Shown: piece after piece, positions 1-64,000 of the stretch
Position numbering within the stretch: the stretch's first letter is position 1
Layout: each line of letters opens with the position of its first letter
NCBI GenBank assembly: GCA_030690415.1
Contig: JAUYGZ010000011.1
Coordinates: 6,269-70,268, forward strand
Direction of reading: 5' to 3'
Origin: a bacterium
Lineage (GTDB): Bacteria > Patescibacteriota > Gracilibacteria > JAUYGZ01
DNA: 64,000 bases
Notes under the pieces: model-generated
What the model was told of the DNA's origin: nothing
The model's input: the letters and a program-made list of their open reading frames with translations, nothing else
Databases searched by the model: none
Program-made: the position numbers and the translations under genes

Positions 1-3000
1 GGTAGATTTGGACTTCGTCGAGAGAACCATTGAAATACTGTGTAGAATAATTGTTATACCCAATATAAAGAGGGAAAGCATTAGCAGCTCCCAAAGTTCC
101 AGTTGCTTGGTAAACCTGAGTACCATTTACATAAAATCGATGGGTTGCGCCATTAAATGTCGTGGCAATATGACTCCATTGGTTCAGTACCGGAGCAATC
201 GTTGATGATGGATTGGTTCCCCCTCCGAGGGTAATATATCCATTTGTAGCAGTTAAATATAAACAATAATTATAAGAGGAATTTCCATCACCCTTACAAA
301 TAATATTTTTCTGAGTTGAGAAACTTGTCGGATAAACCCAGACAGATAGGGTCAACGCACTGGTAATATCCAGAATATTCGCATCAGAAACACTAATATA
401 ATCATTCGTCCCGTCAAAACTCATCGCGCCTCCAACTCGTCCTGAAGTCACATACCCATTTGGAGTCACCATATTCGTGGCCGTCCCATTCAGCCCATTC
501 CCGCTAAAATCACTCTGCGTTGTCCCACTATTAAACGGCATATTCAACGCCATCAGCTTCTTCGCAGTCCCGTCATTATAGGTCCACTGATACGCCTGGA
601 TCATCTGACTACTAAACTGTGTGAAATCGCGAACCAGATTCTCCGAAGTAGGCAAGAATACCGTCGAAGACCCACTTCCTCCCGCCAGCTGAAGCGATGG
701 GAAGAGCCAGCAAGCATCATTCCCTCCTCCATTAACCGAATTCCCGGTCTGAATATCTTTGCTGCTGACGCATCCTCCATTGCTGACATTCGCGTACTGA
801 ACACTCACCGAGGCATCAGTATGGGTAATATTCCATGGCGTTGGAGTCACCGAATCAGATGACTGCAGGTTGATTGCATTCCCAATCCCACTCGCCCCCG
901 TGATGACCAGCTTCCCCCCTGAAGCAAAAGTCTGGGTCTGCCCTGCGGGAAAGACGATCGTTTTCCCGGGGATGATACTCTTCAAAATGAAGAACGTATT
1001 TGATCCGGAAATGTTTGAAGTAGACGATACCTCGCCGTTGATCGTCACCATGCCGGAGTTGTGGGTGAAGACCCCGAGATTCGTCCAATCCCCCGCCACC
1101 TCCATATTCGTCGCGTGCCCTGTCAAGACTCCGGTTGCGGAAATGGCAAGATTGTTAAACATTGTCTGAGTCGTTCCCAAAACCGTACCGGTACCGGTGA
1201 AGGTCACCGTGCCGGAATTGTGCGTGAAAGCAGTCCCATTATTCGTCCAGTTCCCCGCCACGTTCATGTTCGTCGCGTGACCGGTCAGTGCGGCACCAAT
1301 AACGATATTGTTGAACGTCGTCGTGCTCGATCCGAGAATCGTACTGGCCCCCGCGAAAGTCACGGTACCGGAGTTGTGCGTGAATGTTCCATCATTCGTC
1401 CAGTCCCCATACACCGTCATACCAGTCGAGTGACCGGTCAAAGTCCCGGTCATGGAAAGATGATTGAAGGTCGTTTCGCTGATACCAAAGACCTGGCTAT
1501 CAGCCCCCGTGAAGGTCACCGTGCCGGTACCGCGGTTGAAGACTCCCCCGTCTCTCGTCCAATCCCCATCCACACTAAAATTCGCGGACGGAGCATTGAA
1601 GGTCCCTCCGGAAAGATTGAAATTCCCGGCACTGCCGATCGTGATCGTAGCCGAGCCACCCGTAAAGACACCACTCGCCTGTTTCAATCCATCAGAGCCG
1701 ATAGCCATGGTATAGGCATTCTGGGAAATCGTACCGCTGTAGGGAACCTGAATATCAATACCCTTCACATCCACGGCAACATCGACCGAACAATTGATAT
1801 TGGAAGAAGCCTCGAAGAGAGCCACGTCACTTGGCCCTGGGACAACCCCCCCGCTCCAGTTGGAGCCCGTATTCCAGGCATTGCTGGTCGTTCCTAACCA
1901 GATAAAGCCACTAATAAAATCATCAAAAATCCATCGCACATTGTGCTGGCTGTAGCCAATGGATCCCGTACCTCTGACATCGATCACGGTCGAACTATTA
2001 TTGTACGAATCCCGCACATCGAGATTCGACAGGGTTCGGCTTCCTTCTGAAACAATATTCCAATAGGTCCCGGAAGTTGTGCTTCGTAACGCCAGGCGGT
2101 TCGGATCAGCACCCCCCACCAACGTCAACGCTCCGTTAATCGTCTGGGTCTTCCCCTCCTCGAAGGTCATCTCGCGCGCCACGGACACCGTCTTGCTCAG
2201 ATTATTAAACGTCGTACTGCCGAAGAGCGATTGATCGGTGCCGGTGAAGGTCACCGTGCTGGAACCGGCGTTGAAGATTCCCGTAGTAACATTCAGCGTC
2301 CAGTTTCCACCAAGTGAAATCATCGACGCCCCGGTCGCCGCGTTCAGCGTGCCATTAATGGTAATACTATTCGTAATCGTCAGGTTATAGCCATTGGCAT
2401 TCAGCACATCCCCCGCGTCGATCACCAGCGAATCAGCCACCAGATTACTCGTCAGCGTGATGGTGTCCGGAGAATGCCCCACCACCAGATCCCCCAGATT
2501 GGAAGCCGTGCTATCGGAGAAACTCAAATCCCCATCCAGCGTCAGCGTTCCTCCTTTCGTAAAGGTCGTGCCCGAAGCCAGTGTGAAATCCCCCGCCACG
2601 TTCATACTTCCCACAGGAGCGATGAAAGTCCCCAACGTCTCCGTGAACATTCCGTTGATATCGAGATTGCCGGCTGAGGCAGAGAAAATATCTTTTGTGG
2701 CGTTCGGGTCATTAATCGTGAAACTAAAATAATCTACTCCCGCACCAAAATCTTTTATCGCGTGCGTGTCCTGAACCCCATCCCCATCCCCCACGTATTT
2801 CCAAATTCCCTTCGTCGTATCATTTCCTGAGCTGAGCGTGACGCTCTCATTGCCCCGCAACTGAATGACTCCGGTATTGCTCACCGCCCCCGTCACCGCC
2901 AGCGCGTTCCCCGCCAGATCCACTGTCCCCGCGCTGTTCGTCAGAGTCCCCAAAGCCGTAAGACCATTCGTCACAAGCTGCAATGTCCCCGATCCCGAAT

Positions 3001-6000
3001 GAACAATGTTCCTGAAGGGGCTACTCCCGCCCCCGGTATTGAATAATTGAGTCCCGCTCCCCGTGAAGGTGACCGTACCGGAATTATGCGTAAACGTACC
3101 GCCATTGGTAAAGTTCCCCGCCACATTCATGTTGATAGGATGGCCTATCAAAGCTCCAGACCCTGAGATCGTGACATTGGTAAAGGTTGTTATGTTTCCA
3201 CCTAAGACAGCGTGTGGCACTGAACTATCGAAGACCACAGTGCCAGTGGAAACAAAATCTCCACCCTGATGAACCAGATCACCACTGACCGTAACCATGT
3301 TGCTGTCGGCATTGAGAAGAAGACTTGCCGCGGTGGTAGCGCCAAGACTATAAAACGTCGAGGGGGAGGACTGGTTCCTATACTCGGTTAGAATCCACTC
3401 AACGGAACGGGTAACACTGGAGACTCGGACTTCGTCGATAACGCCTGGGAAAGCTCCATAGGTACCAGTGAATCCACTACCAAAAAGATTAGGCGCGTAA
3501 ACCGTTGTCCTGGGAGAAAGTAAACCGGTTCGAACAAGGACACCATTCAAATAAATGATGGGTCGCTTATCAACATAGCGTACCGCGATATGATTGAAGC
3601 CTGTACCAATAGTCCCGCTGTAAACAGCAAGAGGAGGCATGTAGGAGGTCGCATGTTCGTACACGGAAATACCATTCTTTCCCACTGATAATCCAGCGCC
3701 TGCATTCGGAGAACCATAGCCTCCTGGCCAAAAAACATATCGCTGACCGGATGTTCCGGTGGTAGTACTTGTGCTCTCAGTATCGATTTGATGATCCGTC
3801 GTCGTCTGTACCCACGCTGAAAAGGTAAAATTATTCGTGGGTTGCACGAGAGCCGTGGAAACATATGCTGTCGTTCCATTAAAATTACCGGCTCCATCGA
3901 CTTGTCCAGTGGTCGCGGTGACAGCAGTGTTCGTCCCGTTGTAGCCGTTTGAAGTAGAATCCGTAACACTCAGCGTGGTGCCATTCGGCATATGATAGAC
4001 CCCTTTAAAATTTGAATCCCAGGTACCGCTCACGCTGGGATTAGTACTCACGGAACCATTGCCATAAAAAAGATAGATGCTCGTATCAACAATGCTCGAG
4101 AGCGTCGGAATCCTCACCCAGGCAACAAACTCGCCCGTGGTAGAAACATATTTTTCAATCTCATGATCCAGCTTATTCCCCGACGAATCCGTAAAGATAA
4201 TGTCATAACCATTCGCATGAGTAACATATCCACCATTTGCCACGGTTTTCAGTTCGAGATCCGTGACGGAAAAGAGTATCGGGAAATTGCTCTGGGTAGC
4301 CGCCACTTTTGTTCGGTCAATCGTCACCGACTTCCGATATGAATATCCGCTGTACCAAGCGCCTCCTCCGCCTGTCAAAGAAAGATCACCATTCACATCC
4401 AGAGCGCCACTTAAATCGTAGCTTCCCGTTCCCGTAAAGCTCAGATCATAGTAAGCATTCCCGGCTCCCAACGCCCCATACGTCCCACCCCCGTAATACT
4501 CCACCGTCCCCGTATCAGTATCCATCATCGTAATGGCCACCGTTTCATCTCCTACCAGTTTCAGCGTTCCGTTATTATTGAGAGTCGTCAGTGATAGATT
4601 TTTGCTATTCATAATTGCTGTTCCGTTCAGCAGATCCATCGTCGTCGCGGTCAAAGCGGAGTTCATCGTCCACTCTCCTCCTACTCCATTGAAAGCGATC
4701 GTACTGAAATCACTCGTCGTCGCCCCCGTCGAATCAATCGTTTGAGCGGTAGTCGATGTGAATGTCACCGTGCCGGTACCGGCGGTGAAGATTCCGGTGT
4801 TGATCCAGTTTCCGCCAACCGTGATCGTATTCGCGCCGGCCGTCAGAGTCCCCTTGTTCTGAATATGATGCGTATTGACATTTCCCCCGGGAGCAAAGGT
4901 CGAAGCAGACGGGATATAAAGCTCTTTGCCGGACTGAATCGTGGGCACCGTGGCATCCACCATGTAAATCGCGTCAACATCAGAATCAGCCACATCATGC
5001 GCCACATCCAAATCCGCGTTCGTGATACTCGTCCCAGTCTCATCTCTCACGACCAGATGATCAACATAAAGATCAGCATCGACCACCGACACCCCATTCA
5101 CTTTCAGCACCGTAACCGCTTTCTCAGTCTCCCCATCAAGGAAAATAGTCACTCGATATCCCGACAAAAGCCAGGCAGGGATAACCGCGATCGCGTAATC
5201 TCCAAACATATTCGTCTCAGCCGTCTGGGTTCCCACGAGAGTTCCCGACCCATCAAAAACCGCCACCACCACGGTCTTCCCACTTATCACCGTCCCCGAC
5301 GCTTCGGGATCATTGGTATAAACCGTTCCTGAGATCGCCATGGAGGAAAAGATCCACTGGTCTGTCGGAGGCACATCTGCATCATCATTACCGGTGCCAC
5401 TAATAGAATCCGCAGCATAAATATCATGACTCATCGCATTAGCGTTTGAAACACTGACATAAGACACATGCTGATCAGCGGCCGTCACGGCGAAAGACCA
5501 AGGCAAAGTCCCATCTATCAAGTCGAGCGAAAGCTCTGTCCCCGTAGCCAGTCCACTCAGCGCCAGCACACCACCAATCGTCTGAGTCTTGTTCTCTTCA
5601 AACCGAAGCGCTTTGCTGGCCACTTCGGATTTAAAATTATTGAACGTGTTGTCCCCCCTGATCTGACTCGTCCCAAGCGTATCAAAATCAACCGTGCTCG
5701 TTCCTGCCGTGAAGCCGCCTCCATTATTCGTCCAGTTCACCGCCACCTGCAGCAGGTTCGAAGCCAGCGTGAGCGCTCCCGTCGCCTCAAGAATAAGTGA
5801 TCCGTCCACATTGATCGTACTTGATCCCGTAGCCGTGTAAACACCGGCAATCGTCAGGTCGCCACTACCGCTCGCCGTCACGTTATTCGCTCCACTGAGG
5901 AAAGAAGCACCGGATTCAACGATAATGTTTCCGGAGTTCACAACACCTCCGGGCTGATAGGTCGTGCCGGTCAGAATAGTCAGAGTACGGCCGGTGAGCC

Positions 6001-9000
6001 CCCCATCCCCATTCACGGTCAAAGCGGAACCGTCGAGACCATGAAAAGCGTCTTCATCAGCGGAATTAATATAAGACCCCACCTCGGCATTACTCAAGGT
6101 CTGAGAAACCCCATTCCCCAGCGTCAGATGAGTCCTGACCAGCTCCAGCCCCGTCATGGCTTCCCCCGCTCCCAAATACTTCGCCACCGCCACGGCTTCA
6201 GCACTATCCTCAGCTCCATCCAGAAACACCGTAATCACATTACCCGAGGAAGCCGTCACCCCGGGGATCGTCCAGGAGCCATCCGAGTCGGTCGTCGTCT
6301 TTCCCGCCTGAAGCACTCCATTCACCGCCACCTTCACGGTATAAGAAGTACTGCACGAGGCTCCTCCATAAGAATCCACACAAGTCCCGGAAATATCCGG
6401 CCCCAGAATCAATATCTGATTGCTTGAAGCAGTCGTTGATCCCACCACTCCCGCGCTTGAAATCGGTGTCACCGTCAAACCCCAAAGCTGTTCCGGAACG
6501 GTTTCTGCAGCTACCCAAGCCGTCGGCCCTCCGACTCCGGCTCCAATTGCACCTCCACTTGGAGGATTACAAGTACCATTTGCAGCATCCCCATCACCAT
6601 CATCACAAAGCTGAATAATTTCAGCGACGCTGAGCGCGCGGGGATAAACCTGAAGCTCGTCGATCTTTCCACTAAAATAATACCCAGTGGTTGCAAGCCT
6701 CCCGATATAACTCAACCCATCCCCTCCTGTCCGCATAGCGGAAGAAGCTCCACTCGCCACCTGAACTCCATCGATGTATATCTTCCGATATCCCCCACTC
6801 ACACTATTAACAGCCAGAATATGGTGCCAGGCTCCTGTAGAAGGCTGAGCCGCGTAAATAAGATCGGTATAGCTTGTACCATTATGAATTCGAAAATACG
6901 TTGATGTGCCGGAAAGAAACAATGAATAGTCAGTATTCAGCACCCCACCAACAGTCTTCTCAAAAATACCGCGACCTCCCCCGGCAGTAAGATTCACCCA
7001 TGCGGATATCGTAAGCTCCCCACTCATATTCAAAGTCGAATTAGAGGGTGTCTGGACATAATTAGTGGTCCCATTAAAATTTAAACATCCTCCGACCTGA
7101 CAGCTCTGGTATACAGCTCCTGTCACCGTCCCCGTATTCCCATTCCCACTGAAATCCGTCTGAGTTGCCCCCGAATTAAACGGCATATTCAGAGCCATCA
7201 CATTGGCCCCATTGGTCGTCCACCGATAGGCTCCGACAGAGCCGGGGTCCAGAGTGTCCACCGTTGAATTCAGAACTTCTAACGTGTTCAACTCCTCCAC
7301 CAACCCATCCTCAAGATACACGTCTGGCGCTATCGTCACGGTATTGGCCGAAGTCACGGCAGTGCCGGAGATACCGTTATTGGCGAGAGGGGTGATGATG
7401 AGATTGAAAACATCACCATTAAACGTCTCAGCATTCGCCAGGACCGTTGGAGCTCCAAAACCGGCAACGCCATCAGTATAGAGCCGACTGATCTGAGCCG
7501 CGCTGAGAGCACGGGGGTAGATCTGGACTTCGTCGATAAGTCCCTTCATGGGTTGATAAACGGTATCTCTCGCCCCGATTAATAATGGTAATGTGTTTTT
7601 AATATCTGCAGTGAAGGCATCGTTATACAACACCGTTACAGCGATGTTAACTCCATTAATATATATTTTAACTCCGCTTGCATCTCCAGAACCGTTATAG
7701 GTGAATGCAACGTGCTGCCACGTCCCAGTCGAGAGAGCGACATTACTCTCTATACGCTTCGTTTTTATAGCTGTATCAACCATCTCAACCCATATTTTTC
7801 CGCTTGTTGCTACCTGTAAGTCGTATCCCTCATATGGAGATGTCACCCTCTGTTTGGCAAAAATATATCTTAATGTGGCAAAATCAGTCACGTTAACCCA
7901 TGCCGAACCTGTAAATGCATCTGTTTTTCCAAAATTATTAACCGCTGAATGAGGCACATTTATATAATCATTCACCCCATCAAAGCTCATCGCTCCCCCA
8001 ACCCTTCCCGAACTGACATACCCATTTGGAGAAACCATATTCGTGGCCGTCCCAGTATTCCCATTCCCACTAAAATCCGTCTGCGTTCCCCCCTCATTAA
8101 ACGGCATATTCAACGCCATCAGATTTGATGCCCCAACTGTCCACCGATACACCCCAATATCAGGTAAAGAGAGCCCTGTTGGGTTAGACCAAATATCCTG
8201 AACCGTGGTCGCCGTCGTGGACTGCTGAAACCCTCCATTGTCTATTCCAAGCTGTAGCGCGGTGATCGGCGCATACGGAATAATCTCCACCGTATTGGCT
8301 GAAACAACAGTCGATCCGACGACCCCCGAACTCGTGATCGGAGTCACTGAGAGATTCCACACATTATCGACGGATGTCTCAAGGGCGCTCCAAAGAGTAG
8401 GCCCTCCATTCCCCGCGTTCCCATTCGTATAAAGCTGGCTGATCTGAGCCGCGCTGAGCGCGCGGGGGTAGATCTGGACTTCGTCAATGGAACCGTTGAA
8501 ACTCGGTATCCCAACACCACAAATAGACCCGCTAGGCGTCAACATATTCCCAAGAGCAAAATGCGCTGTACCGTTCGCGGCACCCAGCAAAGAGCCGAAG
8601 GATAAGTTCAGCGTTGTGGTTTCCAGAAGATTATTAACAAATATTTTTACACGATCGAGTCCATTATTGGTATCAATCGTCCCATCATAGGTCATCACCA
8701 CATGATACCAAATGGACGTATTGGTAACAGAAGTAGAGCCCAACACTCCTCGGTATGAAGTGCCATCAAGAGCGCCATACCACAAAAATTCAGGCTTGCT
8801 TCCCGTACCGAGCCTTAATAGGTAAGAACGTTGATTTTGGCTACAACTACTATCTGCAGCTTTTGCAATAATAAAGTTGTTGGTCATAACAGCCGAAGGC
8901 TTAATCCAAAAAGACATACTGAATTTCTTGTCCTCGCCTGAAATTACATCCTCCATGATCTGAGGATCACCGAAGCCAACAACATCAGCAACAGAATCAA

Positions 9001-12000
9001 ACCGTAAACAGCCACCTACTTTGCAACTCCCGCCGGAAATATAATCAACAGCCACTGTAGTTCCATTGAGACTATTCCCACTAAAATCCGTCTGCGTTGT
9101 TCCGTAATGAAACGGCATATTCAACGCCATCAGATTCGCGCTCGGACTCGTTCCGTTCTCGGCCGGATTGTCCCCGGCATCCGGATCCACGGACCAGGTG
9201 TAGGCTCCAATATCCGTCCCGGCTAAACCGGGGACAGGATCTAATGCATTCAAATCTTCAACTGTGGACAAAGTCGTCACCACTCCATCTTCCAGATACA
9301 GATCAGTGATCGGCGCGTACGGAAGAATCTCCACCGTATTCGCTGAAACCACAGTCGACCCCACGATTCCTGAACTCGTGATCGGAGTCACCGACAGACT
9401 CCACACATTATCGACCGAGGTCTCGAGAGCGCTCCAGAGCGTCGGTCCTCCAAACCCCTGCCCAACATCTATCCCATCACTACAGTCACCGTCACTATCT
9501 CCATCATTACAGAGCTGTGCGACCTGAGCGGCGCTAAGAGCGCGGGGGTAGATCTGGACTTCATCGAGAGATCCCTTGAAATAATTATCCGAATACCCAT
9601 TATAACCGATATAAAGAGGATCATTATTCACAGACCCCAATCCGCCACAGGTATATCCTGAAGTACAGGTCAGTTTAACTCCGTTCAAATAGGCATACGA
9701 ATTGGTTGAATCTGCGACAATAACAATATGATTCCATTGATTCGCTGTTGGTGGACTATCCCATCTCGAACTTGATGCACCGGTAAATTGGACATCTCCA
9801 ACAGTATTTCTGAGAAAGAGCGTGTAATTATAGGCAACAGCTCCATTCCCCTTTGTCACAATAAACCGGTTCGTCGCATCATAGGAAGCAGGATTAACCC
9901 AAACAGAAACAGAAAGTGCGCTGGAAATGTCAAAATCAGAATCATCGCTTCTGGACACATAATCATTCACCCCATCAAAGCTCATCGCCCCCCCCACTTT
10001 CCCCGAGCTGACATACCCATTTGGAGTCGTCATATTATAAGTCGTCCCCGTATTCCCATTCCCACTAAAATCCGTCTGCGTTCCCCCCGCATTAAACGGC
10101 ATATTCAACGCCATCAGATTGGAGGCCCCCACTGTCCACCAGTAGGCTCCGATCTCCCCGGAATCAATTCCCACCACATCTGAGTACAAATCCTGCGCAG
10201 TCGTCAGTTGGGTCTGCGGAATGAAGCCCGGCCCTTCTCCCAGCTGGAGCGTCTCGAAGACCCAGCAGACGCCATTATTCCCAAGATCATATCCGTTATC
10301 AGTCGCGTCAATAGCCGTACTTAGCGGCATCACCGTACAGGCCGAATCTTTGACCGACACATAGCTCAGACTCTCCGTCCCCTGATGATCAATCGTCCAC
10401 TGCACCCCTGCTGAATTCGACGCGAGAGCAATCACATTTCCGGAAGCCCCCGTCAGCGTCAGCGCGCCATTGATCGTCTGAGTACTGCCGGTGGCGACCT
10501 GAATGCTTTTTCCTCCCGCTTCAACGGAAGAGAGATTATTCCAGGTCGTATTTCCGGAAATCACGGCAGTGGTCGCCGTGTCAAAATCAACTGTTCCTCC
10601 ATTGGCATCAAAAGTTCCCTGCGGATGATTGAAATTTCTCCCCACCGTCATCGTCCCCGAGGTGGAATGGAAAGTCCCTCCCGTCCCCGTCACCCCCTGT
10701 ATAAAATCCCGGGTAATATTGATCGGATCAGAGGAGCCATTGAAAGTCCCCTCCTGGATATCCATGTCACCGGACACATTCAAGGTTCCGCTCTGATTAT
10801 AAGTCCCGCCATTCAGAATAAACGTCGTGGGATTCGTCACGGTCACCGTCTGGCCATTTTGATAGAAAGTCCCTTGGGTAATCTCCAGCGTCCCCACATT
10901 CAAGGTCGCGGTCGGCTGAAAGGTTGTCGTCGCGGTCGGATCATTGATCGTCAGCGTCTCATAGGTCAAATTCGGTAAGGTCATGGGGTTGGTTACCCCA
11001 TCCCCCCTGAAGACCCACTCCCCATCACCGGCCGCCCCTCCCGTTACACTCTCATTGCCCCAAAGCTTCAGGGCTCCATTGTTTACCAAAGTGGTCATCG
11101 CCAGACTCCGGCCATTGAGATCAAGAATGACATTGGCCGCGATGGTCAAAGTAGTCGCGGAAATCGCCCCTCCGGCGGTATAGGTCGGAGCCGTCGTCCC
11201 GGCGTCCAGCGTAAGTCCCCCGACAGATGTAATAGCTCCAAGACTTGTTACCCCGGAAGAACGAACAGAAATATCACCGGAAGTCGTTGTCGTCAGGGTT
11301 CCGGAACCACTCAGAGATCCCGCGCCGCTATTATCAGCGTCCGCGATCAGCACGATCGGGATATCAGTCCCCGAAATCGCCTGATTCAGCGTAATCCCAC
11401 CATTCGCCTGAACAGAACAGGCATTGATGGCCGGAAGACCCGAATGAACACAACTCACGCCATTGATTCCACCCACGGACCCCACGACCAAATCATCAGC
11501 CTCAGCAACATAAATCGACCCATACCCACTCACCGTACGGGCTGCCAGATTTTGAACACTGGTCTCAATTTCGTCACCGGCCAGAGCCGTCCCCACGTTC
11601 GTCACCGCGTCGAAAAGCACTGATCCCGTCCCGGCAATGGTGACATTATTCGTGGACCCATTATCATCGGTAATAGTTCCCGTCGAAATCAGCCGTAAAG
11701 TTTGATCGGTCGCTAAAGTCAGCTGTTCCAGGCCAATATTCCCCGCGTCAATCGTGAGGTTGAAAACCCGTGAACTGAAATCAATCGCATTCAGATCAAC
11801 CGTGCCTCCCGTCACCTTCAGCGTCGTAATCTCTCCTGAAGTAATCGCGTCCCGAATCGTCGTTGAAATCTGAAGTACTCCGGTTGCCGCGGTACCGAAA
11901 CCGACTGTTCCCCCGGCGCCTTCACCAATCGTCAGTGTTCCGGCCTTACCTCCCGTACTATAAATCTTATCCAGGCCACTCGTAATCGTAATATCCCCCG

Positions 12001-15000
12001 TTGGCTCCAGACTCAGATTGACACTGTCAGCGATGTCAACACTTCCATCAAAACGAATTCCATAACTCCCTGAAGTGGCATGGATCCTCGTATTTTGGCT
12101 AATAGTGGCAAGATGATTCACCCTGAAAAAATCTCCCAGGAGATACGTCCCTGACGCGTTCATCGTGACATCATAATAGGTCTGTCCCGCATCAAGTATC
12201 GTATCAGTCGTTGGAGACGTAAAAACCACCATCCCATTATTATGAGTTAGCGATCCATTATTCGTATAGTTCCCGAAAATCGTCAGAGGCTGAGTATCCG
12301 AAGCGCTGACCACACCGAGAGCGGCCACCGTCAAGTTATTCACCGCCAAAATCGCGTCATTCGTTGTCAAATCCAGCGTATGAGCTGTCCCATCCCCCAC
12401 GGTCAGCGCTCCATTCACGGTAATCGTCCCCTGAGCCGTCGTCGTCCCCGTCCCGGTGAGATCAACATCATTGAAAGTATACGGTCCACCGGTACCGCCC
12501 AAAGTACTTCCCGGAAGCGTCACCTTCCCTCCAGTCATATTGATCACCCCCGCCCCTCCGATATCCCCTCCTCCAACCGTAATATCTGCCGTCCCTCCAA
12601 AAGTCCCCGTCTGCGCGTCGATATCTCCGGTGGTAACAATCGTACCGGAACTGGAAACAGTCCCGCTCGTCGGATTGATGTCCAAATCAAAATAATCCGT
12701 CGCGCCAAGATCTCTCAAGGACCCCGCCGCCGCCACCAGCCAGGTACCGGAATAGGGGTCCTGAGCCAGTCCAAGGATCGTTCCGGCCAGCGTATCGCGA
12801 ACGGTGGCGGTATTGGAGAAAATAGCGCCTGTTGCCGTCAGGTTCTGACCATTGAGATCCAGGACACCGGAAGAGACCGCCAATGAATCGAGAATAGTCA
12901 GGGCGGAAAGCGCCTGAAGCGTTCCGGATCCGGAATGGGTGAGCTCATTGATCCGTTCTGATGGGACAGCAATCGTTTGGGTCCCACTGCCATCAAAAGT
13001 AAGCTTGGCCCCACAGGAGGGAACACATAATACACCATTCGTATCATCAAATACCCAATTACCACTGACATGGAAATCCCCGGGAGGAAGTGGGCTCTCA
13101 TCACTGATCGAAACATTCGTCACATCGATGATCCCGGCTCCTCCCTGAAACAGGGCGCGTGTCACCGTCAGTCCGCCATTGAAAGTCTGTGTCGCTCCAC
13201 CGGCATTATAGATCGCTCCGGAAGTCCCCTGCACGGTCACTAATCCGGTTGAGGTGACCGGCTGATCATTTGCATTAAAGGTCCCGGCTGAAATAGTAAA
13301 AGTCCCGGCTACAGAGAGTGGGAGACTTAATCGGAAATTATCCGGTGTGGGTGACACATCAGTCGAAAGAATTTCAAGATTATAGTAATCCGTAGCACCG
13401 CTATCCCGAATACTCATATTATTGGCAGTATCATTCCCATTGCCCACGTATCGGATTTTCCCGGAATTCGTATCAGGAGTCGTGACCGTAAAATCAGTTC
13501 CGGACCGAACCTCAAGGACTCCCCCATTGGCAATATTATGAGTAGTGGCGGTCAGGATGTTCCCTGCCGTCTTCACCGTGTCATCAGCGCCAATGACCAG
13601 CGTCGTCACCGTGGCCGCGCTGCCCAACTGAAGCGTTTTTGAAGTGCCATCAACAGAGATACTTCCCACACTCACTCCATTCACGCTCAGCGTTGATGTC
13701 CCGGTACCCGCGAAAGTAAGACTACCACTATTCGTAAAGGTCCCCGCGGTTCGGGTAAAGTCTCCATTCACCGTCATCGTATCAGTCGTCGTCGTAAACG
13801 TTCCGGCGCTTGAAATGGCTCCATCGAAAGTCATCGGAAACCCTCCCCCATTCACGACGGCCCCGGATGAAATGGCAAAAGATCCGGAAAAGAGTGAGTA
13901 CACCACGCCCTTTCCAATCGAAGGAAGGGTCAGGGTACCTTTAATATCTGTGGAGCCCTCCACGACAAGCTGGTCTCTCGGAGCAAAGATATGCCCGGAA
14001 GGGACCAGAAGCGTCTTACCGCTGTTCACGATTATTGTAACGGGACAGGGGGGCTCCTCACACAAGACTAATGGCCCCGGCGTCGTATAGATCGAATCGA
14101 GATCAGCACTCCCAAAGGAACCGTTCGAGTCCTCCAAATCACTATTCGAAATTCCACCCACGCCATCTTCGTCCCGGACAATCAAATGATTTTGATAGAT
14201 ATCGATCCCTGACAGGATCACGGCGTTTGAGATCGTGACGGTAACACCATCTTCCGCGGCCCCACTAATAAAAAGCGTCAACACATCACCTGAAGTGAAA
14301 GAAGTTCCCGTAATCAGGTAGTCTCCACTCCCATCAGTCGTGTCGTTCCCCCCTCCCGTCGCGCTCCCATTCACCCAAAGCTGGACCAGTTTTCCTGTCA
14401 AAGGAGTCGTCCCATCCGCGGCATAGAGTCTCCCCGAAATCCGGTCCGTAAACCAGTTCGTCGTATTTCCCGCGTCCACGCTATTCGCGGGATTGATGGC
14501 CGTGGCATGGATATTATTATTGTCCTGGACATCCACATACGAAATGCTTCGAGTTCCCTGAGGGTTGATACTCGCCTGGACACCCAATAAGGAAGAAGAT
14601 CGAATCGAAAGCAGATTCCCGGCAGCTCCATTGAGTGTCAGCGTCCCTCCTGCGACGAAAGCCTGTGTCAGGCCCTCTGGAAAAGTGAGCGTGGCGGCAG
14701 TGGTAACAGATTTCGTAAAGCTATAAAAGGTATTAGCTCCTGTAATAGACTGAGGAGTCGCGCCATCAAAAGTCACCGTTCCATTATTGTGATTGAAGGT
14801 TCCCGCTGTCTTCCCCCAGTTGCCACCCACAAAGAGAGTCCCTGAAGGTGCGGTAAAGGAAACCGTTTCAGACACTCCTTTCTGAATGGTGAAATGAGAA
14901 TCAACATCAATATTACCGCTGCCTGAAGTGAACGTGGTCGTTCCTGAGCCGGAGTTCAGACCTGCCGTCAGGGTGGTTTTTGCCGTCAAGGTGTTCGAGC

Positions 15001-18000
15001 TTTTCTTAAAGGTGGCATTGGATACCGACATCGGTCCCCAAACAACAATGTTTTGATTTGCCCCCGTTCCACCGTCTCCTTCCCATGTCCCACCCGTAAT
15101 AGCCAACGTGCTTGTGGTACCGGAGCTCCCCACGGTAACGGCTTTGGAATTCGTCTCGGTATCAAATATTCCGGCGGACTGAGTCAGTGTTCCTCCATTG
15201 GCCAAAGCGAGGTCACTCACCAACGCCAATGTTCCGGCGCCGGCATGAGAAACACTGTAAAACGCGGAACCCACGTTATTTAACGTCTGCGTCGTGAAGA
15301 CGGCCCCATCAAAGATCACGGTACCCGTACCCGGCGTGAAGGTTCCTCCGGTACGGTTCCAGTTTCCGTTCACCAAGAAAAGGCCGGAAGGAGCGGTCAG
15401 TGCCCCGGAAGAAAAAGTCATCACTCCATACACGGCCAGCGCTCCCGTGGAGCCGGTGTAGGTACCACCGGAGATGGTCAATCCTCCATTGAAAATCTGT
15501 GCCGCCGTCGGAGTCAGATACGTTCCGGTTCCACTCACCGTCGTAAGTCCTGTCACAGAAGTAAAATAACCACCTGGAGAATACGTCCCGCCCGTGATCG
15601 TCAGTGTTCCCAATGCCGTCAAATCATTCGACAAGCTCAAAGTCCCCGTCTTACTGACCGTCACATTGTTGAAGCTTGAAGTCGAATTAATCGCCTGCGC
15701 GGATCCTCCATTGAAAACCACCGATCCACTGTTGTGAGCAAAAACCCCTGTGAAATCACCTCCGACATTCGTCGTCGTTGAAGGAAGAGTCAAAGTCCCT
15801 GCTGTTCGACTCACATTCCCGGTCGCGGTCACCATACCGGAACCTCCTGTGAAAGTACCTGTACCTTCAACCGTCAAGTTTGCGACCGACGTGCCAAGAG
15901 TCGCTGGAGAATAGGTCCCTCCTGAAACCGTCAGCGTTCCCGCCGCTGCCAAAGCATTCGTCGACAAGGACAAAGTCCCTGTCTTACTCACCGTCACATT
16001 GTTGAAGCTTGAAGCCGAATTGATCGTCTGGGTGCTCGTCCCGTCGAAAATCACCGTTCCGCTTCCATGAGTAAAGCTGCCCGTAAAATCACCCGTCACG
16101 TTCGTCGTGGAGGAGCTCAGCGTCAGAGTCCCGGAAGTCCGGCTCACGCTCCCATTCACATCAATGGCTCCGGAGGAACCCGAAAAAGTCCCACCGGCCA
16201 CCGTCAAGCCGGTCACCATCGTCGTCCCGGTACTCTTATAATACGTTCCCCCATTGACCGTCAGAGTACCGTTGATCGTCGAATTGAACCCATCCTCATA
16301 AAACCCTCCATCCGTTATCGTAAGAGAACTCGCTGTAAAATTCGTATCCACCAAATGCAAAGATCCGGAAGGTCGATTGTAAACAACGGTACCCATGTTG
16401 AGACTATTCGTCCGAAGATTATGAGACCCCGCCCCGTCAAAAGTCCAGGTGCCGGAGACCGCCAGCGACCCCGCGGCATTGACAATAAGAGACTTGGCCA
16501 CGTTCACGTTCGTCGCGTTCAAATCTCCATCATCGATCCAGAGCACTCCATTCACGTCCAGATTCGTGGCGGAAAAAACCAAATCATCAGTACCGGAGGT
16601 TCCGGTATTATTGAGGGTTAAATTATTCAATACGCTCACCCCTGAATCCACCAATTGATCGGTCGTCCCATACAACTGCAGATTCCCATCATTGGCATCG
16701 AAAGTTCCATTTGGCGTGGTGATATTTCCCGCGACGCTCAAGTAGTTATCGTCTCCAGGAGCCTGAAAACTGGATGCCGTTCCAATACTTCCCACCTGCA
16801 GATTCCCGGCAACTCTCATCATGGGCTGGGTGCCATGGGTCGTTGTGCCCGTATAGGCAAAAATTCCCTGACCTCCTGCCCCCAGGATCAGATTCCCCGA
16901 CACCGTCAGGCGCTGTGTGCCAAGATTGACCGTCGCATCTCCACTGATATTAAAATCATTCGTAACCGTGAGCTCTCCTCCCGTGATCTGAAGAGGTCCT
17001 CCGAGCCACGCTGTGGCGACATTGACACTCAACACCAAATAATTTTGATCCACAATCGAGGGGGTACTTCCTGAGCCAACCCCCCAGGTTACAGAATCCG
17101 ACGAGGTAGGCTGACCATTCGGATTCCAGTTATTATCACAAGACCAGTTATAATTTGATCCACATCCACTGTCCCAGGAAGGGTCGAGATCAAAACCCGT
17201 ATTGTCCCCATGACTAAATGAGGGATATACCTTGATCAACTGACCAGAAAGATTATTCGCCCCTCCCCAAATCACGTATGAAATTTCAATTTGCCCCTTC
17301 GGATCCAGCATCCACTGCTCTCCATCATACACAACATTTCCTTCCGCGTCCTTCTTGATCTGATCTCCGTCATACACCAGCTTCCCTTGCCGTGTGGATC
17401 GAACTTCAATCAGATTTTCTTTATTCATTCCATCCGCCCCTACGATCCTGAATGATCCAAGCGTGGTCTGCGTCTTCCCCGCCTCGAAATACATATCCTT
17501 TCCTAGCTCAGTGGATTCGATATCATGCCAGGTGTTGTCACCGAAGATCGTTGAAGCCTGAGGACCGGCAAAAACAACTTTCGAAGCACCGGCCTCAAAA
17601 CTTCCCCGATTCACCCAGTCTCCGCTCACCACATACTCAACACCATCAGCCAACTGTAAACCCGCCCCTTCTTGAATGGTTAAATTCCCGGCCACCGTCA
17701 TCGGTTGAGATGCTGATCGAAGATCCAGAGATCGATCCATCTCAGCACCCCCTATGGTGATATTTTCGGAAATATTCAGAGAACTTTCAACCACCGTCGC
17801 GCCGGGAGTCGGTCCATCAAGGAAAAGTCCATGGAGAGAAAGCTCCATCTGCTCTCCTCCCAAGACCCCTCCCCCATCCAACGCCAAAGCTCCATCCGTA
17901 AGAGTGACTTGAGCGGGGGAACAATCCGAAGAACAAAATAAATTGCCTCCAAAAATGCTCACGTCGAAAGCTCCTGTCAAAGACCCTCCCCGAATATCAA

Positions 18001-21000
18001 TATTGCGCTCGACCAGAAGAGGAGACCGAAGCGTCCTGGCCCCCCCGAGGATCTGAAGAGCGTAAAAACCGGAATGTAAAGCTTCGGAAGAATCGATAAC
18101 ACCATCCGCGTCTCCTTCGAAAATCACCGTACTGGTCCCCGCGTGAAAAACATTGGTATTGATCCAGCTGCCCGACACGTGAATCGTTCTCGCTTCAGGA
18201 TAAAAAGTCCCTTCGTTGATCAAGTCGGTCACGGAAACATCTCCTCCCGGGCGATACACCGTCCCTGAAGCAATGGAAAGACTCATCCCTTCAGCGAGAA
18301 CCAGCCCTCCTTCTGGCGATATGGAGTAGAAATCCGACAAAGTCGTGGATCCTGAACCAAGAGCCAAAAGAGTGTTCGTAAACTCTACGCTCATGTCGCT
18401 CCGGATACTGACACGTCCCGCCACCAACTCAAGAGCTGTCGCCGTGTCTCCGGCCACGATCACCGTGGCTGCTCGATGAACACCATCATCGAAGAAGAAA
18501 CTCAAAACATCTCCGGCGCTCACGGTTGGCAAAATCATACTGGTCTGTCCTGAAGCGTCACTCAACCCTTTTTGAACGTCCGCCATTTCTCCATTGATCA
18601 GCACGGAAACCGACTTGGCGGCAAGCGGGATCCCCTCACCGTCAGAAACCACGGTAATCGGGTACACCTGCTGTTGAGCCAAAGCAGTGCTCCCCGGGAT
18701 CACCACGGAAGGATCAATCGCGATCGGAAATGAAATCGTGTCCTGGTCTTGGAGCTTCAGAGTAAAGACACCCTCGCTGTACCGAAAGAGAATCTGATCA
18801 TCGTGACGGATACCCTGAGCGTCGATGAAGAAAGGCGCGGCAACCAAAAAAGCCCCTTCAGCACCCACCCCGCGAGGGATGACAAGAAACCCTCCTTGCG
18901 CCCCGGCCAGGACCTGATATTGCTCCGGGTTTTCCAAAGCCCACTGAAACTGAAAAGGAACGGCTGGCCGATTATGGAGAACCAACCACTCTCTTTGCGT
19001 GCGGGTCTGAGCGTCGTAAAAATACGAAAAAATGTCATTGGCCCCTTCCTGATTCACGAAGCTCAAGAGTCCATAATGATTTTCCACCCGATAGACATCA
19101 TCCGTGAGAGGCTTCAGCACCATGCTCCCCCGCGCTCCGGAATACCGGATACCTCCCACAAAATCCTTGGAAAAAGTCACGAGCGCTTCTCCCTCCTGAA
19201 GAGGCTGAAGAACCGTGTCGTCCTGAAAAGCGGCCACCGGCTGTTGCTCGACAAGATTGAGAGCAATCGCTTCTCCGTCGCTTAAACGACCATACTTCCG
19301 CTGATCCTGGACGGAGCTGAGATCAAGGGTGGGATTGGAAAAAAGCCGTTCAATAAATCCCTGGGTCTGATAGACCAAAGGTTTGATCGCTTTTCGAAAC
19401 GTTTCATATCGTTTGGCGAACCATTGGTCTTCCGAAAGTCCCGAAAGGGCTTCCAAGGGAAACGGTGCTTTTTTTTGAGCAAGCTCTTCAAGAGTAAAAT
19501 CTCCCTGGAAAAAAGACCCCTCTGATTCCCCCACCACCAAAGGGGTCGTCCCGGGGTGAACCGAAAGAGTGGCCTCATAAGACGCGGCGACTTGTTCTTT
19601 GAGAGAAGAAAAAGCATCAAGATCCAACCAACTCGTCTCCAAAAACCCAAAGATCCCCGCTCCGGAAAGAGCCGTTCCGGTAATTTTATAATTCGCCGTC
19701 ACATCATTCATCAGCTCATCCAATGGCCTCAAATCTCCCTTTTGATCAACCAGATCAACCAGAATTTCCACATCTCCTTCGACGGCATCGATCACCCGAA
19801 ACGGAACCCCTATCTGATCCTTCTGAACAACAATTCTCCCGGGACAATCATCCGTCACTTCTTCCAGGAGATTGGTCTCAAGTCGGGGGCAAATAAAAAC
19901 ACCCGCCGCGAGATTAAGATTGGGAAGGTAAAGCGATCGATCACGCGCGGACTCCACGGTCCTCTGTTTCGTAAACACCACATGGGTCTCATCACCTTCC
20001 ACCTCCAGCCCGGGAACAAACTGAAACTTTCCTTGTTGCAAGAACTGCTTCAGACTATTTCCGTTCTCATTCTGAACCGACTTTGGATTCGAACGCTCAT
20101 CAGAAACCCCTTGAGCGTAAGCCTTCCGAATGCCATAGAAAAATGTCGTTGGTTCAGGAGACACCGGCGCCATCTCCGGAGACACTGAATCTCCCTCAGA
20201 CCTAATCTCTTCAGAGCCGGAGGAGTTCCCCCTGATAAGGGGGTCAGGGGGTCCGGGGGGGAGAGGCCCCTCCTGCGAATACTCTTCCTGCGCCTGCTGA
20301 AGCAGCTCCGTCAAATCCAGCTGAAAAGACGCTCGTAACAATCCGGATGACCTCTCGATAATCCGAATCTCGTAAAGATTTTGCTCCAAAAGAATAAACT
20401 GAAGATCGTACCGCTCTGGGTCGGGATTGACCACGATCTGATCGATCAGATCCGAAAGCAACTGCTCTGGAGAAAAATCAGGAACAAGCTCAACGGGACC
20501 CTCCACGCCAACGCCATCGGGAGGAAGCTGCCCCTCCCCCGGAGGAAGAACCTCAGGATTGGGAAGAAATTCTTCAGGAAGAACAGTCACATCAGTCGGA
20601 AGTTCCTCCGCTGAACCATGAACCGTCTCTTCTCCCGGCACTGAAGATTCTTGACCGGGAGGGACTAAAGCTCCCTCGCCAGGAAGGACCGGAGTCTCTT
20701 CCCCGGGAAGCTGTTCTTCATCAGGGCGTCTTGGCTGATCGAGAGGAACCTGGTCCACCGGCACTTCGGAAATGTGGTCTTCCGGAATCTCGAGAGAGAC
20801 TGACTGTGTCACTGAAAAGAGATCTACGCCTTCAAACAAGAGCCTCCCTTTCCCATCCACCTGCAATTCAAAAGGCTGAGGAAAAATACTCTCAATCTCT
20901 CCACTGGCCATAAGGGCTCTTATGGGAAAATTAGGAGAGTCCGTTTCACCACTGAGCAGGAGATAGGAATCAATACTATTATGTAAAACGGCTGTATCAG

Positions 21001-23824
21001 GAGACATAGCCTCCGAAAAATCACCAGAAGAATTGGTATCGTGCAGCGTGACCTCCGCCACTCGATCTTTCCCGGCTCCTCCAAAGACGGTTCGATAGAG
21101 GAGTTGGTTAGCACTATCCACCTGCTCTACGACAGGATCAAAATCAGATCCTAAAAGACACTGGTATTCGCTGGTCCGAAGAGGAAAAATCAGAGCGGGC
21201 ATCATCTGTCCAACCGCGTACAAACTCTTCTCATCGGGAAAAGGAAGGAGAGACCAGCCAAAATTTAAATCAGCGGGGGGAATACAAGAGGAAAGATCAG
21301 GGTGAATCCTCATCGCCATGGAAAGAGGAAATCCATGATCATATTCTTCGACTGAAAAGGAAACCCCTTTTGCCCCCAACATCTGATAATTCACATCCTT
21401 CAATTGTGTCCCATCAGGAAAAGCCTGATAGGCCAAAGGCTTATCAAACCCGATCTGACAAACTCCCAAATCGAGCAGAAGATCTCCCTGCTCCGTCACC
21501 TGAAGGCGTTCTGCCCCATTAAATCGAAGAATAATGTCATTCACTTCAGCCTCAGGAGCAATGGTAAACAATTGATCAAGCCCCACACCCTCTCCGAAAA
21601 TGTTCAGGTCAATACCGGGATACAGTGAAGAATACCGCAGCTCAAGAGTTGAAGGAATATCCTGATACCACCGCTCAGGCTGATCTCCCAGGACTCGGTA
21701 CAGAAGTGGTGGCGAGACTTGCTGATCTGAAGAATTTTCGACCGCGAGAATCTCTTCCGTCTGAGCACCAACAAATTGCTGCCGAATAGCCCCGAAAACA
21801 AAAGGTGATGAAGACATCTCGAGAATATTCGACTGCAGAGAGGAACCATCTTCACAGCTCAGATCAGCCGAAGACGATTCTGGAAGCTCCAGAAGAGTGT
21901 CTTTTGAAGCTTCTTCAGGGATCACGTCGGGCAAAGCCGACGGGTCTTTGCCTCCTTCATCAAGGACGGGTTCCGAGATGACAGACTGATCAGGCTCCTG
22001 GTTTAAACTCAACGCCTGGTATTCCTGAGCAACCTGAAGAGGAATAAACCAAGTCCCAATCAATTCACGATTCTGGAAAAAATAAGAAGCGCGATCTTTT
22101 TGTGCTCCAAACACAATACTGTCATCCCACTGCCCAAGATTTTTTTCAAAAAGAAAAGGCTGATCATAAAGAAAACTCAACTGGGCGGTATTCTGGGAAT
22201 CCTCCACCCTTTGATCAATTGGCATCAAAATATCCTGCTGCAGCAGAAGAGGAAAGGTCAAAACCTCGGGGTGAGTGATCCGAAGAATAAAACGACCATC
22301 CAAATACCTCGCCTCAATGACGCCCGAACGGATCTCTCCATATCCATCGATCAGCTGAGGGGGAGTAAACACAAAAGGTCGGGAATCCTGAAAGTTTTTC
22401 TTCCACACGAAAAATCCTCCATCAGCCATAGCTTCCACGTGATATTCCTCGGCTGACTGAATCTCCCGACTAAACTCATAAGCATCATTAAAACCATCTT
22501 TCAACAACACCCATTGCTTGAGGGCTCTTTGATCACGGTCGTAGAAATACGAAACACTCTCCGGTCGAGTTTGATTCGCGAAAACGACCATTCCGGAATC
22601 AAAGGAAGCATTGTATCCCTCTTGGGGAAGAAAGGAGAGCGTCTTCTGTTCGTCATCAAACCGCAAAGCATGAAGCCCAAGAGAAAAATCTTTTTTCACC
22701 ATAATCATAGCGTCACTCAGATCTCGAATAGCTTTCTGATGAAAGAGAAGAATAGAGTCTTCATTGTCCAAAAACTCCGGCCGCAGCTGCTTCAGTCGCT
22801 CACCATATTCTCCTTTTTGAGAAACGGATTCCTGAGAAGGCGCTGATTCGGATGGCAAACCTTCAGAGGGAAAGACTTCGGGTACTGAAGACTCATCTGG
22901 TGGAGTCTCGGCTGAATCAATGACGGCATCGGGAGCAATGACTTCATCCGGTGGAGTCTCAGCTGAATCAATCACGGCATCGGGGGCAATATCTTCAGCC
23001 GGTGGAGTCTCAGCTGAATCAATGATGACATCAGGAAAAATGACTTCATCCGGCGGAGTCCCGGCTGAATCAATCACGGCATCGGGGGCAATATCTTCAG
23101 CCGGTACCGAAGCGGGATCCCCCACCGAAGGCTCTACCGGGACTTCAACAACCTGAGCGGGAGCCTCAGACCATGAGAAAAATAATGCCGAGAAAAAGCC
23201 TGACAGTTTCCGAGAGAAGTTTTCAATAAAACCAACCGGCTCTTCAGAATTATCGGAAGGAGTCGGAGGTATCGTCTCAGGTGCTGATTCCTCCGGTACG
23301 GGAACTTCTGCTGGAACAGGATCTAAAATTTCTTCAGATGGAACGGTTTCATCGGGAAGCACATCAACGACCTCGTCAACAGCAGGCTCCGTCACGGGTT
23401 CCACCACAGGCTGCTCCGCGGGTCCAACGGAGTCTTCTGGGACAACGTCTGAAGGGCCCCCTTGAATATTCTCATCCTGCGCGGGAAGAGAACCCTCAGC
23501 AGGAGACGGTGAAGGAACAGCTTCTTCGAAAACATCTGGCGTAGGTAAAAAAAGCTCACGGTCATATTGACCCAAAAAATAATACTGTTCAGTCTCCTGA
23601 GCCCGATACCGCCGCAGATCATCCTCACTCTGGGGACTGAAATAATCTTCCTTCACCCCTCCAAAAGACGGCTCTTCCAACCAAGACTTCACGGGCTCAG
23701 GAAAAATTTGAGCGGAAAACCACCCGGAAAGAATTCCCTGAAAGGTGATAAATGTCACCAGGAAGACTCCCGCGAAAAAGAAGAAAAATCCTGCCTTCCG
23801 ATATGATTTACCCTGTCGCTTCAA
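1..23824 (-). CDS. Giant surface adhesin-like protein, 3'-partial, with at least 7,941 codons in the window. Parts from N to C: signal-anchor, acidic Pro/Glu/Asp spacer, duplicated globular domain, long G/T/N-rich beta-helix-like repeat region with CarboxypepD_reg-like inserts, DUF2341-like domain, and at least 6 LamG (Laminin_G_3-like) modules
   Basis: The minus-strand frame with codon tops at 23824-3k is open across the whole region. I translated it by eye and spot-checked forward triplets at positions = 2 mod 3 for tta/cta/tca. All 13 listed minus-strand ORFs in 1-23800 lie in the other two frames, and the + ORFs (278 aa or less) are shadows. The frame is missing from the track only because its stop is left of position 1. 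An in-frame TAA sits at 23858-23860. The first start-type codon is TTG at 23824, giving MKRQGKSYRKAGFFFFFAGVFLVTFITFQG (basic n-region plus TM). Recurrent LMALNMPFNxGTQTDFSGNGNxGT ... GS(L/I)DEVQIYPRALSAAQI motifs are typical of LamG modules. Confidence 0.85.
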   Translation of the reverse strand, partial: MKRQGKSYRKAGFFFFFAGVFLVTFITFQGILSGWFSAQIFPEPVKSWLEEPSFGGVKEDYFSPQSEDDLRRYRAQETEQYYFLGQYDRELFLPTPDVFEEAVPSPSPAEGSLPAQDENIQGGPSDVVPEDSVGPAEQPVVEPVTEPAVDEVVDVLPDETVPSEEILDPVPAEVPVPEESAPETIPPTPSDNSEEPVGFIENFSRKLSGFFSALFFSWSEAPAQVVEVPVEPSVGDPASVPAEDIAPDAVIDSAGTPPDEVIFPDVIIDSAETPPAEDIAPDAVIDSAETPPDEVIAPDAVIDSAETPPDESSVPEVFPSEGLPSESAPSQESVSQKGEYGERLKQLRPEFLDNEDSILLFHQKAIRDLSDAMIMVKKDFSLGLHALRFDDEQKTLSFLPQEGYNASFDSGMVVFANQTRPESVSYFYDRDQRALKQWVLLKDGFNDAYEFSREIQSAEEYHVEAMADGGFFVWKKNFQDSRPFVFTPPQLIDGYGEIRSGVIEARYLDGRFILRITHPEVLTFPLLLQQDILMPIDQRVEDSQNTAQLSFLYDQPFLFEKNLGQWDDSIVFGAQKDRASYFFQNRELIGTWFIPLQVAQEYQALSLNQEPDQSVISEPVLDEGGKDPSALPDVIPEEASKDTLLELPESSSADLSCEDGSSLQSNILEMSSSPFVFGAIRQQFVGAQTEEILAVENSSDQQVSPPLLYRVLGDQPERWYQDIPSTLELRYSSLYPGIDLNIFGEGVGLDQLFTIAPEAEVNDIILRFNGAERLQVTEQGDLLLDLGVCQIGFDKPLAYQAFPDGTQLKDVNYQMLGAKGVSFSVEEYDHGFPLSMAMRIHPDLSSCIPPADLNFGWSLLPFPDEKSLYAVGQMMPALIFPLRTSEYQCLLGSDFDPVVEQVDSANQLLYRTVFGGAGKDRVAEVTLHDTNSSGDFSEAMSPDTAVLHNSIDSYLLLSGETDSPNFPIRALMASGEIESIFPQPFELQVDGKGRLLFEGVDLFSVTQSVSLEIPEDHISEVPVDQVPLDQPRRPDEEQLPGEETPVLPGEGALVPPGQESSVPGEETVHGSAEELPTDVTVLPEEFLPNPEVLPPGEGQLPPDGVGVEGPVELVPDFSPEQLLSDLIDQIVVNPDPERYDLQFILLEQNLYEIRIIERSSGLLRASFQLDLTELLQQAQEEYSQEGPLPPGPPDPLIRGNSSGSEEIRSEGDSVSPEMAPVSPEPTTFFYGIRKAYAQGVSDERSNPKSVQNENGNSLKQFLQQGKFQFVPGLEVEGDETHVVFTKQRTVESARDRSLYLPNLNLAAGVFICPRLETNLLEEVTDDCPGRIVVQKDQIGVPFRVIDAVEGDVEILVDLVDQKGDLRPLDELMNDVTANYKITGTALSGAGIFGFLETSWLDLDAFSSLKEQVAASYEATLSVHPGTTPLVVGESEGSFFQGDFTLEELAQKKAPFPLEALSGLSEDQWFAKRYETFRKAIKPLVYQTQGFIERLFSNPTLDLSSVQDQRKYGRLSDGEAIALNLVEQQPVAAFQDDTVLQPLQEGEALVTFSKDFVGGIRYSGARGSMVLKPLTDDVYRVENHYGLLSFVNQEGANDIFSYFYDAQTRTQREWLVLHNRPAVPFQFQWALENPEQYQVLAGAQGGFLVIPRGVGAEGAFLVAAPFFIDAQGIRHDDQILFRYSEGVFTLKLQDQDTISFPIAIDPSVVIPGSTALAQQQVYPITVVSDGEGIPLAAKSVSVLINGEMADVQKGLSDASGQTSMILPTVSAGDVLSFFFDDGVHRAATVIVAGDTATALELVAGRVSIRSDMSVEFTNTLLALGSGSTTLSDFYSISPEGGLVLAEGMSLSIASGTVYRPGGDVSVTDLINEGTFYPEARTIHVSGSWINTNVFHAGTSTVIFEGDADGVIDSSEALHSGFYALQILGGARTLRSPLLVERNIDIRGGSLTGAFDVSIFGGNLFCSSDCSPAQVTLTDGALALDGGGVLGGEQMELSLHGLFLDGPTPGATVVESSLNISENITIGGAEMDRSLDLRSASQPMTVAGNLTIQEGAGLQLADGVEYVVSGDWVNRGSFEAGASKVVFAGPQASTIFGDNTWHDIESTELGKDMYFEAGKTQTTLGSFRIVGADGMNKENLIEVRSTRQGKLVYDGDQIKKDAEGNVVYDGEQWMLDPKGQIEISYVIWGGANNLSGQLIKVYPSFSHGDNTGFDLDPSWDSGCGSNYNWSCDNNWNPNGQPTSSDSVTWGVGSGSTPSIVDQNYLVLSVNVATAWLGGPLQITGGELTVTNDFNISGDATVNLGTQRLTVSGNLILGAGGQGIFAYTGTTTHGTQPMMRVAGNLQVGSIGTASSFQAPGDDNYLSVAGNITTPNGTFDANDGNLQLYGTTDQLVDSGVSVLNNLTLNNTGTSGTDDLVFSATNLDVNGVLWIDDGDLNATNVNVAKSLIVNAAGSLAVSGTWTFDGAGSHNLRTNSLNMGTVVYNRPSGSLHLVDTNFTASSLTITDGGFYEDGFNSTINGTLTVNGGTYYKSTGTTMVTGLTVAGGTFSGSSGAIDVNGSVSRTSGTLTLSSSTTNVTGDFTGSFTHGSGTVIFDGTSTQTINSASSFNNVTVSKTGTLSLSTNALAAAGTLTVSGGTYSPATLGTSVANLTVEGTGTFTGGSGMVTATGNVSRTAGTLTLPSTTTNVGGDFTGVFAHNSGSVVFNGGSAQAINSTSSFNNVTVSKTGTLSLSNDLTALGTLTITGGTYSPGGYFTSVTGLTTVSGTGTYLTPTAAQIFNGGLTISGGTYTGSTGALAVYGVMTFSSGALTAPSGLFLVNGNWNRTGGTFTPGTGTVIFDGAVFTTQTLNNVGSAFYSVSHAGAGTLALVSDLALANGGTLTQSAGIFDTETNSKAVTVGSSGTTSTLAITGGTWEGDGGTGANQNIVVWGPMSVSNATFKKSSNTLTAKTTLTAGLNSGSGTTTFTSGSGNIDVDSHFTIQKGVSETVSFTAPSGTLFVGGNWGKTAGTFNHNNGTVTFDGATPQSITGANTFYSFTKSVTTAATLTFPEGLTQAFVAGGTLTLNGAAGNLLSIRSSSLLGVQASINPQGTRSISYVDVQDNNNIHATAINPANSVDAGNTTNWFTDRISGRLYAADGTTPLTGKLVQLWVNGSATGGGNDTTDGSGDYLITGTSFTSGDVLTLFISGAAEDGVTVTISNAVILSGIDIYQNHLIVRDEDGVGGISNSDLEDSNGSFGSADLDSIYTTPGPLVLCEEPPCPVTIIVNSGKTLLVPSGHIFAPRDQLVVEGSTDIKGTLTLPSIGKGVVYSLFSGSFAISSGAVVNGGGFPMTFDGAISSAGTFTTTTDTMTVNGDFTRTAGTFTNSGSLTFAGTGTSTLSVNGVSVGSISVDGTSKTLQLGSAATVTTLVIGADDTVKTAGNILTATTHNIANGGVLEVRSGTDFTVTTPDTNSGKIRYVGNGNDTANNMSIRDSGATDYYNLEILSTDVSPTPDNFRLSLPLSVAGTFTISAGTFNANDQPVTSTGLVTVQGTSGAIYNAGGATQTFNGGLTVTRALFQGGAGIIDVTNVSISDESPLPPGDFHVSGNWVFDDTNGVLCVPSCGAKLTFDGSGTQTIAVPSERINELTHSGSGTLQALSALTILDSLAVSSGVLDLNGQNLTATGAIFSNTATVRDTLAGTILGLAQDPYSGTWLVAAAGSLRDLGATDYFDLDINPTSGTVSSSGTIVTTGDIDAQTGTFGGTADITVGGGDIGGAGVINMTGGKVTLPGSTLGGTGGPYTFNDVDLTGTGTTTAQGTITVNGALTVGDGTAHTLDLTTNDAILAVNNLTVAALGVVSASDTQPLTIFGNYTNNGSLTHNNGMVVFTSPTTDTILDAGQTYYDVTMNASGTYLLGDFFRVNHLATISQNTRIHATSGSYGIRFDGSVDIADSVNLSLEPTGDITITSGLDKIYSTGGKAGTLTIGEGAGGTVGFGTAATGVLQISTTIRDAITSGEITTLKVTGGTVDLNAIDFSSRVFNLTIDAGNIGLEQLTLATDQTLRLISTGTITDDNGSTNNVTIAGTGSVLFDAVTNVGTALAGDEIETSVQNLAARTVSGYGSIYVAEADDLVVGSVGGINGVSCVHSGLPAINACSVQANGGITLNQAISGTDIPIVLIADADNSGAGSLSGSGTLTTTTSGDISVRSSGVTSLGAITSVGGLTLDAGTTAPTYTAGGAISATTLTIAANVILDLNGRSLAMTTLVNNGALKLWGNESVTGGAAGDGEWVFRGDGVTNPMTLPNLTYETLTINDPTATTTFQPTATLNVGTLEITQGTFYQNGQTVTVTNPTTFILNGGTYNQSGTLNVSGDMDIQEGTFNGSSDPINITRDFIQGVTGTGGTFHSTSGTMTVGRNFNHPQGTFDANGGTVDFDTATTAVISGNTTWNNLSSVEAGGKSIQVATGSTQTINGALTLTGASGNVIALASNSAGVQWTIDHQGTESLSYVSVKDSACTVMPLSTAIDATDNGYDLGNNGVCWVFETLQLGEGPGFIPQTQLTTAQDLYSDVVGIDSGEIGAYWWTVGASNLMALNMPFNAGGTQTDFSGNGNTGTTYNMTTPNGYVSSGKVGGAMSFDGVNDYVSRSDDSDFDISSALSVSVWVNPASYDATNRFIVTKGNGAVAYNYTLFLRNTVGDVQFTGASSSRWDSPPTANQWNHIVIVADSTNSYAYLNGVKLTCTSGYTCGGLGSVNNDPLYIGYNGYSDNYFKGSLDEVQIYPRALSAAQVAQLCNDGDSDGDCSDGIDVGQGFGGPTLWSALETSVDNVWSLSVTPITSSGIVGSTVVSANTVEILPYAPITDLYLEDGVVTTLSTVEDLNALDPVPGLAGTDIGAYTWSVDPDAGDNPAENGTSPSANLMALNMPFHYGTTQTDFSGNSLNGTTVAVDYISGGSCKVGGCLRFDSVADVVGFGDPQIMEDVISGEDKKFSMSFWIKPSAVMTNNFIIAKAADSSCSQNQRSYLLRLGTGSKPEFLWYGALDGTSYRGVLGSTSVTNTSIWYHVVMTYDGTIDTNNGLDRVKIFVNNLLETTTLNLSFGSLLGAANGTAHFALGNMLTPSGSICGVGIPSFNGSIDEVQIYPRALSAAQISQLYTNGNAGNGGPTLWSALETSVDNVWNLSVTPITSSGVVGSTVVSANTVEIIPYAPITALQLGIDNGGFQQSTTATTVQDIWSNPTGLSLPDIGVYRWTVGASNLMALNMPFNEGGTQTDFSGNGNTGTATNMVSPNGYVSSGRVGGAMSFDGVNDYINVPHSAVNNFGKTDAFTGSAWVNVTDFATLRYIFAKQRVTSPYEGYDLQVATSGKIWVEMVDTAIKTKRIESNVALSTGTWQHVAFTYNGSGDASGVKIYINGVNIAVTVLYNDAFTADIKNTLPLLIGARDTVYQPMKGLIDEVQIYPRALSAAQISRLYTDGVAGFGAPTVLANAETFNGDVFNLIITPLANNGISGTAVTSANTVTIAPDVYLEDGLVEELNTLEVLNSTVDTLDPGSVGAYRWTTNGANVMALNMPFNSGATQTDFSGNGNTGTVTGAVYQSCQVGGCLNFNGTTNYVQTPSNSTLNMSGELTISAWVNLTAGGGRGIFEKTVGGVLNTDYSLFLSGTSTYFRIHNGTSYTDLIYAAQPSTGAWHHILAVNSVSGGYRKIYIDGVQVASGASSAMRTGGDGLSYIGRLATTGYYFSGKIDELQVYPRALSVAEIIQLCDDGDGDAANGTCNPPSGGAIGAGVGGPTAWVAAETVPEQLWGLTVTPISSAGVVGSTTASSNQILILGPDISGTCVDSYGGASCSTSYTVKVAVNGVLQAGKTTTDSDGSWTIPGVTASSGNVITVFLDGAEDSAEAVAVAKYLGAGEAMTGLELVRTHLTLGNGVSQTLSNAEVGSYINSADEDAFHGLDGSALTVNGDGGLTGRTLTILTGTTYQPGGVVNSGNIIVESGASFLSGANNVTASGSGDLTIAGVYTATGSSTINVDGSLILEATGALTLASNLLQVAVNWTNNGGGFTAGTSTVDFDTLGTSQIRGDNTFNNFKSEVASKALRFEENKTQTIGGVLALSGLATGTELSLDLIDGTLPWSFAVTAADQHVSYVSVSNANAMSHDIYAADSISGTGNDDADVPPTDQWIFSSMAISGTVYTNDPEASGTVISGKTVVVAVFDGSGTLVGTQTAETNMFGDYAIAVIPAWLLSGYRVTIFLDGETEKAVTVLKVNGVSVVDADLYVDHLVVRDETGTSITNADLDVAHDVADSDVDAIYMVDATVPTIQSGKELYIPSASTFAPGGNVNTHHIQNKGTLTAGANTITVGGNWINTGIFTAGTGTVTFTSTTAQTIDSTGATTSDFSTIAFNGVGGEWTMNSALTATTMDLLNGTAIMNSKNLSLTTLNNNGTLKLVGDETVAITMMDTDTGTVEYYGGGTYGALGAGNAYYDLSFTGTGSYDLSGALDVNGDLSLTGGGGAWYSGYSYRKSVTIDRTKVAATQSNFPILFSVTDLELKTVANGGYVTHANGYDIIFTDSSGNKLDHEIEKYVSTTGEFVAWVRIPTLSSIVDTSIYLFYGNGSVSTNPSVSGTWDSNFKGVYHMPNGTTLSVTDSTSNGYNGTNTAVTATTGQVDGAGNFNGTTAYVSTALVQPTNNFTFSAWVQTTTDHQIDTESTSTTTGTSGQRYVFWPGGYGSPNAGAGLSVGKNGISVYEHATSYMPPLAVYSGTIGTGFNHIAVRYVDKRPIIYLNGVLVRTGLLSPRTTVYAPNLFGSGFTGTYGAFPGVIDEVRVSSVTRSVEWILTEYRNQSSPSTFYSLGATTAASLLLNADSNMVTVSGDLVHQGGDFVSTGTVVFDSSVPHAVLGGNITTFTNVTISGSGALIGHPINMNVAGNFTNGGTFTHNSGTVTFTGSGTQLFNTGGGSSPFRNIVHSGSGTLQLVTNGLTALGTLTNSAGTVDLAGNALAVTGAVSNTGVIQLRGNESVTLSSGNDTTKGIWKYVGDGDGVQDTHAIKDFGAGVDYFSFTINDPNATKDIFSASAGNLDINGMFTETLGTFIAPVGSMNVAGDFTLASGTTFTKGGTLTLDGDLSFSDSTASNLGDLVVGHSPDTITLTSNLVADSLVIDAGDVLNANGYNLTITNSITINGTLNAATGASMISLGGNWTLNVTTGIFNAGSSTVTFTGTDQSLFGSTTFNNLSKTVSVAREMTFEEGKTQTINGALTLVGGADPNRLALRSTTSGTYWNIVSEGSRTLSNLDVRDSYNNSSTVIDVRGTGSIGYSQHNVRWIFDDFISGFIWLGTTSNAWNTGSNWSGGVVPGPSDVALFEASSNINCSVDVAVDVKGIDIQVPYSGTISQNAYTMAIGSDGLKQASGVFTGGSATITIGSAGNFNLSGGTFNAPSANFSVDGDWTRDGGVFNRGTGTVTFTGADSQVFGISETTFNHLSMTGTLTGHSTGMTVYGDWTNDGTFTHNSGTVTFAGASTILGSSTTTFNNIVIGAALTGHATNMNVAGNWTNNGTAFTHNSGTVTFTGTGTVLGTTQTMFNNLAISATGVLTGHATNMEVAGDWTNLGVFTHNSGMVTINGEVSSTSNISGSNTFFILKSIIPGKTIVFPAGQTQTFASGGKLVITGASGIGNAINLQSSDSVTPTPWNITHTDASVSVQYANVSNGGCVSSKDIQTGNSVNGGGNDACWLFPSLQLAGGSGSSTVFLPTSENLVRDFTQFSSQMIQAYQWTYNDGTAKKLMALNMPFNSGTTQSDFSGNGLNGTATNMVTPNGYVTSGRVGGAMSFDGTNDYISVSDANILDITSALTLSVWVYPTSFSTQKNIICKGDGNSSYNYCLYLTATNGYITLGGGTNPSSTIAPVLNQWSHIATTFNGATHRFYVNGTQVYQATGTLGAANAFPLYIGYNNYSTQYFNGSLDEVQIY
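3422..4358 (-). other. DUF2341-like domain (about 4060-4358) followed by a LamG module (about 3422-4050) inside the giant gene
   Basis: The coding strand reads WYSGYSYRKSVTIDRTKVAATQSNFPILFSV...GYDIIFTDSSGNKLDHEIEKYVSTTGEFVAWVRIPTLSS..SIYLFYGNGS, the pattern I recognise for DUF2341. It is followed by ...GVIDEVRVSSVTRSVEWI, a LamG C-edge. Boundaries are approximate. Confidence 0.6.
6640..10120 (-). repeat. Four consecutive LamG cassettes with conserved edges and divergent cores, separated by similar linkers
   Basis: The N-edge word aaacggcatattcaacgccatcag (rc = CTGATGGCGTTGAATATGCCGTTT, LMALNMPF) occurs at 10094-10117, 9110-9133 and 8099-8122, with a variant at 7178-7201 and another copy at 533-556. 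The C-edge word cgggggtagatctggacttcgtc (rc encodes DEVQIYPR) occurs at 8463-8485 and 7512-7534, with variants at 9542-9564, about 6639-6664 and 1-22. Linkers at about 8260-8408 and 9305-9453 align by eye at roughly 85% identity. Confidence 0.8.
15545..16210 (-). repeat. Tandem duplication of about 333 bp (111 aa) within the beta-helix-like region
   Basis: An identical 23-mer, cgtcacattgttgaagcttgaag, occurs at 15659-15681 and 15992-16014. The offset is 333 nt, or 111 codons. Flanks align by eye at roughly 80% identity. Outer boundaries are approximate. Confidence 0.7.
20225..20275. repeat. C-run palindrome plus G-run mini-element, copy B, in frame inside the giant gene
   Basis: The + strand reads ccccctgataaggggg (hairpin, 20228-20243) tca ggggg tcc ggggggg agagg cccc. 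The coding (minus) sense reads EGPLPPGPPDPLIRGNSSG. The architecture and + strand orientation match the copy at 25905-25955. Confidence 0.6.
22899..23102 (-). repeat. Four 51-bp in-frame tandem repeats (17-aa unit similar to xEDIAPDAVIDSAETPP) in the acidic N-terminal spacer of the giant gene
   Basis: Units were read directly at 22899-22949, 22950-23000, 23001-23051 and 23052-23102. Units 2 and 4 differ at 3 positions. Confidence 0.9.
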
Positions 23825-23856
23825 ATGACGAAAATGATGTAATTTTATTTCTCTCC

Positions 23857-23865
23857 ATTATACCA
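23857..23865 (-). promoter_or_regulatory. Extended -10 promoter element (TGgTATAAT) for the giant gene
   Basis: The reverse complement of 23857-23865 is TGGTATAAT, preceded by a T-run. It sits about 33 nt upstream of the TTG start. No good -35 hexamer was seen. Confidence 0.45.
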
Positions 23866-24032
23866 AAAAAAGCTTATCAAAGCTGACCCAAGATGGAAGG
23901 GACGACATGTGTTTTGATCATCGTCAAGAGGGTTTGGCTAGCATCTTTTTGCTGGAAATAAAGCCAAATAAAGGTATAATCAGAAATGAGCTCCTTGACA
24001 CCAGTCTCTCACCACCCTATCGCCACACTCGT

Positions 24033-24175
24033 GGCGGAAAAATTGTCTGCCAGAGGCACCAGCCCGACACTCGTCTGGCGGGGATCCGCCTATGGCGGAA
24101 AAACTGAAAATTGTCTGCCAGAGGCAGATCCTCCTCCGGAGGAAAAACTGAAAATTGAAAATTGAAAATTGAAAA
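24033..24175 (+). repeat. Triplicated direct repeat with heptamer (TGAAAAT) expansion of 0, 1 and 4 copies, upstream of ssrA
   Basis: R1 at 24033-24058 is ggcggaaaaattgtctgccagaggca. R2 at 24094-24125 is the same with one inserted heptamer. R3 from 24137 is ggaggaaaaac followed by (tgaaaat)x4 at 24148-24175. A 12-nt palindrome, tcctccggagga, lies at 24131-24142. Confidence 0.85.
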
Positions 24176-24198
24176 TTCCCGACTACGTCGGGATCTCT

Positions 24199-24651
24199 GG
24201 GGTTGTACTTGGAATCGAGAGGGAGACTACCGGTTTTTTCAGTGCCATGTCGGGGTCGCGCTGTCCCCCGAGCGTTGACGAGCAATCGTCACGAAGATCC
24301 GTCCAGCGCAAAACTAAGTGCTAAAACTAATTTAGCTGCGATCAGAAACGCAATGCTTGGTGAACAACTGGCATCCGTGCCAGTAGCACCAGCTTTCGCT
24401 TTTGCCGCATAACCGTCTGACCGAAACTCGGACGTCGCTTCGCCTCAGACCTCTCCTATGAGGGTCGAAGTGTCACCTAGGAGGGTAAGGCTTCCGGTCT
24501 GTTCGCCCGGGATCACGAAAACCTTGAACTAAGCGAGTCGGGCTTTTTGTTTGTCTCTTATCCGACTCGTCGAAAATTCAGGACAACCTATCATGGTAGA
24601 TCTGTAAGACCGACTCCTTCCACGCGGGTTCGACTCCCGCCAACTCCACCA
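24199..24651 (+). ncRNA. ssrA: tmRNA (SsrA), one-piece, with encoded CCA
   Basis: The 5' end reads GGGGTTGTACTTGGAATCGAGAGGGA. The 3' end reads GCGGGTTCGACTCCCGCCAACTCCACCA. The acceptor pairs GGGGUUG with CAACUCC and includes the G3:U pair. An internal tag frame ends GCT TTC GCT TTT GCC GCA TAA (…APAFAFAA*, stop at 24410-24412). The resume codon was not determined. Confidence 0.93.
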
Positions 24652-24841
24652 TTCGACTCGTCCTCGCTACGCTCAAACTCGCTCATGGTGTTCCACCCCT
24701 CTTTAGGAGTCGAATGCCCCGAGCGAAATGAAATGGAGTCGAGGGGCCATCGTCCTTGCTTCGCAAGTTCTCGCTCGGGGTCTCCGACCATCTCACCCTA
24801 TTCAGAGAGTCGAGGGCCTTGAGCGAGTGAAACGAGTCGAA
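24652..24841 (+). other. Repeat-built, highly self-complementary element directly after the tmRNA CCA end. It could be a 3' trailer, a structured RNA, or the leader of the GIY-YIG gene
   Basis: GAGTCGA occurs at 24707, 24736, 24807 and 24834, with an inverted copy tcgactc at 24653-24659. A 10-bp stem pairs ccccgagcga (24717-24726) with tcgctcgggg (24771-24780). A closing helix pairs ttcgactcg (24652-24660) with cgagtcgaa (24833-24841), plus ctcgct (24663-24668) with agcgag (24822-24827). Confidence 0.5.
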
Positions 24842-24867
24842 AGGCATACGCTTAACTCATTAAGTAT

Positions 24868-25155
24868 ATGCCTTTCGATATTCCAAAAATAGAAAATCCC
24901 CATTTCGTATATCTAGCCCGATGTTCAGATAAGTCACTGTACGTTGGTTATTGTTCGAACATTACCAAAAGAGAAAAGGCCCACAATGAAGGGAAAGGAG
25001 CTTATTTCACTCGCAAAAGAAGACCGATAAAAATCATCTATTTCGAAAAATATTTATCGGAAATCGAAGCAATACGAAGGGAATTACAAATCAAGAAATG
25101 GTCAAGAATCAAAAAAGAAAATCTTGCAAAACATGGCCATCCAACCAAATTCTAA
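24868..25155 (+). CDS. GIY-YIG nuclease superfamily protein (small stand-alone UPF0213/YhbQ-like)
   Basis: The 95-aa ORF reads FVYLARCSDKSLYVGYCSNITKREKAHNEGKGAYFTRKRRPIKIIYFEKYLSEIEAIRRELQIKKWSR. This matches the GIY..YIG..R..H..G...T....P..L.Y.E......A...E..IK pattern. Confidence 0.8.
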   Translation: MPFDIPKIENPHFVYLARCSDKSLYVGYCSNITKREKAHNEGKGAYFTRKRRPIKIIYFEKYLSEIEAIRRELQIKKWSRIKKENLAKHGHPTKF

Positions 25156-25169
25156 CCCCCCTCTTAGCT

Positions 25170-25209
25170 GGTTCAAGGTTCGCAGGATCTCAGCAAGGTA
25201 CCTTGAACC
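25170..25209 (+). terminator. Stem-loop downstream of the GIY-YIG gene (10-bp perfect stem, no U-tract)
   Basis: ggttcaaggt (25170-25179) pairs with accttgaacc (25200-25209). No T-run follows, so its function as a terminator is uncertain. Confidence 0.3.
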
Positions 25210-25474
25210 GGTCTTGCCATTCTGTGCAAAACAACCCCAGAAAGCTCATCATGATGAAAATCAAGAGCATTTTTGGACGTTCTGAAGCCAAAAAAAACAC
25301 CATTGGCTTGCAAAAGCCAAGCTCAAACTTTCACACAAGTTGTGCACATTTCACATGCGCAGAACTCCATAAGAAACCTGAAAACCAAGTTAATTCCATA
25401 CCCCTAAACTTTTTCAACATCTTCGACTAGAATAGAATCCTCCGGATATCTTTGCTTCCCCACTTCTTCCCTCT

Positions 25475-25505
25475 CCTTATAGTCCTTATCGTCTTTATCA
25501 TCCTT
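25475..25505 (+). repeat. 9-mer repeat family, orphan YTTATNNNT arm, ending 4 nt before the redoxin start codon
   Basis: The sequence ccttatagt ccttatcgt ctttatcat cctt shares tccttatcgtctttat with the arms at 35470-35507 and 43833-43877. Confidence 0.75.
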
Positions 25506-25509
25506 CCCC

Positions 25510-26121
25510 ATGGCTCTCCTCGAATCCAAACAACTCCCCCTCAGCTCCCCTCTCATCGATTTTTCTCTCCCCGATCCGGACGGCAAACTCCATTGCCCCT
25601 CTGATTTCGCGGGCCGAAAAGTGCTCGTCATCATCTTCATGTGTAATCATTGCCCTTACATCCACGCAGTGATTGACCGACTGGTTGAGCTCCAAAACAG
25701 CTACGAGCCACAAGACGTTCAACTCATCGGAATCAATGCCAATGACTGGTCCCATTACCCGGACGACAGCCCTGAAAAAATGAAGGAATTTATTACAGAA
25801 AGAAAGATCTCCTTTCCCTACCTCTACGACGAAAAACAGGAAATTGCAAAAGCCTATCAGGCCGTCTGCACCCCTGATATATTTGTATTTGGCTCGTATT
25901 CTGAAGCTGGGGGGGCTTCTCCCCTTGTAAGGGGCCGGGGGTTGGAGGGGGGCGAAGAAAAAAGACTCGCCTACCACGGCCGCATCGACGATAACTGGAA
26001 AGAGCCGGAAAAAGTCACCAAAAAGGATCTCAAGGTAGCTATCGACTCTCTCTTGAAGGGCGAAAAACCCGCTCAAGAGCAGTACTCCAGCATGGGCTGC
26101 TCAATCAAGTGGAAGGCGTAA
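25510..26121 (+). CDS. Thioredoxin-fold thiol-disulfide oxidoreductase (AhpC/TSA-redoxin-like, CxxC) carrying an in-frame insert
   Basis: The protein reads FSLPDPDGKLH...GRKVLVIIFMCNHCPYIHAV...IGINAND....PDDSPEKMKEF......FPYLYDE.QEIAKAY.AVCTPDIFVF ... RLAYHGRIDDNW. The CNHC redox motif is present. Confidence 0.75.
   Translation: MALLESKQLPLSSPLIDFSLPDPDGKLHCPSDFAGRKVLVIIFMCNHCPYIHAVIDRLVELQNSYEPQDVQLIGINANDWSHYPDDSPEKMKEFITERKISFPYLYDEKQEIAKAYQAVCTPDIFVFGSYSEAGGASPLVRGRGLEGGEEKRLAYHGRIDDNWKEPEKVTKKDLKVAIDSLLKGEKPAQEQYSSMGCSIKWKA
25905..25955. repeat. C-run palindrome plus G-run mini-element, copy A, in frame inside the redoxin gene
   Basis: The sequence is ggggggg cttct ccccttgtaagggg (hairpin, 25921-25934) cc ggggg ttgga gggggg, translated GGASPLVRGRGLEGG. 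It sits between the conserved TPDIFVF and RLAYHGRIDD blocks. Confidence 0.6.
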
Positions 26122-26184
26122 GGCAAACGCCCCTTGACAAACGAGGAAAAGAAGCGAAAATGGTGCCTCCTAAATGGTGTCACC

Positions 26185-26907
26185 ATGGCCGCAAAACACC
26201 CGGAAGATTTCAAAAATCAAACAGGAAAGTGGGAAATCAGCAAGGGAAGTAAAAGCTCAGAAAGAATCCCCTCCTTCCAAAACTCAGCTGGGGATCCCGC
26301 GCTGAGAGCTTTTCTTGAAAAGAACCAACCACAAGGCTGGGTCAGAAGAGCCGTCAACTTCGTGTTTGGGAAGAAAGAAAAAAAAGAAACCCAGCAAAAA
26401 GGTGAAGAAGAAAAACCACCAGAAGAAGCTCCAAAGCCACTGATTGATAACTACCAAGACATCCCCGAATTAGAATTGAAGCTCTTGTACAGGAGCCTCG
26501 GGTCAGAAGCAGAGGATGAACAAAAAATGAGCGATTTTGAGTTCTATAAAGAAGCCATTCACTCAACCGAACTTGCTCTGTGTACGGCACTCATCAAAAA
26601 AAATACCGCCATCAACCCCAGGGTTGTTTTCTTTCTCCTGTGTCACCCCGCGGTAACTGTTAATTTGCACAGTGAAGCACTGCAAAAAGCCAGCTTTGAC
26701 AAACATCCCACGACAGCCATTCGTTTTTTGAGAACTGGAAAATTTCCCAACTTGTACAAGATACTGGTCATAGAAAAAACCCCCTTTGAAAACAATTTTC
26801 CCCTCGCCAACAAACTCCTGGGAGTCATCGAAAAACTTCCAGTGCAGGAGAAGGAGGTGCTACAAAAAGCGATGAGGAAAAAATTCGAAGAAAGGGAAAT
26901 AGCTTGA
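26185..26907 (+). CDS. Hypothetical protein with a Lys/Glu-rich middle
   Basis: The ORF track gives 26134-26907 from a TTG. The first ATG (MAAKHPEDF) is at 26185. I recognise no family. Confidence 0.55.
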   Translation: MAAKHPEDFKNQTGKWEISKGSKSSERIPSFQNSAGDPALRAFLEKNQPQGWVRRAVNFVFGKKEKKETQQKGEEEKPPEEAPKPLIDNYQDIPELELKLLYRSLGSEAEDEQKMSDFEFYKEAIHSTELALCTALIKKNTAINPRVVFFLLCHPAVTVNLHSEALQKASFDKHPTTAIRFLRTGKFPNLYKILVIEKTPFENNFPLANKLLGVIEKLPVQEKEVLQKAMRKKFEEREIA

Positions 26908-26987
26908 GAAATTTCTCGATAATCCACAACACCACACTTTCATGGCGTTCTTTGCTATACTCAATGAAGCACTCTCAGTCTCTGCCC

Positions 26988-27085
26988 TCTTCATTCTTCA
27001 TTCTTCATTCTTCGTTTTACATTTTACATTCCCCTCTCCCCTCTCCTATCTTCTACCCCCTACCGCCTACCACCTACCACCACCC
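26988..27085 (+). repeat. G-poor low-complexity tract of short tandem units forming the leader of the next gene
   Basis: The tract contains (ttcattc)x3, (ttttaca)x2, (cccctct)x2 and ctacccc ctaccgc ctaccac ctaccac. It ends at the ATG at 27086. Confidence 0.8.
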
Positions 27086-27742
27086 ATGCTCATCATCTAT
27101 TGCCATCCCAGCCACGAATCACACAACGGAAAAATTCTTAAAAAAGTGACCAGAACCCTCGGCTGTCACGATATTGAATTCGAAGTGCTCGATCTGTATG
27201 AAATGAACTTCGACCCCTGTTTGACGGAAGAGGAGTACGGCCAAATGGTCAACCGTAGCGAAAAAAAGATTGATCCCCAAATCAAAAAGCTCCAGGAGAA
27301 AATTGCCGGAGCAAATACCCTCATCTTCATTTACCCTACCTACTGGTACAGCATGCCCGCTCGACTAAAAGGATTTATGGACCGCATCTTCACCTCACGC
27401 TTCGCCTATCGATTTTTCCCTGTAAACCGATTCATGCTCTTTGGAGCCTGGACTCTCTCCTGGATCCCGGGAATACGATACCTACTTCAAACCCGATCAG
27501 TAATCCCACTCCTCAAAGGAAAAAAAACCCTTATTTTCCGCACCTACGGAGGCCCTGCGCTCGGGAAAAGAATCTTTGGCAACACCCAAAAAGTCCTGGA
27601 AAATAATATCCTTCGCTTTTGCGGAATAACTGACATCACCGTCCACGAGCTCTTCAATACCGACAAGAAAAATATCTATACGCAGGAGTACGAAGACTCT
27701 TATCTCAAAAAAGTCGAAAAAATCTGCAATCGGCTAAAATAA
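27086..27742 (+). CDS. Flavodoxin-like fold NAD(P)H dehydrogenase (quinone)/FMN reductase family protein
   Basis: The protein reads MLIIYCHPSHESHN...DLYEMNFDP......ANTLIFIYPTYWYSMPARLKGFMDRIFTSRFAY, a Flavodoxin_2-type signature. The 48-codon N-terminal extension in the track (26942) lies in the repeat tract. Confidence 0.75.
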   Translation: MLIIYCHPSHESHNGKILKKVTRTLGCHDIEFEVLDLYEMNFDPCLTEEEYGQMVNRSEKKIDPQIKKLQEKIAGANTLIFIYPTYWYSMPARLKGFMDRIFTSRFAYRFFPVNRFMLFGAWTLSWIPGIRYLLQTRSVIPLLKGKKTLIFRTYGGPALGKRIFGNTQKVLENNILRFCGITDITVHELFNTDKKNIYTQEYEDSYLKKVEKICNRLK

Positions 27743-27757
27743 TCTATACATCAGATC

Positions 27758-29584
27758 CTACCGAAACGATCCCAAAATATTACCGTACAAATACGATCCG
27801 ACACCATTCAGAATCCCCGCCGTCACTCCTCCGGTCCCAATCCGAATCTGCTTGGCATCAGCCGGATACAGCGTCTCGATTTTTCTTTGATCCTCCCGCC
27901 CGTCTGGCCATCGAACGGTCCAATCCCACTCGATATATCGTCCAATTCTCCCATTCCGAAGCACCTCCTCAGTCCCCGCGGGCAAATCATTCGAATACTC
28001 TTCCTGACGAGGTAAAATAACTTGTCGATTGATCGTTTGTTCAAGCTCCACGATACGACCATCGTCGATCCCATAAAATTCAAAGTAGGCTTCCTCAAGA
28101 TCAGGATCCGTATAAGAGTGGATCACAATCGGCCCTGGAGTATCATTGATAAACCTCAAATCCAAATTCTCCGGAGGGAATATAGTAGCATCGATCCCAT
28201 AACCATATTCGTGATAATATGAAACATCCAGACTATGGGGTTTCCTCTCTGTAATTTTTAATCCGGCATTGATCGCTGCCCTGTACATCGTAGTAGACAC
28301 CTGGCAAAGCCCTCCACCGGGCACCTCACGCACACCACCTCCTCCGAAGATCGCCAGCGCGGGTCTCCATCCATCTTCATAAAAAATGTAACCGAGGACC
28401 TGATTAAAGCTGAACTCTCCCCCGGGCGGAATCACTTCTCCAGCAAAGAGCCCTAATCCCTTTTTGACATTAAAAATTCTATCGACGTAATTCCCCATCT
28501 TGTAGCTGGACTTCCCCTGAGAGAGGAGGGTCAGCTCACCAACTCCATCCATAATCATATGGGGACTCAGCAATTCATTTTCCAGAATTATTTCCGTTTC
28601 TTCCGTGTCACCGAAAAGAGCGGTAAGAATGTCTTGAACCAGTCGATCCTGATTGAGCTTTCTTCCAACAGAAAGATCTCCTTCCATTTCTGACTTCAGA
28701 AATCCTTTTCCCTGCATGACCGGTTCGCGAACATGAGCAGAGCCGGCTTTTTTGTCATAAGTAAGAGCCCATTGAGCGACCCAGTCTCGCACAACTCCTT
28801 CCGCCACATCGAGCTGCTGTTGCTCTGAATTGACGGAGAATAACCAGGGAACATCAAACAGGGGAAAATCTACTCGCTCACCATCAGCCATCCAAAAAAG
28901 AGACTTATACAAAACCTCCTGGAGATCCTTTTCGTAAATATCATCCAAATCCTCCGAATAAACCTGGGGCTCAACGGCGCTAAGGTGCACCACGATTTCT
29001 CTTTGCTGATACCCATCGATCACCACATCACGAAGGCTTTGAAGAAGCCGATCGGCCTCTATCTTGTCCAGACGATATCCCATCTGATGCGACTGGAGCT
29101 TCCACTGCATGGTTTCTTCACTCAGATAGATCTGAGCATTATAGACCGGTCTCTCATAAGATCGGACCAAATCCAAAACAGAAGACAGCAGGTCTTCATC
29201 CACCGTCCTTTGAGGAGGCAGCCCCTCTCGCCCTTCGGCTAAAGCGACTCCATGAAGAGTCGGAGAAAGGGAAGGATGCTGAACCATAAGCTGATCAACC
29301 GTCGTCCCCACATCAAACACAATCCCAAACTCATTCGGCAAAAGCGTCTCAGCCCCTGCTTTCTGATCACCCAGGTAGACCTGCAGATCTACGCTCTGTT
29401 CTTCCAGGGTATTAACAGTTCGTCCCACAAGAGACCATACCTCCTCGCGCGTCAGCCCAGAGACATCAGTCCCCATAAAAGAAGTCCCCTCTGGGACTAC
29501 AGTAAAGAACCTTTGATAAGCATCAAATCCCATATGTGCGATCATCAAGAAGGATAAACCCAACAAAAGCACACGTTTTCCCAT
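27758..29584 (-). CDS. VanW family protein with a C-terminal G5-like domain
   Basis: The protein reads GGEFSFNQVLG...GGGLCQVSTTMYRAAINAGLKITERKPHSLDVSYY...GIDATI. The N-terminal signal-anchor is MGKRVLLLGLSFLMIA. The ATG at 29584 is preferred over the GTG at 29605. Confidence 0.8.
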   Translation of the reverse strand: MGKRVLLLGLSFLMIAHMGFDAYQRFFTVVPEGTSFMGTDVSGLTREEVWSLVGRTVNTLEEQSVDLQVYLGDQKAGAETLLPNEFGIVFDVGTTVDQLMVQHPSLSPTLHGVALAEGREGLPPQRTVDEDLLSSVLDLVRSYERPVYNAQIYLSEETMQWKLQSHQMGYRLDKIEADRLLQSLRDVVIDGYQQREIVVHLSAVEPQVYSEDLDDIYEKDLQEVLYKSLFWMADGERVDFPLFDVPWLFSVNSEQQQLDVAEGVVRDWVAQWALTYDKKAGSAHVREPVMQGKGFLKSEMEGDLSVGRKLNQDRLVQDILTALFGDTEETEIILENELLSPHMIMDGVGELTLLSQGKSSYKMGNYVDRIFNVKKGLGLFAGEVIPPGGEFSFNQVLGYIFYEDGWRPALAIFGGGGVREVPGGGLCQVSTTMYRAAINAGLKITERKPHSLDVSYYHEYGYGIDATIFPPENLDLRFINDTPGPIVIHSYTDPDLEEAYFEFYGIDDGRIVELEQTINRQVILPRQEEYSNDLPAGTEEVLRNGRIGRYIEWDWTVRWPDGREDQRKIETLYPADAKQIRIGTGGVTAGILNGVGSYLYGNILGSFR

Positions 29585-29747
29585 AGTTTTATTTTTATTT
29601 TTCACTTCACACCATTATCGCACAAAAAATATCGAAAGTCAAAGCGAGCTTGACCGATAATTCAGAACACCATAGACTCTCTCTGCTTGCCTGTAGGCGA
29701 GTTTCTCTACTCCTACAACCGACAACCTACTTCCTAATCCCTCCTCC

Positions 29748-31829
29748 ATGTCCGACCTCTCGAAAGTCCGTAATATTGGTATCATTGCCCACATCGATGC
29801 CGGAAAAACAACCACCACAGAGCGTGTTTTGCTCTATACCGGGGTCACTCATAAAATCGGTGAAGTCCATGCAGGTGAGGCCACCATGGACTGGATGGAG
29901 CAGGAAAGAGAGCGAGGAATTACCATCACTTCAGCTGCCACGACGTGCTTCTGGAAAGAAATTCAGATCAATATCATTGATACACCTGGCCACGTTGACT
30001 TTACGGCAGAGGTAGAACGCTCCCTCCGTGTACTGGACGGAGGAGTCACGGTGTTTGACGGATCACAAGGGGTGGAGCCACAATCAGAGACGGTGTGGAG
30101 ACAAGCCGACAAGTACAACGTCCCCCGAATCTGCTTCGCCAACAAAATGGACAAGACCGGAGGAGACTTCTATATGACTCTGAAATCCATTCACGACCGA
30201 TTGAGCCTCAATTGTGCTCCTATTCAGCTCCCCATCGGATCGGAAGCCGATTTCAGCGGAGTCATCGACCTCGTCGAGATGAAAGCCTACTCCTTCTCCG
30301 CCGACGAACTGGGGCGAAAAATGGACGAAATCCCAATTCCGGAAGACATGAAGGAGAAGGCAAAACAATACCGGGAAGGCCTCATCGAAAAAGTCGCGGA
30401 ATTTGACGAGAGCATTATGGAAAAATACCTCGATGGCCAGGAAGTCTCCATAGATGAGCTTAAAAAAGGAATCCGAACAGCTGTTATCACAGCTCAATTT
30501 TACCCACTCCTCTGCGGATCATCACTAAAAAACAAAGGCGTGCTCCTGATGCTGGATGCTATCGTAGACTACCTCCCATCTCCCCTCGATGTCGATAATG
30601 GTCAGATCAAGGGATACGACATCAAAGATGCAACAAAAGAAATGGTTCGACAAGCAGACATCAATGAGCCGACCTCCGCACTCGCCTTTAAGATCATGTC
30701 CGACCCCTTCGTGGGACGACTCACCTTCGTCCGCGTCTACTCAGGAGCCCTGAAGAGCGGAAGCTATGTCTACAACACGAACTCCCGAAGTAAAGAGCGT
30801 ATCGGGCGACTTCTTCAAATGCACGCCAATGACCGAAAAGAAATCACTGAAATCCCCGCGGGAAATATTGGAGCGGTCGTAGGGCTGAAGGACACCCTGA
30901 CAGGTGACACCCTCTGCGATGAAAAATCCCCTATAGTCCTTGAACACATCACTTTCCCAGAGCCCGTCATCCGCATTGCCATCGAACCGAAAACAAAAGC
31001 AGACCAGGAAAAAATGGGAGTCGCTCTCTCCAAGCTCGCCGAAGAAGACCCTACCTTCCAGGTCAAAACCGACGAAGAAACCAACCAGACCATCATTGCC
31101 GGAATGGGAGAGCTGCATTTGGATATCATCGTCGATCGTATGCGACGAGAGTTCAAAGTAGAATGCAATGTCGGGGAACCTCAGGTTGCCTACAGGGAAA
31201 CCATACAGGAAACCGTTGAAACCGAACACAAGTACGTCAAACAAACAGGGGGTCGTGGACAATATGGCCACGTCGTCATGAAGATGGAACCCCGTGAGCC
31301 AGGAGAAGGATATGAATTTGTCGACAAAGTGGTCGGAGGCCGTATCCCCAGAGAATACATCCCTGGTGTCCAGAAAGGACTCCTGGAAGCCCTCAACAAA
31401 GGAGTCATCGCCGGATATCCGGTGGTTGATATCACAGTGAGCCTCCTGGATGGATCCTACCACGAAGTTGATTCCTCAGAGCTCGCCTTCAAAATGGCTG
31501 CTTCTATTGCCTTCAAAGACGGTATGCGTGCGGCAAAGCCCGTACTGCTCGAGCCGGTGATGAAGGTGGAGGTCGTTACTCCGGAAGAGTACATGGGAGA
31601 CATTATGGGAAATTTGAACGGCCGCCGGGGGCAGATCCAGCACATGGGCGATCGGGGCATGGCGAAAACAATCGATGCCATGGTCCCCCTCTCCGAGCTC
31701 TTCGGATACGCCACCGATATCCGCTCCATGTCCCAGGGCAGAGCCAGCTACTCGATGGAGTTTGCCCACTATGCGAAGGTGCCAACAAACGTGGCAGAGA
31801 AGATTAAGGAAAAGAGAGGGGTGGCGTAA
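29748..31829 (+). CDS. fusA: Translation elongation factor G
   Basis: The protein begins [32 protein letters not shown]....[27 protein letters not shown]. It is 693 aa, which is full length. Confidence 0.97.
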
Positions 31830-31849
31830 TTTCATGTCGCCAATACACC

Positions 31850-31880
31850 AAAAAGCCTGTCAGAATCTGACAGGCTTTTT
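31850..31880. terminator. Bidirectional rho-independent terminator between convergent fusA and the 273-aa gene
   Basis: The sequence is aaaa agcctgtcag aat ctgacaggct tttt. The 10-bp perfect stem spans 31854-31863 and 31867-31876, flanked by an A-run and a T-run. Confidence 0.85.
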
Positions 31881-31893
31881 GGCAATCATCCAA

Positions 31894-32715
31894 TCATGTC
31901 TTCCGCCAACTATCAGCATCTTCATCTTCATCTTCTTCATCTCCAGCCTCTTCAGCCCCATCTGAAAAAGCACTGATGGCATCATTCAAAGGATCATCAT
32001 GATCAAGTTCACGATAAAATTCACCATCATCAGGAATAGGCTCAGCAGGTTGCTTCTCTCGACCATCATCTGCGGCAAAAGCCTCCATTGCGTTATCCAA
32101 CACTTCCGGATTGTCCAAAAGCCCAAATGACATTTCAAACATGGCCTTTTCAACTCTTCCCGGATCACAATCTCCAGAGTAAGCGGGATCCGAGTTTCGC
32201 CACTCTAAAACGACTTCCATCAATAGCTTGAGGGTAGAAAGATTCAGAACAGCTCCAGGCTCCCCATTGTCTTCTACAAGAATTCCATTTTCCCAAAGGC
32301 TATCAAAATGCTCAGCAGTAAAACAATAGTAACCGGGTGTCTGTCTCTCTGCCTTCGTCTTGCTAAGATCCTTTTTCAACACTTGTAGAGCTTCCTTCCG
32401 GGCATCCTCCCCATCCAGCCAATCGATCAACATATCGAGAACATCTGCCAGTGGCTCACTTTTTTCAAATCTCAACTTTTCCAGAACAGGAGCAAAAAAA
32501 GCGAGTTGCTGAACATGGTTCTCTTTCTGTTCTTCATCGTACAGAGCAGCCAGGACCAGACGAACTTGCGCTATTTTCTCAACAAAACGTGAAAACTCCA
32601 TACCGGCCAATGCCGCAATGGCCGCATACTGAGAAGAAACTAGTACCTCCTCATCAGCTCCACCTTCCAACGATGCATATGCAGAATAAATATCAATTTT
32701 ATCAGAATACGCCAT
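31894..32715 (-). CDS. Hypothetical acidic protein with a D/E-rich C-terminus
   Basis: The 273-aa ORF is intact. I recognise no family. It is convergent with fusA. Confidence 0.6.
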   Translation of the reverse strand: MAYSDKIDIYSAYASLEGGADEEVLVSSQYAAIAALAGMEFSRFVEKIAQVRLVLAALYDEEQKENHVQQLAFFAPVLEKLRFEKSEPLADVLDMLIDWLDGEDARKEALQVLKKDLSKTKAERQTPGYYCFTAEHFDSLWENGILVEDNGEPGAVLNLSTLKLLMEVVLEWRNSDPAYSGDCDPGRVEKAMFEMSFGLLDNPEVLDNAMEAFAADDGREKQPAEPIPDDGEFYRELDHDDPLNDAISAFSDGAEEAGDEEDEDEDADSWRKT

Positions 32716-32805
32716 ATTTCTCCTTATGATTAAAGTGCGCGCATTATAAAGCCATTCGCGATAAAAGCAAGCAAAAAGACAACATAATGTGAAAAATGAC
32801 GTATG

Positions 32806-32834
32806 TTGACAAATGCTATGTAATAGTTTACAAT
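32806..32834 (+). promoter_or_regulatory. Near-consensus sigma70-type promoter (TTGACA-17-TACAAT)
   Basis: TTGACA lies at 32806-32811, followed by a 17-nt spacer and TACAAT at 32829-32834. This is 31 nt upstream of the ATG at 32865. Confidence 0.65.
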
Positions 32835-32864
32835 ACTTCGAATTATTATTTCTTATGTCTTCAC

Positions 32865-33053
32865 ATGGCTAAAGCGGATCCAAGGATAAACCTCCAAATC
32901 CTCGAAAACCTGACAAAAAAGGCCGAAAAGCAAAAATTCACCTCTTCAGAAGATGACGAGGAAAATGAGGATCATTTCCTCAGAGCAGAAAAAAGACAGG
33001 TGAAAATGAGAATAGACCGCCTGGAGGGTCCCAACAAAGCAAGATTAGAGTAG
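32865..33053 (+). CDS. Small charged hypothetical protein (62 aa)
   Basis: The ORF reads MAKADPRINLQILENLTKKAEKQKF...RLEGPNKARLE and is preceded by the strong promoter. The track's 32796 start would lie upstream of that promoter. Confidence 0.45.
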   Translation: MAKADPRINLQILENLTKKAEKQKFTSSEDDEENEDHFLRAEKRQVKMRIDRLEGPNKARLE

Positions 33054-33128
33054 ATCCTTGTTGACCTTCCTCTTCGAGTCTGAGCTGACCAGAACCATCT
33101 AAGCCTTACCTGGGCTCGTAAGATCGCC

Positions 33129-33740
33129 TCAGAGTCGATGACCCACCTTCACCTTCGCGGTCTTTATGACCCTCCCTCGCATCTCATACCCCTGGGAAAA
33201 TATCTCTAGGATCTTTCCAACATCACCTTCTCCCGTCATCATCACCTCATGCTTGGCGGGATCGATCTGATCCCCCTCCTTCACTTCCATCAGACTCACC
33301 CCTTGTTGATCAAGAAAACTCTGAAACTGCCAGTCAATCAGCTCGAACCCTTTCTTCCATTCGGCATCAAGCCCCTCCGGCTCATGCTCCAGCAAGCGGT
33401 GGTAGTTTTCATAGATTTCAAGCACCTGAAGCACCAGTTTTTGCGCTGCGAAGGCGGAAAAGGATGACTTCTCTTCCTCCATCCGACGCTGAGCGTTATG
33501 AAGATCAGCTACCGCCCTCAAAGCTTTTGACTCAGCCTCGTCCTTGACTCTTGTCAGCTCCTGGATCTGCTCCTGATAGGTCTCATGTACGGTCTTTTCG
33601 TCTCCCTTCTTTAAATCCTGTATTTTTTTCACCAGATCATCTTCTTGCGTCTCCGAATTCGCATCATTCGAATCCATTCGTCCGCCGCGGCGGATGGCAT
33701 CGGAACCATTGGCATCGGAATGTTCATCTTGATCTGCCAT
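33129..33740 (-). CDS. grpE: Nucleotide exchange factor GrpE
   Basis: The protein reads RAVADLHNAQRRMEEEK......Q.LEIYENYHRLL.......W.KGFELI..QF.SFL..QGV..MEV.EGDQIDPAKHEVM.......GKILEIFSQGYEMRGRVIKTAKVKV. Confidence 0.88.
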   Translation of the reverse strand: MADQDEHSDANGSDAIRRGGRMDSNDANSETQEDDLVKKIQDLKKGDEKTVHETYQEQIQELTRVKDEAESKALRAVADLHNAQRRMEEEKSSFSAFAAQKLVLQVLEIYENYHRLLEHEPEGLDAEWKKGFELIDWQFQSFLDQQGVSLMEVKEGDQIDPAKHEVMMTGEGDVGKILEIFSQGYEMRGRVIKTAKVKVGHRL

Positions 33741-33810
33741 GTATCGCAGTAATAAAACAAAAAGCAGGCAAGAGTATAGCCATTCAACTCACCAACATCA
33801 ACCTAACTCC

Positions 33811-34530
33811 TCATATGACACCCCCCTCCAAAAACTCCCTCGCCTGCTCGAGCGCCGCCTTATTGTACGAATACCGCATCCTCATCGGACCCAAAACCCC
33901 CATAACCCCCTTCCTCCCTCCCAACTGATACCGGGTCACCAGCATGCTCACACTCTGAAACTGCTCAATTAAGTTCTCTTCTCCAATATAAACCCTCACG
34001 TCCCGATCAATCTCAAGCGAATCCAGCAAGGTCACGAATTCATTTTCCATCACCTCGACCACCCGTGAAGCCACTTCCGGATGTGCCATAAACTCCGGCT
34101 GCCGAAGCACTTTAGACAGCCCTAAAAACAAAGCATGATCATTATCGGGAATCGTGGCAAAAGCAATATTGTCGACGACCTGGGAGAGGATATCTACGCC
34201 TCGATAAACCTGTTGCCGATCCAACTTGTCCTGATACTGCTCTAGACTCTGAGCAAAAGCCGTTTTAGCCAAAATCTGCTCCTTCTTCGAGTCCTTAATG
34301 CTCTCGACAAAAAAACGGTATCCCTTGGCGGTAGGGACTCGGCCAGCGGATGTGTAGGGCTGAACAATAAGCCCCTTCTCTTCCAAACGAGCCATTTCGT
34401 TTCGAATCGTCGCCGAAGAGACCTGAAGCTTGTATTCCGTAACAATGGTCTTAGACCCCACGGGAACAGCCGTCCTGATAAAGTTATCGATAATGGCCAG
34501 GAGCAATTGTTGCTGACGGTCCTTCATCAC
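33811..34530 (-). CDS. hrcA: Heat-inducible transcription repressor HrcA (short form, 239 aa)
   Basis: The protein reads MMKDRQQQLLLAIIDNFIRTAVPVGSKTIV.EY.L.VSSATIRNEMARLEEKGLI.QPYTSAGRVPT.KGYRFFV. The C-terminus reads GVLGPMRMRYS. The start is GTG at 34530 or ATG at 34527. Confidence 0.85.
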   Translation of the reverse strand: MMKDRQQQLLLAIIDNFIRTAVPVGSKTIVTEYKLQVSSATIRNEMARLEEKGLIVQPYTSAGRVPTAKGYRFFVESIKDSKKEQILAKTAFAQSLEQYQDKLDRQQVYRGVDILSQVVDNIAFATIPDNDHALFLGLSKVLRQPEFMAHPEVASRVVEVMENEFVTLLDSLEIDRDVRVYIGEENLIEQFQSVSMLVTRYQLGGRKGVMGVLGPMRMRYSYNKAALEQAREFLEGGVI

Positions 34531-34536
34531 AATTGA

Positions 34537-34806
34537 TTATCGAATATTCCATTCTCTGATCTGTTGAACAGCAGTAATGGCCTCATCTAGAGTCAAAGGG
34601 GCGTGATCCTCCAAACAACGGGGAGCAAAGTAGGCCCACCCCATTTGGCACAAAAGAACGCCTTTATCGAGAACAAAAACCATCATCACCCCTTCATCTG
34701 ACTCCAGACTAAAAGCATCCAGCAAAAACAGTCCTGTTTGCTCGGACCCCCTCACAACAAGATCACAAAGTCGTTCGAAAACCGTTCTGATAAGCTCTTC
34801 GTTCAT
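34537..34806 (-). CDS. Hypothetical protein (89 aa), co-directional with hrcA and 6 nt upstream of it
   Basis: The ORF is intact and tightly spaced with hrcA. I recognise no family. Confidence 0.45.
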   Translation of the reverse strand: MNEELIRTVFERLCDLVVRGSEQTGLFLLDAFSLESDEGVMMVFVLDKGVLLCQMGWAYFAPRCLEDHAPLTLDEAITAVQQIREWNIR

Positions 34807-34850
34807 AAGGGGAATAAGATCAAACTCATCATATCACCCCACATTTTTCC

Positions 34851-34878
34851 TTGCAATGCCCCCAACAATCCGTAAAAT
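34851..34878 (+). promoter_or_regulatory. Sigma70-type promoter for rpsL (TTGCAA-16-TAAAAT)
   Basis: TTGCAA lies at 34851-34856, followed by a 16-nt spacer and TAAAAT at 34873-34878. The leader to the rpsL ATG is about 80 nt. Confidence 0.55.
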
Positions 34879-34901
34879 AACAAAGCTCAACCTCTGGTTC
34901 G

Positions 34902-34937
34902 CTAGTGCCTGGTTTCTGGTCACTAGTCGCCAGAAAC
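34902..34937 (+). promoter_or_regulatory. Candidate H-type pseudoknot in the rpsL leader
   Basis: Stem 1 pairs ctagtg (34902-34907) with cactag (34921-34926). Stem 2 pairs gtttctgg (34912-34919, inside loop 1) with ccagaaac (34930-34937). Confidence 0.35.
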
Positions 34938-34963
34938 AAGTAACCAAATAACCAGCAACCAGA

Positions 34964-35380
34964 ATGCCTACCATCAATCAGCTCATTCGAAAACCGCGGA
35001 CGACCAAGATCAGAAAATCAAAGTCTCCCGCCCTACAGTACCGCTGGAACAGCCTGAAACGGAAAGCGGTCACCATGAAAAGAGGAAACCCTTTTATGCG
35101 GGGAGTCTGCACGAAAGTGAGCACTATGACGCCAAAGAAACCGAACTCAGCACTCCGAAAATTCGCCAGGGTAAAGCTCACCAATGGTATGGAAGTGACC
35201 GCCTACATCGGTGGCGAAGGACACAATCTTCAGGAACACTCGGTCGTCATGATCCGTGGAGGACGAGTGAAAGATCTTCCAGGAGTTCGTTACCACGTCG
35301 TTCGAGGCCGTCTTGATTGCGAAGGCGTAAAAGACCGTAAACGTGGCCGCTCCCGATACGGAGCCAAGAAAGACGCTTGA
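34964..35380 (+). CDS. rpsL: 30S ribosomal protein S12
   Basis: The protein reads [12 protein letters not shown]......KSPAL.......[60 protein letters not shown]. It ends in TGA. Confidence 0.97.
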
Positions 35381-35381
35381 T

Positions 35382-35507
35382 GAAAGACGATAAAGAGAAT
35401 AAGGACGATAAAGACGATAAAGAAAAAAACAAATACAATCATTGATACAGTTCAGCCCTCAAGACTGAACTCCTTATCATCTTTATAGTCCTTATCGTCC
35501 TTACTCC
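35382..35507 (+). repeat. 9-mer inverted-repeat element filling the rpsL-rpsG spacer
   Basis: The left arm (gacgataaa-type units) spans 35382-35423 and the right arm (cyttatnnt units) spans 35470-35507. A perfect 12-bp pairing joins 35400-35411 to 35492-35503. An alternative register gives 17 of 19 matches (35404-35422 with 35481-35499). An inner hairpin spans 35449-35471. Confidence 0.8.
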
Positions 35508-35509
35508 AT

Positions 35510-35965
35510 ATGTCCAAAAAAGCCCCCGTACACGTCCCTGACAACTCCACTGATCTGATCGAAAAGTTCGTCAACTACATCATGCTGGACGGTAAAAAAA
35601 CCACCGCCAGAAGGATTTTTAAAGAAAGCATGGAGATCATCCAGAAGCGTGGCTACAACAAACCCCAGGAAACTTTTGAAAAAGCCGTGCAAAACCTCTT
35701 CCCAACCCTGGAAGTCAAAGGAAAGCGTATCGGAGGATCGGTGTATCAGATCCCCGTGGAAGTTCGTCCAAAACGACAGCTCACCCTAGCTCTCCGATGG
35801 CTCTTGTCCTCAACCAGGGAAAAAAAGGGATCTCCCCTCTCCAAGCGCCTTGCCGATGAGATCATCGAAGCCTATGAAGGCACCGGAAACGCCATGAAGA
35901 AGAAACAAGACATCTTCAAGATGGCTCAGGCTAATAAAGCTTTCGCACACTTCGCACGATACTAA
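35510..35965 (+). CDS. rpsG: 30S ribosomal protein S7
   Basis: The 151-aa protein reads LIEKFVNYIMLDGKK..A.RIF..........G........FEKAV.N..P.LEVK..R.GG..YQIPVEV...R...LA.RW........K. Confidence 0.93.
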   Translation: MSKKAPVHVPDNSTDLIEKFVNYIMLDGKKTTARRIFKESMEIIQKRGYNKPQETFEKAVQNLFPTLEVKGKRIGGSVYQIPVEVRPKRQLTLALRWLLSSTREKKGSPLSKRLADEIIEAYEGTGNAMKKKQDIFKMAQANKAFAHFARY

Positions 35966-35988
35966 GAAAGGACATAATAAATCAGAAG

Positions 35989-36010
35989 AGCCCTCCATAA
36001 GGGCTTTTTT
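35989..36010 (+). terminator. Rho-independent terminator after rpsG
   Basis: The sequence is agccct ccata agggct tttttt (stem 35989-35994 with 36000-36005, then a T-run). Confidence 0.75.
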
Positions 36011-36011
36011 G

Positions 36012-36521
36012 TTATTCCTTTGGGTCAACTGCATAATCAGCATTGGTCTGGTTCTCCCTCTTCGTTGTCATCTGGATTCCCAAAGAACGCAACTTCGACT
36101 TAAAATCCTCAAGAGCTCCTTCAATCCTGGCAAGAGTCGCTACAATTTCTGCTTCAGAATGACCCTGAAGAGTGCCTTCCAAAATCACGGTCATGACCTG
36201 TCCCTTCTCCGGCAAGCTCAAGACTTGATTTCTCTGAAGACCAGCTTCATCGATCCCTGATGGAGCTTCTTCTCCATGATATAAGCCCTCGGAAAGCCAT
36301 TGCTGATATGCCCCCCTGCTTTGAGCCAACTCCTCATCCCCTGGGGAAACAGCAGAAAAAATTTCCTTACGCTGTTCCAAAAACACTGGGTTCACGACTA
36401 CGAACCTCTTGCCTTCAACATCAGCAGTCCGTTCTTCCAGCTTAAACTCTCCAACCAGACCACCGTTATCTATCCTATTGCCCCATTGCAAACCTTCTTG
36501 AACCATAAAAAAAAATGACAT
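36012..36521 (-). CDS. Hypothetical protein (169 aa), stop/start-coupled to the 2,053-aa gene
   Basis: Its ATG (36519-36521) shares one nucleotide with the upstream TAA (36521-36523), forming TAATG. An alternative start is Met6. I recognise no family. Confidence 0.6.
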   Translation of the reverse strand: MSFFFMVQEGLQWGNRIDNGGLVGEFKLEERTADVEGKRFVVVNPVFLEQRKEIFSAVSPGDEELAQSRGAYQQWLSEGLYHGEEAPSGIDEAGLQRNQVLSLPEKGQVMTVILEGTLQGHSEAEIVATLARIEGALEDFKSKLRSLGIQMTTKRENQTNADYAVDPKE

Positions 36522-39500
36522 TATATAGCCCTCTGCAAATGCCTCGACTGACGCTCCTTCATAATCGCATCGGCCACCTTTTCCGCCTTCTTTACCTCCT
36601 GCACATTCAGCCTGATTTCAATCTCCGTATTCCCCAACGTCACATTGCCCCAGGCCAACAAAATCTGGTACACCAGCTCCTGGCGATTCTCCCAGCTCCG
36701 GATACCGACACACTCTCTCAGTGCCGTATTCACATCAAGATCCTCAAGATTAAGAGCATTATAATCTTTGCTCTCAATAATATGAAGCAGCATTTCTTCC
36801 GTCTCGGTCGTCATGAGAGTAGGGTTGAACAACGCTCGGTTGGTCGGTTTGTGATTGGTGAAATAGGGTGTTCGGAGAGAAATGGTCTTCCCCTGTGACT
36901 CCACAAGGTGAATAACATCACTTTCCTGTCGCTCCAATAGAAGGAGGTTCCTTGCCCAGAGCTGTTCCGGAATACCTTGCTGAAAGACCGATCCGCCATA
37001 TTTGGTGGTAATAGCCTTTTGGATAACCGCGCAATGCTTTTGCAAGCGTTCATTGATACGAGGATCCCTCTGGATAAAGGAAAAGACATCCTGGGAAGCA
37101 CGGGCAGGACCACTGAATTGACGACCCTTTACCGCGAGCTGGGTATACAATGTTCCGGTGATGACCCCGGCATCTTTCATTTTTTCTCCAAAATGCCTCA
37201 AAAGAGACTCCATCCCCCTCGGATCGATGAAAGGATTACCACAATAAGTGCTCGCGATCGGATTATAGATCCGATCAAAAATGGCACGGTCCAACAGGGT
37301 TGTTTTTTGTTCTCCGTGTTCACTCCGCAGCGCAACCTGATACTGATTCTGAAAAAGATCATAGTCCGTATCTTCAATGGTCCAGGTCTGCCCACCCGCG
37401 TCTGAGAGCTTCCAAAGATCATCTTCCAGTATTGTTTGGCCCTTAAAAAGATCTCGCACCATCTGGTCAGCCTCGAAACGCTTCCCGGCAACTTCCCGAA
37501 ACTTCAAAATCCCGTTCCTGGCCTTCCCACTGGGAGACAAAAGCACGTCCCAACCGAGAAGATCATCCAACGTTTCGTGATATTTTCTGAAAAGCTCTGA
37601 TCGTCGAGAATTCTTGCTAAACTTCACACTGGCAAAAAGATTCGGCTGATCCCCACTGGTCCCCTTTTCCCTGCGATAACCCTTCGGATAGTCCTGAGTC
37701 ATGAGTGTGACAGGATTTTCTTCCTCCTGAAAAGCTCCGCCTGGAGGTTCTTCAAAATTATTAATCACATAAAACATATTTACCCGAGTCGGGCGCAAAA
37801 AAGAATTTTCATTACAGAGTCTGCTGATAGTCGTCCTGGGATTTTTCGGATGATCCTTATTGGTTTTACTAGCAGTTGATATCTTGTCTCTGAAACGTTG
37901 TTGCCAGTTTTCACTAATATCCGTCATCCGCATGAAATCTCCTGACTCAGTCCCCAGGAGATAAATCTGCCCATCGTCTCCCGTGAACAAAGAAAGCATA
38001 TCGCCCGACAAAAGCTCGATAGACTTCACCTTCCGGGCTCCTCCCCGTCCTTCAATGACCTGCTCAACCATGGCAATAATAGTCTCTGACTTCCCTGTCC
38101 CACTATCACCCGCAAGAACAAAAGTTTTTCGAAGTCCATTCTCCAGCTCAATCGTCAACGCTGATCCATGGACAGGAAGCCCGCCTATCGCCTTCACACG
38201 TTCATTCGCGTTCGTGAGAATCGGCTTCTTGAGATACCCCATGTAGTTCGTGATCTCTTCACTATCGACCCAAGACACCGGCAAAGGCGTTTTATGAGTA
38301 TCGTCATACTGATCAAAAAAGTATCCAATACGATAGTCTTCTCCCATGACCTTGGAAGGAATTCCAAGAAAGCTCACGCCATCGGGACGCAGGCTTTTCA
38401 GGTCGTCAAAAGAGACATCTGTCTGGGGAAAAAGCCGAAGCTCCTCAGCTAAATAGTGAGAGTATGAGCGATTCATCACCAGCATAAGCCGACTTGGGCC
38501 TACCTGAACCATCTTACAGACATAGTCATTCGGAGCCAAAACATTCACGAACTCCTGAAGCCGATATCGAAAATAATCCGGCTGAGGAGCATCATTCCCA
38601 TCGCCATCTCGTCGATATATCCCACGCTCAAAACCTGCCACACGAGCGGTTCCTCCTGTGATCATTTCAGGAGAAGGGTCGGTCGGCATGGTCTGTCCGG
38701 CAAACTCAGAGCGTGCTACCAGATCCCGAGCCCAGCTCGGTAAACGTGCGTCACCCGCAATCCCTCTCAAGGACTGATAGCCAACCTGAAAGGAAGGCTT
38801 CACTTTAATCCCCTTCTCCTGCTCTTCAGTCAAAAAAGCCTTTAAAAATTCATTAATAAATCCTCCAATCTTTTTCTCAGCACCCAGAAGACTATCCGCC
38901 ACATGATCGGGGTGGGTCCCCTGAGAAAACTGAAGAGCTAAAATCTTAATCGTGTCATCGCTATACCATCGCTGTGCAACCATACCGGCAATTTTCTGGA
39001 ACAAAGAAAGCTGAACATCATTAAAGTCGCGAGTATCAAACTTATCAGCAAAACGATGCGCCCCATAATAGGCAACCAGTTCATCATCTTTCAGTTTTTT
39101 CAAAGCGGGAATCCGCGCTCTCACCTGAAGTAAGTAATGATTAAAGAGATCTTGAAAAGCCCGGCTTCTCACAAATCTCTTTGCGTCCTTACAGTCAACA
39201 TTCCGAAGGGTCACGATGGTCGCGGGCGAGTCCGGCTCGATACTGGTGAGGTAATCTGACACACTGGGGCTAAAGCGTTGTATTATGGTTTTCTTAGGAG
39301 GAGGAGGGTTCTTTTTGACAGCTTCAATCAAGGGCGATTTATCTCTGAAGGCTCTTGCAAATTCAATCTCTCCTCCGGGAAACAGATCCTTAAGAGCGTT
39401 CCCAATAGGATTCAGATCCTGACTCGTGTTCAGCTCCGCCCGCTTCTCCCGAAAAGCCTTCCAGTATTTTAAAAGCAGCCGTAAGTCCGTCTCAAGAGCT

Positions 39501-42500
39501 AAGGAAAGCATTTCATATCCCTCTCTGGTCCCATCCACCATTCCACCGAAGGCAAATCGAACATACCCTTTCGGCCGGGGGACCACATCGATCTTGCGAC
39601 TCCTCGCAATAGCCTCTAAAAAAGGCTGAATAGCAGGGTCGTCCCCTTGCTCATCGAGTTTAAAACAGAAGTAAAAAGGTCCTTCCGGCTTGATGCATCG
39701 TTGTTCAATGCCGGGAAAATCTTTTTCAACCCGCTTGATAGCATCGATAGCAGCCTGGCTCCTCTTGGCAGAATCCCTCTGGGTCTGCTTATCAAGCCTC
39801 AGGTTCTTGAGGCGGGAAATCAGCATATTCGTATACTGCTTCAGATGTCTCCAGTCAGCTGCCCTAAGCTGAAGATGGTCCAAATCGTTCCGCGCCTCTA
39901 CCAAAGCCTCGTAGAGGGGAAGACAAAATAAATCAGAATCCAGGCGACAAAAGTCCTCTCCAAGAAGCGAATCGAGCACCTTCAAGGGATCTTGTATCGT
40001 AATAGCTCCCTCGAGAGCCTTGCAAGCCTTTTTTACAGCTACACCGGCCTTCAGGGTCGCCTGATCCAAATACAAAGACAGGGAGTGCGTAGCATCTCGT
40101 TGACGATCTGCAAAGACTGCAAAAGTCTCACCCTGAGGATTGGTTTCCTGGTCATTCGTCACCACCACCCCAGTCCTTCTCCCTGCTCCCATGGCCCACT
40201 TAGTGGTCGGAAGCGAAGTATAAATGGTAATAGGGTTGGAAAAACGCCCCCGATGCATTTCATAAAACTCAGAGAGGGACACATCTCCATTTTCTGCTTT
40301 GATTTCCTTCGAGACCTGCTTCCGATAGGCTTCATCCGACAAGATCGTCAAACCATACTCCGAAGCAATATCGAGAAGCTCCAGTTTTATCCGATACGGC
40401 ATGACTTTCGAGCTTGGATTGTGAGGGTCATTGATGATAAGAAGAGTACTGGAGCAGTACAGACGAAAAAGCTCAGGAAAATCAGCAAGACGGTCTTTCA
40501 TGGATTCCAATTGTTTTTTCAGGGATGAGGAGTCCAGATCCCCGGATTCATTCATCGTGAGCTGAAGAACATTTTTCGAGGGGTAGTCATCCTCACTCAG
40601 GACATCACTAAAGGTCCAGCTCACATCAGCAAGAGCGAGGTTTGGCCGGAATGATCCATGTTCGATGTCGTTCAACAGTCGCTCCAGCAGCTCCAGATCA
40701 TCTGGCTGATTCCTTCTCCGAAGCTGATCCAGCCTCCCTTGAAACAGATCGGCTCCCCCCTTCACACCCCTTCTCACCGTCCCTGAAAACCCCCGAAGAC
40801 GATTGGCGGCATCACGGAACAAGCCCCGTTCAAGCATTTTCGCCGCCTCTTCGATCCCGAACTGCTTCAGTAATTGGGTCACCTGAACCTTCAGATATCC
40901 CGGAATATTGACCCCTAAAACTTCATCCAGGTGCTGAATCAAAGACTCCAAGGTTGCTGAAGAGTTTTCAGCCGTCGAATAGAGTGTCTCGTTAACAAAG
41001 GAACGAAAAAAAGCCATCAGACGGCCTTCGGGATGTTTGTGCTGATCGATGTTCCGAATGGTCCGATGTCGGCTTTCTCGATCGGCAAATGCTCTTCTTT
41101 GGGCCGAATCCTCACTCGAAGTGCTCTCGGCATCTACCCCCCGTCGGGCTTTCAAGTGTTCGAGCCTCTCTCTTAATACTCTAAGATCATCGTATTGGAA
41201 CCGGTCAACCCCGGCCCGTGACTTCTGAAGAAAAAACTTTCCCACAAGACCGAGCTGTCGCCGACCACCACCCTGGGGAACAGACACGCAGCAATAACCC
41301 TTTCCTTCGAGAGCCTTAAAAAAATACTGAAAGGTAAGGTTGCTGGTGTTCTCACGAAGTTCTGCTTCCATCCCTTCAAGATCTTCTCCGCTCTTCACTC
41401 GACGAAGGAAGTTTAAAAAATCCAGAAAACCCTTGAGACACAGGTAATCCTTCTGAGCCGTCATTTGCCATTCTTGCTTTCTTATCCGTTGGGGGTCTGC
41501 TACATGAACACCCTCTCGCTCATATTGCTGCATCTTTTTCTGAACCGCTTCCTGGAGTTCTCTCAGATCTTCGTAGGAAAAATACTGGAGCATTCTTCTC
41601 ATATTCATCTGCGTATTGGCGGGTGTTCCGGAATCCTTGATATGAAATTTCTCTAAATGATTCTTGATCTCCGGCTGAATAGTCGCCACAAAACACATAC
41701 TCGATCCCCTGGCATTCGGTGATTCATCCACGATGACAAGACGCCCGATGACCCCCTTCCACTTCTCCAATAGGATATCGCTACTCAAAACATTATGAGA
41801 AACCGATTGCAGCCTGACGACAAAAAGACTTTTTTTATCCGCCTCCATTTTTGCAAGCAAATCATCATCAAGAGCATGGCAGGTCTCATTCAAAGGTCTG
41901 CTCCCGTTGGCATACTGGCTCAGAAGATGTTCTTTAATGAGCCGAACAGCTGTATCCGCAGTGCCAGATATCGTGACTTTTTTGAAACCTCTTAGTCCTT
42001 CGAAATTGACAAAGTCAGTCACTTCCGACTCAAAAACAGCTCTTTCAGATGTCGTTGTGTAATGTGTACTCTGCTCCACCATCTGTGAAACAAGACCCAA
42101 AAATCGGTCAAAAACAACCCCATCGACCGAAAGGAGATTTCGAAATTCAGAGATGCTCCTCAGTCGTCCCCCAAAAACAAGATGCTCAATGGTCTCAATG
42201 CCTTGTGGGGTGATCGGGGGGGTTCCAATTGAAAACTTATACTGCAGCAATGCCTCTGCCTCCCGGGGGCCAACCGTTAGTCCCTCCGAGCCATTGCCGT
42301 GAACGACCCTCCCAACAACCCTTCTCAGTTCTTTTTCAAACTCATTACTCTCATTGACAATGCGAAAAACAGCACCCTGATTCGCCTTTGATATGATTTG
42401 ATTGATGTATTCACGATCAATCTTTCCCAACAGAAGTTCACAAATTCTCTTCCTTCGCTCCAATAAGGGAAGAAGGCTGCTGAGTTTTTCATCAGTATCT

Positions 42501-42682
42501 TTACCCTGAGAAGCGAGATTTTCTCTTAATAATCTCAGGATAAGAGAGACATCCTCGAGCTGTACCATACCGTCAATAAGAGGACTGGCAATCGTTTCTG
42601 CCATAAGGGACTCTGCGACGGCGTGGAGGGAGTCTATATCCCTCTCGAGACCAACGGGGATCTGCCCTTTATGTTTACTCAT
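36521..42682 (-). CDS. 2,053-aa multidomain protein. It has an unrecognised N-terminal ~450 aa, an aminotransferase class I/II-fold region with a large insertion, and a PEPCK(ATP)/HprK-like P-loop kinase region
   Basis: The 6.2-kb ORF is intact. Aminotransferase-order motifs are VSVPQGGGRRQLGLVG (res ~465), LLIINDPHNPSSKVM (~748), LTILSDEAYRK (~779), TSLPTTKWAMGAGRRTGVVV (K828), PEGPFYFCF (~999) and VVPRPKGYVRFAFG (~1033). Kinase motifs are VHGSAL..(14)..FVLAGDSGTGKSETIIAMV (1504-1539), LLSGDMLSLFTGDDGQIYLLGTESGDFMRM (~1557) and STYCGNPFIDP (~1811). Confidence 0.8.
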   Translation of the reverse strand: MSKHKGQIPVGLERDIDSLHAVAESLMAETIASPLIDGMVQLEDVSLILRLLRENLASQGKDTDEKLSSLLPLLERRKRICELLLGKIDREYINQIISKANQGAVFRIVNESNEFEKELRRVVGRVVHGNGSEGLTVGPREAEALLQYKFSIGTPPITPQGIETIEHLVFGGRLRSISEFRNLLSVDGVVFDRFLGLVSQMVEQSTHYTTTSERAVFESEVTDFVNFEGLRGFKKVTISGTADTAVRLIKEHLLSQYANGSRPLNETCHALDDDLLAKMEADKKSLFVVRLQSVSHNVLSSDILLEKWKGVIGRLVIVDESPNARGSSMCFVATIQPEIKNHLEKFHIKDSGTPANTQMNMRRMLQYFSYEDLRELQEAVQKKMQQYEREGVHVADPQRIRKQEWQMTAQKDYLCLKGFLDFLNFLRRVKSGEDLEGMEAELRENTSNLTFQYFFKALEGKGYCCVSVPQGGGRRQLGLVGKFFLQKSRAGVDRFQYDDLRVLRERLEHLKARRGVDAESTSSEDSAQRRAFADRESRHRTIRNIDQHKHPEGRLMAFFRSFVNETLYSTAENSSATLESLIQHLDEVLGVNIPGYLKVQVTQLLKQFGIEEAAKMLERGLFRDAANRLRGFSGTVRRGVKGGADLFQGRLDQLRRRNQPDDLELLERLLNDIEHGSFRPNLALADVSWTFSDVLSEDDYPSKNVLQLTMNESGDLDSSSLKKQLESMKDRLADFPELFRLYCSSTLLIINDPHNPSSKVMPYRIKLELLDIASEYGLTILSDEAYRKQVSKEIKAENGDVSLSEFYEMHRGRFSNPITIYTSLPTTKWAMGAGRRTGVVVTNDQETNPQGETFAVFADRQRDATHSLSLYLDQATLKAGVAVKKACKALEGAITIQDPLKVLDSLLGEDFCRLDSDLFCLPLYEALVEARNDLDHLQLRAADWRHLKQYTNMLISRLKNLRLDKQTQRDSAKRSQAAIDAIKRVEKDFPGIEQRCIKPEGPFYFCFKLDEQGDDPAIQPFLEAIARSRKIDVVPRPKGYVRFAFGGMVDGTREGYEMLSLALETDLRLLLKYWKAFREKRAELNTSQDLNPIGNALKDLFPGGEIEFARAFRDKSPLIEAVKKNPPPPKKTIIQRFSPSVSDYLTSIEPDSPATIVTLRNVDCKDAKRFVRSRAFQDLFNHYLLQVRARIPALKKLKDDELVAYYGAHRFADKFDTRDFNDVQLSLFQKIAGMVAQRWYSDDTIKILALQFSQGTHPDHVADSLLGAEKKIGGFINEFLKAFLTEEQEKGIKVKPSFQVGYQSLRGIAGDARLPSWARDLVARSEFAGQTMPTDPSPEMITGGTARVAGFERGIYRRDGDGNDAPQPDYFRYRLQEFVNVLAPNDYVCKMVQVGPSRLMLVMNRSYSHYLAEELRLFPQTDVSFDDLKSLRPDGVSFLGIPSKVMGEDYRIGYFFDQYDDTHKTPLPVSWVDSEEITNYMGYLKKPILTNANERVKAIGGLPVHGSALTIELENGLRKTFVLAGDSGTGKSETIIAMVEQVIEGRGGARKVKSIELLSGDMLSLFTGDDGQIYLLGTESGDFMRMTDISENWQQRFRDKISTASKTNKDHPKNPRTTISRLCNENSFLRPTRVNMFYVINNFEEPPGGAFQEEENPVTLMTQDYPKGYRREKGTSGDQPNLFASVKFSKNSRRSELFRKYHETLDDLLGWDVLLSPSGKARNGILKFREVAGKRFEADQMVRDLFKGQTILEDDLWKLSDAGGQTWTIEDTDYDLFQNQYQVALRSEHGEQKTTLLDRAIFDRIYNPIASTYCGNPFIDPRGMESLLRHFGEKMKDAGVITGTLYTQLAVKGRQFSGPARASQDVFSFIQRDPRINERLQKHCAVIQKAITTKYGGSVFQQGIPEQLWARNLLLLERQESDVIHLVESQGKTISLRTPYFTNHKPTNRALFNPTLMTTETEEMLLHIIESKDYNALNLEDLDVNTALRECVGIRSWENRQELVYQILLAWGNVTLGNTEIEIRLNVQEVKKAEKVADAIMKERQSRHLQRAI
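37133..38365 (-). other. PEPCK/HprK-like P-loop kinase region of the 2,053-aa protein (residues ~1440-1850). The Walker A motif lies at 38087-38110
   Basis: The reverse complement of 38087-38110 is GGT GAT AGT GGG ACA GGG AAG TCA (GDSGTGKS). Compare the PEPCK kinase-1a motif GLSGTGKTT and the HprK motif GDSGVGKSE. The downstream S.YCG.PF resembles PEPCK SxCFGxPF. Confidence 0.55.
39460..41320 (-). other. Aminotransferase-fold (PLP-dependent) region of the 2,053-aa protein (residues ~455-1075)
   Basis: The motif order and spacing follow fold-type I aminotransferases, except for about 200 extra residues between the GGG..LGL block and NPHNPS. The putative PLP lysine is K828, and D783/Y786 lie in SDEAY. 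Confidence 0.6.
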
Positions 42683-42708
42683 GTGAAGGTGTTCAAGTTT
42701 TGGAGCTC

Positions 42709-42736
42709 ATCGTAGCGAAAAAGGAATATATGACAA
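42709..42736 (-). promoter_or_regulatory. Candidate promoter of the 2,053-aa gene (TTGTCA-16-TACGAT)
   Basis: The reverse complement of 42731-42736 is TTGTCA and the reverse complement of 42709-42714 is TACGAT, with a 16-nt spacer. It is about 27 nt upstream of the ATG at 42682. Confidence 0.35.
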
Positions 42737-42811
42737 AAAAATAAGTGTCCGAAGTTTCAGTTCTCGAGAAATGCGCTACTATAAAAGGCGTACGAACCCT
42801 AGTCGAAGTGT

Positions 42812-43756
42812 ATGAAAGCCAAAATCGTCTTTCTCGGAACCCCTGAATTCGCCATCTCCATCCTGGAAAAGCTCCACGAAGAGCACGACATCATAGTTGT
42901 CATCACCCAGCCTGATCGACCGACTGGTCGTGAGCAAATCCTTACAGCACCTCCCGTTAAAATCAGAGCGGAACAATTAGGTATCCCCGTACTTCAACCC
43001 CAAAAAGCATTCGATATAAGAAATGGGATATTAAAAATCACCACCCATCCTCCTGACTTTTTAATCACCGCCGCCTACGGCGAATACCTCCCAAAAACCG
43101 TTTTAACTCTTCCCGAAAAAGACGCCCTCAACGTCCACCCCTCTCTCCTTCCCCTGTACCGCGGCGCCACCCCAATGCAATCAGCGCTATTGAACGGAGA
43201 CAAGAAGACTGGAATCAGCATTATTCGCATGGTCAAAGAAATGGACGCCGGTCCGATCTTCGCCCAAGAAGAATTTCCACTCCCAGCGGACATGAAATAC
43301 CCCGACCTCGAAAAACTCTGTTCACAAAGGGGTGCCGAACTCATCAGCCATGTGCTCGCCCACCATGATGACATCACGCCCGTCGATCAAGAATCTTCCC
43401 ACGCCACAATGTGCCACAAAATCAATAAAGAAGACGGCCTCATAAGCTGGTCCGAAGCGTCAGCGATCCAGATATATAACAAATTCCGAGCCTTCACCCC
43501 TTGGCCCGGTGCTTTCACACAATTCAAAGACCAAAAACTCTCCATCCTGGATGCATCAGCACTACCCAATGCCGAGTCAGGACACCCTCCCGGAACCGTG
43601 TTTCAGGAGAATGGACAGACACTGGTCCAATGCCAAAAAGGATCCCTATTGATCAAAGTTCTCCAATTAGCGGGGAAAAACGCTGTTGATATTAAATCCT
43701 TTCTGAATGGCCATGCTGATTTCCTCGGAGCAAAACTCATTAACGAGAGACGATAA
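42812..43756 (+). CDS. fmt: Methionyl-tRNA formyltransferase
   Basis: The protein reads MKAKIVFLGTPEFA..ILEKL.......VVITQPDRP.GR.........VK..A..LGIPVLQP ... NVHPSLLPLYRGATPMQSALLNGDKKTGISIIRMV.EMDAGPI. Confidence 0.93.
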   Translation: MKAKIVFLGTPEFAISILEKLHEEHDIIVVITQPDRPTGREQILTAPPVKIRAEQLGIPVLQPQKAFDIRNGILKITTHPPDFLITAAYGEYLPKTVLTLPEKDALNVHPSLLPLYRGATPMQSALLNGDKKTGISIIRMVKEMDAGPIFAQEEFPLPADMKYPDLEKLCSQRGAELISHVLAHHDDITPVDQESSHATMCHKINKEDGLISWSEASAIQIYNKFRAFTPWPGAFTQFKDQKLSILDASALPNAESGHPPGTVFQENGQTLVQCQKGSLLIKVLQLAGKNAVDIKSFLNGHADFLGAKLINERR

Positions 43757-43877
43757 GGACTATAAAGACGATAACGAGGATAATGAGGCCGCATTTTAAA
43801 TATCCACAGACAAGTCCATTATCTTAAAAGATTCCTTATAATCCTTACTGTCATTATCGTCTTTATAGTCCTTCTTA
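43749..43877 (+). repeat. 9-mer inverted-repeat element bridging the fmt stop and the flippase start
   Basis: A perfect 20-bp complement pairs aaggactataaagacgataa (43755-43774, overlapping the fmt TAA at 43754-43756) with ttatcgtctttatagtcctt (43854-43873, ending 4 nt before the ATG at 43878). Both arms are arrays of 9-nt units. Confidence 0.85.
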
Positions 43878-45353
43878 ATGTCCACCGCCAGAAAAATCCT
43901 CTCCAACACCGCCATCCAGATAGCGGGCAAAATTATGACCGCGGTTCTTTCCATTGTGATCATTAAATACATCACTTCATTGGAAAGTATCCCAGGCTTG
44001 GAAGGGTTGCCGGCAGACTACAAGCTGATCTACACCTACCTCGCTTTTTTTGGCATTATCGCTGATTTCGGGCTCTTTACGATCGCTGTCCGAGAAATGT
44101 CTCAAGCAAAAGACCAGGAAGAACAACAGTTCATCATGGGTAACCTCTTCGGAATGAGATTCTTCACCATCCTCATCGCGATGGTTATGGCCTCACTCTT
44201 CATATTCCTGATCCCAACCGAAAACTACACCATGACGGTCAAATTTGGCGTTACTATCGCCGCCATTACCACCGTGCTCACTATGATGGCCAGCACCACC
44301 TCCTCCATCCTCCAAGTTCACCTCCGCATGACCATGCCGACCATCGCCTTAGCTTTGGGGAAAATCGTCATGGCCGCCTATATCATCACCATCATCATTT
44401 TTTTCCAGGATATTCCATATGCTTTCTACCACCTCATCTTCGCCGGAATTACTGGAGCTTTTATGACCTTCGTCATCACCTGGCATTATACCCGGAAGTG
44501 GTTCCCATTTCGTACCCACTTCCGCTTCGACTATTGGAAACGGATTTTTAAAGAAGCCCTCCCCTACGGAGCAGCCATCATCCTCAGTACCATGTATTAC
44601 AAGATGGATATCCTCCTCCTTTCCTTCATGCGAGACAAACAAGAAATCGCGATCTATGGATACCCAAGCTCCATTATTGAAATGCTCGCAATCTTCCCCA
44701 TCTACTTCATGAACTCAACCCTTCCAACACTTAGTCGAGCCTTTGCAGAATCAAGCGAAAAAGTAAAAAAAATTATCCAGCTCTCCTTCAACTTCATCGC
44801 TCTCATCACCCTTCCAATGGTTATTGGAGGCGTCATCCTCTCGAGACCGCTTATGGCCTTCGTGATGAATCAGGAGTTCCTCACGGGAAACGTGGCTGGA
44901 TACTACGGCGCAGACATCGCCTTTCAACTCCTCCTCCTCCCCACGATCTTCGCCTTCGTAAACACCCTCTTCAGCTTCGTCCTCATCGCCAGTGGGAAAC
45001 AAGCAAAACTTTTGAAAATCAATCTCTTTGGAGTCCTCTTCAACCTCATCACCAACCTTCTCTTTATTCCTTCGTATGGGTTCATAGCTGCGGGTATCAC
45101 AACCCTTCTCTCGGAAGCACTCGTGATCTGGCTCACATGGAAAGAAATGCGAAAAGAAATCACGGTTCACTTCGAAATCAAAACTCCGGCGAAAATTCTC
45201 TTCGCTTCAGTCGTCATGGGCCTCTTCGTTTGGTGGGCTCAAAACAGTCTGCACATCGTTCCGCTCGTGGGAATTGGAGCCATGGTCTTCATCGCGACCC
45301 TAATTCCTCTCCGTGTTTTTGATGAAAAAACCATGGGTTTAGTGAAAAAATAA
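43878..45353 (+). CDS. MOP-superfamily oligosaccharide/polysaccharide flippase (Wzx/MurJ-like)
   Basis: The 491-aa protein is polytopic, with about 12-14 hydrophobic segments. The N-terminus, MSTARKILSNTAIQIAGKIMTAVLSIVIIKY, is typical of Polysacc_synt family proteins. Confidence 0.7.
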   Translation: MSTARKILSNTAIQIAGKIMTAVLSIVIIKYITSLESIPGLEGLPADYKLIYTYLAFFGIIADFGLFTIAVREMSQAKDQEEQQFIMGNLFGMRFFTILIAMVMASLFIFLIPTENYTMTVKFGVTIAAITTVLTMMASTTSSILQVHLRMTMPTIALALGKIVMAAYIITIIIFFQDIPYAFYHLIFAGITGAFMTFVITWHYTRKWFPFRTHFRFDYWKRIFKEALPYGAAIILSTMYYKMDILLLSFMRDKQEIAIYGYPSSIIEMLAIFPIYFMNSTLPTLSRAFAESSEKVKKIIQLSFNFIALITLPMVIGGVILSRPLMAFVMNQEFLTGNVAGYYGADIAFQLLLLPTIFAFVNTLFSFVLIASGKQAKLLKINLFGVLFNLITNLLFIPSYGFIAAGITTLLSEALVIWLTWKEMRKEITVHFEIKTPAKILFASVVMGLFVWWAQNSLHIVPLVGIGAMVFIATLIPLRVFDEKTMGLVKK

Positions 45354-45403
45354 CGCCATCACTTGTTTTATCGCCTTTCTTGACGTACCTTGGGCTTTGT
45401 TAT

Positions 45404-45419
45404 CGGGGTGTAGCGCAGT
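45404..45419 (+). repeat. Duplicate of the first 16 nt of tRNA-Pro, 86 nt upstream of the real gene
   Basis: cggggtgtagcgcagt at 45404-45419 is identical to 45490-45505. It is followed by the stem gtgtagc (45408-45414) with gctacac (45449-45455), which encloses the hairpin agttccgc-ttt-gcgggact. Confidence 0.8.
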
Positions 45420-45489
45420 CGCACTGAAGTTCCGCTTTGCGGGACTGGCTACACTCTCGATTCACTTCGTCATTTCATTCCTTGTTCAT

Positions 45490-45566
45490 CGGGGTGTAGC
45501 GCAGTTGGCTAGCGCGCTTGCATGGGGTGCAAGAGGTCGTGGGTTCAAGTCCCGCCACTCCGACCA
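45490..45566 (+). tRNA. tRNA-Pro (anticodon GGG), CCA encoded
   Basis: The sequence is CGGGGTG TA GCGCAGTTGGCTAGCGC G CTTGC ATGGGGT GCAAG AGGTC GTGGGTTCAAGTCCCGC CACTCCG ACCA. The 7-bp acceptor stem includes one G-U pair. The anticodon loop is AU-GGG-GU with G37, and the T-loop is GTTCAAG. Confidence 0.92.
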
Positions 45567-45618
45567 TTCATACAAAAACAAAATCCTCGTCTATTCTATT
45601 CATCTTTTCATCACACCC

Positions 45619-46836
45619 ATGAAACACCGACACCTGAGTACACTTTTCATAGGCCTTCTCACCATCACCCTCTCCATCCTTAGTGTCATCCATGTCGAGG
45701 CAGCTAAGGACTGCCACAGCGGCTCATTTGGATATGGGTACTCGAATTGTGAGGTTGTAACGTCCTTCAACGACACAGCCGAACACACCTACAATAAGGC
45801 TATCCTTTACGCCCAGGAGCGAGAAATTGTGAAAGGCTACGATGACGGCACTTTCAAGCCGGACAACCCCGTCAACAGAGCGGAGTTCACGAAAATCATT
45901 GTTGAAGCTTTGATCGGAAGAAATCCGACGGAATTTGCCGACACCTGCTTCCCTGATATCGAAAAGGATATCTGGTTCTCCAGCTATGTCTGCTACGCCA
46001 AAGAAGAAGGCCTGATCAAAGGCTACCCTGATGGGACATTCCAACCAGTGAATAACATCAACTTTGTAGAAGTCTCCAAAATCCTTACAGTCGCCTTCCG
46101 GATCAATCACAGAGACGCTGAGGATGGGGAAGACTGGTTTACCCCCTTTGTCGTCGCACTCAGTGATCATCATTTCATCCCTGGGACAGTCCGTGTTCTT
46201 TGGCAACCGATAACGAGAGGTGAAATGGCTGAGCTGATTATGCGCTTCAAAGAAGAGATCTCAACGCTGCCATCATTAAACGCTTGTGACTTTATCCCCA
46301 TCCTTTGTCCCGGGAATGCTTTGGAGGGATATGGAGACCGCTTTATTGGAAATGTAGACATGAAGACAGTCCGCCAAACCTGGCTTGACTGGTACAACAC
46401 AGAGAGACGAAAACTAGGCCTCCATGACTACGTCTACAATAGAGAGCTCAACCGAACCGCCTATCTCTGGTCACAGGAAATGGCGGATAGAAATGAAACA
46501 AATCATAAAAGGGTAGGCCAAACAGAATACTATGACTACAATATGATTTCCGATTGGTTTAAAAACATCGGTGTAGAATTTGAAAACATCAACACCGTAA
46601 CCTTCACTGAAAACATCGGTTGGGGGCCTTTTGTTTGCGAAGGTTCGAATTGCACCCTGCAACTCCTCGATGCTATCAAATCAACCTTTGATATGTATAT
46701 GGGGGAAAAAGATAAAGAAGACCGCTCTCACTACAACAGTGTCATGAATAAATACTTCAACGAAGTTGGCTTAGGGATTGTTTTGAAAAATAAGAAATAC
46801 TACCTCACAGTACACTACGGGACCCGCCTGCAATAA
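45619..46836 (+). CDS. Secreted protein with two SLH domains and a C-terminal CAP/SCP (YkwD-like) domain
   Basis: The signal peptide is MKHRHLSTLFIGLLTITLSILSVIHVEAA. The SLH domains read ...AILYAQEREIVKGYDDGTFKPDNPVNRAEFTKIIV and FSSYVCYAKEEGLIKGYPDGTFQPVNNINFVEVSKIL. The CAP-like region reads LNRTAYLWSQEMADRNETNH...SHYNSVMNKYFNEVGLGIV. The track ORF start (45397) overlaps the tRNA. Confidence 0.75.
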   Translation: MKHRHLSTLFIGLLTITLSILSVIHVEAAKDCHSGSFGYGYSNCEVVTSFNDTAEHTYNKAILYAQEREIVKGYDDGTFKPDNPVNRAEFTKIIVEALIGRNPTEFADTCFPDIEKDIWFSSYVCYAKEEGLIKGYPDGTFQPVNNINFVEVSKILTVAFRINHRDAEDGEDWFTPFVVALSDHHFIPGTVRVLWQPITRGEMAELIMRFKEEISTLPSLNACDFIPILCPGNALEGYGDRFIGNVDMKTVRQTWLDWYNTERRKLGLHDYVYNRELNRTAYLWSQEMADRNETNHKRVGQTEYYDYNMISDWFKNIGVEFENINTVTFTENIGWGPFVCEGSNCTLQLLDAIKSTFDMYMGEKDKEDRSHYNSVMNKYFNEVGLGIVLKNKKYYLTVHYGTRLQ

Positions 46837-46838
46837 TT

Positions 46839-48365
46839 TCACTCCTCCGTATACCGAAGGACATCTCGAAAACGAAAATACTCCAATAGTCTGAGGCCGG
46901 TATATCGCCCGAGAAATAAATTGGCGACAATGAAAAGAAGGAGTGTCTCCGGATGTGACATCAGGAGAACTTGTAGAACGTCCCAGGAAACGAGAAGATA
47001 TCCGAGTGATGAAATCACCAATGTCTCAAGAAAAGCTCTTATCAGAGACCAGAGCCCTTTTTCTCCTTCGACCCCGGAGACACGATCTATCATTGCGGCA
47101 AGAATCACCAGTATCAGTGAGCTGGTGAGATCAAACGTCGTATCGGTAAGGGAGAGAATAGCTCCCATAATAAAAAGAAGGGTAACACCAAGAAAGGAAA
47201 TCTGAACCCCTACTTTTGCGGTATAAAGGAGATGTCGTTGTGAAAGGAGAAGACGGATAAGGTAACCGATCAGGGCTAATACAACGATCGTCACAATTCC
47301 CACCTGCCAGCCTAAAACTAGAAAGGAATAGGTGAAAACAAGAGGGAGTCGTGCGCCAACGGAAGAAAACCCGATCACAAGACGAAGAAAGGTGATCAGA
47401 GTAATGATAACAGGAAGAAAGAGAACAAGAAGAAGGACGGAATCCTCAACTCCTCTTTTCTGAAGTGCTGAAATTCCGTAGCTCGGAAGAGAAAACACAT
47501 TAAATTCAGACTCGGAAACAGCATCGATGACCTCAACATCATATGCCCTGGATCGAATGACATCGACCACATCTCTCCCTTCCTCAAGGGTAAAAAACTC
47601 ATCCAACGCTTCCCGTCGGGTAATAATAATACGCTGGGGAGAGAGAACAGAATAAACACCAGACAAAATATTTTTAATCAGTCCGATATTGCCATCTGTC
47701 ACAACCACCAGATCTTTCCGTTGGAGATCTAAACGACCAGAAAAACTATTCAAAATCGTCATAAGATCGACCCGATCGGTCCAGAGAATAACTCGTTCAC
47801 TCTTCTGAATATCCTCGAGGTGCTCCTCAATCCGGTCAAGAACACGATTTTTCAATCGTAAACTGATTGCAGCCCTGATATTCTGCAAATAGACATTCTG
47901 GTCTTCAGAACTCTTTGCTAACGACTCAATACGCTCGATGCTCTGACTTTGGTCGGCAATCAAAAAGAGAGAGCGTTCATAGGCAAAGACTTCTTTGATA
48001 TACTCTGAGGACTGAATCGGCTTTCCCTCTTCAAATAACCATGAAATGGAGATTTTAACATTATACCGTCCTGGACGACGAAAAATATGCACCACTTCTT
48101 CCTGTGAACTAAATTCACCATCACCAAACTCCCACAGGTATTCCAAGACTCTGGCTCCCTCGGGGAGTGATACTGTTTCTACCTTAAAAATAATATTTTT
48201 CCCTACCTCAATACTGTTATCGGACTGTATTGTAGGGGTAAACACCACTTCCTGAAGTGCTGTTTCGTCTAAAATATCTTGTTCTTGAGCAAAAACAAGA
48301 CCCCCATTCATAAATGAAAAAATTCCTAAAATAATCATGATCCAGAGCACAGACTTCATTCTCAT
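46839..48365 (-). CDS. Membrane protein with a signal peptide, a PKD domain and a C-terminal polytopic (7TM_transglut/UUP1-like) domain
   Basis: The PKD motif reads YLWEFGDGEFSSQEEVVHIFRRPGRYNVKISI. The C-terminal half has about 7 hydrophobic segments and ends GRYTGLRLLEYFRFRDVL. Confidence 0.65.
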   Translation of the reverse strand: MRMKSVLWIMIILGIFSFMNGGLVFAQEQDILDETALQEVVFTPTIQSDNSIEVGKNIIFKVETVSLPEGARVLEYLWEFGDGEFSSQEEVVHIFRRPGRYNVKISISWLFEEGKPIQSSEYIKEVFAYERSLFLIADQSQSIERIESLAKSSEDQNVYLQNIRAAISLRLKNRVLDRIEEHLEDIQKSERVILWTDRVDLMTILNSFSGRLDLQRKDLVVVTDGNIGLIKNILSGVYSVLSPQRIIITRREALDEFFTLEEGRDVVDVIRSRAYDVEVIDAVSESEFNVFSLPSYGISALQKRGVEDSVLLLVLFLPVIITLITFLRLVIGFSSVGARLPLVFTYSFLVLGWQVGIVTIVVLALIGYLIRLLLSQRHLLYTAKVGVQISFLGVTLLFIMGAILSLTDTTFDLTSSLILVILAAMIDRVSGVEGEKGLWSLIRAFLETLVISSLGYLLVSWDVLQVLLMSHPETLLLFIVANLFLGRYTGLRLLEYFRFRDVLRYTEE

Positions 48366-48658
48366 AGCTGTTGAATAAGTAGAATTAAAGAGAATATATA
48401 TATTAAATAATAATCATAATAAGAATCACAAAAACTTTTCCCCTCCACTTGCTCTAAAAGAGCTTATCACCATTAATAATGGTGCAAAAGTCATAAAATC
48501 TGTTCAAAAGCTGTTGATAACACTGCGCTGGGGAAAAGAGAAAACATTTAAATCGGAAAACAAAGAAGCAAAACTTGTGAAGATCCGACACGACCTCCTG
48601 AACAACAAAAGATTCTTTGCACAGATCAAAAAATCACAACAAACAGGTTTTACACCCA

Positions 48659-49399
48659 TCACAAACTTTTCAACACACTCTCTGAAAAGGAGGCATTGGT
48701 AAAAACCTCGTCCACATCCTCATCATCCTCCAGGAGCTCGATGAGATGCACAATCTCTTTCCCCTTTTGAACATCATTCACTTCTTTTTCCTCTTGAGGC
48801 ACAAGCGAGATTTCCGATTTTTGAACAGGGAGATTGTTGAAAACTTTCAAACACTGTTCAAAAGCCTCAGGACTGGTTTGTACCCTAACAGCAGCACCCT
48901 CCCAAAACACATCATCCGCACCGGCGTCGATCAACTCGAGCTCAAAAGCATCATGATCAATGGTAACCTTATCAGCCTCAATAATTCCTTTTCGTTCAAA
49001 CATCCAGGCTACACAACCACTTCCACCAAGGTTTCCGTGGTTTTTTGTCATAATGGTACGAACATTCGTTAAGGAGCGGTTCGTATTGTCTGTGAGTGCC
49101 AGAATAAGGATAGCGACACCTTCTGGTCCGTATCCCTCGTAAATCACTTCTTCCAGGCGGTCTCCTTTGAGCTCACCGGTCCCCTTTTTTACCGCCCTTT
49201 CAATATTGTCATTCGGAACCCCTGCCGACTTTGCCTTTTGAATCGCCACCCGAAGAGTGGGGTTTGTGTCTGGATCTCCACCACCCTGCTGCGCGGCGAC
49301 GGTGATCAGCTTCGCCATTCTCGTGAAGACCTTTCCTTTTTTTGAGTCAGCCGCAGCCTTTTTATGCTTGATATTAGCCCACTTACTGTGTCCTGACAT
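48659..49399 (-). CDS. yebC: YebC/PmpR family DNA-binding transcriptional regulator
   Basis: The protein reads MSGHSKWANIKHKKAAADSKKGKVFTRMAKLITVAAQQGGGDPDTNPTLRVAIQKAKSAGVPNDNIERAVKKGTG. The ATG at 49399 is preferred over the track's 49411. Confidence 0.93.
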   Translation of the reverse strand: MSGHSKWANIKHKKAAADSKKGKVFTRMAKLITVAAQQGGGDPDTNPTLRVAIQKAKSAGVPNDNIERAVKKGTGELKGDRLEEVIYEGYGPEGVAILILALTDNTNRSLTNVRTIMTKNHGNLGGSGCVAWMFERKGIIEADKVTIDHDAFELELIDAGADDVFWEGAAVRVQTSPEAFEQCLKVFNNLPVQKSEISLVPQEEKEVNDVQKGKEIVHLIELLEDDEDVDEVFTNASFSESVLKSL

Positions 49400-49444
49400 A
49401 AAAAAGAACATGAAAAACCAAGGGGAATTCTATCATAAAACCCT

Positions 49445-49472
49445 TTGCAGAGACAAAGTATGGTCCTATAAT
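49445..49472 (+). promoter_or_regulatory. Sigma70-type promoter (TTGCAG-16-TATAAT) for the 593-aa gene
   Basis: TTGCAG lies at 49445-49450, followed by a 16-nt spacer and TATAAT at 49467-49472. The ATG is at 49498. Confidence 0.5.
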
Positions 49473-49497
49473 AGTGTTCCTCTAAAAAATCTCAAGC

Positions 49498-51279
49498 ATG
49501 GGCGGACACACCATGACGGAAAACGAAAGCGACACCGCTGAAGAACTTCAGGCAGCTTTTGACGCACCGGCATATGGCGAAAAAGGGAAAGAAAAAGAAG
49601 AAGACCAAAAAAACCCAAATGATGCTCAGGTAGAAGACATTGACCGTCAACTCGATGCCGCGCATAAAAAAGGCATCATCTGTACCCGAGACAAAATGAC
49701 CCTTTGGGGAAGGATTCACAGCCTGAGTGAAGAGGATAAAAAAAGAGCACCAGAGCTCATTAAAGAACACCTTAAAAAGAAGCAAAGCTATCTGGAGGAT
49801 TTTGACGAAGAACTTCAAAAAGCGGTAAAAAACGGGGACCTAACGGAAAATGAAGCGAAGAAAAAAATGAAAGAATATCAGGAAAAAAACGGAGAAACCC
49901 GAGAAAAAATGGCGGAAAGGGAGTTTCCGAAACAGCTCGAAGCCCTCAGGAAAGAGAAGAAAAAGTTTGAAGAACTCCTTCAGGAGTCTTCCCACTACTG
50001 CAAAGAAGGCAAACTTAGTTCAGAGGCAAAAAAAATGTGTGAGGATTATGAAGAGCTCGATGAGGCAGGAAAGAAAAAAGAAAAAAAGAATCTGATCCGT
50101 CGCATTGACCGAAGAAACAATGCCGCGAAGCTCTGCACGGGATACTACCAGGAAGCAAAGAATCTTTTCGAAGAAGGTGAATACAGTAAGGCTTTGAGAC
50201 TTATGAAGCGAAACATGAGAATCTGCGAGCACTATCCGGACTCTATCATGCTACAGGATTATCTTGAGTGGGCGGAAACCGATATTTCAAATCTCCAATG
50301 GGAAAAAGAACAATCTGATCACGTTCAGGATGCCAGAGAAGACAGGGATGACAGTATTAAATCAGGAGACCACGAGATGGCGCTTGAGACATCCAAAACC
50401 CTCGTTAACCTGACAAAAGAATGGCTTGAAACCACCTTTAGCGGATCAGACGAGGAGGAAAAACCAAGAGAGACGAAATGGATCACACCATTCATGAAAA
50501 AAAGCAGTGAGGAGGCGGAAAAAACCCATCAGGCACTTGTGAAAATTTACGAGCATCTTGTCCAGGAGGAGCAGGAGGAGGAGGGACAACTGGAGGAGGA
50601 ACAAGATCTTTTGGATCAGGAGATGTCAAAAGACGTCGCCATACAAGCACACATGAAGGCAGCAAGTGACACCCAGGAAGATATTGATACCCCTGAAACC
50701 CTACCCGTTTTTTCTCGGGTAATGAAGGAGGAAGGAGAAGAGGTTAAGGTGATTTATCATGACGAGGTGGAGGATTACACCGAGGAAGAGTTGGAAGATG
50801 AAAACACCATCGTCACCATCGATGAAGACAAGGATTTTGAACTCCAAAAAGACGAAGCGAAGGAAATCATGTCTGCCGACACTCCTATCCGGATGACTAA
50901 AGACGGCGAAGAGCTGGAAACCCGAAAGGAGGTTGAGGAAGAGCTTAATGAAAGGATGTTAGAGGGGGAAACAAGACTCCTTAATCGCCTCATAAAAGAA
51001 GGTAAGATTTCCCCCGATGTCGCTGATCAGGAAAGAAGAAGAATACGAAAAATGAGATCTACCGACCAGCTCGGGAAAACACTCCTCGAGGAAGACCGAC
51101 GATCTGGAAGGGGCATTGTACAAAGCGAAAGAAGGGATTGGAACGCCGAAAACATGGAGGAAATCCTGGAAGGGGTGAGAGAAAAAGACCAAAACCTACA
51201 GCACCCCCTCAATCAAGTCGCCAGTTTTCAAAGAAAGCGAAAGCAGAAACGTGTGGAGAGACTTGCTGAAGTGGCATAA
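49498..51279 (+). CDS. Hypothetical Lys/Glu-rich, probably coiled-coil, protein
   Basis: The 593-aa ORF is intact and strongly charged throughout. I recognise no family. Confidence 0.6.
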   Translation: MGGHTMTENESDTAEELQAAFDAPAYGEKGKEKEEDQKNPNDAQVEDIDRQLDAAHKKGIICTRDKMTLWGRIHSLSEEDKKRAPELIKEHLKKKQSYLEDFDEELQKAVKNGDLTENEAKKKMKEYQEKNGETREKMAEREFPKQLEALRKEKKKFEELLQESSHYCKEGKLSSEAKKMCEDYEELDEAGKKKEKKNLIRRIDRRNNAAKLCTGYYQEAKNLFEEGEYSKALRLMKRNMRICEHYPDSIMLQDYLEWAETDISNLQWEKEQSDHVQDAREDRDDSIKSGDHEMALETSKTLVNLTKEWLETTFSGSDEEEKPRETKWITPFMKKSSEEAEKTHQALVKIYEHLVQEEQEEEGQLEEEQDLLDQEMSKDVAIQAHMKAASDTQEDIDTPETLPVFSRVMKEEGEEVKVIYHDEVEDYTEEELEDENTIVTIDEDKDFELQKDEAKEIMSADTPIRMTKDGEELETRKEVEEELNERMLEGETRLLNRLIKEGKISPDVADQERRRIRKMRSTDQLGKTLLEEDRRSGRGIVQSERRDWNAENMEEILEGVREKDQNLQHPLNQVASFQRKRKQKRVERLAEVA

Positions 51280-51299
51280 AAAAAACACGCTGAAAAACC

Positions 51300-51328
51300 T
51301 TGACCATAAAAACTTAGCACTCTATACT
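51300..51328 (+). promoter_or_regulatory. dnaK promoter (TTGACC-17-TATACT)
   Basis: TTGACC lies at 51300-51305, followed by a 17-nt spacer and TATACT at 51323-51328. Confidence 0.65.
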
Positions 51329-51340
51329 GGTGAGTGCTAA
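51314..51340 (+). promoter_or_regulatory. CIRCE operator (HrcA binding site), a perfect match
   Basis: The site is TTAGCACTC (51314-51322), tatactggt, then GAGTGCTAA (51332-51340). This is the TTAGCACTC-N9-GAGTGCTAA consensus. It overlaps the spacer and -10 of the dnaK promoter. Confidence 0.92.
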
Positions 51341-51379
51341 GTTTTCCATTTTTAAATTTTACATTTTTAATTCACTGCC

Positions 51380-53326
51380 ATGTCAAAAATAATAGGAATC
51401 GACCTTGGGACGACCAATAGCTGTATTGCCTTTATGGAGGCAGGAAAACCAAAGGTGATCGAAAACGCGGAAGGCGATCGTACGACCCCCTCCGTTGTTG
51501 CCGTCAGAGAAGGACAGCGTCTCGCGGGGAAGACGGCAAAAAATCAGGCTGTCGTAAACCCGGAAAACACCATTTTTTCCGCAAAACGATTTATCGGACG
51601 TCAATTCGACGAGGTCACCGAAGAGTCTAAAAACTTCCCTTTCAAAGTCGCGAAAGGCTCCAAGGGAGAGGCGGAAATTCTGATGGACGGCAAACAGCAC
51701 CGCCCGGCGGAGATCTCCGCGATGGTTCTCCAAAAGCTCAAGGCAGATGCTGAGGCCTTCCTCGGTGAGCCAGTGACGAAAGCGGTGATTACGGTCCCCG
51801 CCTACTTCAACGACTCCCAAAGACAGGCGACCAAAGACGCGGGAAAGATCGCCGGTCTTGAGGTCGAACGCATTATCAATGAACCAACGGCAGCAGCCTT
51901 CGCTTACGGACTTGATAAAAAAGGCAAAGAACTGACGGTTGCGGTATTTGACCTAGGAGGAGGGACTTTCGATATTTCCATCATCGAGATTGGAGACGGG
52001 GTGACCAAGGTGTTGTCTACAAATGGAGATACTCACCTCGGAGGAGACGACTTCGACCACGCCATCATCGAATGGCTTTTGAAGCAGTTCAAATCCGACA
52101 CGGGAGTCGACCTCAGCAACGACCCCATGGCTATGCAGCGACTCAAGGAGACGACAGAGAAGGCGAAAAAAGAGCTTTCGACAACCACCGAAACCGACAT
52201 CAACCTCCCATTTATTACTGCGGACGCGAGCGGGCCAAAGCACATGAACGTCAAGCTCAGCCGGGCGAAATTGGAAGAGTTGGTTTCCGAGCTGATTCAG
52301 CGAACAATCGATCCTTGTGAAAAAGCGATAAAGGATTCAGGACTCAGTAAGGGGGACATCAACGAAGTGATTCTCGTCGGAGGAATGACCAGAATGCCTG
52401 CGGTACAGGACAAGGTGAAAGAAATTTTTGGGAAAGAACCTTCCAAAAACGTCAACCCCGATGAAGTCGTCGCCATGGGAGCCGCTATCCAGGGTGGAAT
52501 TCTTCAAGGAGACGTAAAGGACGTCCTTCTCCTCGATGTGACCCCCCTTTCCCTGTCCATTGAGACCATGGGAGGCATCGCGACACCGATGATCAAGCGA
52601 AACACCACCATTCCCACGAGCCATAGTCAGGTCTTCTCCACCGCGGCTGACAATCAGCCGGCGGTTGAAATCCATGTGACCCAGGGGGAGCGGGAAATGG
52701 CGGAAGGCAATAAATCTCTTGGGAAATTTATTCTCGATGGCATCTCTCCCGCACCTCGAGGAGTCCCACAAGTGGAGGTCACCTTCGATATCGATGCCAA
52801 CGGAATTCTGAACGTCAAAGCCAAGGATAAGGGAACTGGAAAAGAACAGCACATTACCATCCAAGGTTCTTCCGGCCTGAGCGAGGAGGAAATCGAAAAG
52901 ATGCAGAAAGAGGCTGAGGCCCATGCGGAAGAAGACAAGGCAAGAAAAGAATCCGCTGAATCAAGAAACAAGGCCGACTCAGCTATCTATCAGGTAGGAA
53001 AATCCATGAGTGACCTGGGCGACAAGGTGACCGAAGAAGAAAAGAAGGAGCCACAAGAAAAGCTTGAGGCACTGAAAGAGTTGCTCAAAAAATCGGATGC
53101 GGGGAAAGAAGAGATTGAAAAGGCGACGGAAGAGCTCCTGAAAGCCTCCCAAGCTATCGGCGAAAAGCTCTATCAGCAGCAGGCAGAGCAAGGACAAGCT
53201 GAAGCCATGAAGAGTGAGGATGGCGTAGAGGTAAAAGAGACGGAGAGGAAAGAAGATGTGGTTGACGCAAAAGTCGTGGAAGAAGATGAGCAGAAGAAAG
53301 ACGACAAGGAAGATAAGGAGAAATAA
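51380..53326 (+). CDS. dnaK: Molecular chaperone DnaK (Hsp70)
   Basis: The protein reads [41 protein letters not shown] ... [14 protein letters not shown] ... [14 protein letters not shown]. It is 648 aa. Confidence 0.98.
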
Positions 53327-53347
53327 ATCACTCAAAGATAAATCAAC

Positions 53348-53377
53348 AGCGGTCTCAAGCGACGAGACCGCTTTTTA
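53348..53377 (+). terminator. Rho-independent terminator after dnaK
   Basis: The sequence is agcggtctc aagcgac gagaccgct ttttaaaaa. The 9-bp stem spans 53348-53356 and 53364-53372. Confidence 0.8.
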
Positions 53378-53475
53378 AAAATCAAATAATATTTACAAAG
53401 CCAGTCAATGAGAAAGCACCGCAGACAACTCCTCTTTTGCCGTAGAATAAGAGCGACAACTCTTCTTGCGTCCGA

Positions 53476-54852
53476 ATGAAGAATATCACATATCAGCTAC
53501 TGTCTCTTGGCTTATCCATCACTATAACAAGCGGAGTGCTCGTGGTCGTCTTAGGAGGGTATATAGGGCTGGCACCATCAGCACTGCATGGCAATCCAGC
53601 GGGAGCTCAAGGAAACCTGTGTAGCCCTCAGACCACCCAGCTTACTCTCAACTTCACTATCTCTAACAAAATCCCAACCCGGCTCAAGTTTGACGAGGGG
53701 GGAAAAATTGAAGGGGGAAATGCCGCTGGGGTTCCGACGACGGGCAATGTTTACGCCCCTCCAATCCTAGTAGAAAGAGTGAAGTTTGACTGCCCACAAG
53801 GACTTACCTGTTGGGGAAACCACAGGTTTTTCCTCGGCGGTATTGGGGGCGCTCTTGTCGACGAGCTGATCTGGAACGGTTCAGTTGATCAAAACTATAC
53901 CAACCTTCAAGGGGGAGGGATGTTGATCGACTGGTACGAAGACCACACCTCGAATGGGGCGTTCGGGGCGCTTCCGGGGACCTTCCTTCCCGCGACCATT
54001 ATTACCTACAATCTCCAACAACAAACCACCCAGCTGAGTATCGCAGTCAACGAACTTGGACCATACAACGCTGGCGCCATTGCGACGGCCCTCGGAACCT
54101 TTTTTATCGATAACAGTGGCCAAAACGACCAAAAACTCTGGACTGAACAAACAGTCACCATTGCTCTGACAGGACCAGGAAAGATGGGACTCGGTTCACC
54201 TACAAGTACAACCCTCAAGAATCAGGCAGGCCAAATCGTCATCAGCAGCCTTGCACATGTGACCGATTTCATGAGCACTGTCCTGATGGTCTGTAAGGAC
54301 CAAAATAATAACGGAACCTGTGACGATCAGGAGTGCACCTTGGCCCAGTGCTCGGACACTATCGACAACGACGCCGATGGCAAAATCGACTTTCCAACCG
54401 ACCCTGGATGTGAGAGCGCGTCGGATCTCAATGAAACTAATCCGCAGTGCAACGACGGCCTGGACAACGACGGTGATGGGGAAATTGACTACCCGGATGA
54501 TATCGGCTGCCAGGCGCCAATAGACAATGATGAGATTAATCCTTCTATTGACCGGAATGTAGGATTTCAACAGTTGTCCAAACCTCAGCTCATCATCCAG
54601 CCAGCACTCGAGCAGGATGAACGCCTGGTCTTCGCGGCGCCATCAGCGGGATGGACACTCACGACCACTCCAGACGCATCTCTCTACATCGGCGGATCGT
54701 CTCCTGCAGACGACGGCAACTTTATCATTACAGCAGAGTACAAGGATCCAAACAATAATGTTTATTACGTCATTGTGGCTGTCGGCGACTACGAGCAGCA
54801 CAGCGCTCTCTCCACCAGTGGTGGACTTCCCTATTCAGGAGCAGCTTTCTAG
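53476..54852 (+). CDS. Secreted or anchored protein with two Cys-bracketed Asp/Asn-rich (calcium-site-like) motifs
   Basis: The N-terminal TM is LLSLGLSITITSGVLVVVLGGYIGLA. The motif pair QCSDTIDNDADGKIDFPTDPGCESASDLNETNPQCNDGLDNDGDGEIDYPDDIGCQAPIDNDEINP is encoded at 54346-54543. Confidence 0.65.
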   Translation: MKNITYQLLSLGLSITITSGVLVVVLGGYIGLAPSALHGNPAGAQGNLCSPQTTQLTLNFTISNKIPTRLKFDEGGKIEGGNAAGVPTTGNVYAPPILVERVKFDCPQGLTCWGNHRFFLGGIGGALVDELIWNGSVDQNYTNLQGGGMLIDWYEDHTSNGAFGALPGTFLPATIITYNLQQQTTQLSIAVNELGPYNAGAIATALGTFFIDNSGQNDQKLWTEQTVTIALTGPGKMGLGSPTSTTLKNQAGQIVISSLAHVTDFMSTVLMVCKDQNNNGTCDDQECTLAQCSDTIDNDADGKIDFPTDPGCESASDLNETNPQCNDGLDNDGDGEIDYPDDIGCQAPIDNDEINPSIDRNVGFQQLSKPQLIIQPALEQDERLVFAAPSAGWTLTTTPDASLYIGGSSPADDGNFIITAEYKDPNNNVYYVIVAVGDYEQHSALSTSGGLPYSGAAF

Positions 54853-54900
54853 CCCCCAGTACAGACGCATTGCAATGCGTCTCTACCCCCAACTCCCTTC

Positions 54901-55557
54901 ATGAAAAACTACCTCCCCAGCATCGCCCTCGTCATCACCTTCCTGATCATGCTCAGCATTATGCCGGGGCCGGATTATCTCGTGGCTCAAAGCATCACCG
55001 CTCAGTGTTCAGACGGACAAGACAACGACAACGACAGCAAGATTGACTATCCGAACGATACGGGCTGTCAAAACACACAGGATAACGACGAAACGAATCC
55101 CCCCTTCGACCGTGCTCTTCCGGGAGTTGGCGTGGGGTCAGGTGGCACGGTCGGGATGATTCAATACCCCATCAGCGTTCTTGCCAATCAGCCCAACAAC
55201 TACTTCATTGAGAAGAGGGATGGGGTAAACGTTGAGCGAGTACCTCTGCAAGTCGCCGCGCTCCCCAAAAAAACCGGCACGCCACTCATCAACGGCCAGC
55301 TCTACTGGCATCTTCTCAGTGGGCAGGATCAATCAGGGGAAGGGCATATTGCTCTGGCTCCAGGGAGACATTGGGACCTGAGCACGCTTCGAAATCCCAC
55401 CTACACCGAGGAGCCCCTGCTCAGCTTTTTCCAATCCGCGAATAATCTCACCCAATGTATTCAACAAGTGAAAACCTTTCCTTCGTCCCAAAGTTTTTTG
55501 GAGGACCCTTTCTTTTTCCAGCTCCTCCTGGATCTCCTCACCCTGTGCCAGCGCTAA
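54901..55557 (+). CDS. Secreted protein with one copy of the same Cys-bracketed Asp/Asn-rich motif
   Basis: The signal-anchor is MKNYLPSIALVITFLIMLSIMPG. The motif QCSDGQDNDNDSKIDYPNDTGCQNTQDNDETNP is encoded at 55003-55101. Confidence 0.6.
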   Translation: MKNYLPSIALVITFLIMLSIMPGPDYLVAQSITAQCSDGQDNDNDSKIDYPNDTGCQNTQDNDETNPPFDRALPGVGVGSGGTVGMIQYPISVLANQPNNYFIEKRDGVNVERVPLQVAALPKKTGTPLINGQLYWHLLSGQDQSGEGHIALAPGRHWDLSTLRNPTYTEEPLLSFFQSANNLTQCIQQVKTFPSSQSFLEDPFFFQLLLDLLTLCQR

Positions 55558-55581
55558 ATCATTCTTCATTTTTCATCAGCC

Positions 55582-57579
55582 GTGTCACGAAAAAAAACCA
55601 CAACACGATTACTCTCCACCTCTCCACTCCGGAGCTTCCTGCTCATCGGAGGTCTAGCCCTCTTCATCGCGCTGAGCTGGAGGGCACTGTTTCCCGGAAC
55701 AGAGCTGGGAACCTCTGTTCTGCGCACCAGCTTCAATCGTCTCAGCTCCACGGTCGTGAATTTCAGTATCCCAAGCGCAGGAACACTCAGCATCAGCGCC
55801 GGTCCCAGCGCATATATCGGTGACGCAAGAGTCTTCGGGCTGATCCTGGAGCTTGAAAATGCAAACCCCACGAATAGCTCTCCCTTCATCATCCAGAGCC
55901 CTGATTTGGACGTCTTCAATACCATCAACCCTGATAACCCACAGGAGGTCATCTTGACGACCATATTCCCTCAAGGGCATCTCACCAGCAATGAACGCCT
56001 TATCGCGGAGCTTCCTTTCTCGCCAACACAAGAAGGTCAGTTTCTCATCAAGTCTATTTTCTTCGGCAACCTTCCGGCCACGACCTTCCCCGCCTATCAG
56101 GAGTTCCCGATCTTTATCGAGAGCTCCAACATCCTTTTTGATGCCAATGGAAACGCAGTAGTGGTGACGCCTCCTCCTCCCCCGCCACCCCCACCGGTGC
56201 TCACGCAGTGTTCAGACGGCCTTGATAATGACGCCGACGGCTTGACCGACTACTCTGCCGATCCGGGCTGTGAGGACCTCCTCGACAACGACGAAACCGA
56301 CCCCATTGGGCTCGGACCGCTGAGACTGGACATCCCTCCCGATCTGGTGAAGGTTCTCCAAAAACTCAACCACACGATCGAGCACCTCGTGATCTTACCG
56401 CCGGCGCAACAGTTCCTACAGTACCAATTCCAGATGGAAGCAGCCGGAGGAGAAGAGCCGCTGGACTATACTTGGAGTAGAGTCGGAGGCGCGCTCAATA
56501 CGAACAACCAGTATGATCTTCCCGGTTCAGGGCTGACCCTAAGCCCGGCCGGTCTTATTCAGGCGGCGGGCCCCGAGCTGAACCCCGGCAATTACCAGTA
56601 CCAGCTTTCGGTCAGTGACGGGCTGGACACCCTGGAGTTCAGCCTTCAGATCGCCGTCTATGATGGATTTGGAAACCCGATTTTGCTCCAGTTGGTTCCC
56701 AGCTTTACCGGCAGTGAACAGATCTGCACGGTCGGACAGATCTGCGAAGCCAGCTTCCTTACCAGGGAAGGAAGATCGCCCTATACATACACCTTCACGG
56801 GCGAAAAACCCGACCTGCCTACCTTCCCCCAGATGAGCATTGACGGACCTTTCTATCGCTTTACGCCGACCACCGCAGAGCTGGGAAGTTATCGGGGCAC
56901 GATGTCGGTCTCTGACAGTAGCGTGCCAGCTCAGACTGCTCAGAGAGATTTTATGCTCACCATTGTTCCCGCGGATATCGAGAGCGAATTCGTCTATTCC
57001 GCCGAAAAACGATGTGATTTCCTGGATATTTCAGCGGTGGAAGAGGCCGGTCAGTACACTCAATTCACCTGCCGAAATGGGGTCATGGAAGGATTTGAAG
57101 GTCTATTTCGGCCTAACGATTCGCTCAACCGTGCCGAGGCGGCAAAGGTGACGAGCCTGATCGTGGCGGATCAAAGCACCGTTGAAATGAGCTTCAGACA
57201 ATTCTCGAATGTTGATTCAGGGACTCCGGTAAACTACAACGATGTCCTGGTGAGGGACTGGTTTGCGAACTTCGTCTACTACCTTTTCCAAAAGGGAATC
57301 ATCATCGACAACGACCTGTACAGACCAGCTGACACCCTCAATGTGGCTGAGGCGATGAAGCTGGTCGTAGAGTCCTATATCAATCTCAGTGAACCCCTGC
57401 TCAACGATTTGGAAGATATTACCGGATACACAGAGTGGTTTCAGCCCTACCAGACCATTGCCAGCTACGTGGATGCCGAAATGGCCTTTGTGGACCCCGC
57501 TCTTCCCGCTAAGCGTGTCTGGATGGCAGAATTTCTCTACAAGCTTTCAACCAGCTACCCGACCTCCAAGTTCCAGTAA
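55582..57579 (+). CDS. Surface protein with a poly-Pro linker, the same Asp/Asn-rich motif, and two C-terminal SLH-like domains
   Basis: The GTG start is taken from the track. PPPPPPPPPVLTQCSDGLDNDADGLTDYSADPGCEDLLDNDETDP is encoded around 56206-56304. SLH-like segments read FTCRNGVMEGFEGLFRPNDSLNRAEAAKVTSLIV and FVYYLFQKGIIIDNDLYRPADTLNVAEAMKLVV. Confidence 0.65.
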   Translation: MSRKKTTTRLLSTSPLRSFLLIGGLALFIALSWRALFPGTELGTSVLRTSFNRLSSTVVNFSIPSAGTLSISAGPSAYIGDARVFGLILELENANPTNSSPFIIQSPDLDVFNTINPDNPQEVILTTIFPQGHLTSNERLIAELPFSPTQEGQFLIKSIFFGNLPATTFPAYQEFPIFIESSNILFDANGNAVVVTPPPPPPPPPVLTQCSDGLDNDADGLTDYSADPGCEDLLDNDETDPIGLGPLRLDIPPDLVKVLQKLNHTIEHLVILPPAQQFLQYQFQMEAAGGEEPLDYTWSRVGGALNTNNQYDLPGSGLTLSPAGLIQAAGPELNPGNYQYQLSVSDGLDTLEFSLQIAVYDGFGNPILLQLVPSFTGSEQICTVGQICEASFLTREGRSPYTYTFTGEKPDLPTFPQMSIDGPFYRFTPTTAELGSYRGTMSVSDSSVPAQTAQRDFMLTIVPADIESEFVYSAEKRCDFLDISAVEEAGQYTQFTCRNGVMEGFEGLFRPNDSLNRAEAAKVTSLIVADQSTVEMSFRQFSNVDSGTPVNYNDVLVRDWFANFVYYLFQKGIIIDNDLYRPADTLNVAEAMKLVVESYINLSEPLLNDLEDITGYTEWFQPYQTIASYVDAEMAFVDPALPAKRVWMAEFLYKLSTSYPTSKFQ

Positions 57580-57597
57580 GTGCTTACTTCTCAGAGT

Positions 57598-58974
57598 ATG
57601 AAAACAATTGCGGGGTCCGTATCAAAAAAAACGCTGGTATGGATGATCATCATTGCAGTTTTTGGAGCCTTGCTCATCTGGATCAGCTTTCAGCCGACAC
57701 TTACACCACTGAAGAGTCAGGTCACGGCACCCACGACCCCAGCAGTTCAGATGGTCGGAGACGAAAGCAGGGCCAATGCCTTCACGAGCTTTGAACAATC
57801 CGATCCGAATATCGATATGAACGAGGCGGGGGTTTCAGTAGTGGTCTGGCAAAGTCGGCAGGGAGAAAGTAGCTACCCCGGGGTAGGAGGAAACATCTTT
57901 GCCGTTCGCTATGACCAGACAGGACGGGAGATAGTGCCACCGGAGGAGCTTAGAGACAAAGGAGGGGTTAAGGGTAATGAGTTTCGGGTGAATACTCCGG
58001 GCAATAATCTTCCGGGATCCCCTAGCGTGACCATGAACGCAGCAGGAAGCTTTGTTGTGGCCTGGTATAGTCGGAATAATGGCAAGGTGTTTGCGCGACG
58101 GTTTGACCCTTCCGGAGCCATGGTGGGAGAGGAGCTGGAGATAAATAGTCAATCAAAAGCAAAGTTTCAGGATGATGCCAGGATAGCCGTTGGGATGGAT
58201 GATGAGGAAGACTTCGTGGTGGCGTGGTTCGGCACAGGGCCGAATGATGAAGAAGGCATTTACGCTCGATGGTATGATAGCAGTGGAGCACCCCGAGGAG
58301 ATGAAGCCCTGATCAATACAACGCTAGTGGGTGAACAATCTTCACCTTCAGTGGCCATGAATGCATCGGGCTCCACCGTCTTCACCTGGTTCGGAAATGG
58401 GGTAGGAGACGAGCAGGGAGTTTTTGCGAGACAATTTGACCAAAATAGCGTTGCGCTTGGCGAAGAACGATTGGTCAATGAAAACCCAGAACGACCGCAG
58501 AAAAGACCCTCGATAGACATGATCAACACAGGAGAGTTTGTGATCGTCTGGCAGACCCTTTTTGACGATGATCGCAAGTGGGATATTTCTTTTCGAACCT
58601 TCTCGCCAGTTGGAACGCCTGGTCCTGAAATTAGAGCAAACAGCAAGCGGGAGAAAGATCAGGAGCATCCTGCCGTCGCACTGAGTGAGGAGGGAGAAAT
58701 CCTCATCGCCTGGGATACCAATGATGTTTTACTGCCTTCTCGAAGAGACGTCTTTGCCAGGCTCTTCGATCCTGAAGGCAATCCTCTTACCCAGGGCATT
58801 TCCCGTGTCAACAGCACGGCAGACAACGCTCAATGGTACCCCGGGGTGGCGATGAATAGCCAACGTGATATTGTCATTCTCTGGAGCGGATACCGGGAAG
58901 ATGACGTGTCGGGTTACGATCACGAGGCCGTCGTCTTCCAGCGCTTCAAAAAATATGATGGAAATGTGGAATAG
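57598..58974 (+). CDS. Secreted seven-repeat (beta-propeller-like) protein
   Basis: The N-terminal TM is TLVWMIIIAVFGALLIWISF. There are seven units of about 45-50 aa with the pattern G.F(V/I)(V/I)(A/V)W......D...(I/V)FAR(R/W)(F/Y)D..G...G.E..(I/V)N. The ATG at 57598 is preferred over the track's 57580. Confidence 0.65.
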   Translation: MKTIAGSVSKKTLVWMIIIAVFGALLIWISFQPTLTPLKSQVTAPTTPAVQMVGDESRANAFTSFEQSDPNIDMNEAGVSVVVWQSRQGESSYPGVGGNIFAVRYDQTGREIVPPEELRDKGGVKGNEFRVNTPGNNLPGSPSVTMNAAGSFVVAWYSRNNGKVFARRFDPSGAMVGEELEINSQSKAKFQDDARIAVGMDDEEDFVVAWFGTGPNDEEGIYARWYDSSGAPRGDEALINTTLVGEQSSPSVAMNASGSTVFTWFGNGVGDEQGVFARQFDQNSVALGEERLVNENPERPQKRPSIDMINTGEFVIVWQTLFDDDRKWDISFRTFSPVGTPGPEIRANSKREKDQEHPAVALSEEGEILIAWDTNDVLLPSRRDVFARLFDPEGNPLTQGISRVNSTADNAQWYPGVAMNSQRDIVILWSGYREDDVSGYDHEAVVFQRFKKYDGNVE

Positions 58975-58983
58975 AAAGCCTGC

Positions 58984-59019
58984 ACTCAAAGAAGACCAAT
59001 CACTCGGGCTTCTTTGAGT
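58984..59019. terminator. Stem-loop between the convergent propeller gene and rnpB
   Basis: actcaaagaag (58984-58994) pairs with cttctttgagt (59009-59019) as an 11-bp perfect stem with a 14-nt loop. Neither side has a clear U-tract. Confidence 0.4.
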
Positions 59020-59020
59020 T

Positions 59021-59423
59021 TCCCCATCATCATAAGCCGGATTCTGTCGAGGAGATGATCTATCTCGACTCCGCGTTGCCGCGAAGCTCTAGCGTTGGGC
59101 AAGACTGGAGCCCCTGGCGGCTTGATCCACTCTTCCCATCCCAACTTGCTCCGTCCAGAATTTAACCGAGGGCACCTAATCACTCAGGGCCCTCCCCGCT
59201 GAACGGGGCTTTTCACCTTTCGCCGCGGAGCGGCGACCCTGAGCGAAGTCGATGGGTTATTTCGCTCAGGCTAGTCGCTCCGCGGCTAGTATTGTCTCTG
59301 TGGCAATGGTCCTATGCTGACATTTCTGCCGACACGGTCGCCGTTAGCGACTGAATTTGCCAGGTGGAGTCCGGACTTTCCTCTCCCCTACCAAGGCAGG
59401 GAAGCCATCTCTCAGATGGGGGC
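59021..59423 (-). ncRNA. rnpB: RNase P RNA (bacterial type)
   Basis: The reverse complement of 59369-59383 is GAGGAAAGTCCGGAC (P4 5' strand/CR-I). The reverse complement of 59033-59047 is ACAGAATCCGGCTTA (P4 3' strand/CR-V). P1 pairs CCCCCATC (5' end) with GATGGGG (3' end). The ends are approximate to within about 3 nt. Confidence 0.9.
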
Positions 59424-59427
59424 TGAA

Positions 59428-59456
59428 AGAATAGGATAAAACATTCCAAAACGCAA
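59428..59456 (-). promoter_or_regulatory. Candidate rnpB promoter (TTGCGT-17-TATTCT)
   Basis: The reverse complement of 59451-59456 is TTGCGT and the reverse complement of 59428-59433 is TATTCT, with a 17-nt spacer. It sits about 6 nt upstream of the inferred RNA 5' end. Confidence 0.4.
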
Positions 59457-59539
59457 ATATGATACTCCGCCGAGCGTTTTTCTGTTGAGTTATTATGACT
59501 GCCATGATATCATTCAATTGCATAATAAGTTATACAGTC

Positions 59540-59788
59540 ATGACCACCGCAAGTCCCCAACAACAGTCAAAAAAAAGGGTAATTTTCAACCTTCCTCTCG
59601 AGGTCGTTGAGCGTTTGGAAGCCATTCCAAGCGGAGACAGATCAACATTTGCTGCCGATGCCCTGATGCGACAGCTCAAGATCCAGGGGCGAATCGCATG
59701 GCTTAAAAAATTCAAACGTTCAGGCAAAGTGATCCCCATCAGACGAGACAAGGGTGGTTGGGGGGATGTAAAGCGAAATCAGTATTAG
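59540..59788 (+). CDS. Ribbon-helix-helix (CopG/VapB-like) antitoxin
   Basis: The 82-aa protein has KKRVIFNLPLEVVERLEAIPSGDRSTFAADALMRQL, an RHH beta-alpha-alpha pattern. It ends 12 nt before the PIN gene. Confidence 0.6.
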   Translation: MTTASPQQQSKKRVIFNLPLEVVERLEAIPSGDRSTFAADALMRQLKIQGRIAWLKKFKRSGKVIPIRRDKGGWGDVKRNQY

Positions 59789-59800
59789 TAAAGAAGAGGT

Positions 59801-60181
59801 ATGAAACTGCTCGACACTAATATTCTTATCTACGCCCTGAACCCGAAGAGCCCCCTCCACGAAAGGGCGCTATCGATTCTCTCGCAATCTGATCAAGAAT
59901 TTGCACTTTCCGCACTCAGCTACTTCGAAATTTTTCTAGGAGCCCTGAAGGAACACAGGGAACAGATTAGGTTTTTTTTGGACTATTATCACGTCTTCCG
60001 GGTTACTCCAGAGATCGCTTATCGAGGAGCTGTCCTCATGGTCGACCACAATAAATCATCCCGAAGTCTGAAAATCGATAGCCTCATCGCGGCAACAGCC
60101 ATGGAGCATGATGTGCCTTTCATGACAAACAACCCCAAGGATTTTGAATGGATCAAAGGACTGAAGGTCGAAAGTCTTTAG
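59801..60181 (+). CDS. vapC: PIN-domain ribonuclease toxin (VapC family)
   Basis: The protein has MKLLDTNILIYAL...E......DSLIAATAMEHDVPFMTNNPKDF. The acidic residues are in the canonical PIN order. Confidence 0.8.
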   Translation: MKLLDTNILIYALNPKSPLHERALSILSQSDQEFALSALSYFEIFLGALKEHREQIRFFLDYYHVFRVTPEIAYRGAVLMVDHNKSSRSLKIDSLIAATAMEHDVPFMTNNPKDFEWIKGLKVESL

Positions 60182-60266
60182 GCCAGCGTCATTTGACAAT
60201 AATAGACGTAATTCCCGCTTGACTCTGCTATTTCTCCCGCTAAGCTTCGGGCAAGTTCTCACGATT

Positions 60267-60332
60267 ATGAGCACCATTCAGAGTACCACCACCATTATCA
60301 CCACAACGACCACCGGGTCGCTGATGAGGTAG
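60267..60332 (+). CDS. Thr/Ile-rich leader peptide of the thrA attenuator (21 aa)
   Basis: The ORF is ATG AGC ACC ATT CAG AGT ACC ACC ACC ATT ATC ACC ACA ACG ACC ACC GGG TCG CTG ATG AGG TAG, which translates to MSTIQSTTTIITTTTTGSLMR*. It has 9 Thr and 3 Ile in 21 residues. Compare E. coli ThrL, [21 protein letters not shown]. Confidence 0.8.
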   Translation: MSTIQSTTTIITTTTTGSLMR

Positions 60333-60363
60333 TGTGTGATGACTGGCAGATCATGTCCCCCTA

Positions 60364-60390
60364 CTACCTCAGATGAGGTGGTTTTTTTTA
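60364..60390 (+). terminator. Attenuator terminator upstream of thrA
   Basis: ctacctc (60364-60370), loop agat, gaggtgg (60375-60381), then T8. The competing antiterminator pairs tgaggtagt (60325-60333) with actacctca (60363-60371) over 9 bp. Confidence 0.8.
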
Positions 60391-60410
60391 TCTTCTTAAT
60401 CTTTCTTCCC

Positions 60411-62882
60411 ATGAAAGTCCTGAAATTTGGAGGGACCTCTGTCGGTACTCCAGACGCGATCAGAAACGTTGCCACAATCGTTGAAAAGACTCAGCAGGGA
60501 AACGAAGATCCCATTGTCGTCGTCTGTTCGGCATTTTCTGAGGTGACGAACCAGTTGATCAAAGCAGCCAATCTGGCTAAAGACAATGATCAGGAATACA
60601 AAGGCCTTGTTTATCAGTTGGGGAAGCAACATCTGGATTCGATTGATCAGCTTTTTGAGGATCCTCAAGAAAAAAGAAAAGTTCAGGCTATTATTCTTAA
60701 AACCATCGAAGAGCTCGAAAGAAGCCTCAATGCCTGTGCGGAGCTGGGACAGCTGCCATCAGCCACTCACGATAAAATCCTTAGCTGTGGAGAGCGCCTT
60801 TCAACAAGCATCGTGGCTCACTATCTTCAGGAGAGAGGTCTTGAAGTAGCTTTTCTAGACGCAAGAAAAGTTATCAGAACCGATAAGAATCACGGAGACG
60901 CACAGGTGGACTTCGCCGTCACCAACAAGAACATTCAGCATTATATGGCGGAGCAGAGAGTTAAGATTCAAGTAGTAACCGGATTTATTGGGGCAACCGC
61001 CGACGGTCAGACGACGACCCTTGGAAGAGGCGGGTCAGACTACACCGCGACCATTTTTGGGGCGGCACTCGGTGTCGATCGGGTTGTTCTCTACAAGAAG
61101 GACGTAAACGGGGTCTGCACCGCAGATCCAAAAAGAGTGCCCAATGCGAAAGCCCTGATGGAAATGTCCTATAATGAAGCGGCGGCGCTCACAACACTTG
61201 GCGCGAAGGTTATCCATCCGGCAGCAATGGTCCCGGTTCAGGAGAAAAATATCCCTATTGAAATCAGGAACACCACGGACCTGGAAACTTCAGGAACATT
61301 AGTGTCTCGTGTCCCCGAGAAAAATGGCGATGTCGTGAAAGGGATAAGCTCTCTCGAAGAGGTGTCGTTGGTGACGCTCAAAGGGCCTGGGCTTAGGGGT
61401 GTTATAGGGACTTCAGCGAGGCTGTATGAGGCTTTGAGCAAATCGGGTGTGAATGTGATTCTGGCAGTACAAGACGCCTCAGAAAATAACATTTGCGTGG
61501 CGGTGAATCCAAGCGACGAGAAAAAAGCAAAGAAAGCCATTGAAGATGAGTTTTACCGAGAAGACCACCAAGGTCTCATGACAGTTGAATCGGAAGGAGA
61601 CTTTGCAATTATCTCTGTTGTTGGAGATGGGATGATAGGAACCCATGGCATGATGGGCCAATTCGCAACGGCGTTGGGCAACGCAGGGGTAAATATCCAT
61701 GCCGTAGCGCAAGGGTCTTCGGAAAACAGTATTTCAGCCGTGATCAAAAGACAAAAGTTGGATAAGGCTCTTCAGGCGGTCCATGATAAGTTTTTTGAAC
61801 ACATCCTTCGACTCTTTGTTGTTGGAGCCACGGGGAATATTGGGAAAACGCTGCTCGAACAAGTGAGAACAACAGTCGAGCAACTGTGGGTTCGAAACAA
61901 ACTCAAGATTGTATTGTCAGGGGTGGCCAGCAGTAAAAAGATGTTCTTAAATTCGCAGGGGATAGGCTTGAACGAATGGGAAAAGGCGCTTCTCACAAAA
62001 GGCGGGGAAATGAGCTTCACGAATTTTACTGAAAAGATGAAACAAATGGATCTTCCCAATGCAGTTTTTGTAGATTGCACTGCCGAAGAAACGATCACCG
62101 AGCTCTATGAATCAATCCTCCGTGCGAGCATTTCAATTGTGACGCCAAACAAGAAAGCCATGACGGGGGAATTAGAAAAATATAAGGGGCTCAAAAAAGC
62201 AGCAGAAGAGAAGAAAGTGGGCCTGCGCTTCGATACTACTGCAGCAGCGGGTCTCGGCGTGATTAGCAGAATCAAGGAATTGAGGGATCAGGGAGATCAG
62301 ATTAATCGCATCGAAGCCGTGCTCTCTGGGACGCTCAGTTATATCTTCAACACTTTTGACGGGACAAAACCCTTTAGTGAAGTGGTGAAAGAAGCCAAAC
62401 AAGCCGGGTACACGGAGTCAGATCCGCGCGACGATCTGAACGGAATGGATGTGGCACGAAAGATCCTCATATTGGCTCGCGAGAGTGGGTATGATCTAGA
62501 GCCAGGGAACATCCAAGTCCAAGGCCTTCTCAACGATGCATGTCATCAGGCAGGAAGCGTGGAAGAATTCTTCACAGAGCTGAAAAAAATGGACTCCCAT
62601 TTCGAAACAATGAGACTCAAGGCTGAACAAGAAGGAAAAGCACTTCGATATATTGCCCGTTTTAGCAAGGACGAGCAGAGTGCTAAGGTCGCTCTTGAGG
62701 CAGTTCCCAAAAATCACCCTTTTGCAGGACTTTCCGGCGCCGACAACAGCATTGCCATCAGTACGGAGTACTACGACGGCAATAGTCCGGACATCAAAAG
62801 AGGCCCAGGCGCAGGGAAAAGAGTGACCGCTGGTGGAGTCTACAATGATATAGTGAAGGTTGGATCTTCTCAGAAACAATGA
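60411..62882 (+). CDS. thrA: Bifunctional aspartokinase / homoserine dehydrogenase
   Basis: The protein reads MKVLKFGGTSVGTPDAIRNVATIV...GRGGSDYTATIFGAAL...DVNGVCTADPKRVPNAKAL.EMSYNEAAALT.LGAKVIHP. The C-terminal half has VVGATGNIGKTLL. It is 823 aa from the ATG at 60411; the track start (60336) overlaps the terminator. Confidence 0.93.
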   Translation: MKVLKFGGTSVGTPDAIRNVATIVEKTQQGNEDPIVVVCSAFSEVTNQLIKAANLAKDNDQEYKGLVYQLGKQHLDSIDQLFEDPQEKRKVQAIILKTIEELERSLNACAELGQLPSATHDKILSCGERLSTSIVAHYLQERGLEVAFLDARKVIRTDKNHGDAQVDFAVTNKNIQHYMAEQRVKIQVVTGFIGATADGQTTTLGRGGSDYTATIFGAALGVDRVVLYKKDVNGVCTADPKRVPNAKALMEMSYNEAAALTTLGAKVIHPAAMVPVQEKNIPIEIRNTTDLETSGTLVSRVPEKNGDVVKGISSLEEVSLVTLKGPGLRGVIGTSARLYEALSKSGVNVILAVQDASENNICVAVNPSDEKKAKKAIEDEFYREDHQGLMTVESEGDFAIISVVGDGMIGTHGMMGQFATALGNAGVNIHAVAQGSSENSISAVIKRQKLDKALQAVHDKFFEHILRLFVVGATGNIGKTLLEQVRTTVEQLWVRNKLKIVLSGVASSKKMFLNSQGIGLNEWEKALLTKGGEMSFTNFTEKMKQMDLPNAVFVDCTAEETITELYESILRASISIVTPNKKAMTGELEKYKGLKKAAEEKKVGLRFDTTAAAGLGVISRIKELRDQGDQINRIEAVLSGTLSYIFNTFDGTKPFSEVVKEAKQAGYTESDPRDDLNGMDVARKILILARESGYDLEPGNIQVQGLLNDACHQAGSVEEFFTELKKMDSHFETMRLKAEQEGKALRYIARFSKDEQSAKVALEAVPKNHPFAGLSGADNSIAISTEYYDGNSPDIKRGPGAGKRVTAGGVYNDIVKVGSSQKQ

Positions 62883-63367
62883 ACCCATCACAAACCACCA
62901 AAGACCTCCTCCACCAGCTCAGCATCGAATTTCAGGAGTTCACGCACCCACCCGTCTTCACCTGCGAAGAGGCCGAGCGCCTGTGCCCACCCATGCCCGG
63001 CAAAAAGAACAAAAACCTCTTTCTACGCGACGCGAAAGGGAAAAAATATTTTTTATTCAGCCTCGCCCAGGACAAACGACTCAGTATTCAGCAAATGGCC
63101 GATATCGCTGGAGAAAAGAGCCTGAGCTTCGCGTCGGAACGCCGCCTCAAAGAAGTTCTCGGGATAGAGCCTGGTTCGGTCGGAATCCTGGCCCTCATCA
63201 ATGACACTCAAAAACTAACGACGGTCTTTATTGACAGCGATCTTCTCGATCCAGAATGGTTCCAGTCCCATCCGCTGATCAATACGAGCACATGGTGTCT
63301 GAAGAGCGAAGACGTTCCCCGATTTTTATCGGCCACGGGGCATCACGTTATCATCATCGAAAACTGA
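62879..63367 (+). CDS. YbaK/ProX-type aminoacyl-tRNA trans-editing domain protein
   Basis: The 162-aa protein reads H.PVFTCEEAE.......GKKNKNLFLRDAKGKKYFL.SL..DKRLSIQQMADI.GEKSLSFAS.ERL.EVLGIEPGSVGILALIND. Its ATG overlaps the thrA stop (ATGA). Confidence 0.72.
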   Translation: MNPSQTTKDLLHQLSIEFQEFTHPPVFTCEEAERLCPPMPGKKNKNLFLRDAKGKKYFLFSLAQDKRLSIQQMADIAGEKSLSFASERRLKEVLGIEPGSVGILALINDTQKLTTVFIDSDLLDPEWFQSHPLINTSTWCLKSEDVPRFLSATGHHVIIIEN

Positions 63368-63415
63368 TGAGAGGTAAAAAAAGACCAAAAAAATCTCGTA
63401 TTCAAGACTAGAAAA

Positions 63416-63424
63416 TGCTATAAT
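63416..63424 (+). promoter_or_regulatory. Extended -10 element (TGcTATAAT) for the right-edge LamG gene
   Basis: tgctataat lies at 63416-63424, 28 nt upstream of the ATG at 63452. Confidence 0.45.
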
Positions 63425-63451
63425 GAACAGATGGTAAACATATAAAAAGCC

Positions 63452-64000
63452 ATGCCGTTCAAAAAAAACAATAAAAAAATAATCCGAGTCCTTGGCGCAT
63501 TGGCCGTGCCGACGCTTCTTGTTTCGCTTGGAATAGCATTCTTCAGCGAAGGGGGTTCACAGCTGGCAAAGAATTTCCTTTCTGCGGCGTTGGTTCCCGG
63601 CGACTTCACCATGCCGGCAAGCGAAGTCGAATATCGTACGGTAGAGACGACCTTCACTCCTCCCGGAGGATTCTCTGGCGCGGAGCATGAGGTATGGACA
63701 AAGAACGGTTCTCCGTACGCTGCAGCCCACTGGCCGATGAACTCCACTGGCCTTACTGATATTAGCGGCAATGGGAATAACAGTACCACGACGACAGGCA
63801 CGCCAACTTTCCGAACTGCCGCCAGTGGATTGTGTCTGTCCGGTTTTGGTGGTTGTTGGGACTTTGATGACGCCGTGTTTGAATACTTCACGATCCCCAC
63901 TTCTCCGACTCTGGCCTTCGCGGGATCATTTTCGATGTCCGCCTGGTTCAACAGTGACCAGGCCTTCGATGAGATTCGATCAGGATGGCATGGGATTGTG
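63452..64000 (+). CDS. Secreted LamG-type protein, 5'-partial in the window (183 codons, runs off the right edge)
   Basis: The protein starts MPFKKNNKKIIRVLGALAVPTLLVSLGIAFF (signal). It continues ...HWPMNSTGLTDISGNGNNSTTTTGTPTF...CWDFDDAVFEYFTIPTSPTLAFAGSFSMSAWF, the same N-edge pattern as the LamG modules of the giant gene. The frame is open to position 64000, so it is not in the track. Confidence 0.8.
   Translation, partial: MPFKKNNKKIIRVLGALAVPTLLVSLGIAFFSEGGSQLAKNFLSAALVPGDFTMPASEVEYRTVETTFTPPGGFSGAEHEVWTKNGSPYAAAHWPMNSTGLTDISGNGNNSTTTTGTPTFRTAASGLCLSGFGGCWDFDDAVFEYFTIPTSPTLAFAGSFSMSAWFNSDQAFDEIRSGWHGIV

What the first reader, a model, noticed from the sequence alone, without database searches (positions are those of the whole stretch)
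1..23824. A 23.8-kb open frame invisible in the ORF track: a >7,900-aa LamG/beta-helix surface giant
The track shows nothing longer than 278 aa in the first 23.8 kb. That could be misread as non-coding DNA or as a recoded region.

One minus-strand frame has no stop from the TAA at 23858-23860 to the window edge. All listed minus ORFs sit in the other two frames.

The incomplete product has at least 7,941 residues. Its parts, from N to C, are:
- a TM anchor;
- an acidic spacer;
- two copies of a ~150-aa domain (…YFYD…W..L…GGF.V……FP..IDP);
- several thousand residues of ~100-aa G/T/N-rich units (GT(V/F)TF.G…Q.I…FNN(L/V));
- CarboxypepD_reg-like inserts;
- a DUF2341-like domain;
- at least 6 LamG modules.

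This would rank among the largest bacterial proteins. It suggests that carbohydrate or surface binding is central to the organism's lifestyle. Attachment to a host or partner cell is inference only.
Basis: seen in the sequence. Interest (0 to 1): 0.7.

Follow-up and report, generated by a model that had tools for sequence, protein, structure and literature searches.

The report
Giant membrane-anchored surface fibre gene
The first 23.8 kb of the window is one real, unbroken gene for a surface protein of at least 7,941 amino acids in a tiny-genome (CPR, "Gracilibacteria"-labelled) bacterium; it is anchored by its front end, is built of rigid beta-sheet rods and sugar-binding-type modules, and is probably an attachment fibre, which makes it a large but not unprecedented example of a known class.

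Summary
The minus-strand frame 2..23857 has 7,952 sense codons and no stop (chance about 1e-196). It starts at TTG 23824 and runs off the window edge inside a sixth LamG domain. The ORF tool omits it only because it does not list ORFs that leave the window.

The genetic code is standard, so this is not recoding. The organism is a CPR bacterium; NCBI labels near-identical fragments "Candidatus Gracilibacteria".

Architecture, N to C:
- one N-terminal TM anchor;
- an acidic spacer;
- a roughly 1,700-aa "base": a new beta-sandwich domain in two copies, DUF7948 and a Cys-containing module;
- G/T/S/N-rich rods, one of which AlphaFold models confidently as a beta-solenoid;
- four small beta-rich inserts;
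- DUF2341;
- six Laminin_G_3 modules.

Pfam Beta_helix and CarboxypepD_reg are not recovered.

The base is shared and syntenic in related CPR genomes. One relative carries a roughly 7,500-aa version split by a frameshift. The distal arrays differ between relatives.

The best reading is an N-anchored extracellular fibre, very roughly 100 nm long, that binds glycans on a partner cell or surface. "Among the largest bacterial proteins" is overstated, since proteins up to 85,804 aa are reported. This is a new member of a known kind, of moderate interest.

The parts
2..23824 (-). Giant ORF of at least 7,941 codons; the 3' end lies beyond the window edge.
   Evidence: Stop-free frame; chance about 1e-196; fragments from an independent MAG match it.
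23822..23824 (-). TTG start codon, the first ATG/GTG/TTG after the upstream TAA at 23858-23860.
   Evidence: The NCBI protein MDZ4216918.1 (P0154) from another assembly starts at the same codon, MKRQGKSYRK. Most genes in the window also lack a Shine-Dalgarno motif.
23857..23865 (-). TGgTATAAT, an extended -10-like promoter element about 33 nt upstream of the start.
   Evidence: Read from the sequence. No function was tested, and the consensus scan did not list it because there is no -35 box.
23723..23797 (-). The only hydrophobic TM segment (aa 21-45), preceded by five basic residues; a signal-anchor with N-in, C-out orientation.
   Evidence: Hydropathy scan of the whole protein. The orientation is inferred from the positive-inside rule.
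23564..23686 (-). Conserved juxtamembrane motif (aa 58-98): W.E.P.F..V...YF....L..YR.QETE.Y..G.YD.
   Evidence: Conserved in P0153, P0156 and P0157 (alignment A2) and in P0303.
22658..23563 (-). Acidic, Pro-rich spacer 1 (aa 99-400; 22% D+E). It contains a conserved amphipathic stretch (aa 208-232, window 23162-23236) and a 51-bp (17-aa) tandem array at 22893-23105.
   Evidence: The other MAG has two fewer 17-aa units.
22163..22585 (-). Domain A copy 1 (aa 425-565), a new beta-sandwich domain with no Pfam model.
   Evidence: Internal HMM iteration. Copy 2 was modelled by AF2.
21323..22150 (-). DUF7948 (aa 570-845), with an acidic insertion.
   Evidence: Pfam PF25778, 100.7-104.8 bits against a cut-off of 27. 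Of the 18,865 proteins found in the representative library, nearly all of the 150 listed match only this part of the query.
20858..21322 (-). aa 846-1000: continuation of the DUF7948-type homology, with one SBBP-like blade motif (FGGAG.D / SGETDSPNFP).
   Evidence: HMMER matches extend to about aa 960. The motif was read from the sequence. This assignment is an inference.
20078..20857 (-). Acidic, Pro-rich spacer 2 (aa 1001-1260; 20% D+E).
19064..20077 (-). Conserved middle module of the base (aa 1261-1598), including LYL.N.N.GAGV.ICP...EV.DDCPGR; no Pfam hit.
   Evidence: Alignment A2. No Pfam or NCBIfam hit.
18644..19063 (-). Domain A copy 2 (aa 1599-1738), ending in FPIAIDPSV.
   Evidence: AF2 model has pLDDT about 71-95 and 13 strands. 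Foldseek gives only weak matches to beta-sandwich accessory domains of polysaccharide lyases and GH65 enzymes.
18452..18643 (-). Small beta-rich insert 1 (aa 1739-1802); one opens each of four rod segments.
   Evidence: Internal HMM finds four copies. The CarboxypepD_reg relationship is inconclusive.
14447..18451 (-). G/T/S/N-rich repeat rods 1-2 (aa 1803-3137), with terminal 'cap' motifs at aa 2087-2235 and 3021-3137.
   Evidence: Unit and cap HMM hits; 45% G+T+S+N. The fold is inferred from homology to the modelled rod.
14228..14416 (-). Small beta-rich insert 2 (aa 3148-3210).
10256..14227 (-). Repeat rod 3 (aa 3211-4534), with a cap at aa 4416-4534.
9521..9973 (-). Laminin_G_3 module 1 (aa 4629-4779).
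   Evidence: Pfam; internal HMM.
8441..8965 (-). Laminin_G_3 module 2 (aa 4965-5139).
7490..7978 (-). Laminin_G_3 module 3 (aa 5294-5456); it also matches Toxin_R_bind_N and the N-terminal lectin domain of sialidase.
6617..7072 (-). Laminin_G_3 module 4 (aa 5596-5747).
6182..6367 (-). Small beta-rich insert 3 (aa 5831-5892).
5348..6181 (-). Repeat rod 4 (aa 5893-6170), with a cap at aa 6049-6170.
5099..5302 (-). Small beta-rich insert 4 (aa 6186-6253).
4214..5098 (-). Repeat rod 5 (aa 6254-6548).
4019..4213 (-). DUF2341 (aa 6549-6613).
   Evidence: Pfam PF10102, 34.6-35.8 bits against a cut-off of 23.4, covering profile positions 1-65 of 84.
3401..3877 (-). Laminin_G_3 module 5 (aa 6661-6819).
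   Evidence: it is one of the six stretches.
701..3280 (-). Repeat rods 6 and 7 (aa 6860-7719), with caps at aa 7195-7311 and 7597-7719. aa 7380-7730 is the segment modelled as a beta-solenoid.
   Evidence: AF2 gives pLDDT 88.4 and pTM 0.87. Foldseek finds only weak matches, all to beta-solenoid proteins.
2..412 (-). Laminin_G_3 module 6 (aa 7816-7952), cut by the window edge at profile position 141 of 151.

Best explanation
This is an intact gene for a very long extracellular fibre of a CPR bacterium.

Proposed working, step by step:
- The single N-terminal signal-anchor (aa 21-45) holds the protein in the cytoplasmic membrane, with everything after it outside the cell. This is inferred from the positive-inside rule.
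- Two acidic, proline-rich spacers and a lineage-conserved 1,700-aa base carry it through and beyond the wall or S-layer. The base consists of domain A in two copies, DUF7948 and a Cys-containing module. This role is inferred.
- About 4,200 residues of G/T/S/N-rich repeats form a series of rigid beta-solenoid rods. Four of the rod segments open with a small beta-rich insert, and each rod closes with a conserved 116-aa cap. One rod was modelled; the rest follow by homology. Laid end to end the rods would span very roughly 80-120 nm, which is an inference.
- Six or more lectin-type Laminin_G_3 modules plus DUF2341 are interspersed towards the distal end. They would bind glycans or other surface structures of a host or partner cell, or of a substrate. 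This is inferred from the family.

Relatives keep the base and the chromosomal position but carry different distal arrays. That pattern fits a conserved anchor combined with a fast-evolving binding end.
For: A real gene:
- The frame has 7,952 stop-free codons.
- The genetic code is standard: 8 of 23 genes end in TGA, and there is no in-frame TGA in DnaK, EF-G, ThrA or the giant.
- Its codon bias matches that of the other minus-strand genes.
- Fragments from an independent MAG are 99.6-100% identical with no frame break.

Topology:
- There is only one hydrophobic segment, at the N-terminus after KRQGKSYRK.
- The complete relative P0303 carries the same base and shows no anchor-type Pfam domain, and its C-terminal sequence as read shows no hydrophobic or LPXTG anchor.

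Rods:
- AF2 models aa 7380-7730 with pLDDT 88.4 and pTM 0.87, as an all-beta fold of regularly spaced short strands.
- All Foldseek matches, though weak, are beta-solenoid proteins, mostly adhesins: tapirins, Ag43, HMW1 and autotransporter passengers, together with CsgA, RsaA and the HK620 tailspike.
- 34 unit hits and 17 cap hits are spread over aa 1904-7719.

Binding modules:
- Six Laminin_G_3 domains score 390.7 bits in total. There are secondary matches to Toxin_R_bind_N (E 1.6e-8) and to the sialidase lectin domain.
- No catalytic Pfam domain was found in the giant or in its relatives.

Conserved locus:
- In a Ca. Altimarinota MAG the N-terminal base fragment P0156 sits beside the same neighbours: tmRNA, GIY-YIG, AhpC, Flavodoxin_2, VanW and EF-G.
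- In a JGI contig the base gene P0153 (3,298 aa) is fused by a frameshift to a 4,200-aa ORF carrying at least 8 LamG modules. Together they would make about 7,500 aa.
- The base is only about 30% identical between these genomes, whereas the best named DnaK relatives are about 83% identical.

Organism and precedent:
- The closest named DnaK relatives are Ca. Altimarinota and Gracilibacteria, and the near-identical fragments are labelled Candidatus Gracilibacteria.
- Related CPR lineages are reported to carry giant membrane or surface proteins thought to act in host attachment (PMC8080830, PMC4736985).
Against: - No expression, localisation or binding data exist.
- LamG and ConA-like domains are generic and also occur in enzymes and toxins.
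- The C-terminus lies outside the window and could carry an effector, an enzyme or a second anchor.
- Foldseek found no significant structural match (best E 0.16), and only one of about seven rods was modelled.
- The function of the 1,700-aa base is unknown. Its domain A gives only weak fold matches (best E 7.6e-4, TM 0.32).
- No secretion, pilus or glycan-related genes flank the gene within the window.
- No host is known for this organism.
Confidence: 0.6

Rival explanations
1. A structural envelope component rather than a specific adhesin. Under this reading the protein is a long, acidic, glycan-binding 'fuzzy coat' or spacer. It would organise or protect the cell surface, for example by binding the cell's own wall polysaccharide or S-layer, or by keeping distance from other cells.
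For: - The window encodes SLH-domain proteins at 45397-46836 and 55582-57579, so an S-layer-type envelope is likely.
- LamG modules could bind the cell's own glycans.
- The base and its chromosomal position are conserved like a housekeeping structure.
- Vampirococcus giant proteins are linked to a fibrous cell surface (PMC8080830).
Against: - The giant has no SLH or other wall-binding domain.
- The distal arrays differ strongly between relatives and the base is only about 30% identical. This is more typical of proteins that face other organisms.
- Rigid rods of the order of 100 nm project far beyond a wall.
Confidence: 0.2
2. A delivery or degradative machine. Under this reading the rods present a C-terminal toxin or enzyme lying beyond the window, or the beta-helix itself acts as a polysaccharide lyase or hydrolase. 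This would resemble polymorphic toxins, or the cell-wall-degrading giant proteins proposed for Omnitrophota.
For: - The C-terminus is unseen.
- Right-handed beta-helices include lyases and phage depolymerases, and Foldseek gives weak matches to the HK620 tailspike.
- Domain A weakly resembles accessory domains of polysaccharide lyases and GH65 enzymes.
- The giant-gene literature proposes prey cell-wall digestion (bioRxiv 10.1101/2023.11.21.568195).
Against: - No catalytic or toxin Pfam or NCBIfam domain occurs in 7,941 aa.
- None occurs in the complete relative P0303 or in 3,334 aa of the L025 distal ORF.
- Pfam Beta_helix and pectate-lyase families do not match.
- The structural matches are non-significant.
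Confidence: 0.1
3. An artefact or a dead gene. Under this reading the sequence is a chimeric or collapsed repeat assembly, or a pseudogene that is no longer expressed.
For: - The gene is fragmented in short-read assemblies: P0152, P0154 and P0155 lie on contigs of 1-4 kb, and P0156 is cut by a contig end.
- The tandem array at 22893-23105 differs in copy number between assemblies.
- The L025 relative is split by a frameshift.
Against: - A stop-free run of 7,952 codons cannot persist without selection.
- The internal repeats are divergent: 25-65% at the amino-acid level and at most 91% at the DNA level over short stretches.
- About 28% of the ORF is confirmed by independent contigs, with a 34-aa indel in the tandem repeat as the only gap.
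- The architecture is colinear with that of relatives.
Confidence: 0.04

Closest known systems
Very large extracellular or membrane proteins of CPR bacteria related to this organism: Ca. Peribacter riflensis in Peregrinibacteria (PMC4736985) and Vampirococcus lugosii in Absconditabacteria (PMC8080830).
   Same: - The same broad lineage (the Gracilibacteria / Peregrinibacteria / Absconditabacteria part of the CPR) and a small genome.
- A predicted membrane or extracellular location.
- A proposed role in attachment to other cells.
- Strain-level indels of tens of bp in the large proteins, matched here by the 102-bp difference in the tandem repeat.
   Different: - Those reported proteins are 1,219-3,861 aa and 1,392-4,163 aa. 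This one has at least 7,941 aa.
- Their listed domains differ: Cys-rich repeats, FG-GAP, WD40, PKD, DUF11 and integrin or fibronectin domains.
- The 1,700-aa base, the rod-plus-cap repeats and the LamG arrays described here are not reported in those papers.
Giant proteins of Omnitrophota (West-Roberts et al. 2023, bioRxiv 10.1101/2023.11.21.568195).
   Same: - An ultra-small bacterium with a disproportionately long gene.
- Large unannotated stretches that need structure prediction.
- Beta-helix filaments and attachment or carbohydrate-related modules.
- The rod unit and cap motif of this protein occur in Omnitrophota ORFs at 29-44% identity.
   Different: - Those proteins have 30,000 aa or more (up to 85,804), many TM regions and a divergent SecA_DEAD domain.
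- Here there is one TM segment, no SecA_DEAD domain and no enzymatic domain.
Beta-solenoid adhesins: tapirins of Caldicellulosiruptor, antigen 43 and other autotransporter passengers, and HMW1/FhaB.
   Same: They are the top Foldseek matches, all weak, of the modelled rod. They share an elongated parallel beta-solenoid used to project binding surfaces.
   Different: - There is no significant structural or sequence match (E>=0.16, TM 0.2-0.3).
- There is no TPS or autotransporter domain.
- The anchor is an N-terminal TM helix in a bacterium expected to lack an outer membrane.
- Many rods are chained together, with LamG modules in between.
Giant1-5 surface proteins of Apilactobacillus kunkeei (PMC12863079).
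   Same: - A similar size class (3,000-8,000 aa).
- A similarly large share of a small genome.
- Beta-solenoid plus rod architecture.
- An adhesin interpretation, and rapid diversification.
   Different: - In those proteins the rods are alpha-helical repeats and the beta-solenoid is a single N-terminal binding domain.
- They have a C-terminal SH3b-like wall-binding domain.
- They show no sequence relationship to this protein.

Membership tests
Laminin_G_3 (PF13385, ConA-like lectin/glucanase superfamily) | The HMM score reaches the Pfam gathering threshold (27.6 bits). | tested here: met
   Six stretches total 390.7 bits. Chunks holding a single module score 90.8-96.2 bits and the three-module chunk scores 170.2 bits. 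The positions were confirmed by an internal HMM.
DUF2341 (PF10102) | The HMM score reaches the gathering threshold (23.4 bits). | tested here: met
   34.6 and 35.8 bits at aa 6549-6613, covering profile positions 1-65 of 84.
DUF7948 (PF25778) | The HMM score reaches the gathering threshold (27 bits). | tested here: met
   100.7 and 104.8 bits at aa 570-845, covering profile positions 1-209 of 214.
CarboxypepD_reg (PF13620) | The HMM matches the four roughly 63-aa inserts. | tested here: not met
   No hit at E<=1 on the chunked protein. When seven insert sequences (four from this protein, three from relatives) were scanned singly, one reached E=0.0027. The other weak hits were Big_1, Big_6 and NOMO1-like beta-sandwich domains.
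CarboxypepD_reg (PF13620) | A transthyretin-like seven-strand beta-sandwich fold. | tested here: inconclusive
   The AF2 model of insert 1 has pLDDT 44-60. Strands are predicted but the model is not reliable.
Beta_helix (PF13229) / pectate-lyase-type right-handed beta-helix | An HMM match. | tested here: not met
   No hit at E<=1 in any chunk.
Beta-solenoid fold class (not a sequence family) | Stacked coils of short parallel strands. | tested here: met
   AF2 gives pLDDT 88.4 and pTM 0.87, with about 40 strands of 3-4 residues at regular spacing. The Foldseek matches are all beta-solenoids but non-significant. Coordinates were not inspected directly.
Omnitrophota-type giant proteins (West-Roberts et al. 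2023) | At least 30,000 aa, numerous TM regions and a divergent SecA_DEAD domain. | tested here: not met
   There is one TM segment and no SecA_DEAD hit. The full length is unknown but is at least 7,941 aa.
RTX / type I secreted giant adhesins (LapA, SiiE, MpIBP type) | C-terminal RTX nonapeptide repeats with a T1SS signal, and tandem BIg repeats. | tested here: inconclusive
   No HemolysinCabind or Big family was found in the 7,941 aa seen. The C-terminus lies outside the window. An N-terminal TM anchor is not the RTX-adhesin arrangement.
Two-partner-secretion (FhaB/HMW1) and autotransporter adhesins | An N-terminal TPS domain or a C-terminal beta-barrel. | tested here: not met
   There is no Haemagg_act/TPS hit at the N-terminus. 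The C-terminal barrel cannot be tested. CPR cells are generally considered to lack an outer membrane (established knowledge).
Lineage-specific 'base' family defined here (giant, P0153, P0156, P0157, P0303) | A colinear series of TM anchor, juxtamembrane motif, acidic spacer, domain A, DUF7948, spacer, Cys module and domain A. | tested here: met
   HMMER against 1.84 billion representatives; alignment A2; domain A HMM hits; synteny with L027.
Sortase (LPXTG) or other C-terminal anchors | A C-terminal sorting signal. | not testable with these tools
   The C-terminus is beyond the window. The source contig could not be reached.

The most novel reading that the evidence does not exclude
The giant and its relatives would be one syntenic, lineage-specific family of host-recognition fibres in standard-code Gracilibacteria/Altimarinota CPR bacteria. 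A conserved, previously undescribed 1,700-aa envelope-spanning base carries interchangeable distal arrays of beta-solenoid rods and LamG lectin modules. The base comprises two copies of a new beta-sandwich domain, DUF7948 and a Cys-containing module. The distal arrays diverge rapidly, and sometimes break by frameshift, to track the surface glycans of particular hosts. In effect this would be a cellular analogue of a phage tail fibre that sets host range.
Probability: 0.3. Interest if true: 0.55.

Novelty: new member of a known kind. Interest (0 to 1): 0.35.

Why it matters
CPR bacteria make up a large share of bacterial diversity, and most are thought to live attached to other cells. The molecules that mediate that attachment are almost unknown.

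This gene takes up at least 23.8 kb of what is probably a genome of about 1 Mb. It is conserved in position in relatives, yet its binding end varies. That makes it a concrete candidate for the attachment or host-range determinant of this lineage.

It also gives three un-modelled sequence families that could be turned into profiles: domain A, the rod unit, and the 116-aa cap, which occurs in large ORFs of at least four phyla.

Finally, it is a practical warning. ORF listings that drop frames running off a contig, and short-read MAGs that shatter such genes, hide them systematically.

Tried and rejected
1. Alternative genetic code or recoding. NCBI labels the organism Gracilibacteria, and many Gracilibacteria read UGA as Gly. 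Rejected: 8 of 23 genes end in TGA at family-typical lengths, and there is no in-frame TGA in DnaK, EF-G, ThrA or the giant.

2. Foreign origin, suggested by odd codon usage (RSCU r = 0.34 against the other genes). Rejected: all minus-strand genes show the same G-ending bias, which follows the strand GC skew.

3. A diversity-generating retroelement target. No template/variable repeat pair links the gene to any other part of the window, and there are no inverted repeats.

4. Finding the C-terminus:
- An exact 32-nt search of JGI metagenomes found nothing.
- The GTDB genome scan with the last 600 aa found only relatives at 29-54% identity.
- A profile scan of metagenomes found nothing; an earlier attempt failed for lack of conserved columns.
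- The source is an NCBI contig of 150,698 bp, but look-ups of window proteins return only other contigs.

5. Full-length homologues. The k-mer-seeded search with aa 12-5000 returned 4 proteins with at most 11% coverage.

6. Sequence search of aa 401-1830 against PDB sequences gave no hit at E<=1.

7. NCBIfam gave only the LamG-like part of TafC, far below its cut-off.

8. Joint AF2 modelling of domain A with the small insert:
- MAFFT misaligned the native insert rows.
- The insert was therefore modelled from a single sequence and came out with low confidence.

9. A literature search for the sample and assembly accessions found nothing.


Full report
**Observation**

A six-frame scan shows one outstanding stop-free stretch: 7,952 codons on the minus strand from window 23857 down to 2. 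The codon upstream, 23858-23860, is TAA. The first canonical start in the frame is the TTG at 23824-23822, which leaves 7,941 codons to the window edge.

The two other frames of the same strand hold 381 and 494 stop codons over the same span. The chance of an empty frame is therefore about 1e-196.

The ORF lister shows nothing above 278 aa in 1-23824. Its description states that it omits ORFs running off the source. The frame leaves the window at position 141 of 151 of a Laminin_G_3 domain, so the gene is truly incomplete.

**Is it a real, intact gene?**

- The code is standard. 8 of 23 well-defined genes in the window end in TGA. DnaK, EF-G, ThrA and the giant contain no in-frame TGA. This matters because near-identical fragments are labelled Candidatus Gracilibacteria, a group in which many members read UGA as glycine.
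- The giant's codon usage correlates only modestly with the pooled other genes (r = 0.34). All minus-strand genes behave the same way (0.07-0.45). The difference is a preference for G-ending over C-ending codons, which follows the strong negative GC skew of the plus strand. This is a strand effect, not a foreign origin.
- Three proteins from an independently assembled MAG match the frame. P0152 is 100% identical over aa 709-1072. P0155 (MDZ4216718.1) is 99.6% identical without gaps over aa 1468-2763. P0154 (MDZ4216918.1) begins MKRQGKSYRK at the same TTG.
- The only structural difference is a 34-aa deletion (two 17-aa units) inside the 51-bp tandem array at 22893-23105.
- Internal protein repeats are 25-65% identical. 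No DNA repeat exceeds 91% over 80 nt or 86% over 198 nt. Repeat collapse or chimerism is therefore unlikely, although reads could not be examined.
- An extended -10-like TGgTATAAT lies at 23865-23857. There is no Shine-Dalgarno motif, but most genes in the window lack one too.

**Organism and surroundings**

DnaK (51380-53326) has its best named relatives in Ca. Altimarinota and Ca. Gracilibacteria (83% identity), followed by Peregrinibacteria and Patescibacteria (about 70%). Altimarinota belongs to the Patescibacteria group.

The window comes from an NCBI contig of 150,698 bp. Two short contigs, a Logan assembly of SRR13727534 and GCA_034372685.1, are 100% identical to window 24151-33705 and 27059-32585.

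The neighbours are housekeeping genes:
- tmRNA at 24199-24651, then GIY-YIG, AhpC, Flavodoxin_2, VanW, EF-G, GrpE and HrcA;
- a 2,053-aa cytoplasmic ORF;
- Fmt, a MurJ-like flippase, SLH-domain proteins, YebC, DnaK, RNase P RNA and ThrA.

Nothing in the window is obviously dedicated to secreting or modifying the giant.

**Anatomy of the protein (aa numbering from the frame start at 23857; the TTG is aa 12)**

- *Anchor.* Only one segment of the whole protein is hydrophobic enough for a TM helix. It lies at aa 21-45 and is preceded by five basic residues.
- *Juxtamembrane motif and spacer 1.* A conserved juxtamembrane motif (aa 58-98) comes next. It is followed by an acidic, proline-rich spacer (aa 99-400, 22% D+E) holding the 17-aa tandem repeats.
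- *Domain A.* An internal HMM iteration finds two copies of a roughly 140-aa domain (aa 425-565 and 1599-1738).
- *Between the two copies.* Here lie Pfam DUF7948 (aa 570-845, 101-105 bits), an SBBP-like blade, a second acidic spacer, and a conserved module with the motif GAGV.ICP...DDCPGR.
- *Repeat region.* From aa 1739 the composition shifts to 45% G+T+S+N. HMMs seeded on single repeats find 34 units of 52-66 aa. They also find a 116-aa cap motif (F.HNSGTVTF.G..Q.I...F.N ... QW.I ... YV.V.DS ... S.D.GNN..W). The cap is full-length at five places and interrupted at a sixth.
- *Small inserts.* Four copies of a roughly 63-aa insert (aa 1739, 3148, 5831 and 6186) each follow a cap, a LamG module or domain A. 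The region therefore reads as a chain of about seven rods.
- *LamG and DUF2341.* Pfam finds six Laminin_G_3 modules (aa 4629, 4965, 5294, 5596, 6661 and 7816) and DUF2341 (aa 6549-6613). LamG module 3 also matches the clostridial-neurotoxin receptor-binding N-domain and the sialidase lectin domain.
- *Nothing else recognised.* No other Pfam or NCBIfam family matches. In particular there is no Beta_helix or CarboxypepD_reg hit at E<=1, and no catalytic or toxin domain.

**Folds**

*The rod.* AlphaFold2 on aa 7380-7730, with an alignment of internal paralogues and database homologues, gave pLDDT 88.4 and pTM 0.87. The model is an uninterrupted series of 3-4-residue strands, followed by longer strands in the cap.

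Foldseek against the PDB found nothing significant (best E 0.16). Every leading match is nevertheless a beta-solenoid protein: tapirin adhesins, curli CsgA, antigen 43, RsaA, HK620 tailspike, HMW1 and autotransporter passengers. The rods therefore belong to the beta-solenoid fold class but to no known family.

*Domain A.* Domain A copy 2 was modelled as a 13-strand beta-sandwich with pLDDT 71-95. It matches only weakly the accessory beta-sandwich domains of a polysaccharide lyase and of GH65 enzymes (best E 7.6e-4, TM 0.32).

*The small insert.* The insert was modelled at low confidence (pLDDT 44-60). Only one of seven insert sequences (four from this protein, three from relatives) touches CarboxypepD_reg, at E = 0.0027. 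A profile search of PDB sequences was uninformative.

**Relatives**

- *No full-length homologue found.* A k-mer-seeded search of 5.8 billion proteins with aa 12-5000 found only four proteins, each covering at most 11% of the query.
- *The rod and cap module is widespread.* It occurs at 29-54% identity in MAGs of Omnitrophota, Bacteroidota, Chloroflexota and Saccharibacteria. There it sits in ORFs of 0.4 to more than 3.8 kaa, mostly above 1.2 kaa, many of them cut by contig ends.
- *The base is lineage-restricted.* A full HMMER scan of 1.84 billion representatives with aa 401-1600 found 18,865 proteins, and nearly all of the 150 listed match only the DUF7948 part. Five proteins share much more of the N-terminal base: P0153, P0156, P0157, P0161 and its cluster-mate P0303. 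They are colinear with the giant over the stretches they cover.
- *P0156 is the positional orthologue.* It comes from a Ca. Altimarinota MAG. It lies next to tmRNA, GIY-YIG, AhpC, Flavodoxin_2, VanW and EF-G, as in the window, and is cut by the contig end.
- *P0153 is part of a roughly 7,500-aa gene.* P0153 (3,298 aa, on a JGI contig of 72.6 kb) also has a GIY-YIG gene upstream. It is followed, with a 4-nt overlap and in the -1 frame, by a 4,200-aa ORF. The junction falls inside a repeated glycine-rich unit that reads through if one frameshift and a short deletion are allowed. The two ORFs are therefore one gene of about 7,500 aa, split by a frameshift or an assembly error.
- *The distal LamG array is shared.* The distal part of that gene has at least eight LamG modules. 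Their LamG-plus-spacer super-repeat aligns with giant aa 4550-5810 at 29-38% identity over about 1,300 aa.
- *P0303 is a shorter, complete member.* It has 3,448 aa with the base, two LamG modules, a small insert, a rod and a cap, and no C-terminal anchor.
- *No catalytic domains in relatives.* No relative shows a catalytic domain.
- *The base evolves fast.* It is about 30% identical between genomes. The best named DnaK relatives, which include a Ca. Altimarinota MAG, are about 83% identical.

**Mechanism**

*Shown:*
- an intact ORF of at least 7,941 codons;
- a single N-terminal hydrophobic segment;
- acidic spacers;
- a conserved, syntenic base;
- a confident beta-solenoid model for one rod, with homologous repeats elsewhere;
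- six LamG modules and DUF2341;
- no enzymatic domains.

*Inferred:*
- The N-in, C-out signal-anchor topology follows from the positive-inside rule.
- The spacers and base are assumed to traverse the envelope. SLH proteins in the window suggest an S-layer-type wall.
- The rods are assumed to lie end to end. About 4,250 residues at roughly 17-26 residues and 0.48 nm per coil gives very roughly 80-120 nm.
- Glycan or receptor binding by the LamG modules follows from the family.
- The target is assumed to be a host or partner cell. This rests on what is reported for related CPR bacteria (PMC8080830, PMC4736985) and on the contrast between a conserved anchor and a variable distal end.

I put 0.6 on this reading. 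The rivals are a non-specific structural coat (0.2), a delivery or degradative device whose active part is off-window (0.1), and an artefact or pseudogene (0.04).

**Comparison with what is known**

Very long surface proteins are well documented in bacteria.
- More than 41,000 proteins above 5,000 aa exist in UniProt. Peregrinibacteria are among the most enriched bacterial phyla (PMC11573180).
- Omnitrophota reach 85,804 aa, and the threshold used there for 'large' is 10,000 aa (bioRxiv 10.1101/2023.11.21.568195).
- A 6,677-aa Patescibacteria protein (P0003), encoded on a contig of about 0.9 Mb, shares the small insert, the cap and repeat modules with the giant.

The claim 'among the largest bacterial proteins' therefore does not hold. 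The protein is about twice the size of the largest ones described for Peribacter (3,861 aa) and Vampirococcus (4,163 aa).

It is not a member of the Omnitrophota giant class, which has many TM regions and SecA_DEAD. It is also not a TPS or autotransporter adhesin. RTX-type adhesins cannot be excluded, because the C-terminus is unseen.

Three things are new:
- the family-level description of the conserved base with its novel domain A;
- the rod/cap repeat as an un-modelled family spanning several phyla;
- the syntenic, fast-evolving locus.

**Verdict**

I classify it as a new member of a known kind (giant N-anchored adhesin-like surface fibres of episymbiotic ultra-small bacteria), with moderate interest (0.35). 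The most novel reading still open is a host-range-determining fibre family with a conserved base and swappable lectin ends. I give it a probability of about 0.3.

Noticed in passing
window 24199-24651 (+); ORF 23980-24285 (-): A tmRNA gene (tag peptide AIRNAMLGEQLASVPVAPAFAFAA) lies about 375 bp upstream of the giant's start and is transcribed away from it. The 101-aa ORF 23980-24285 overlaps the tmRNA on the opposite strand and is probably spurious. In the syntenic Altimarinota locus L027 the tmRNA sits at the same place, but ARAGORN calls it in the opposite relative orientation.
   Followed up: partly
window 22893-23105: A 51-bp (17-aa, PDAVIDSAETPPDEVIA-like) tandem array of 4.2 copies lies in the acidic spacer. 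The otherwise identical N-terminal fragment MDZ4216918.1 from another assembly has two fewer units. This is either strain-level indel variation or a collapse in the short-read assembly.
   Followed up: partly
L025 19825-19900 (JGI 3300009868, contig Ga0130016_10001633): The related giant gene is called as two ORFs of 3,298 and 4,200 aa, overlapping by 4 nt in different frames. The break lies inside a repeated Gly-rich unit that reads through with a frameshift and a deletion of about 25 aa. This could be an assembly error, a pseudogene or phase variation.
   Followed up: partly
window 36521-42682 (-): A second long ORF of 2,053 aa has no TM segment and no similarity to the giant. Its only Pfam match is a short 68-aa hit to Aminotran_1_2. 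In a relative with 86%-identical DnaK (L022), S12, S7 and Fmt are adjacent and this gene is absent from that position.
   Followed up: partly
window 45397-46836 (+) and 55582-57579 (+): These are SLH-domain proteins. The first has two SLH domains plus a CAP domain; the second has a weak SLH match. They occur in a CPR genome and are conserved in the relative L022, which hints at an S-layer-type envelope.
   Followed up: no
window 1-64000 (skew change near 48-50 kb): The plus strand has a strongly negative GC skew from 1 to about 48 kb, and the cumulative skew bottoms out near 48-50 kb. Minus-strand genes, including the giant, prefer G-ending codons, while plus-strand genes prefer C-ending ones. 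This may mark a replication origin region or a strand switch; no dnaA gene was seen.
   Followed up: partly
window, upstream of all 24 genes examined: Only about 2 of 24 genes have a Shine-Dalgarno-like motif at a normal distance from the start. Several have C/T-rich leaders instead. GTG and TTG starts are frequent (9 of 24).
   Followed up: no
window 59017-59422 (-): A bacterial class A RNase P RNA (167.8 bits).
   Followed up: no
window 60336-62882 (+): A bifunctional aspartokinase/homoserine dehydrogenase (ThrA-type, with ACT domains), which is unusual biosynthetic capacity for a CPR genome. It is conserved in the relative L022.
   Followed up: no
window 53476-54852 (+) compared with L022 12068-13996: Downstream of DnaK the relative encodes a 642-aa Laminin_G_3 protein. 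The window has a 458-aa ORF with no Pfam hit at the same position. LamG proteins may be a recurrent and variable theme in this lineage.
   Followed up: no
window 23162-23236 (aa 208-232 of the giant): A short hydrophobic or amphipathic stretch (FIENFSRKLSGFFSALFFSW) is embedded in the acidic spacer. It is conserved in P0153, P0156, P0157 and P0303. It may contact the membrane or the wall.
   Followed up: no
L003-L020 (GTDB genome loci): The rod unit and the 116-aa cap motif, which have no Pfam or NCBIfam model, recur in ORFs of 0.4 to more than 3.8 kaa, mostly above 1.2 kaa, from Omnitrophota, Bacteroidota, Chloroflexota and Saccharibacteria MAGs. Many of these ORFs are truncated by contig ends.
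   Followed up: partly

What the first reader, a model, noticed from the sequence alone, without database searches (positions are those of the whole stretch)
36012..42682. 2,053-aa fusion of an aminotransferase-fold region and a PEPCK/HprK-like kinase region, coupled to a 169-aa ORF
This architecture is one I do not recognise from any described family.

Residues ~455-1075 carry the fold-type-I aminotransferase motifs in canonical order. The PLP-site residues look retained: NPHNPS, SDEAY, TTK(828)WAMGAGRRTG and YVRFAFG. About 200 residues are inserted between the first two blocks.

Residues ~1440-1850 carry VHGSA..GDSGTGKSE, a GDD-containing block and S.YCG.PF. These mirror the PEPCK(ATP) motifs HCSAN..GLSGTGKTT, GDDEH..EGGCYAK and SxCFGxPF, and also the HprK P-loop GDSGVGKSE.

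The first ~450 and last ~200 residues have no features I can name. A 169-aa ORF is fused by a TAATG stop/start overlap.

Two hypotheses, both inference:
- a channelled PEP to oxaloacetate to aspartate module (PEPCK-like plus AspAT-like), feeding the thrA pathway encoded 18 kb away;
- an HprK-type protein or peptide kinase joined to a PLP enzyme acting on a small substrate, possibly the 169-aa partner.
Basis: partly seen in the sequence, partly recalled or inferred. Interest (0 to 1): 0.8.

Follow-up and report, generated by a model that had tools for sequence, protein, structure and literature searches.

The report
Giant aminotransferase–PEPCK-like fusion enzyme
This 2,053-residue gene belongs to a conserved but unstudied bacterial family that joins an intact PLP aminotransferase to a divergent PEP-carboxykinase-fold kinase, probably linking aspartate, oxaloacetate and PEP, while the overlapping 169-aa ORF is an unrelated orphan.

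Summary

**Aminotransferase (AT) region.** Profile and structure searches confirm a class-I aminotransferase fold. All PLP-site residues are invariant or nearly invariant across 38 homologues.

**Kinase region.** It has a full PEPCK fold, not a bare HprK domain. It keeps the PEPCK-specific Y-G-x-x-K-K, His, P-loop and N-x-R residues. The Mn-binding Asp is an invariant Met.

**Family.** At least 59 proteins of about 2,000-2,200 aa occur in Peregrinibacteria, Myxococcales and Bacteroidota. All are named only as generic aminotransferases.

**The 169-aa ORF.** It has no homologue anywhere and is absent beside every relative. Five Peregrinibacteria loci instead carry a type I asparaginase and a ~80-aa ORF upstream.

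**Stand-alone relatives of the kinase domain.** Some sit beside true PEPCK, aspartase or an aminotransferase.

**Best reading (about 0.4).** A fused Asp ⇄ oxaloacetate ⇄ PEP module. The chemistry is untested, and the Met substitution leaves a different phosphotransfer reaction nearly as likely.

**Verdict.** A new variant of known kinds, moderately interesting.

The parts
36521..42682 (-). Complete 2,053-aa gene (stop codon included)
   Evidence: ORF list and translation. Full-length homologues at 32-54% identity.
42401..42682 (-). Residues 1-94: poorly conserved helical leader
   Evidence: AF2 predicts helices with pLDDT 48-80. Few conserved columns.
41348..42400 (-). Residues 95-445: family-specific N domain. 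Conserved motifs FSIGTPPITP, QSTHYTT and KDSGTPANTQMN. Alpha/beta. Origin unresolved.
   Evidence: A profile search of 1.84 billion proteins finds it only in this family and in short N+AT proteins. No Pfam or PDB hit. The test for AT ancestry was not significant.
39398..41347 (-). Residues 446-1095: class-I PLP aminotransferase domain
   Evidence: PF00155 22.1 bits against a cut-off of 19.7. Profile against PDB E 4e-13. Foldseek E 1.6e-10 over about 400 columns. hhalign against Thermus AspAT E 1.3e-8.
40658..41251 (-). Residues ~478-675: all-helical insertion of about 200 aa inside the AT fold
   Evidence: AF2 secondary structure. Absent from the compact relative P0139 and from Thermus AspAT.
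40199..40201 (-). Codon of K828, the predicted Schiff-base lysine
   Evidence: Invariant. Aligns with the catalytic Lys of 1bjw.
38996..39397 (-). Residues 1096-1229: linker / middle region. Bacteroidota homologues carry about 200 extra residues across 1095-1290.
   Evidence: Domain mapping. AF2 model.
37013..38995 (-). Residues 1230-1890: divergent PEPCK-fold P-loop phosphotransferase domain, with a ~110-aa insertion at about 1690-1800
   Evidence: Foldseek top 50 hits are all PEPCK, E 1e-11. hhalign against E. coli PckA E 7.6e-4. Collinear with the stand-alone family, which matches PEPCK at E 5.8e-7.
38084..38110 (-). P-loop GDSGTGKSE (residues 1525-1533)
   Evidence: Invariant. Aligns with E. 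coli GLSGTGKTT.
37997..38005 (-). G1560-D1561-M1562: kinase-2 equivalent, with Met in place of the Mn-binding Asp269
   Evidence: hhalign. Invariant in the fused and the stand-alone families.
36524..37012 (-). Residues 1891-2053: helical C-terminal extension, absent from the stand-alone family
   Evidence: AF2. Alignment A8.
36012..36521 (-). 169-aa ORF overlapping the stop codon. Not part of the conserved unit.
   Evidence: No homologue among 5.8 billion proteins except itself. No tblastn hit in 33 related loci. Codon-usage score ambiguous.

Best explanation
**What it is.** The gene encodes a cytoplasmic multi-domain enzyme of about 230 kDa. It belongs to a conserved, uncharacterised family. 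Its parts, in order:
- a family-specific N domain;
- a class-I (Thermus-type) PLP aminotransferase with a complete active site and two helical insertions;
- a divergent PEPCK-fold P-loop phosphotransferase;
- a helical tail.

**Proposed mechanism (inferred).**
- The aminotransferase interconverts aspartate and oxaloacetate, with a 2-oxo acid / amino acid partner.
- The PEPCK-like domain interconverts oxaloacetate + nucleotide triphosphate and PEP + CO2.
- One polypeptide therefore handles the unstable oxaloacetate between two active sites.
- In relatives with an upstream asparaginase the likely direction is Asn -> Asp -> oxaloacetate -> PEP.

**Status of each step.** Shown: the architecture, the folds, and the conservation of catalytic residues. 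Inferred: the substrates, the direction, and any channelling. The 169-aa ORF plays no conserved role.
For: **AT domain.**
- Pfam, PDB profile, hhalign and Foldseek matches.
- Invariant or at least 90% conserved N755, D783, Y786, K828, R836 and R1042.
- An invariant Arg in GGGR474 lies at the position of Thermus AspAT Lys101 (Lys109 in the standard numbering). From my own knowledge, that Lys binds the side-chain carboxylate of Asp/Glu.

**Kinase domain.**
- Foldseek finds only PEPCKs in the top 50, aligned over 410-540 columns.
- E. coli Y207, K212, K213, H232, K254, T255, D268, N331 and R333 map to invariant Y1480, K1485, K1486, H1505, K1531, S1532, D1561, N1614 and R1616.

**Genomic context.**
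- A type I asparaginase (TIGR00519, above its cut-off) and a ~80-aa ORF lie directly upstream in five Peregrinibacteria loci.
- Asparagine synthase lies directly upstream in a Lentimicrobiaceae locus.
- Stand-alone homologues of the kinase domain lie beside NF006821-type PEPCK in two loci. One of those also has aspartate ammonia-lyase next to it, and another locus has a class-I aminotransferase.

**Literature.** Ca. Peribacter genomes were reported to lack PEPCK, to encode L-asparaginase and aspartate aminotransferase, and to have no evident use for oxaloacetate (PMC4736985).
Against: - The position of the Mn-binding Asp269 is an invariant Met in both the fused and the stand-alone families, so canonical PEPCK chemistry may not apply.
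- The PEPCK_ATP Pfam score is far below threshold: 12.1 against 26.5 bits.
- The Arg65 equivalent is unresolved.
- Stand-alone paralogues that sit next to a true PEPCK suggest a non-redundant function.
- Their contexts are heterogeneous: the arg operon in Halothermothrix, and unrelated genes in Thermosipho and Kosmotoga.
- Most Bacteroidota loci show no informative neighbours.
- The window itself has no asparaginase within 64 kb.
- AT substrate specificity cannot be read from the sequence: the best NCBIfam hits are spread over many aminotransferase types.
Confidence: 0.4

Rival explanations
1. The architecture is the same, but the PEPCK-fold domain catalyses a different phosphoryl transfer. 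It might phosphorylate or dephosphorylate another 2-oxo or enol acid, or an amino-acid derivative made or used by the aminotransferase. It might also use a different metal or phosphoryl donor. The family would then be a kinase-plus-PLP enzyme for an unknown pathway.
For: - An invariant Met replaces the Mn ligand Asp269.
- Scores against every curated PEPCK model are far below threshold.
- Stand-alone paralogues co-occur with true PEPCK, which suggests distinct activities.
- One paralogue follows argCJBD in Halothermothrix.
- The family has its own insertions and extra domains.
Against: The residues that bind oxaloacetate/PEP in PEPCK (Y207, K212/K213, H232, N331 and R333 equivalents) are invariant. 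Asn/Asp-related neighbours recur in two phyla.
Confidence: 0.33
2. One of the two enzyme-like domains is regulatory rather than catalytic. For example, the AT fold could act as an amino-acid/PLP sensor, as in MocR/GabR proteins. Alternatively, the P-loop domain could be a nucleotide sensor that gates the other domain.
For: The protein is very large, with non-enzymatic helical insertions and two unassigned domains. AT-fold sensor domains are known; this is from my own knowledge.
Against: Both domains keep complete sets of catalytic residues across three phyla at 24-55% identity. There is no DNA-binding or signalling output domain.
Confidence: 0.12
3. An HprK-type protein or peptide kinase joined to a PLP enzyme acts on the 169-aa product of the overlapping ORF.
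For: The stop and start codons overlap.
Against: - The 169-aa ORF has no homologue anywhere and is absent next to every relative.
- Foldseek hits are full-length PEPCKs, with no HprK in the top 50.
- No Hpr_kinase_C Pfam hit for this protein.
- PEPCK-specific motifs absent from HprK are conserved.
Confidence: 0.03

Closest known systems
Class I (subgroup Ib) aspartate/aromatic aminotransferases, e.g. Thermus thermophilus AspAT (1bjw), Thermotoga AspAT (1o4s), Pyrococcus AroAT (1dju)
   Same: - Fold type I, with the motifs in the same order.
- Schiff-base Lys; PLP-binding Asn, Asp, Tyr and Arg; the alpha-carboxylate Arg.
- A basic residue at the Lys109 position.
   Different: - Embedded in a 2,053-aa protein.
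- Helical insertions of about 205 and about 87 residues.
- Preceded by a family-specific 350-residue domain.
- Identity only 12-15% over the fold.
- Substrate unknown.
ATP-dependent PEP carboxykinase (E. coli PckA 1aq2; Thermus 1j3b; NF006821-type PEPCK of Thermotoga)
   Same: - Overall two-lobed PEPCK fold.
- Y-G-x-x-K-K, His, P-loop Lys/Ser, first kinase-2 Asp, N-x-R and S-x-(C/Y)-(F/C)-G-x-x-F motifs in the same order.
   Different: - Met replaces the Mn-binding Asp269.
- HprK-like P-loop wording (GDSGTGKSE).
- A 110-residue insertion.
- Below every curated PEPCK threshold.
- Fused rather than free-standing.
Unnamed stand-alone 'ATPase / hypothetical protein / PEPCK(ATP)' family of 550-640 aa (Thermotogae, Halothermothrix, Thomasclavelia, archaea; at least 3,285 proteins)
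   Same: Closest relatives of the C-terminal domain: 24-30% identity and collinear, with the same invariant residues including D-M.
   Different: They are free-standing. They lack the N, AT and tail domains and the 110-aa insertion. They are themselves uncharacterised.
HPr kinase/phosphorylase (PF07475)
   Same: Same P-loop superfamily and a near-identical Walker A wording.
   Different: HprK has only the P-loop domain. It lacks the Y-G-x-x-K-K/His/N-x-R set. No Pfam or Foldseek top-50 match here.
Sequential AspAT + PEPCK pathways (PEPCK-type C4 photosynthesis; gluconeogenesis from aspartate). This is from my own knowledge.
   Same: The same two reactions in series, with oxaloacetate as the shared intermediate.
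   Different: There they are separate enzymes. Here they would be one polypeptide. This is unproven.

Membership tests
Aminotransferase class I/II (PF00155) | Score above Pfam's gathering threshold | tested here: met
   22.1 bits against 19.7, residues 729-796. The family profile against PDB aminotransferases gives E 4e-13 in two stretches.
Aminotransferase class I/II (PF00155) | Schiff-base lysine at the aligned position | tested here: met
   K828 aligns with the catalytic Lys of Thermus AspAT (hhalign E 1.3e-8). Invariant in 38 sequences.
Aminotransferase class I/II (PF00155) | PLP-binding Asn, Asp, Tyr, phosphate Arg, and the alpha-carboxylate Arg | tested here: met
   N755, D783, Y786 and R1042 are invariant, and R836 is at least 90% conserved. 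Aligned positions are shown.
Aminotransferase class I/II (PF00155) | Fold type I three-dimensional structure | tested here: met
   AF2 model with pLDDT 85. Foldseek top 50 are all class-I AT-fold enzymes, E 1.6e-10 to 1.4e-8, about 400 columns.
Aminotransferase class I/II (PF00155) | PLP binding and transaminase activity | not testable with these tools
   Needs purified protein.
PEP carboxykinase (ATP) (PF01293 / TIGR00224) | Score above the curated thresholds | tested here: not met
   PF01293 12.1 bits against 26.5. NF006821 13.4 bits against 369.
PEP carboxykinase (ATP) (PF01293 / TIGR00224) | PEPCK fold (N-terminal lobe plus P-loop lobe) | tested here: met
   AF2 model with pLDDT 88. Foldseek top 50 are all PEPCK, E 1.3e-11, 410-540 columns, TM about 0.45 on the target.
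PEP carboxykinase (ATP) (PF01293 / TIGR00224) | PEPCK-specific Y207-G-G-x-x-K212-K213 and H232 | tested here: met
   Y1480, G1482, K1485, K1486 and H1505 are invariant and aligned.
PEP carboxykinase (ATP) (PF01293 / TIGR00224) | Kinase-1a P-loop Lys254/Thr255 | tested here: met
   K1531 and S1532.
PEP carboxykinase (ATP) (PF01293 / TIGR00224) | Kinase-2 Asp268-Asp269 (Asp269 is a Mn ligand) | tested here: not met
   D1561 is kept, but the Asp269 position is the invariant M1562.
PEP carboxykinase (ATP) (PF01293 / TIGR00224) | Substrate-binding Asn331/Arg333 | tested here: met
   N1614 and R1616 are invariant and aligned.
PEP carboxykinase (ATP) (PF01293 / TIGR00224) | Substrate-binding Arg65 in the N-terminal lobe | tested here: inconclusive
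   The hhalign alignments begin at E. coli residue 113-153. The candidates are the invariant R1374 or R1347.
HPr kinase/phosphorylase (PF07475) | Match to the Hpr_kinase_C profile or structures | tested here: not met
   No Pfam hit at E <= 1. No HprK among the Foldseek top 50. Only one stand-alone homologue hits it, at E 0.06.
Stand-alone PEPCK-like 'ATPase' family (unnamed) | Collinear homology over the whole ~560-aa protein | tested here: met
   tblastn E 2e-23 to 7e-19. Alignment A8 shares 42 invariant columns.
Conserved two-gene unit with the 169-aa ORF | Partner ORF present next to homologues | tested here: not met
   No tblastn hit in 33 loci. No homologue in 5.8 billion proteins.

The most novel reading that the evidence does not exclude
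The family is a single-polypeptide Asn/Asp -> oxaloacetate -> PEP converter. It would supply the 'missing' PEP carboxykinase of Peregrinibacteria and give their otherwise dead-end oxaloacetate a fate. It would use a previously unrecognised PEPCK lineage in which a Met replaces the Mn-binding Asp. That lineage would also include thousands of stand-alone 'ATPase' proteins in Thermotogae and Firmicutes.
Probability: 0.3. Interest if true: 0.75.

Novelty: new variant of a known kind. Interest (0 to 1): 0.6.

Why it matters
**If the coupled reaction is real:**
- It would be the first fused aminotransferase-PEPCK enzyme that I know of.
- It would change metabolic reconstructions of Peregrinibacteria, which were reported to lack PEPCK and to have no use for oxaloacetate (PMC4736985).
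- It would assign a first function to a large clade of PEPCK-like proteins now annotated as 'ATPase' or 'hypothetical'.

**If the kinase domain does something else:**
- The conserved Met at the metal site marks a new chemistry within the PEPCK fold.

**Testability:**
- Cultured Bacteroidota carry orthologues (Alistipes hominis, Marinilabilia salmonicolor, Anaerophaga thermohalophila), so the question can be tested directly.

Tried and rejected
**The 169-aa ORF as a partner: rejected.** tblastn on 33 loci and a search of 5.8 billion proteins found nothing. A codon-usage test of whether it is coding was ambiguous: 0.053 in frame against 0.041 in the +1 frame.

**N domain as a degenerate aminotransferase copy: left unresolved.** The order of motifs looked similar by eye. 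The tests gave:
- hhalign against the family's own AT domain, E 0.58;
- hhalign against Thermus AspAT, E 0.15;
- an HMM of the N domain scored the real AspAT no better than 742 of 3,000 shuffles;
- Smith-Waterman z = 1.4 for the window's N domain; only the short relative P0139 reached z = 3.2, p about 0.012.

**N domain as PEP-carboxylase-like: rejected.** A PDB profile hit to 1fiy had E 0.83. It is not significant, and nothing else supported it.

**Other negative searches.**
- Pfam scan of 21 N-domain sequences found nothing consistent.
- Defence-system models (PADLOC) gave no hits.
- Searches for 'PEPCK-like' with aminotransferase, and for Lys109 of Thermus AspAT, found nothing usable.
- Asparaginase in the window: none.

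**Conserved neighbours.** Clustering of flanking ORFs found none outside Peregrinibacteria beyond close-relative synteny.

**Technical limits.**
Full report
**1. Observation**

The minus strand carries a 2,053-aa ORF (36521..42682) and a 169-aa ORF (36012..36521). The stop of the large ORF and the start of the small one share one base (TAATG).

All quoted motifs are present at the stated residues. There are two corrections:
- 'NPHNPS' is really NDPHNPS (751-757).
- The 'GDD block' (TGDDGQ, 1567-1572) is neither conserved nor the kinase-2 motif (see section 4).

The database's gene call starts the small ORF at Met6 (164 aa), which gives no overlap.

**2. A real, conserved family**

A search of 5.8 billion proteins found 59 relatives:
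- 47 span nearly the whole length (about 2,000-2,200 aa) at 32-54% identity.
- A more distant group of ~2,200-aa proteins has about 27% identity.

A scan of one genome per species placed the family in three groups:
- Candidatus Peregrinibacteria/Peribacteria MAGs;
- Myxococcales MAGs;
- many Bacteroidota, including cultured Alistipes hominis, Marinilabilia salmonicolor and Anaerophaga thermohalophila.

Every name found is the generic 'aminotransferase class I/II-fold PLP-dependent enzyme' or 'hypothetical protein'. Literature searches found no description.

The window's organism was not identified directly. Its closest homologues are from Peregrinibacteria.

**3. Aminotransferase domain (about 446-1095)**

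Sequence and structure evidence:
- Pfam PF00155 is just above threshold (22.1 against 19.7 bits).
- A family profile hits solved class-I aminotransferases at E 4e-13, in two stretches covering the N-P-x-N-P/D-E-x-Y block, the Lys block and the C-terminal G-Y-V-R block.
- hhalign against Thermus AspAT gives E 1.3e-8.
- The AF2 model of residues 1-1130 has pLDDT 85 and pTM 0.86. It matches class-I AT-fold enzymes at E 1.6e-10 over about 400 columns.

Residue mapping from the hhalign alignment, in Thermus sequential numbering:

| Window | Thermus AspAT | Role |
|---|---|---|
| N755 | N175 | PLP binding |
| D783 | D203 | PLP binding |
| Y786 | Y206 | PLP binding |
| K828 | K234 | Schiff-base Lys |
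| R836 | R242 | phosphate Arg |

R1042 lies in the C-terminal G-Y-V-R block that matches the aminotransferases' alpha-carboxylate Arg block. All six are invariant or at least 90% conserved in 38 sequences.

Two helical insertions are present relative to Thermus AspAT:
- about 205 residues between GGGR474 and N755;
- about 87 residues between K828 and R1042.

The invariant Arg of GGGR474 lies at the position of Thermus Lys101 (Lys109 in the standard numbering). This was seen through the compact relative P0139. From my own knowledge, that Lys binds the side-chain carboxylate of Asp/Glu. I could not find an open paper to cite for it, so this is a lead, not a test.

**4. PEPCK-like domain (about 1230-1890)**

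The AF2 model of residues 1100-2053 has pLDDT 88 and pTM 0.85. Its top 50 Foldseek PDB hits are all ATP- or GTP-dependent PEPCKs:
- E 1.3e-11 to 2e-9;
- 410-540 aligned columns;
- 11-14% identity.

That is far more than the roughly 170-residue HprK catalytic domain could give.

hhalign against E. coli PckA gives E 7.6e-4 over 243 columns.

| E. coli PckA | Window |
|---|---|
| Y207 | Y1480 |
| K212 / K213 | K1485 / K1486 |
| H232 | H1505 |
| K254 / T255 | K1531 / S1532 |
| D268 | D1561 |
| D269 | M1562 |
| K288 | about R1585 |
| N331 / R333 | N1614 / R1616 |

All the window residues are invariant.

The Met at the Asp269 position is invariant here and in the stand-alone relatives. From my own knowledge, Asp269 is a Mn ligand together with K213 and H232.

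The window has a ~110-residue insertion splitting the G-T-x...S-x-x-F-G motif region.

The Arg65 equivalent could not be placed.

Curated PEPCK models score far below threshold. This is a PEPCK-fold relative, not a member of the annotated PEPCK families.

**5. Relatives of the kinase domain**

The domain's nearest relatives are free-standing proteins of 550-640 aa:
- At least 3,285 proteins match at E <= 1e-10.
- They occur in Thermotogae, Halothermothrix, Thomasclavelia, Acholeplasmatales, Planctomycetia and an archaeon.
- They are annotated 'hypothetical', 'ATPase' or occasionally 'PEPCK (ATP)'.

They bridge to PEPCK: hhalign E 5.8e-7 over 288 columns, with sub-threshold PF01293/NF006821 hits.

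Their neighbours are mixed:
- an NF006821-type PEPCK in Thermotoga;
- the same PEPCK type in a candidate-division FCPU426 MAG, where aspartate ammonia-lyase follows;
- a divergent class-I aminotransferase in Thomasclavelia;
- shikimate-pathway genes in an archaeon;
- the argCJBD genes in Halothermothrix;
- unrelated genes in Thermosipho and Kosmotoga.

**6. N domain and the termini**

Residues 95-445 carry very conserved motifs: FSIGTPPITP, QSTHYTT and KDSGTPANTQMN.

A profile search of 1.84 billion representatives found this domain only in this family and in shorter 'N + AT' proteins such as P0139, 726 aa.

I suspected a degenerate aminotransferase copy. The tests did not support it for the window protein. 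A weak PEP-carboxylase hit was chance-level. The domain remains unassigned.

Residues 1891-2053 form a helical tail that is absent from the stand-alone family.

**7. Gene neighbourhood**

The 169-aa ORF is an orphan:
- nothing in 5.8 billion proteins except itself;
- no trace next to any relative.

Five Peregrinibacteria loci instead share this order: type I asparaginase (TIGR00519, 301-323 bits against a 260 cut-off), then a 78-81-aa ORF, then the giant gene. L008 keeps a weakly similar small ORF only.

A Lentimicrobiaceae locus has asparagine synthase directly upstream on the same strand. Three Bacteroidota loci have a convergent LysE-type exporter.

The window has neither the asparaginase nor the small ORF. 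A divergent fmt gene lies 129 nt upstream.

ThrA is present at 60336..62882, but nothing links it to this gene.

**8. Mechanism**

Shown:
- a four-part architecture;
- two enzyme folds with conserved catalytic residues.

Inferred: the AT converts aspartate to oxaloacetate, and the PEPCK-like domain converts oxaloacetate to PEP (or the reverse).

Reasons for the inference:
- the PEPCK substrate residues are conserved;
- there is a basic residue at the acidic-side-chain position of the AT;
- Asn/Asp enzymes recur as neighbours in two phyla;
- PEPCK, aspartase and AT genes lie beside stand-alone relatives;
- Ca. Peribacter was reported to lack PEPCK yet to make oxaloacetate from asparagine/aspartate, with no evident sink (PMC4736985).

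Against the inference:
- the Asp-to-Met change at the metal site;
- stand-alone paralogues coexist with true PEPCK;
- contexts are heterogeneous.

I put about 0.4 on the Asp-oxaloacetate-PEP module. I put about 0.33 on a different phosphotransfer coupled to the AT, about 0.12 on a regulatory role for one domain, and about 0.03 on the HprK/partner idea.

**9. Verdict**

- The domain calls are right.
- The partner-ORF idea is wrong.
- The PEP-oxaloacetate-aspartate idea is plausible but unproven.

This is a new variant built from known enzyme kinds. It is already present in databases but undescribed, and it can be tested in cultured Bacteroidota.

Noticed in passing
window 1-23857 (- strand): One uninterrupted reading frame of at least 7,952 codons runs off the left end of the window. 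This is a giant gene of more than 24 kb.
   Followed up: no
L001 6638-8004; L002 4602-5988; L003 8559-9941; L004 6978-8368: In Peregrinibacteria relatives, a type I asparaginase and a conserved 78-81-aa ORF of unknown function lie directly upstream of the giant gene. The small ORF has no Pfam, NCBIfam or PADLOC hit. The window has neither gene.
   Followed up: partly
P0059 (1,947 aa): A related inserted aminotransferase domain is fused to a glutamate-synthase-small-subunit-like C-terminus (Fer4_20 + Pyr_redox_2) instead of the PEPCK-like domain. The AT module has therefore been combined with different partner enzymes.
   Followed up: partly
P0139 (726 aa) and P0100 (792 aa): Short proteins have only the N domain plus a compact aminotransferase without the helical insertions. 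They may be the ancestral form of the N+AT module.
   Followed up: partly
L028 9203-12513; L032 7410-12556: Stand-alone PEPCK-like proteins lie next to an NF006821-type PEPCK in Thermotoga. The same pairing occurs in an FCPU426 MAG, where aspartate ammonia-lyase follows. This is a possible paralogue pair of unknown purpose.
   Followed up: partly
L018 2331-8972: In an Ignavibacteriales MAG the homologue is split into two ORFs of 841 and 1,357 aa. This could be a frameshift, a pseudogene or an assembly error.
   Followed up: no
L009-L027, region aligned to window residues 1095-1290: Bacteroidota homologues carry about 200 extra residues between the aminotransferase and the PEPCK-like domains.
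   Followed up: no
window 60336-62882 (+) and 62879-63367 (+): A bifunctional aspartokinase/homoserine dehydrogenase (ThrA type) is followed by an overlapping YbaK-like tRNA-editing-domain gene.
   Followed up: partly
window 31894-32715 (-): This 273-aa acidic ORF with no Pfam hit scores better in the +1 frame (0.123) than in its own frame (0.058) in the codon-usage test. The gene call there may be wrong.
   Followed up: no
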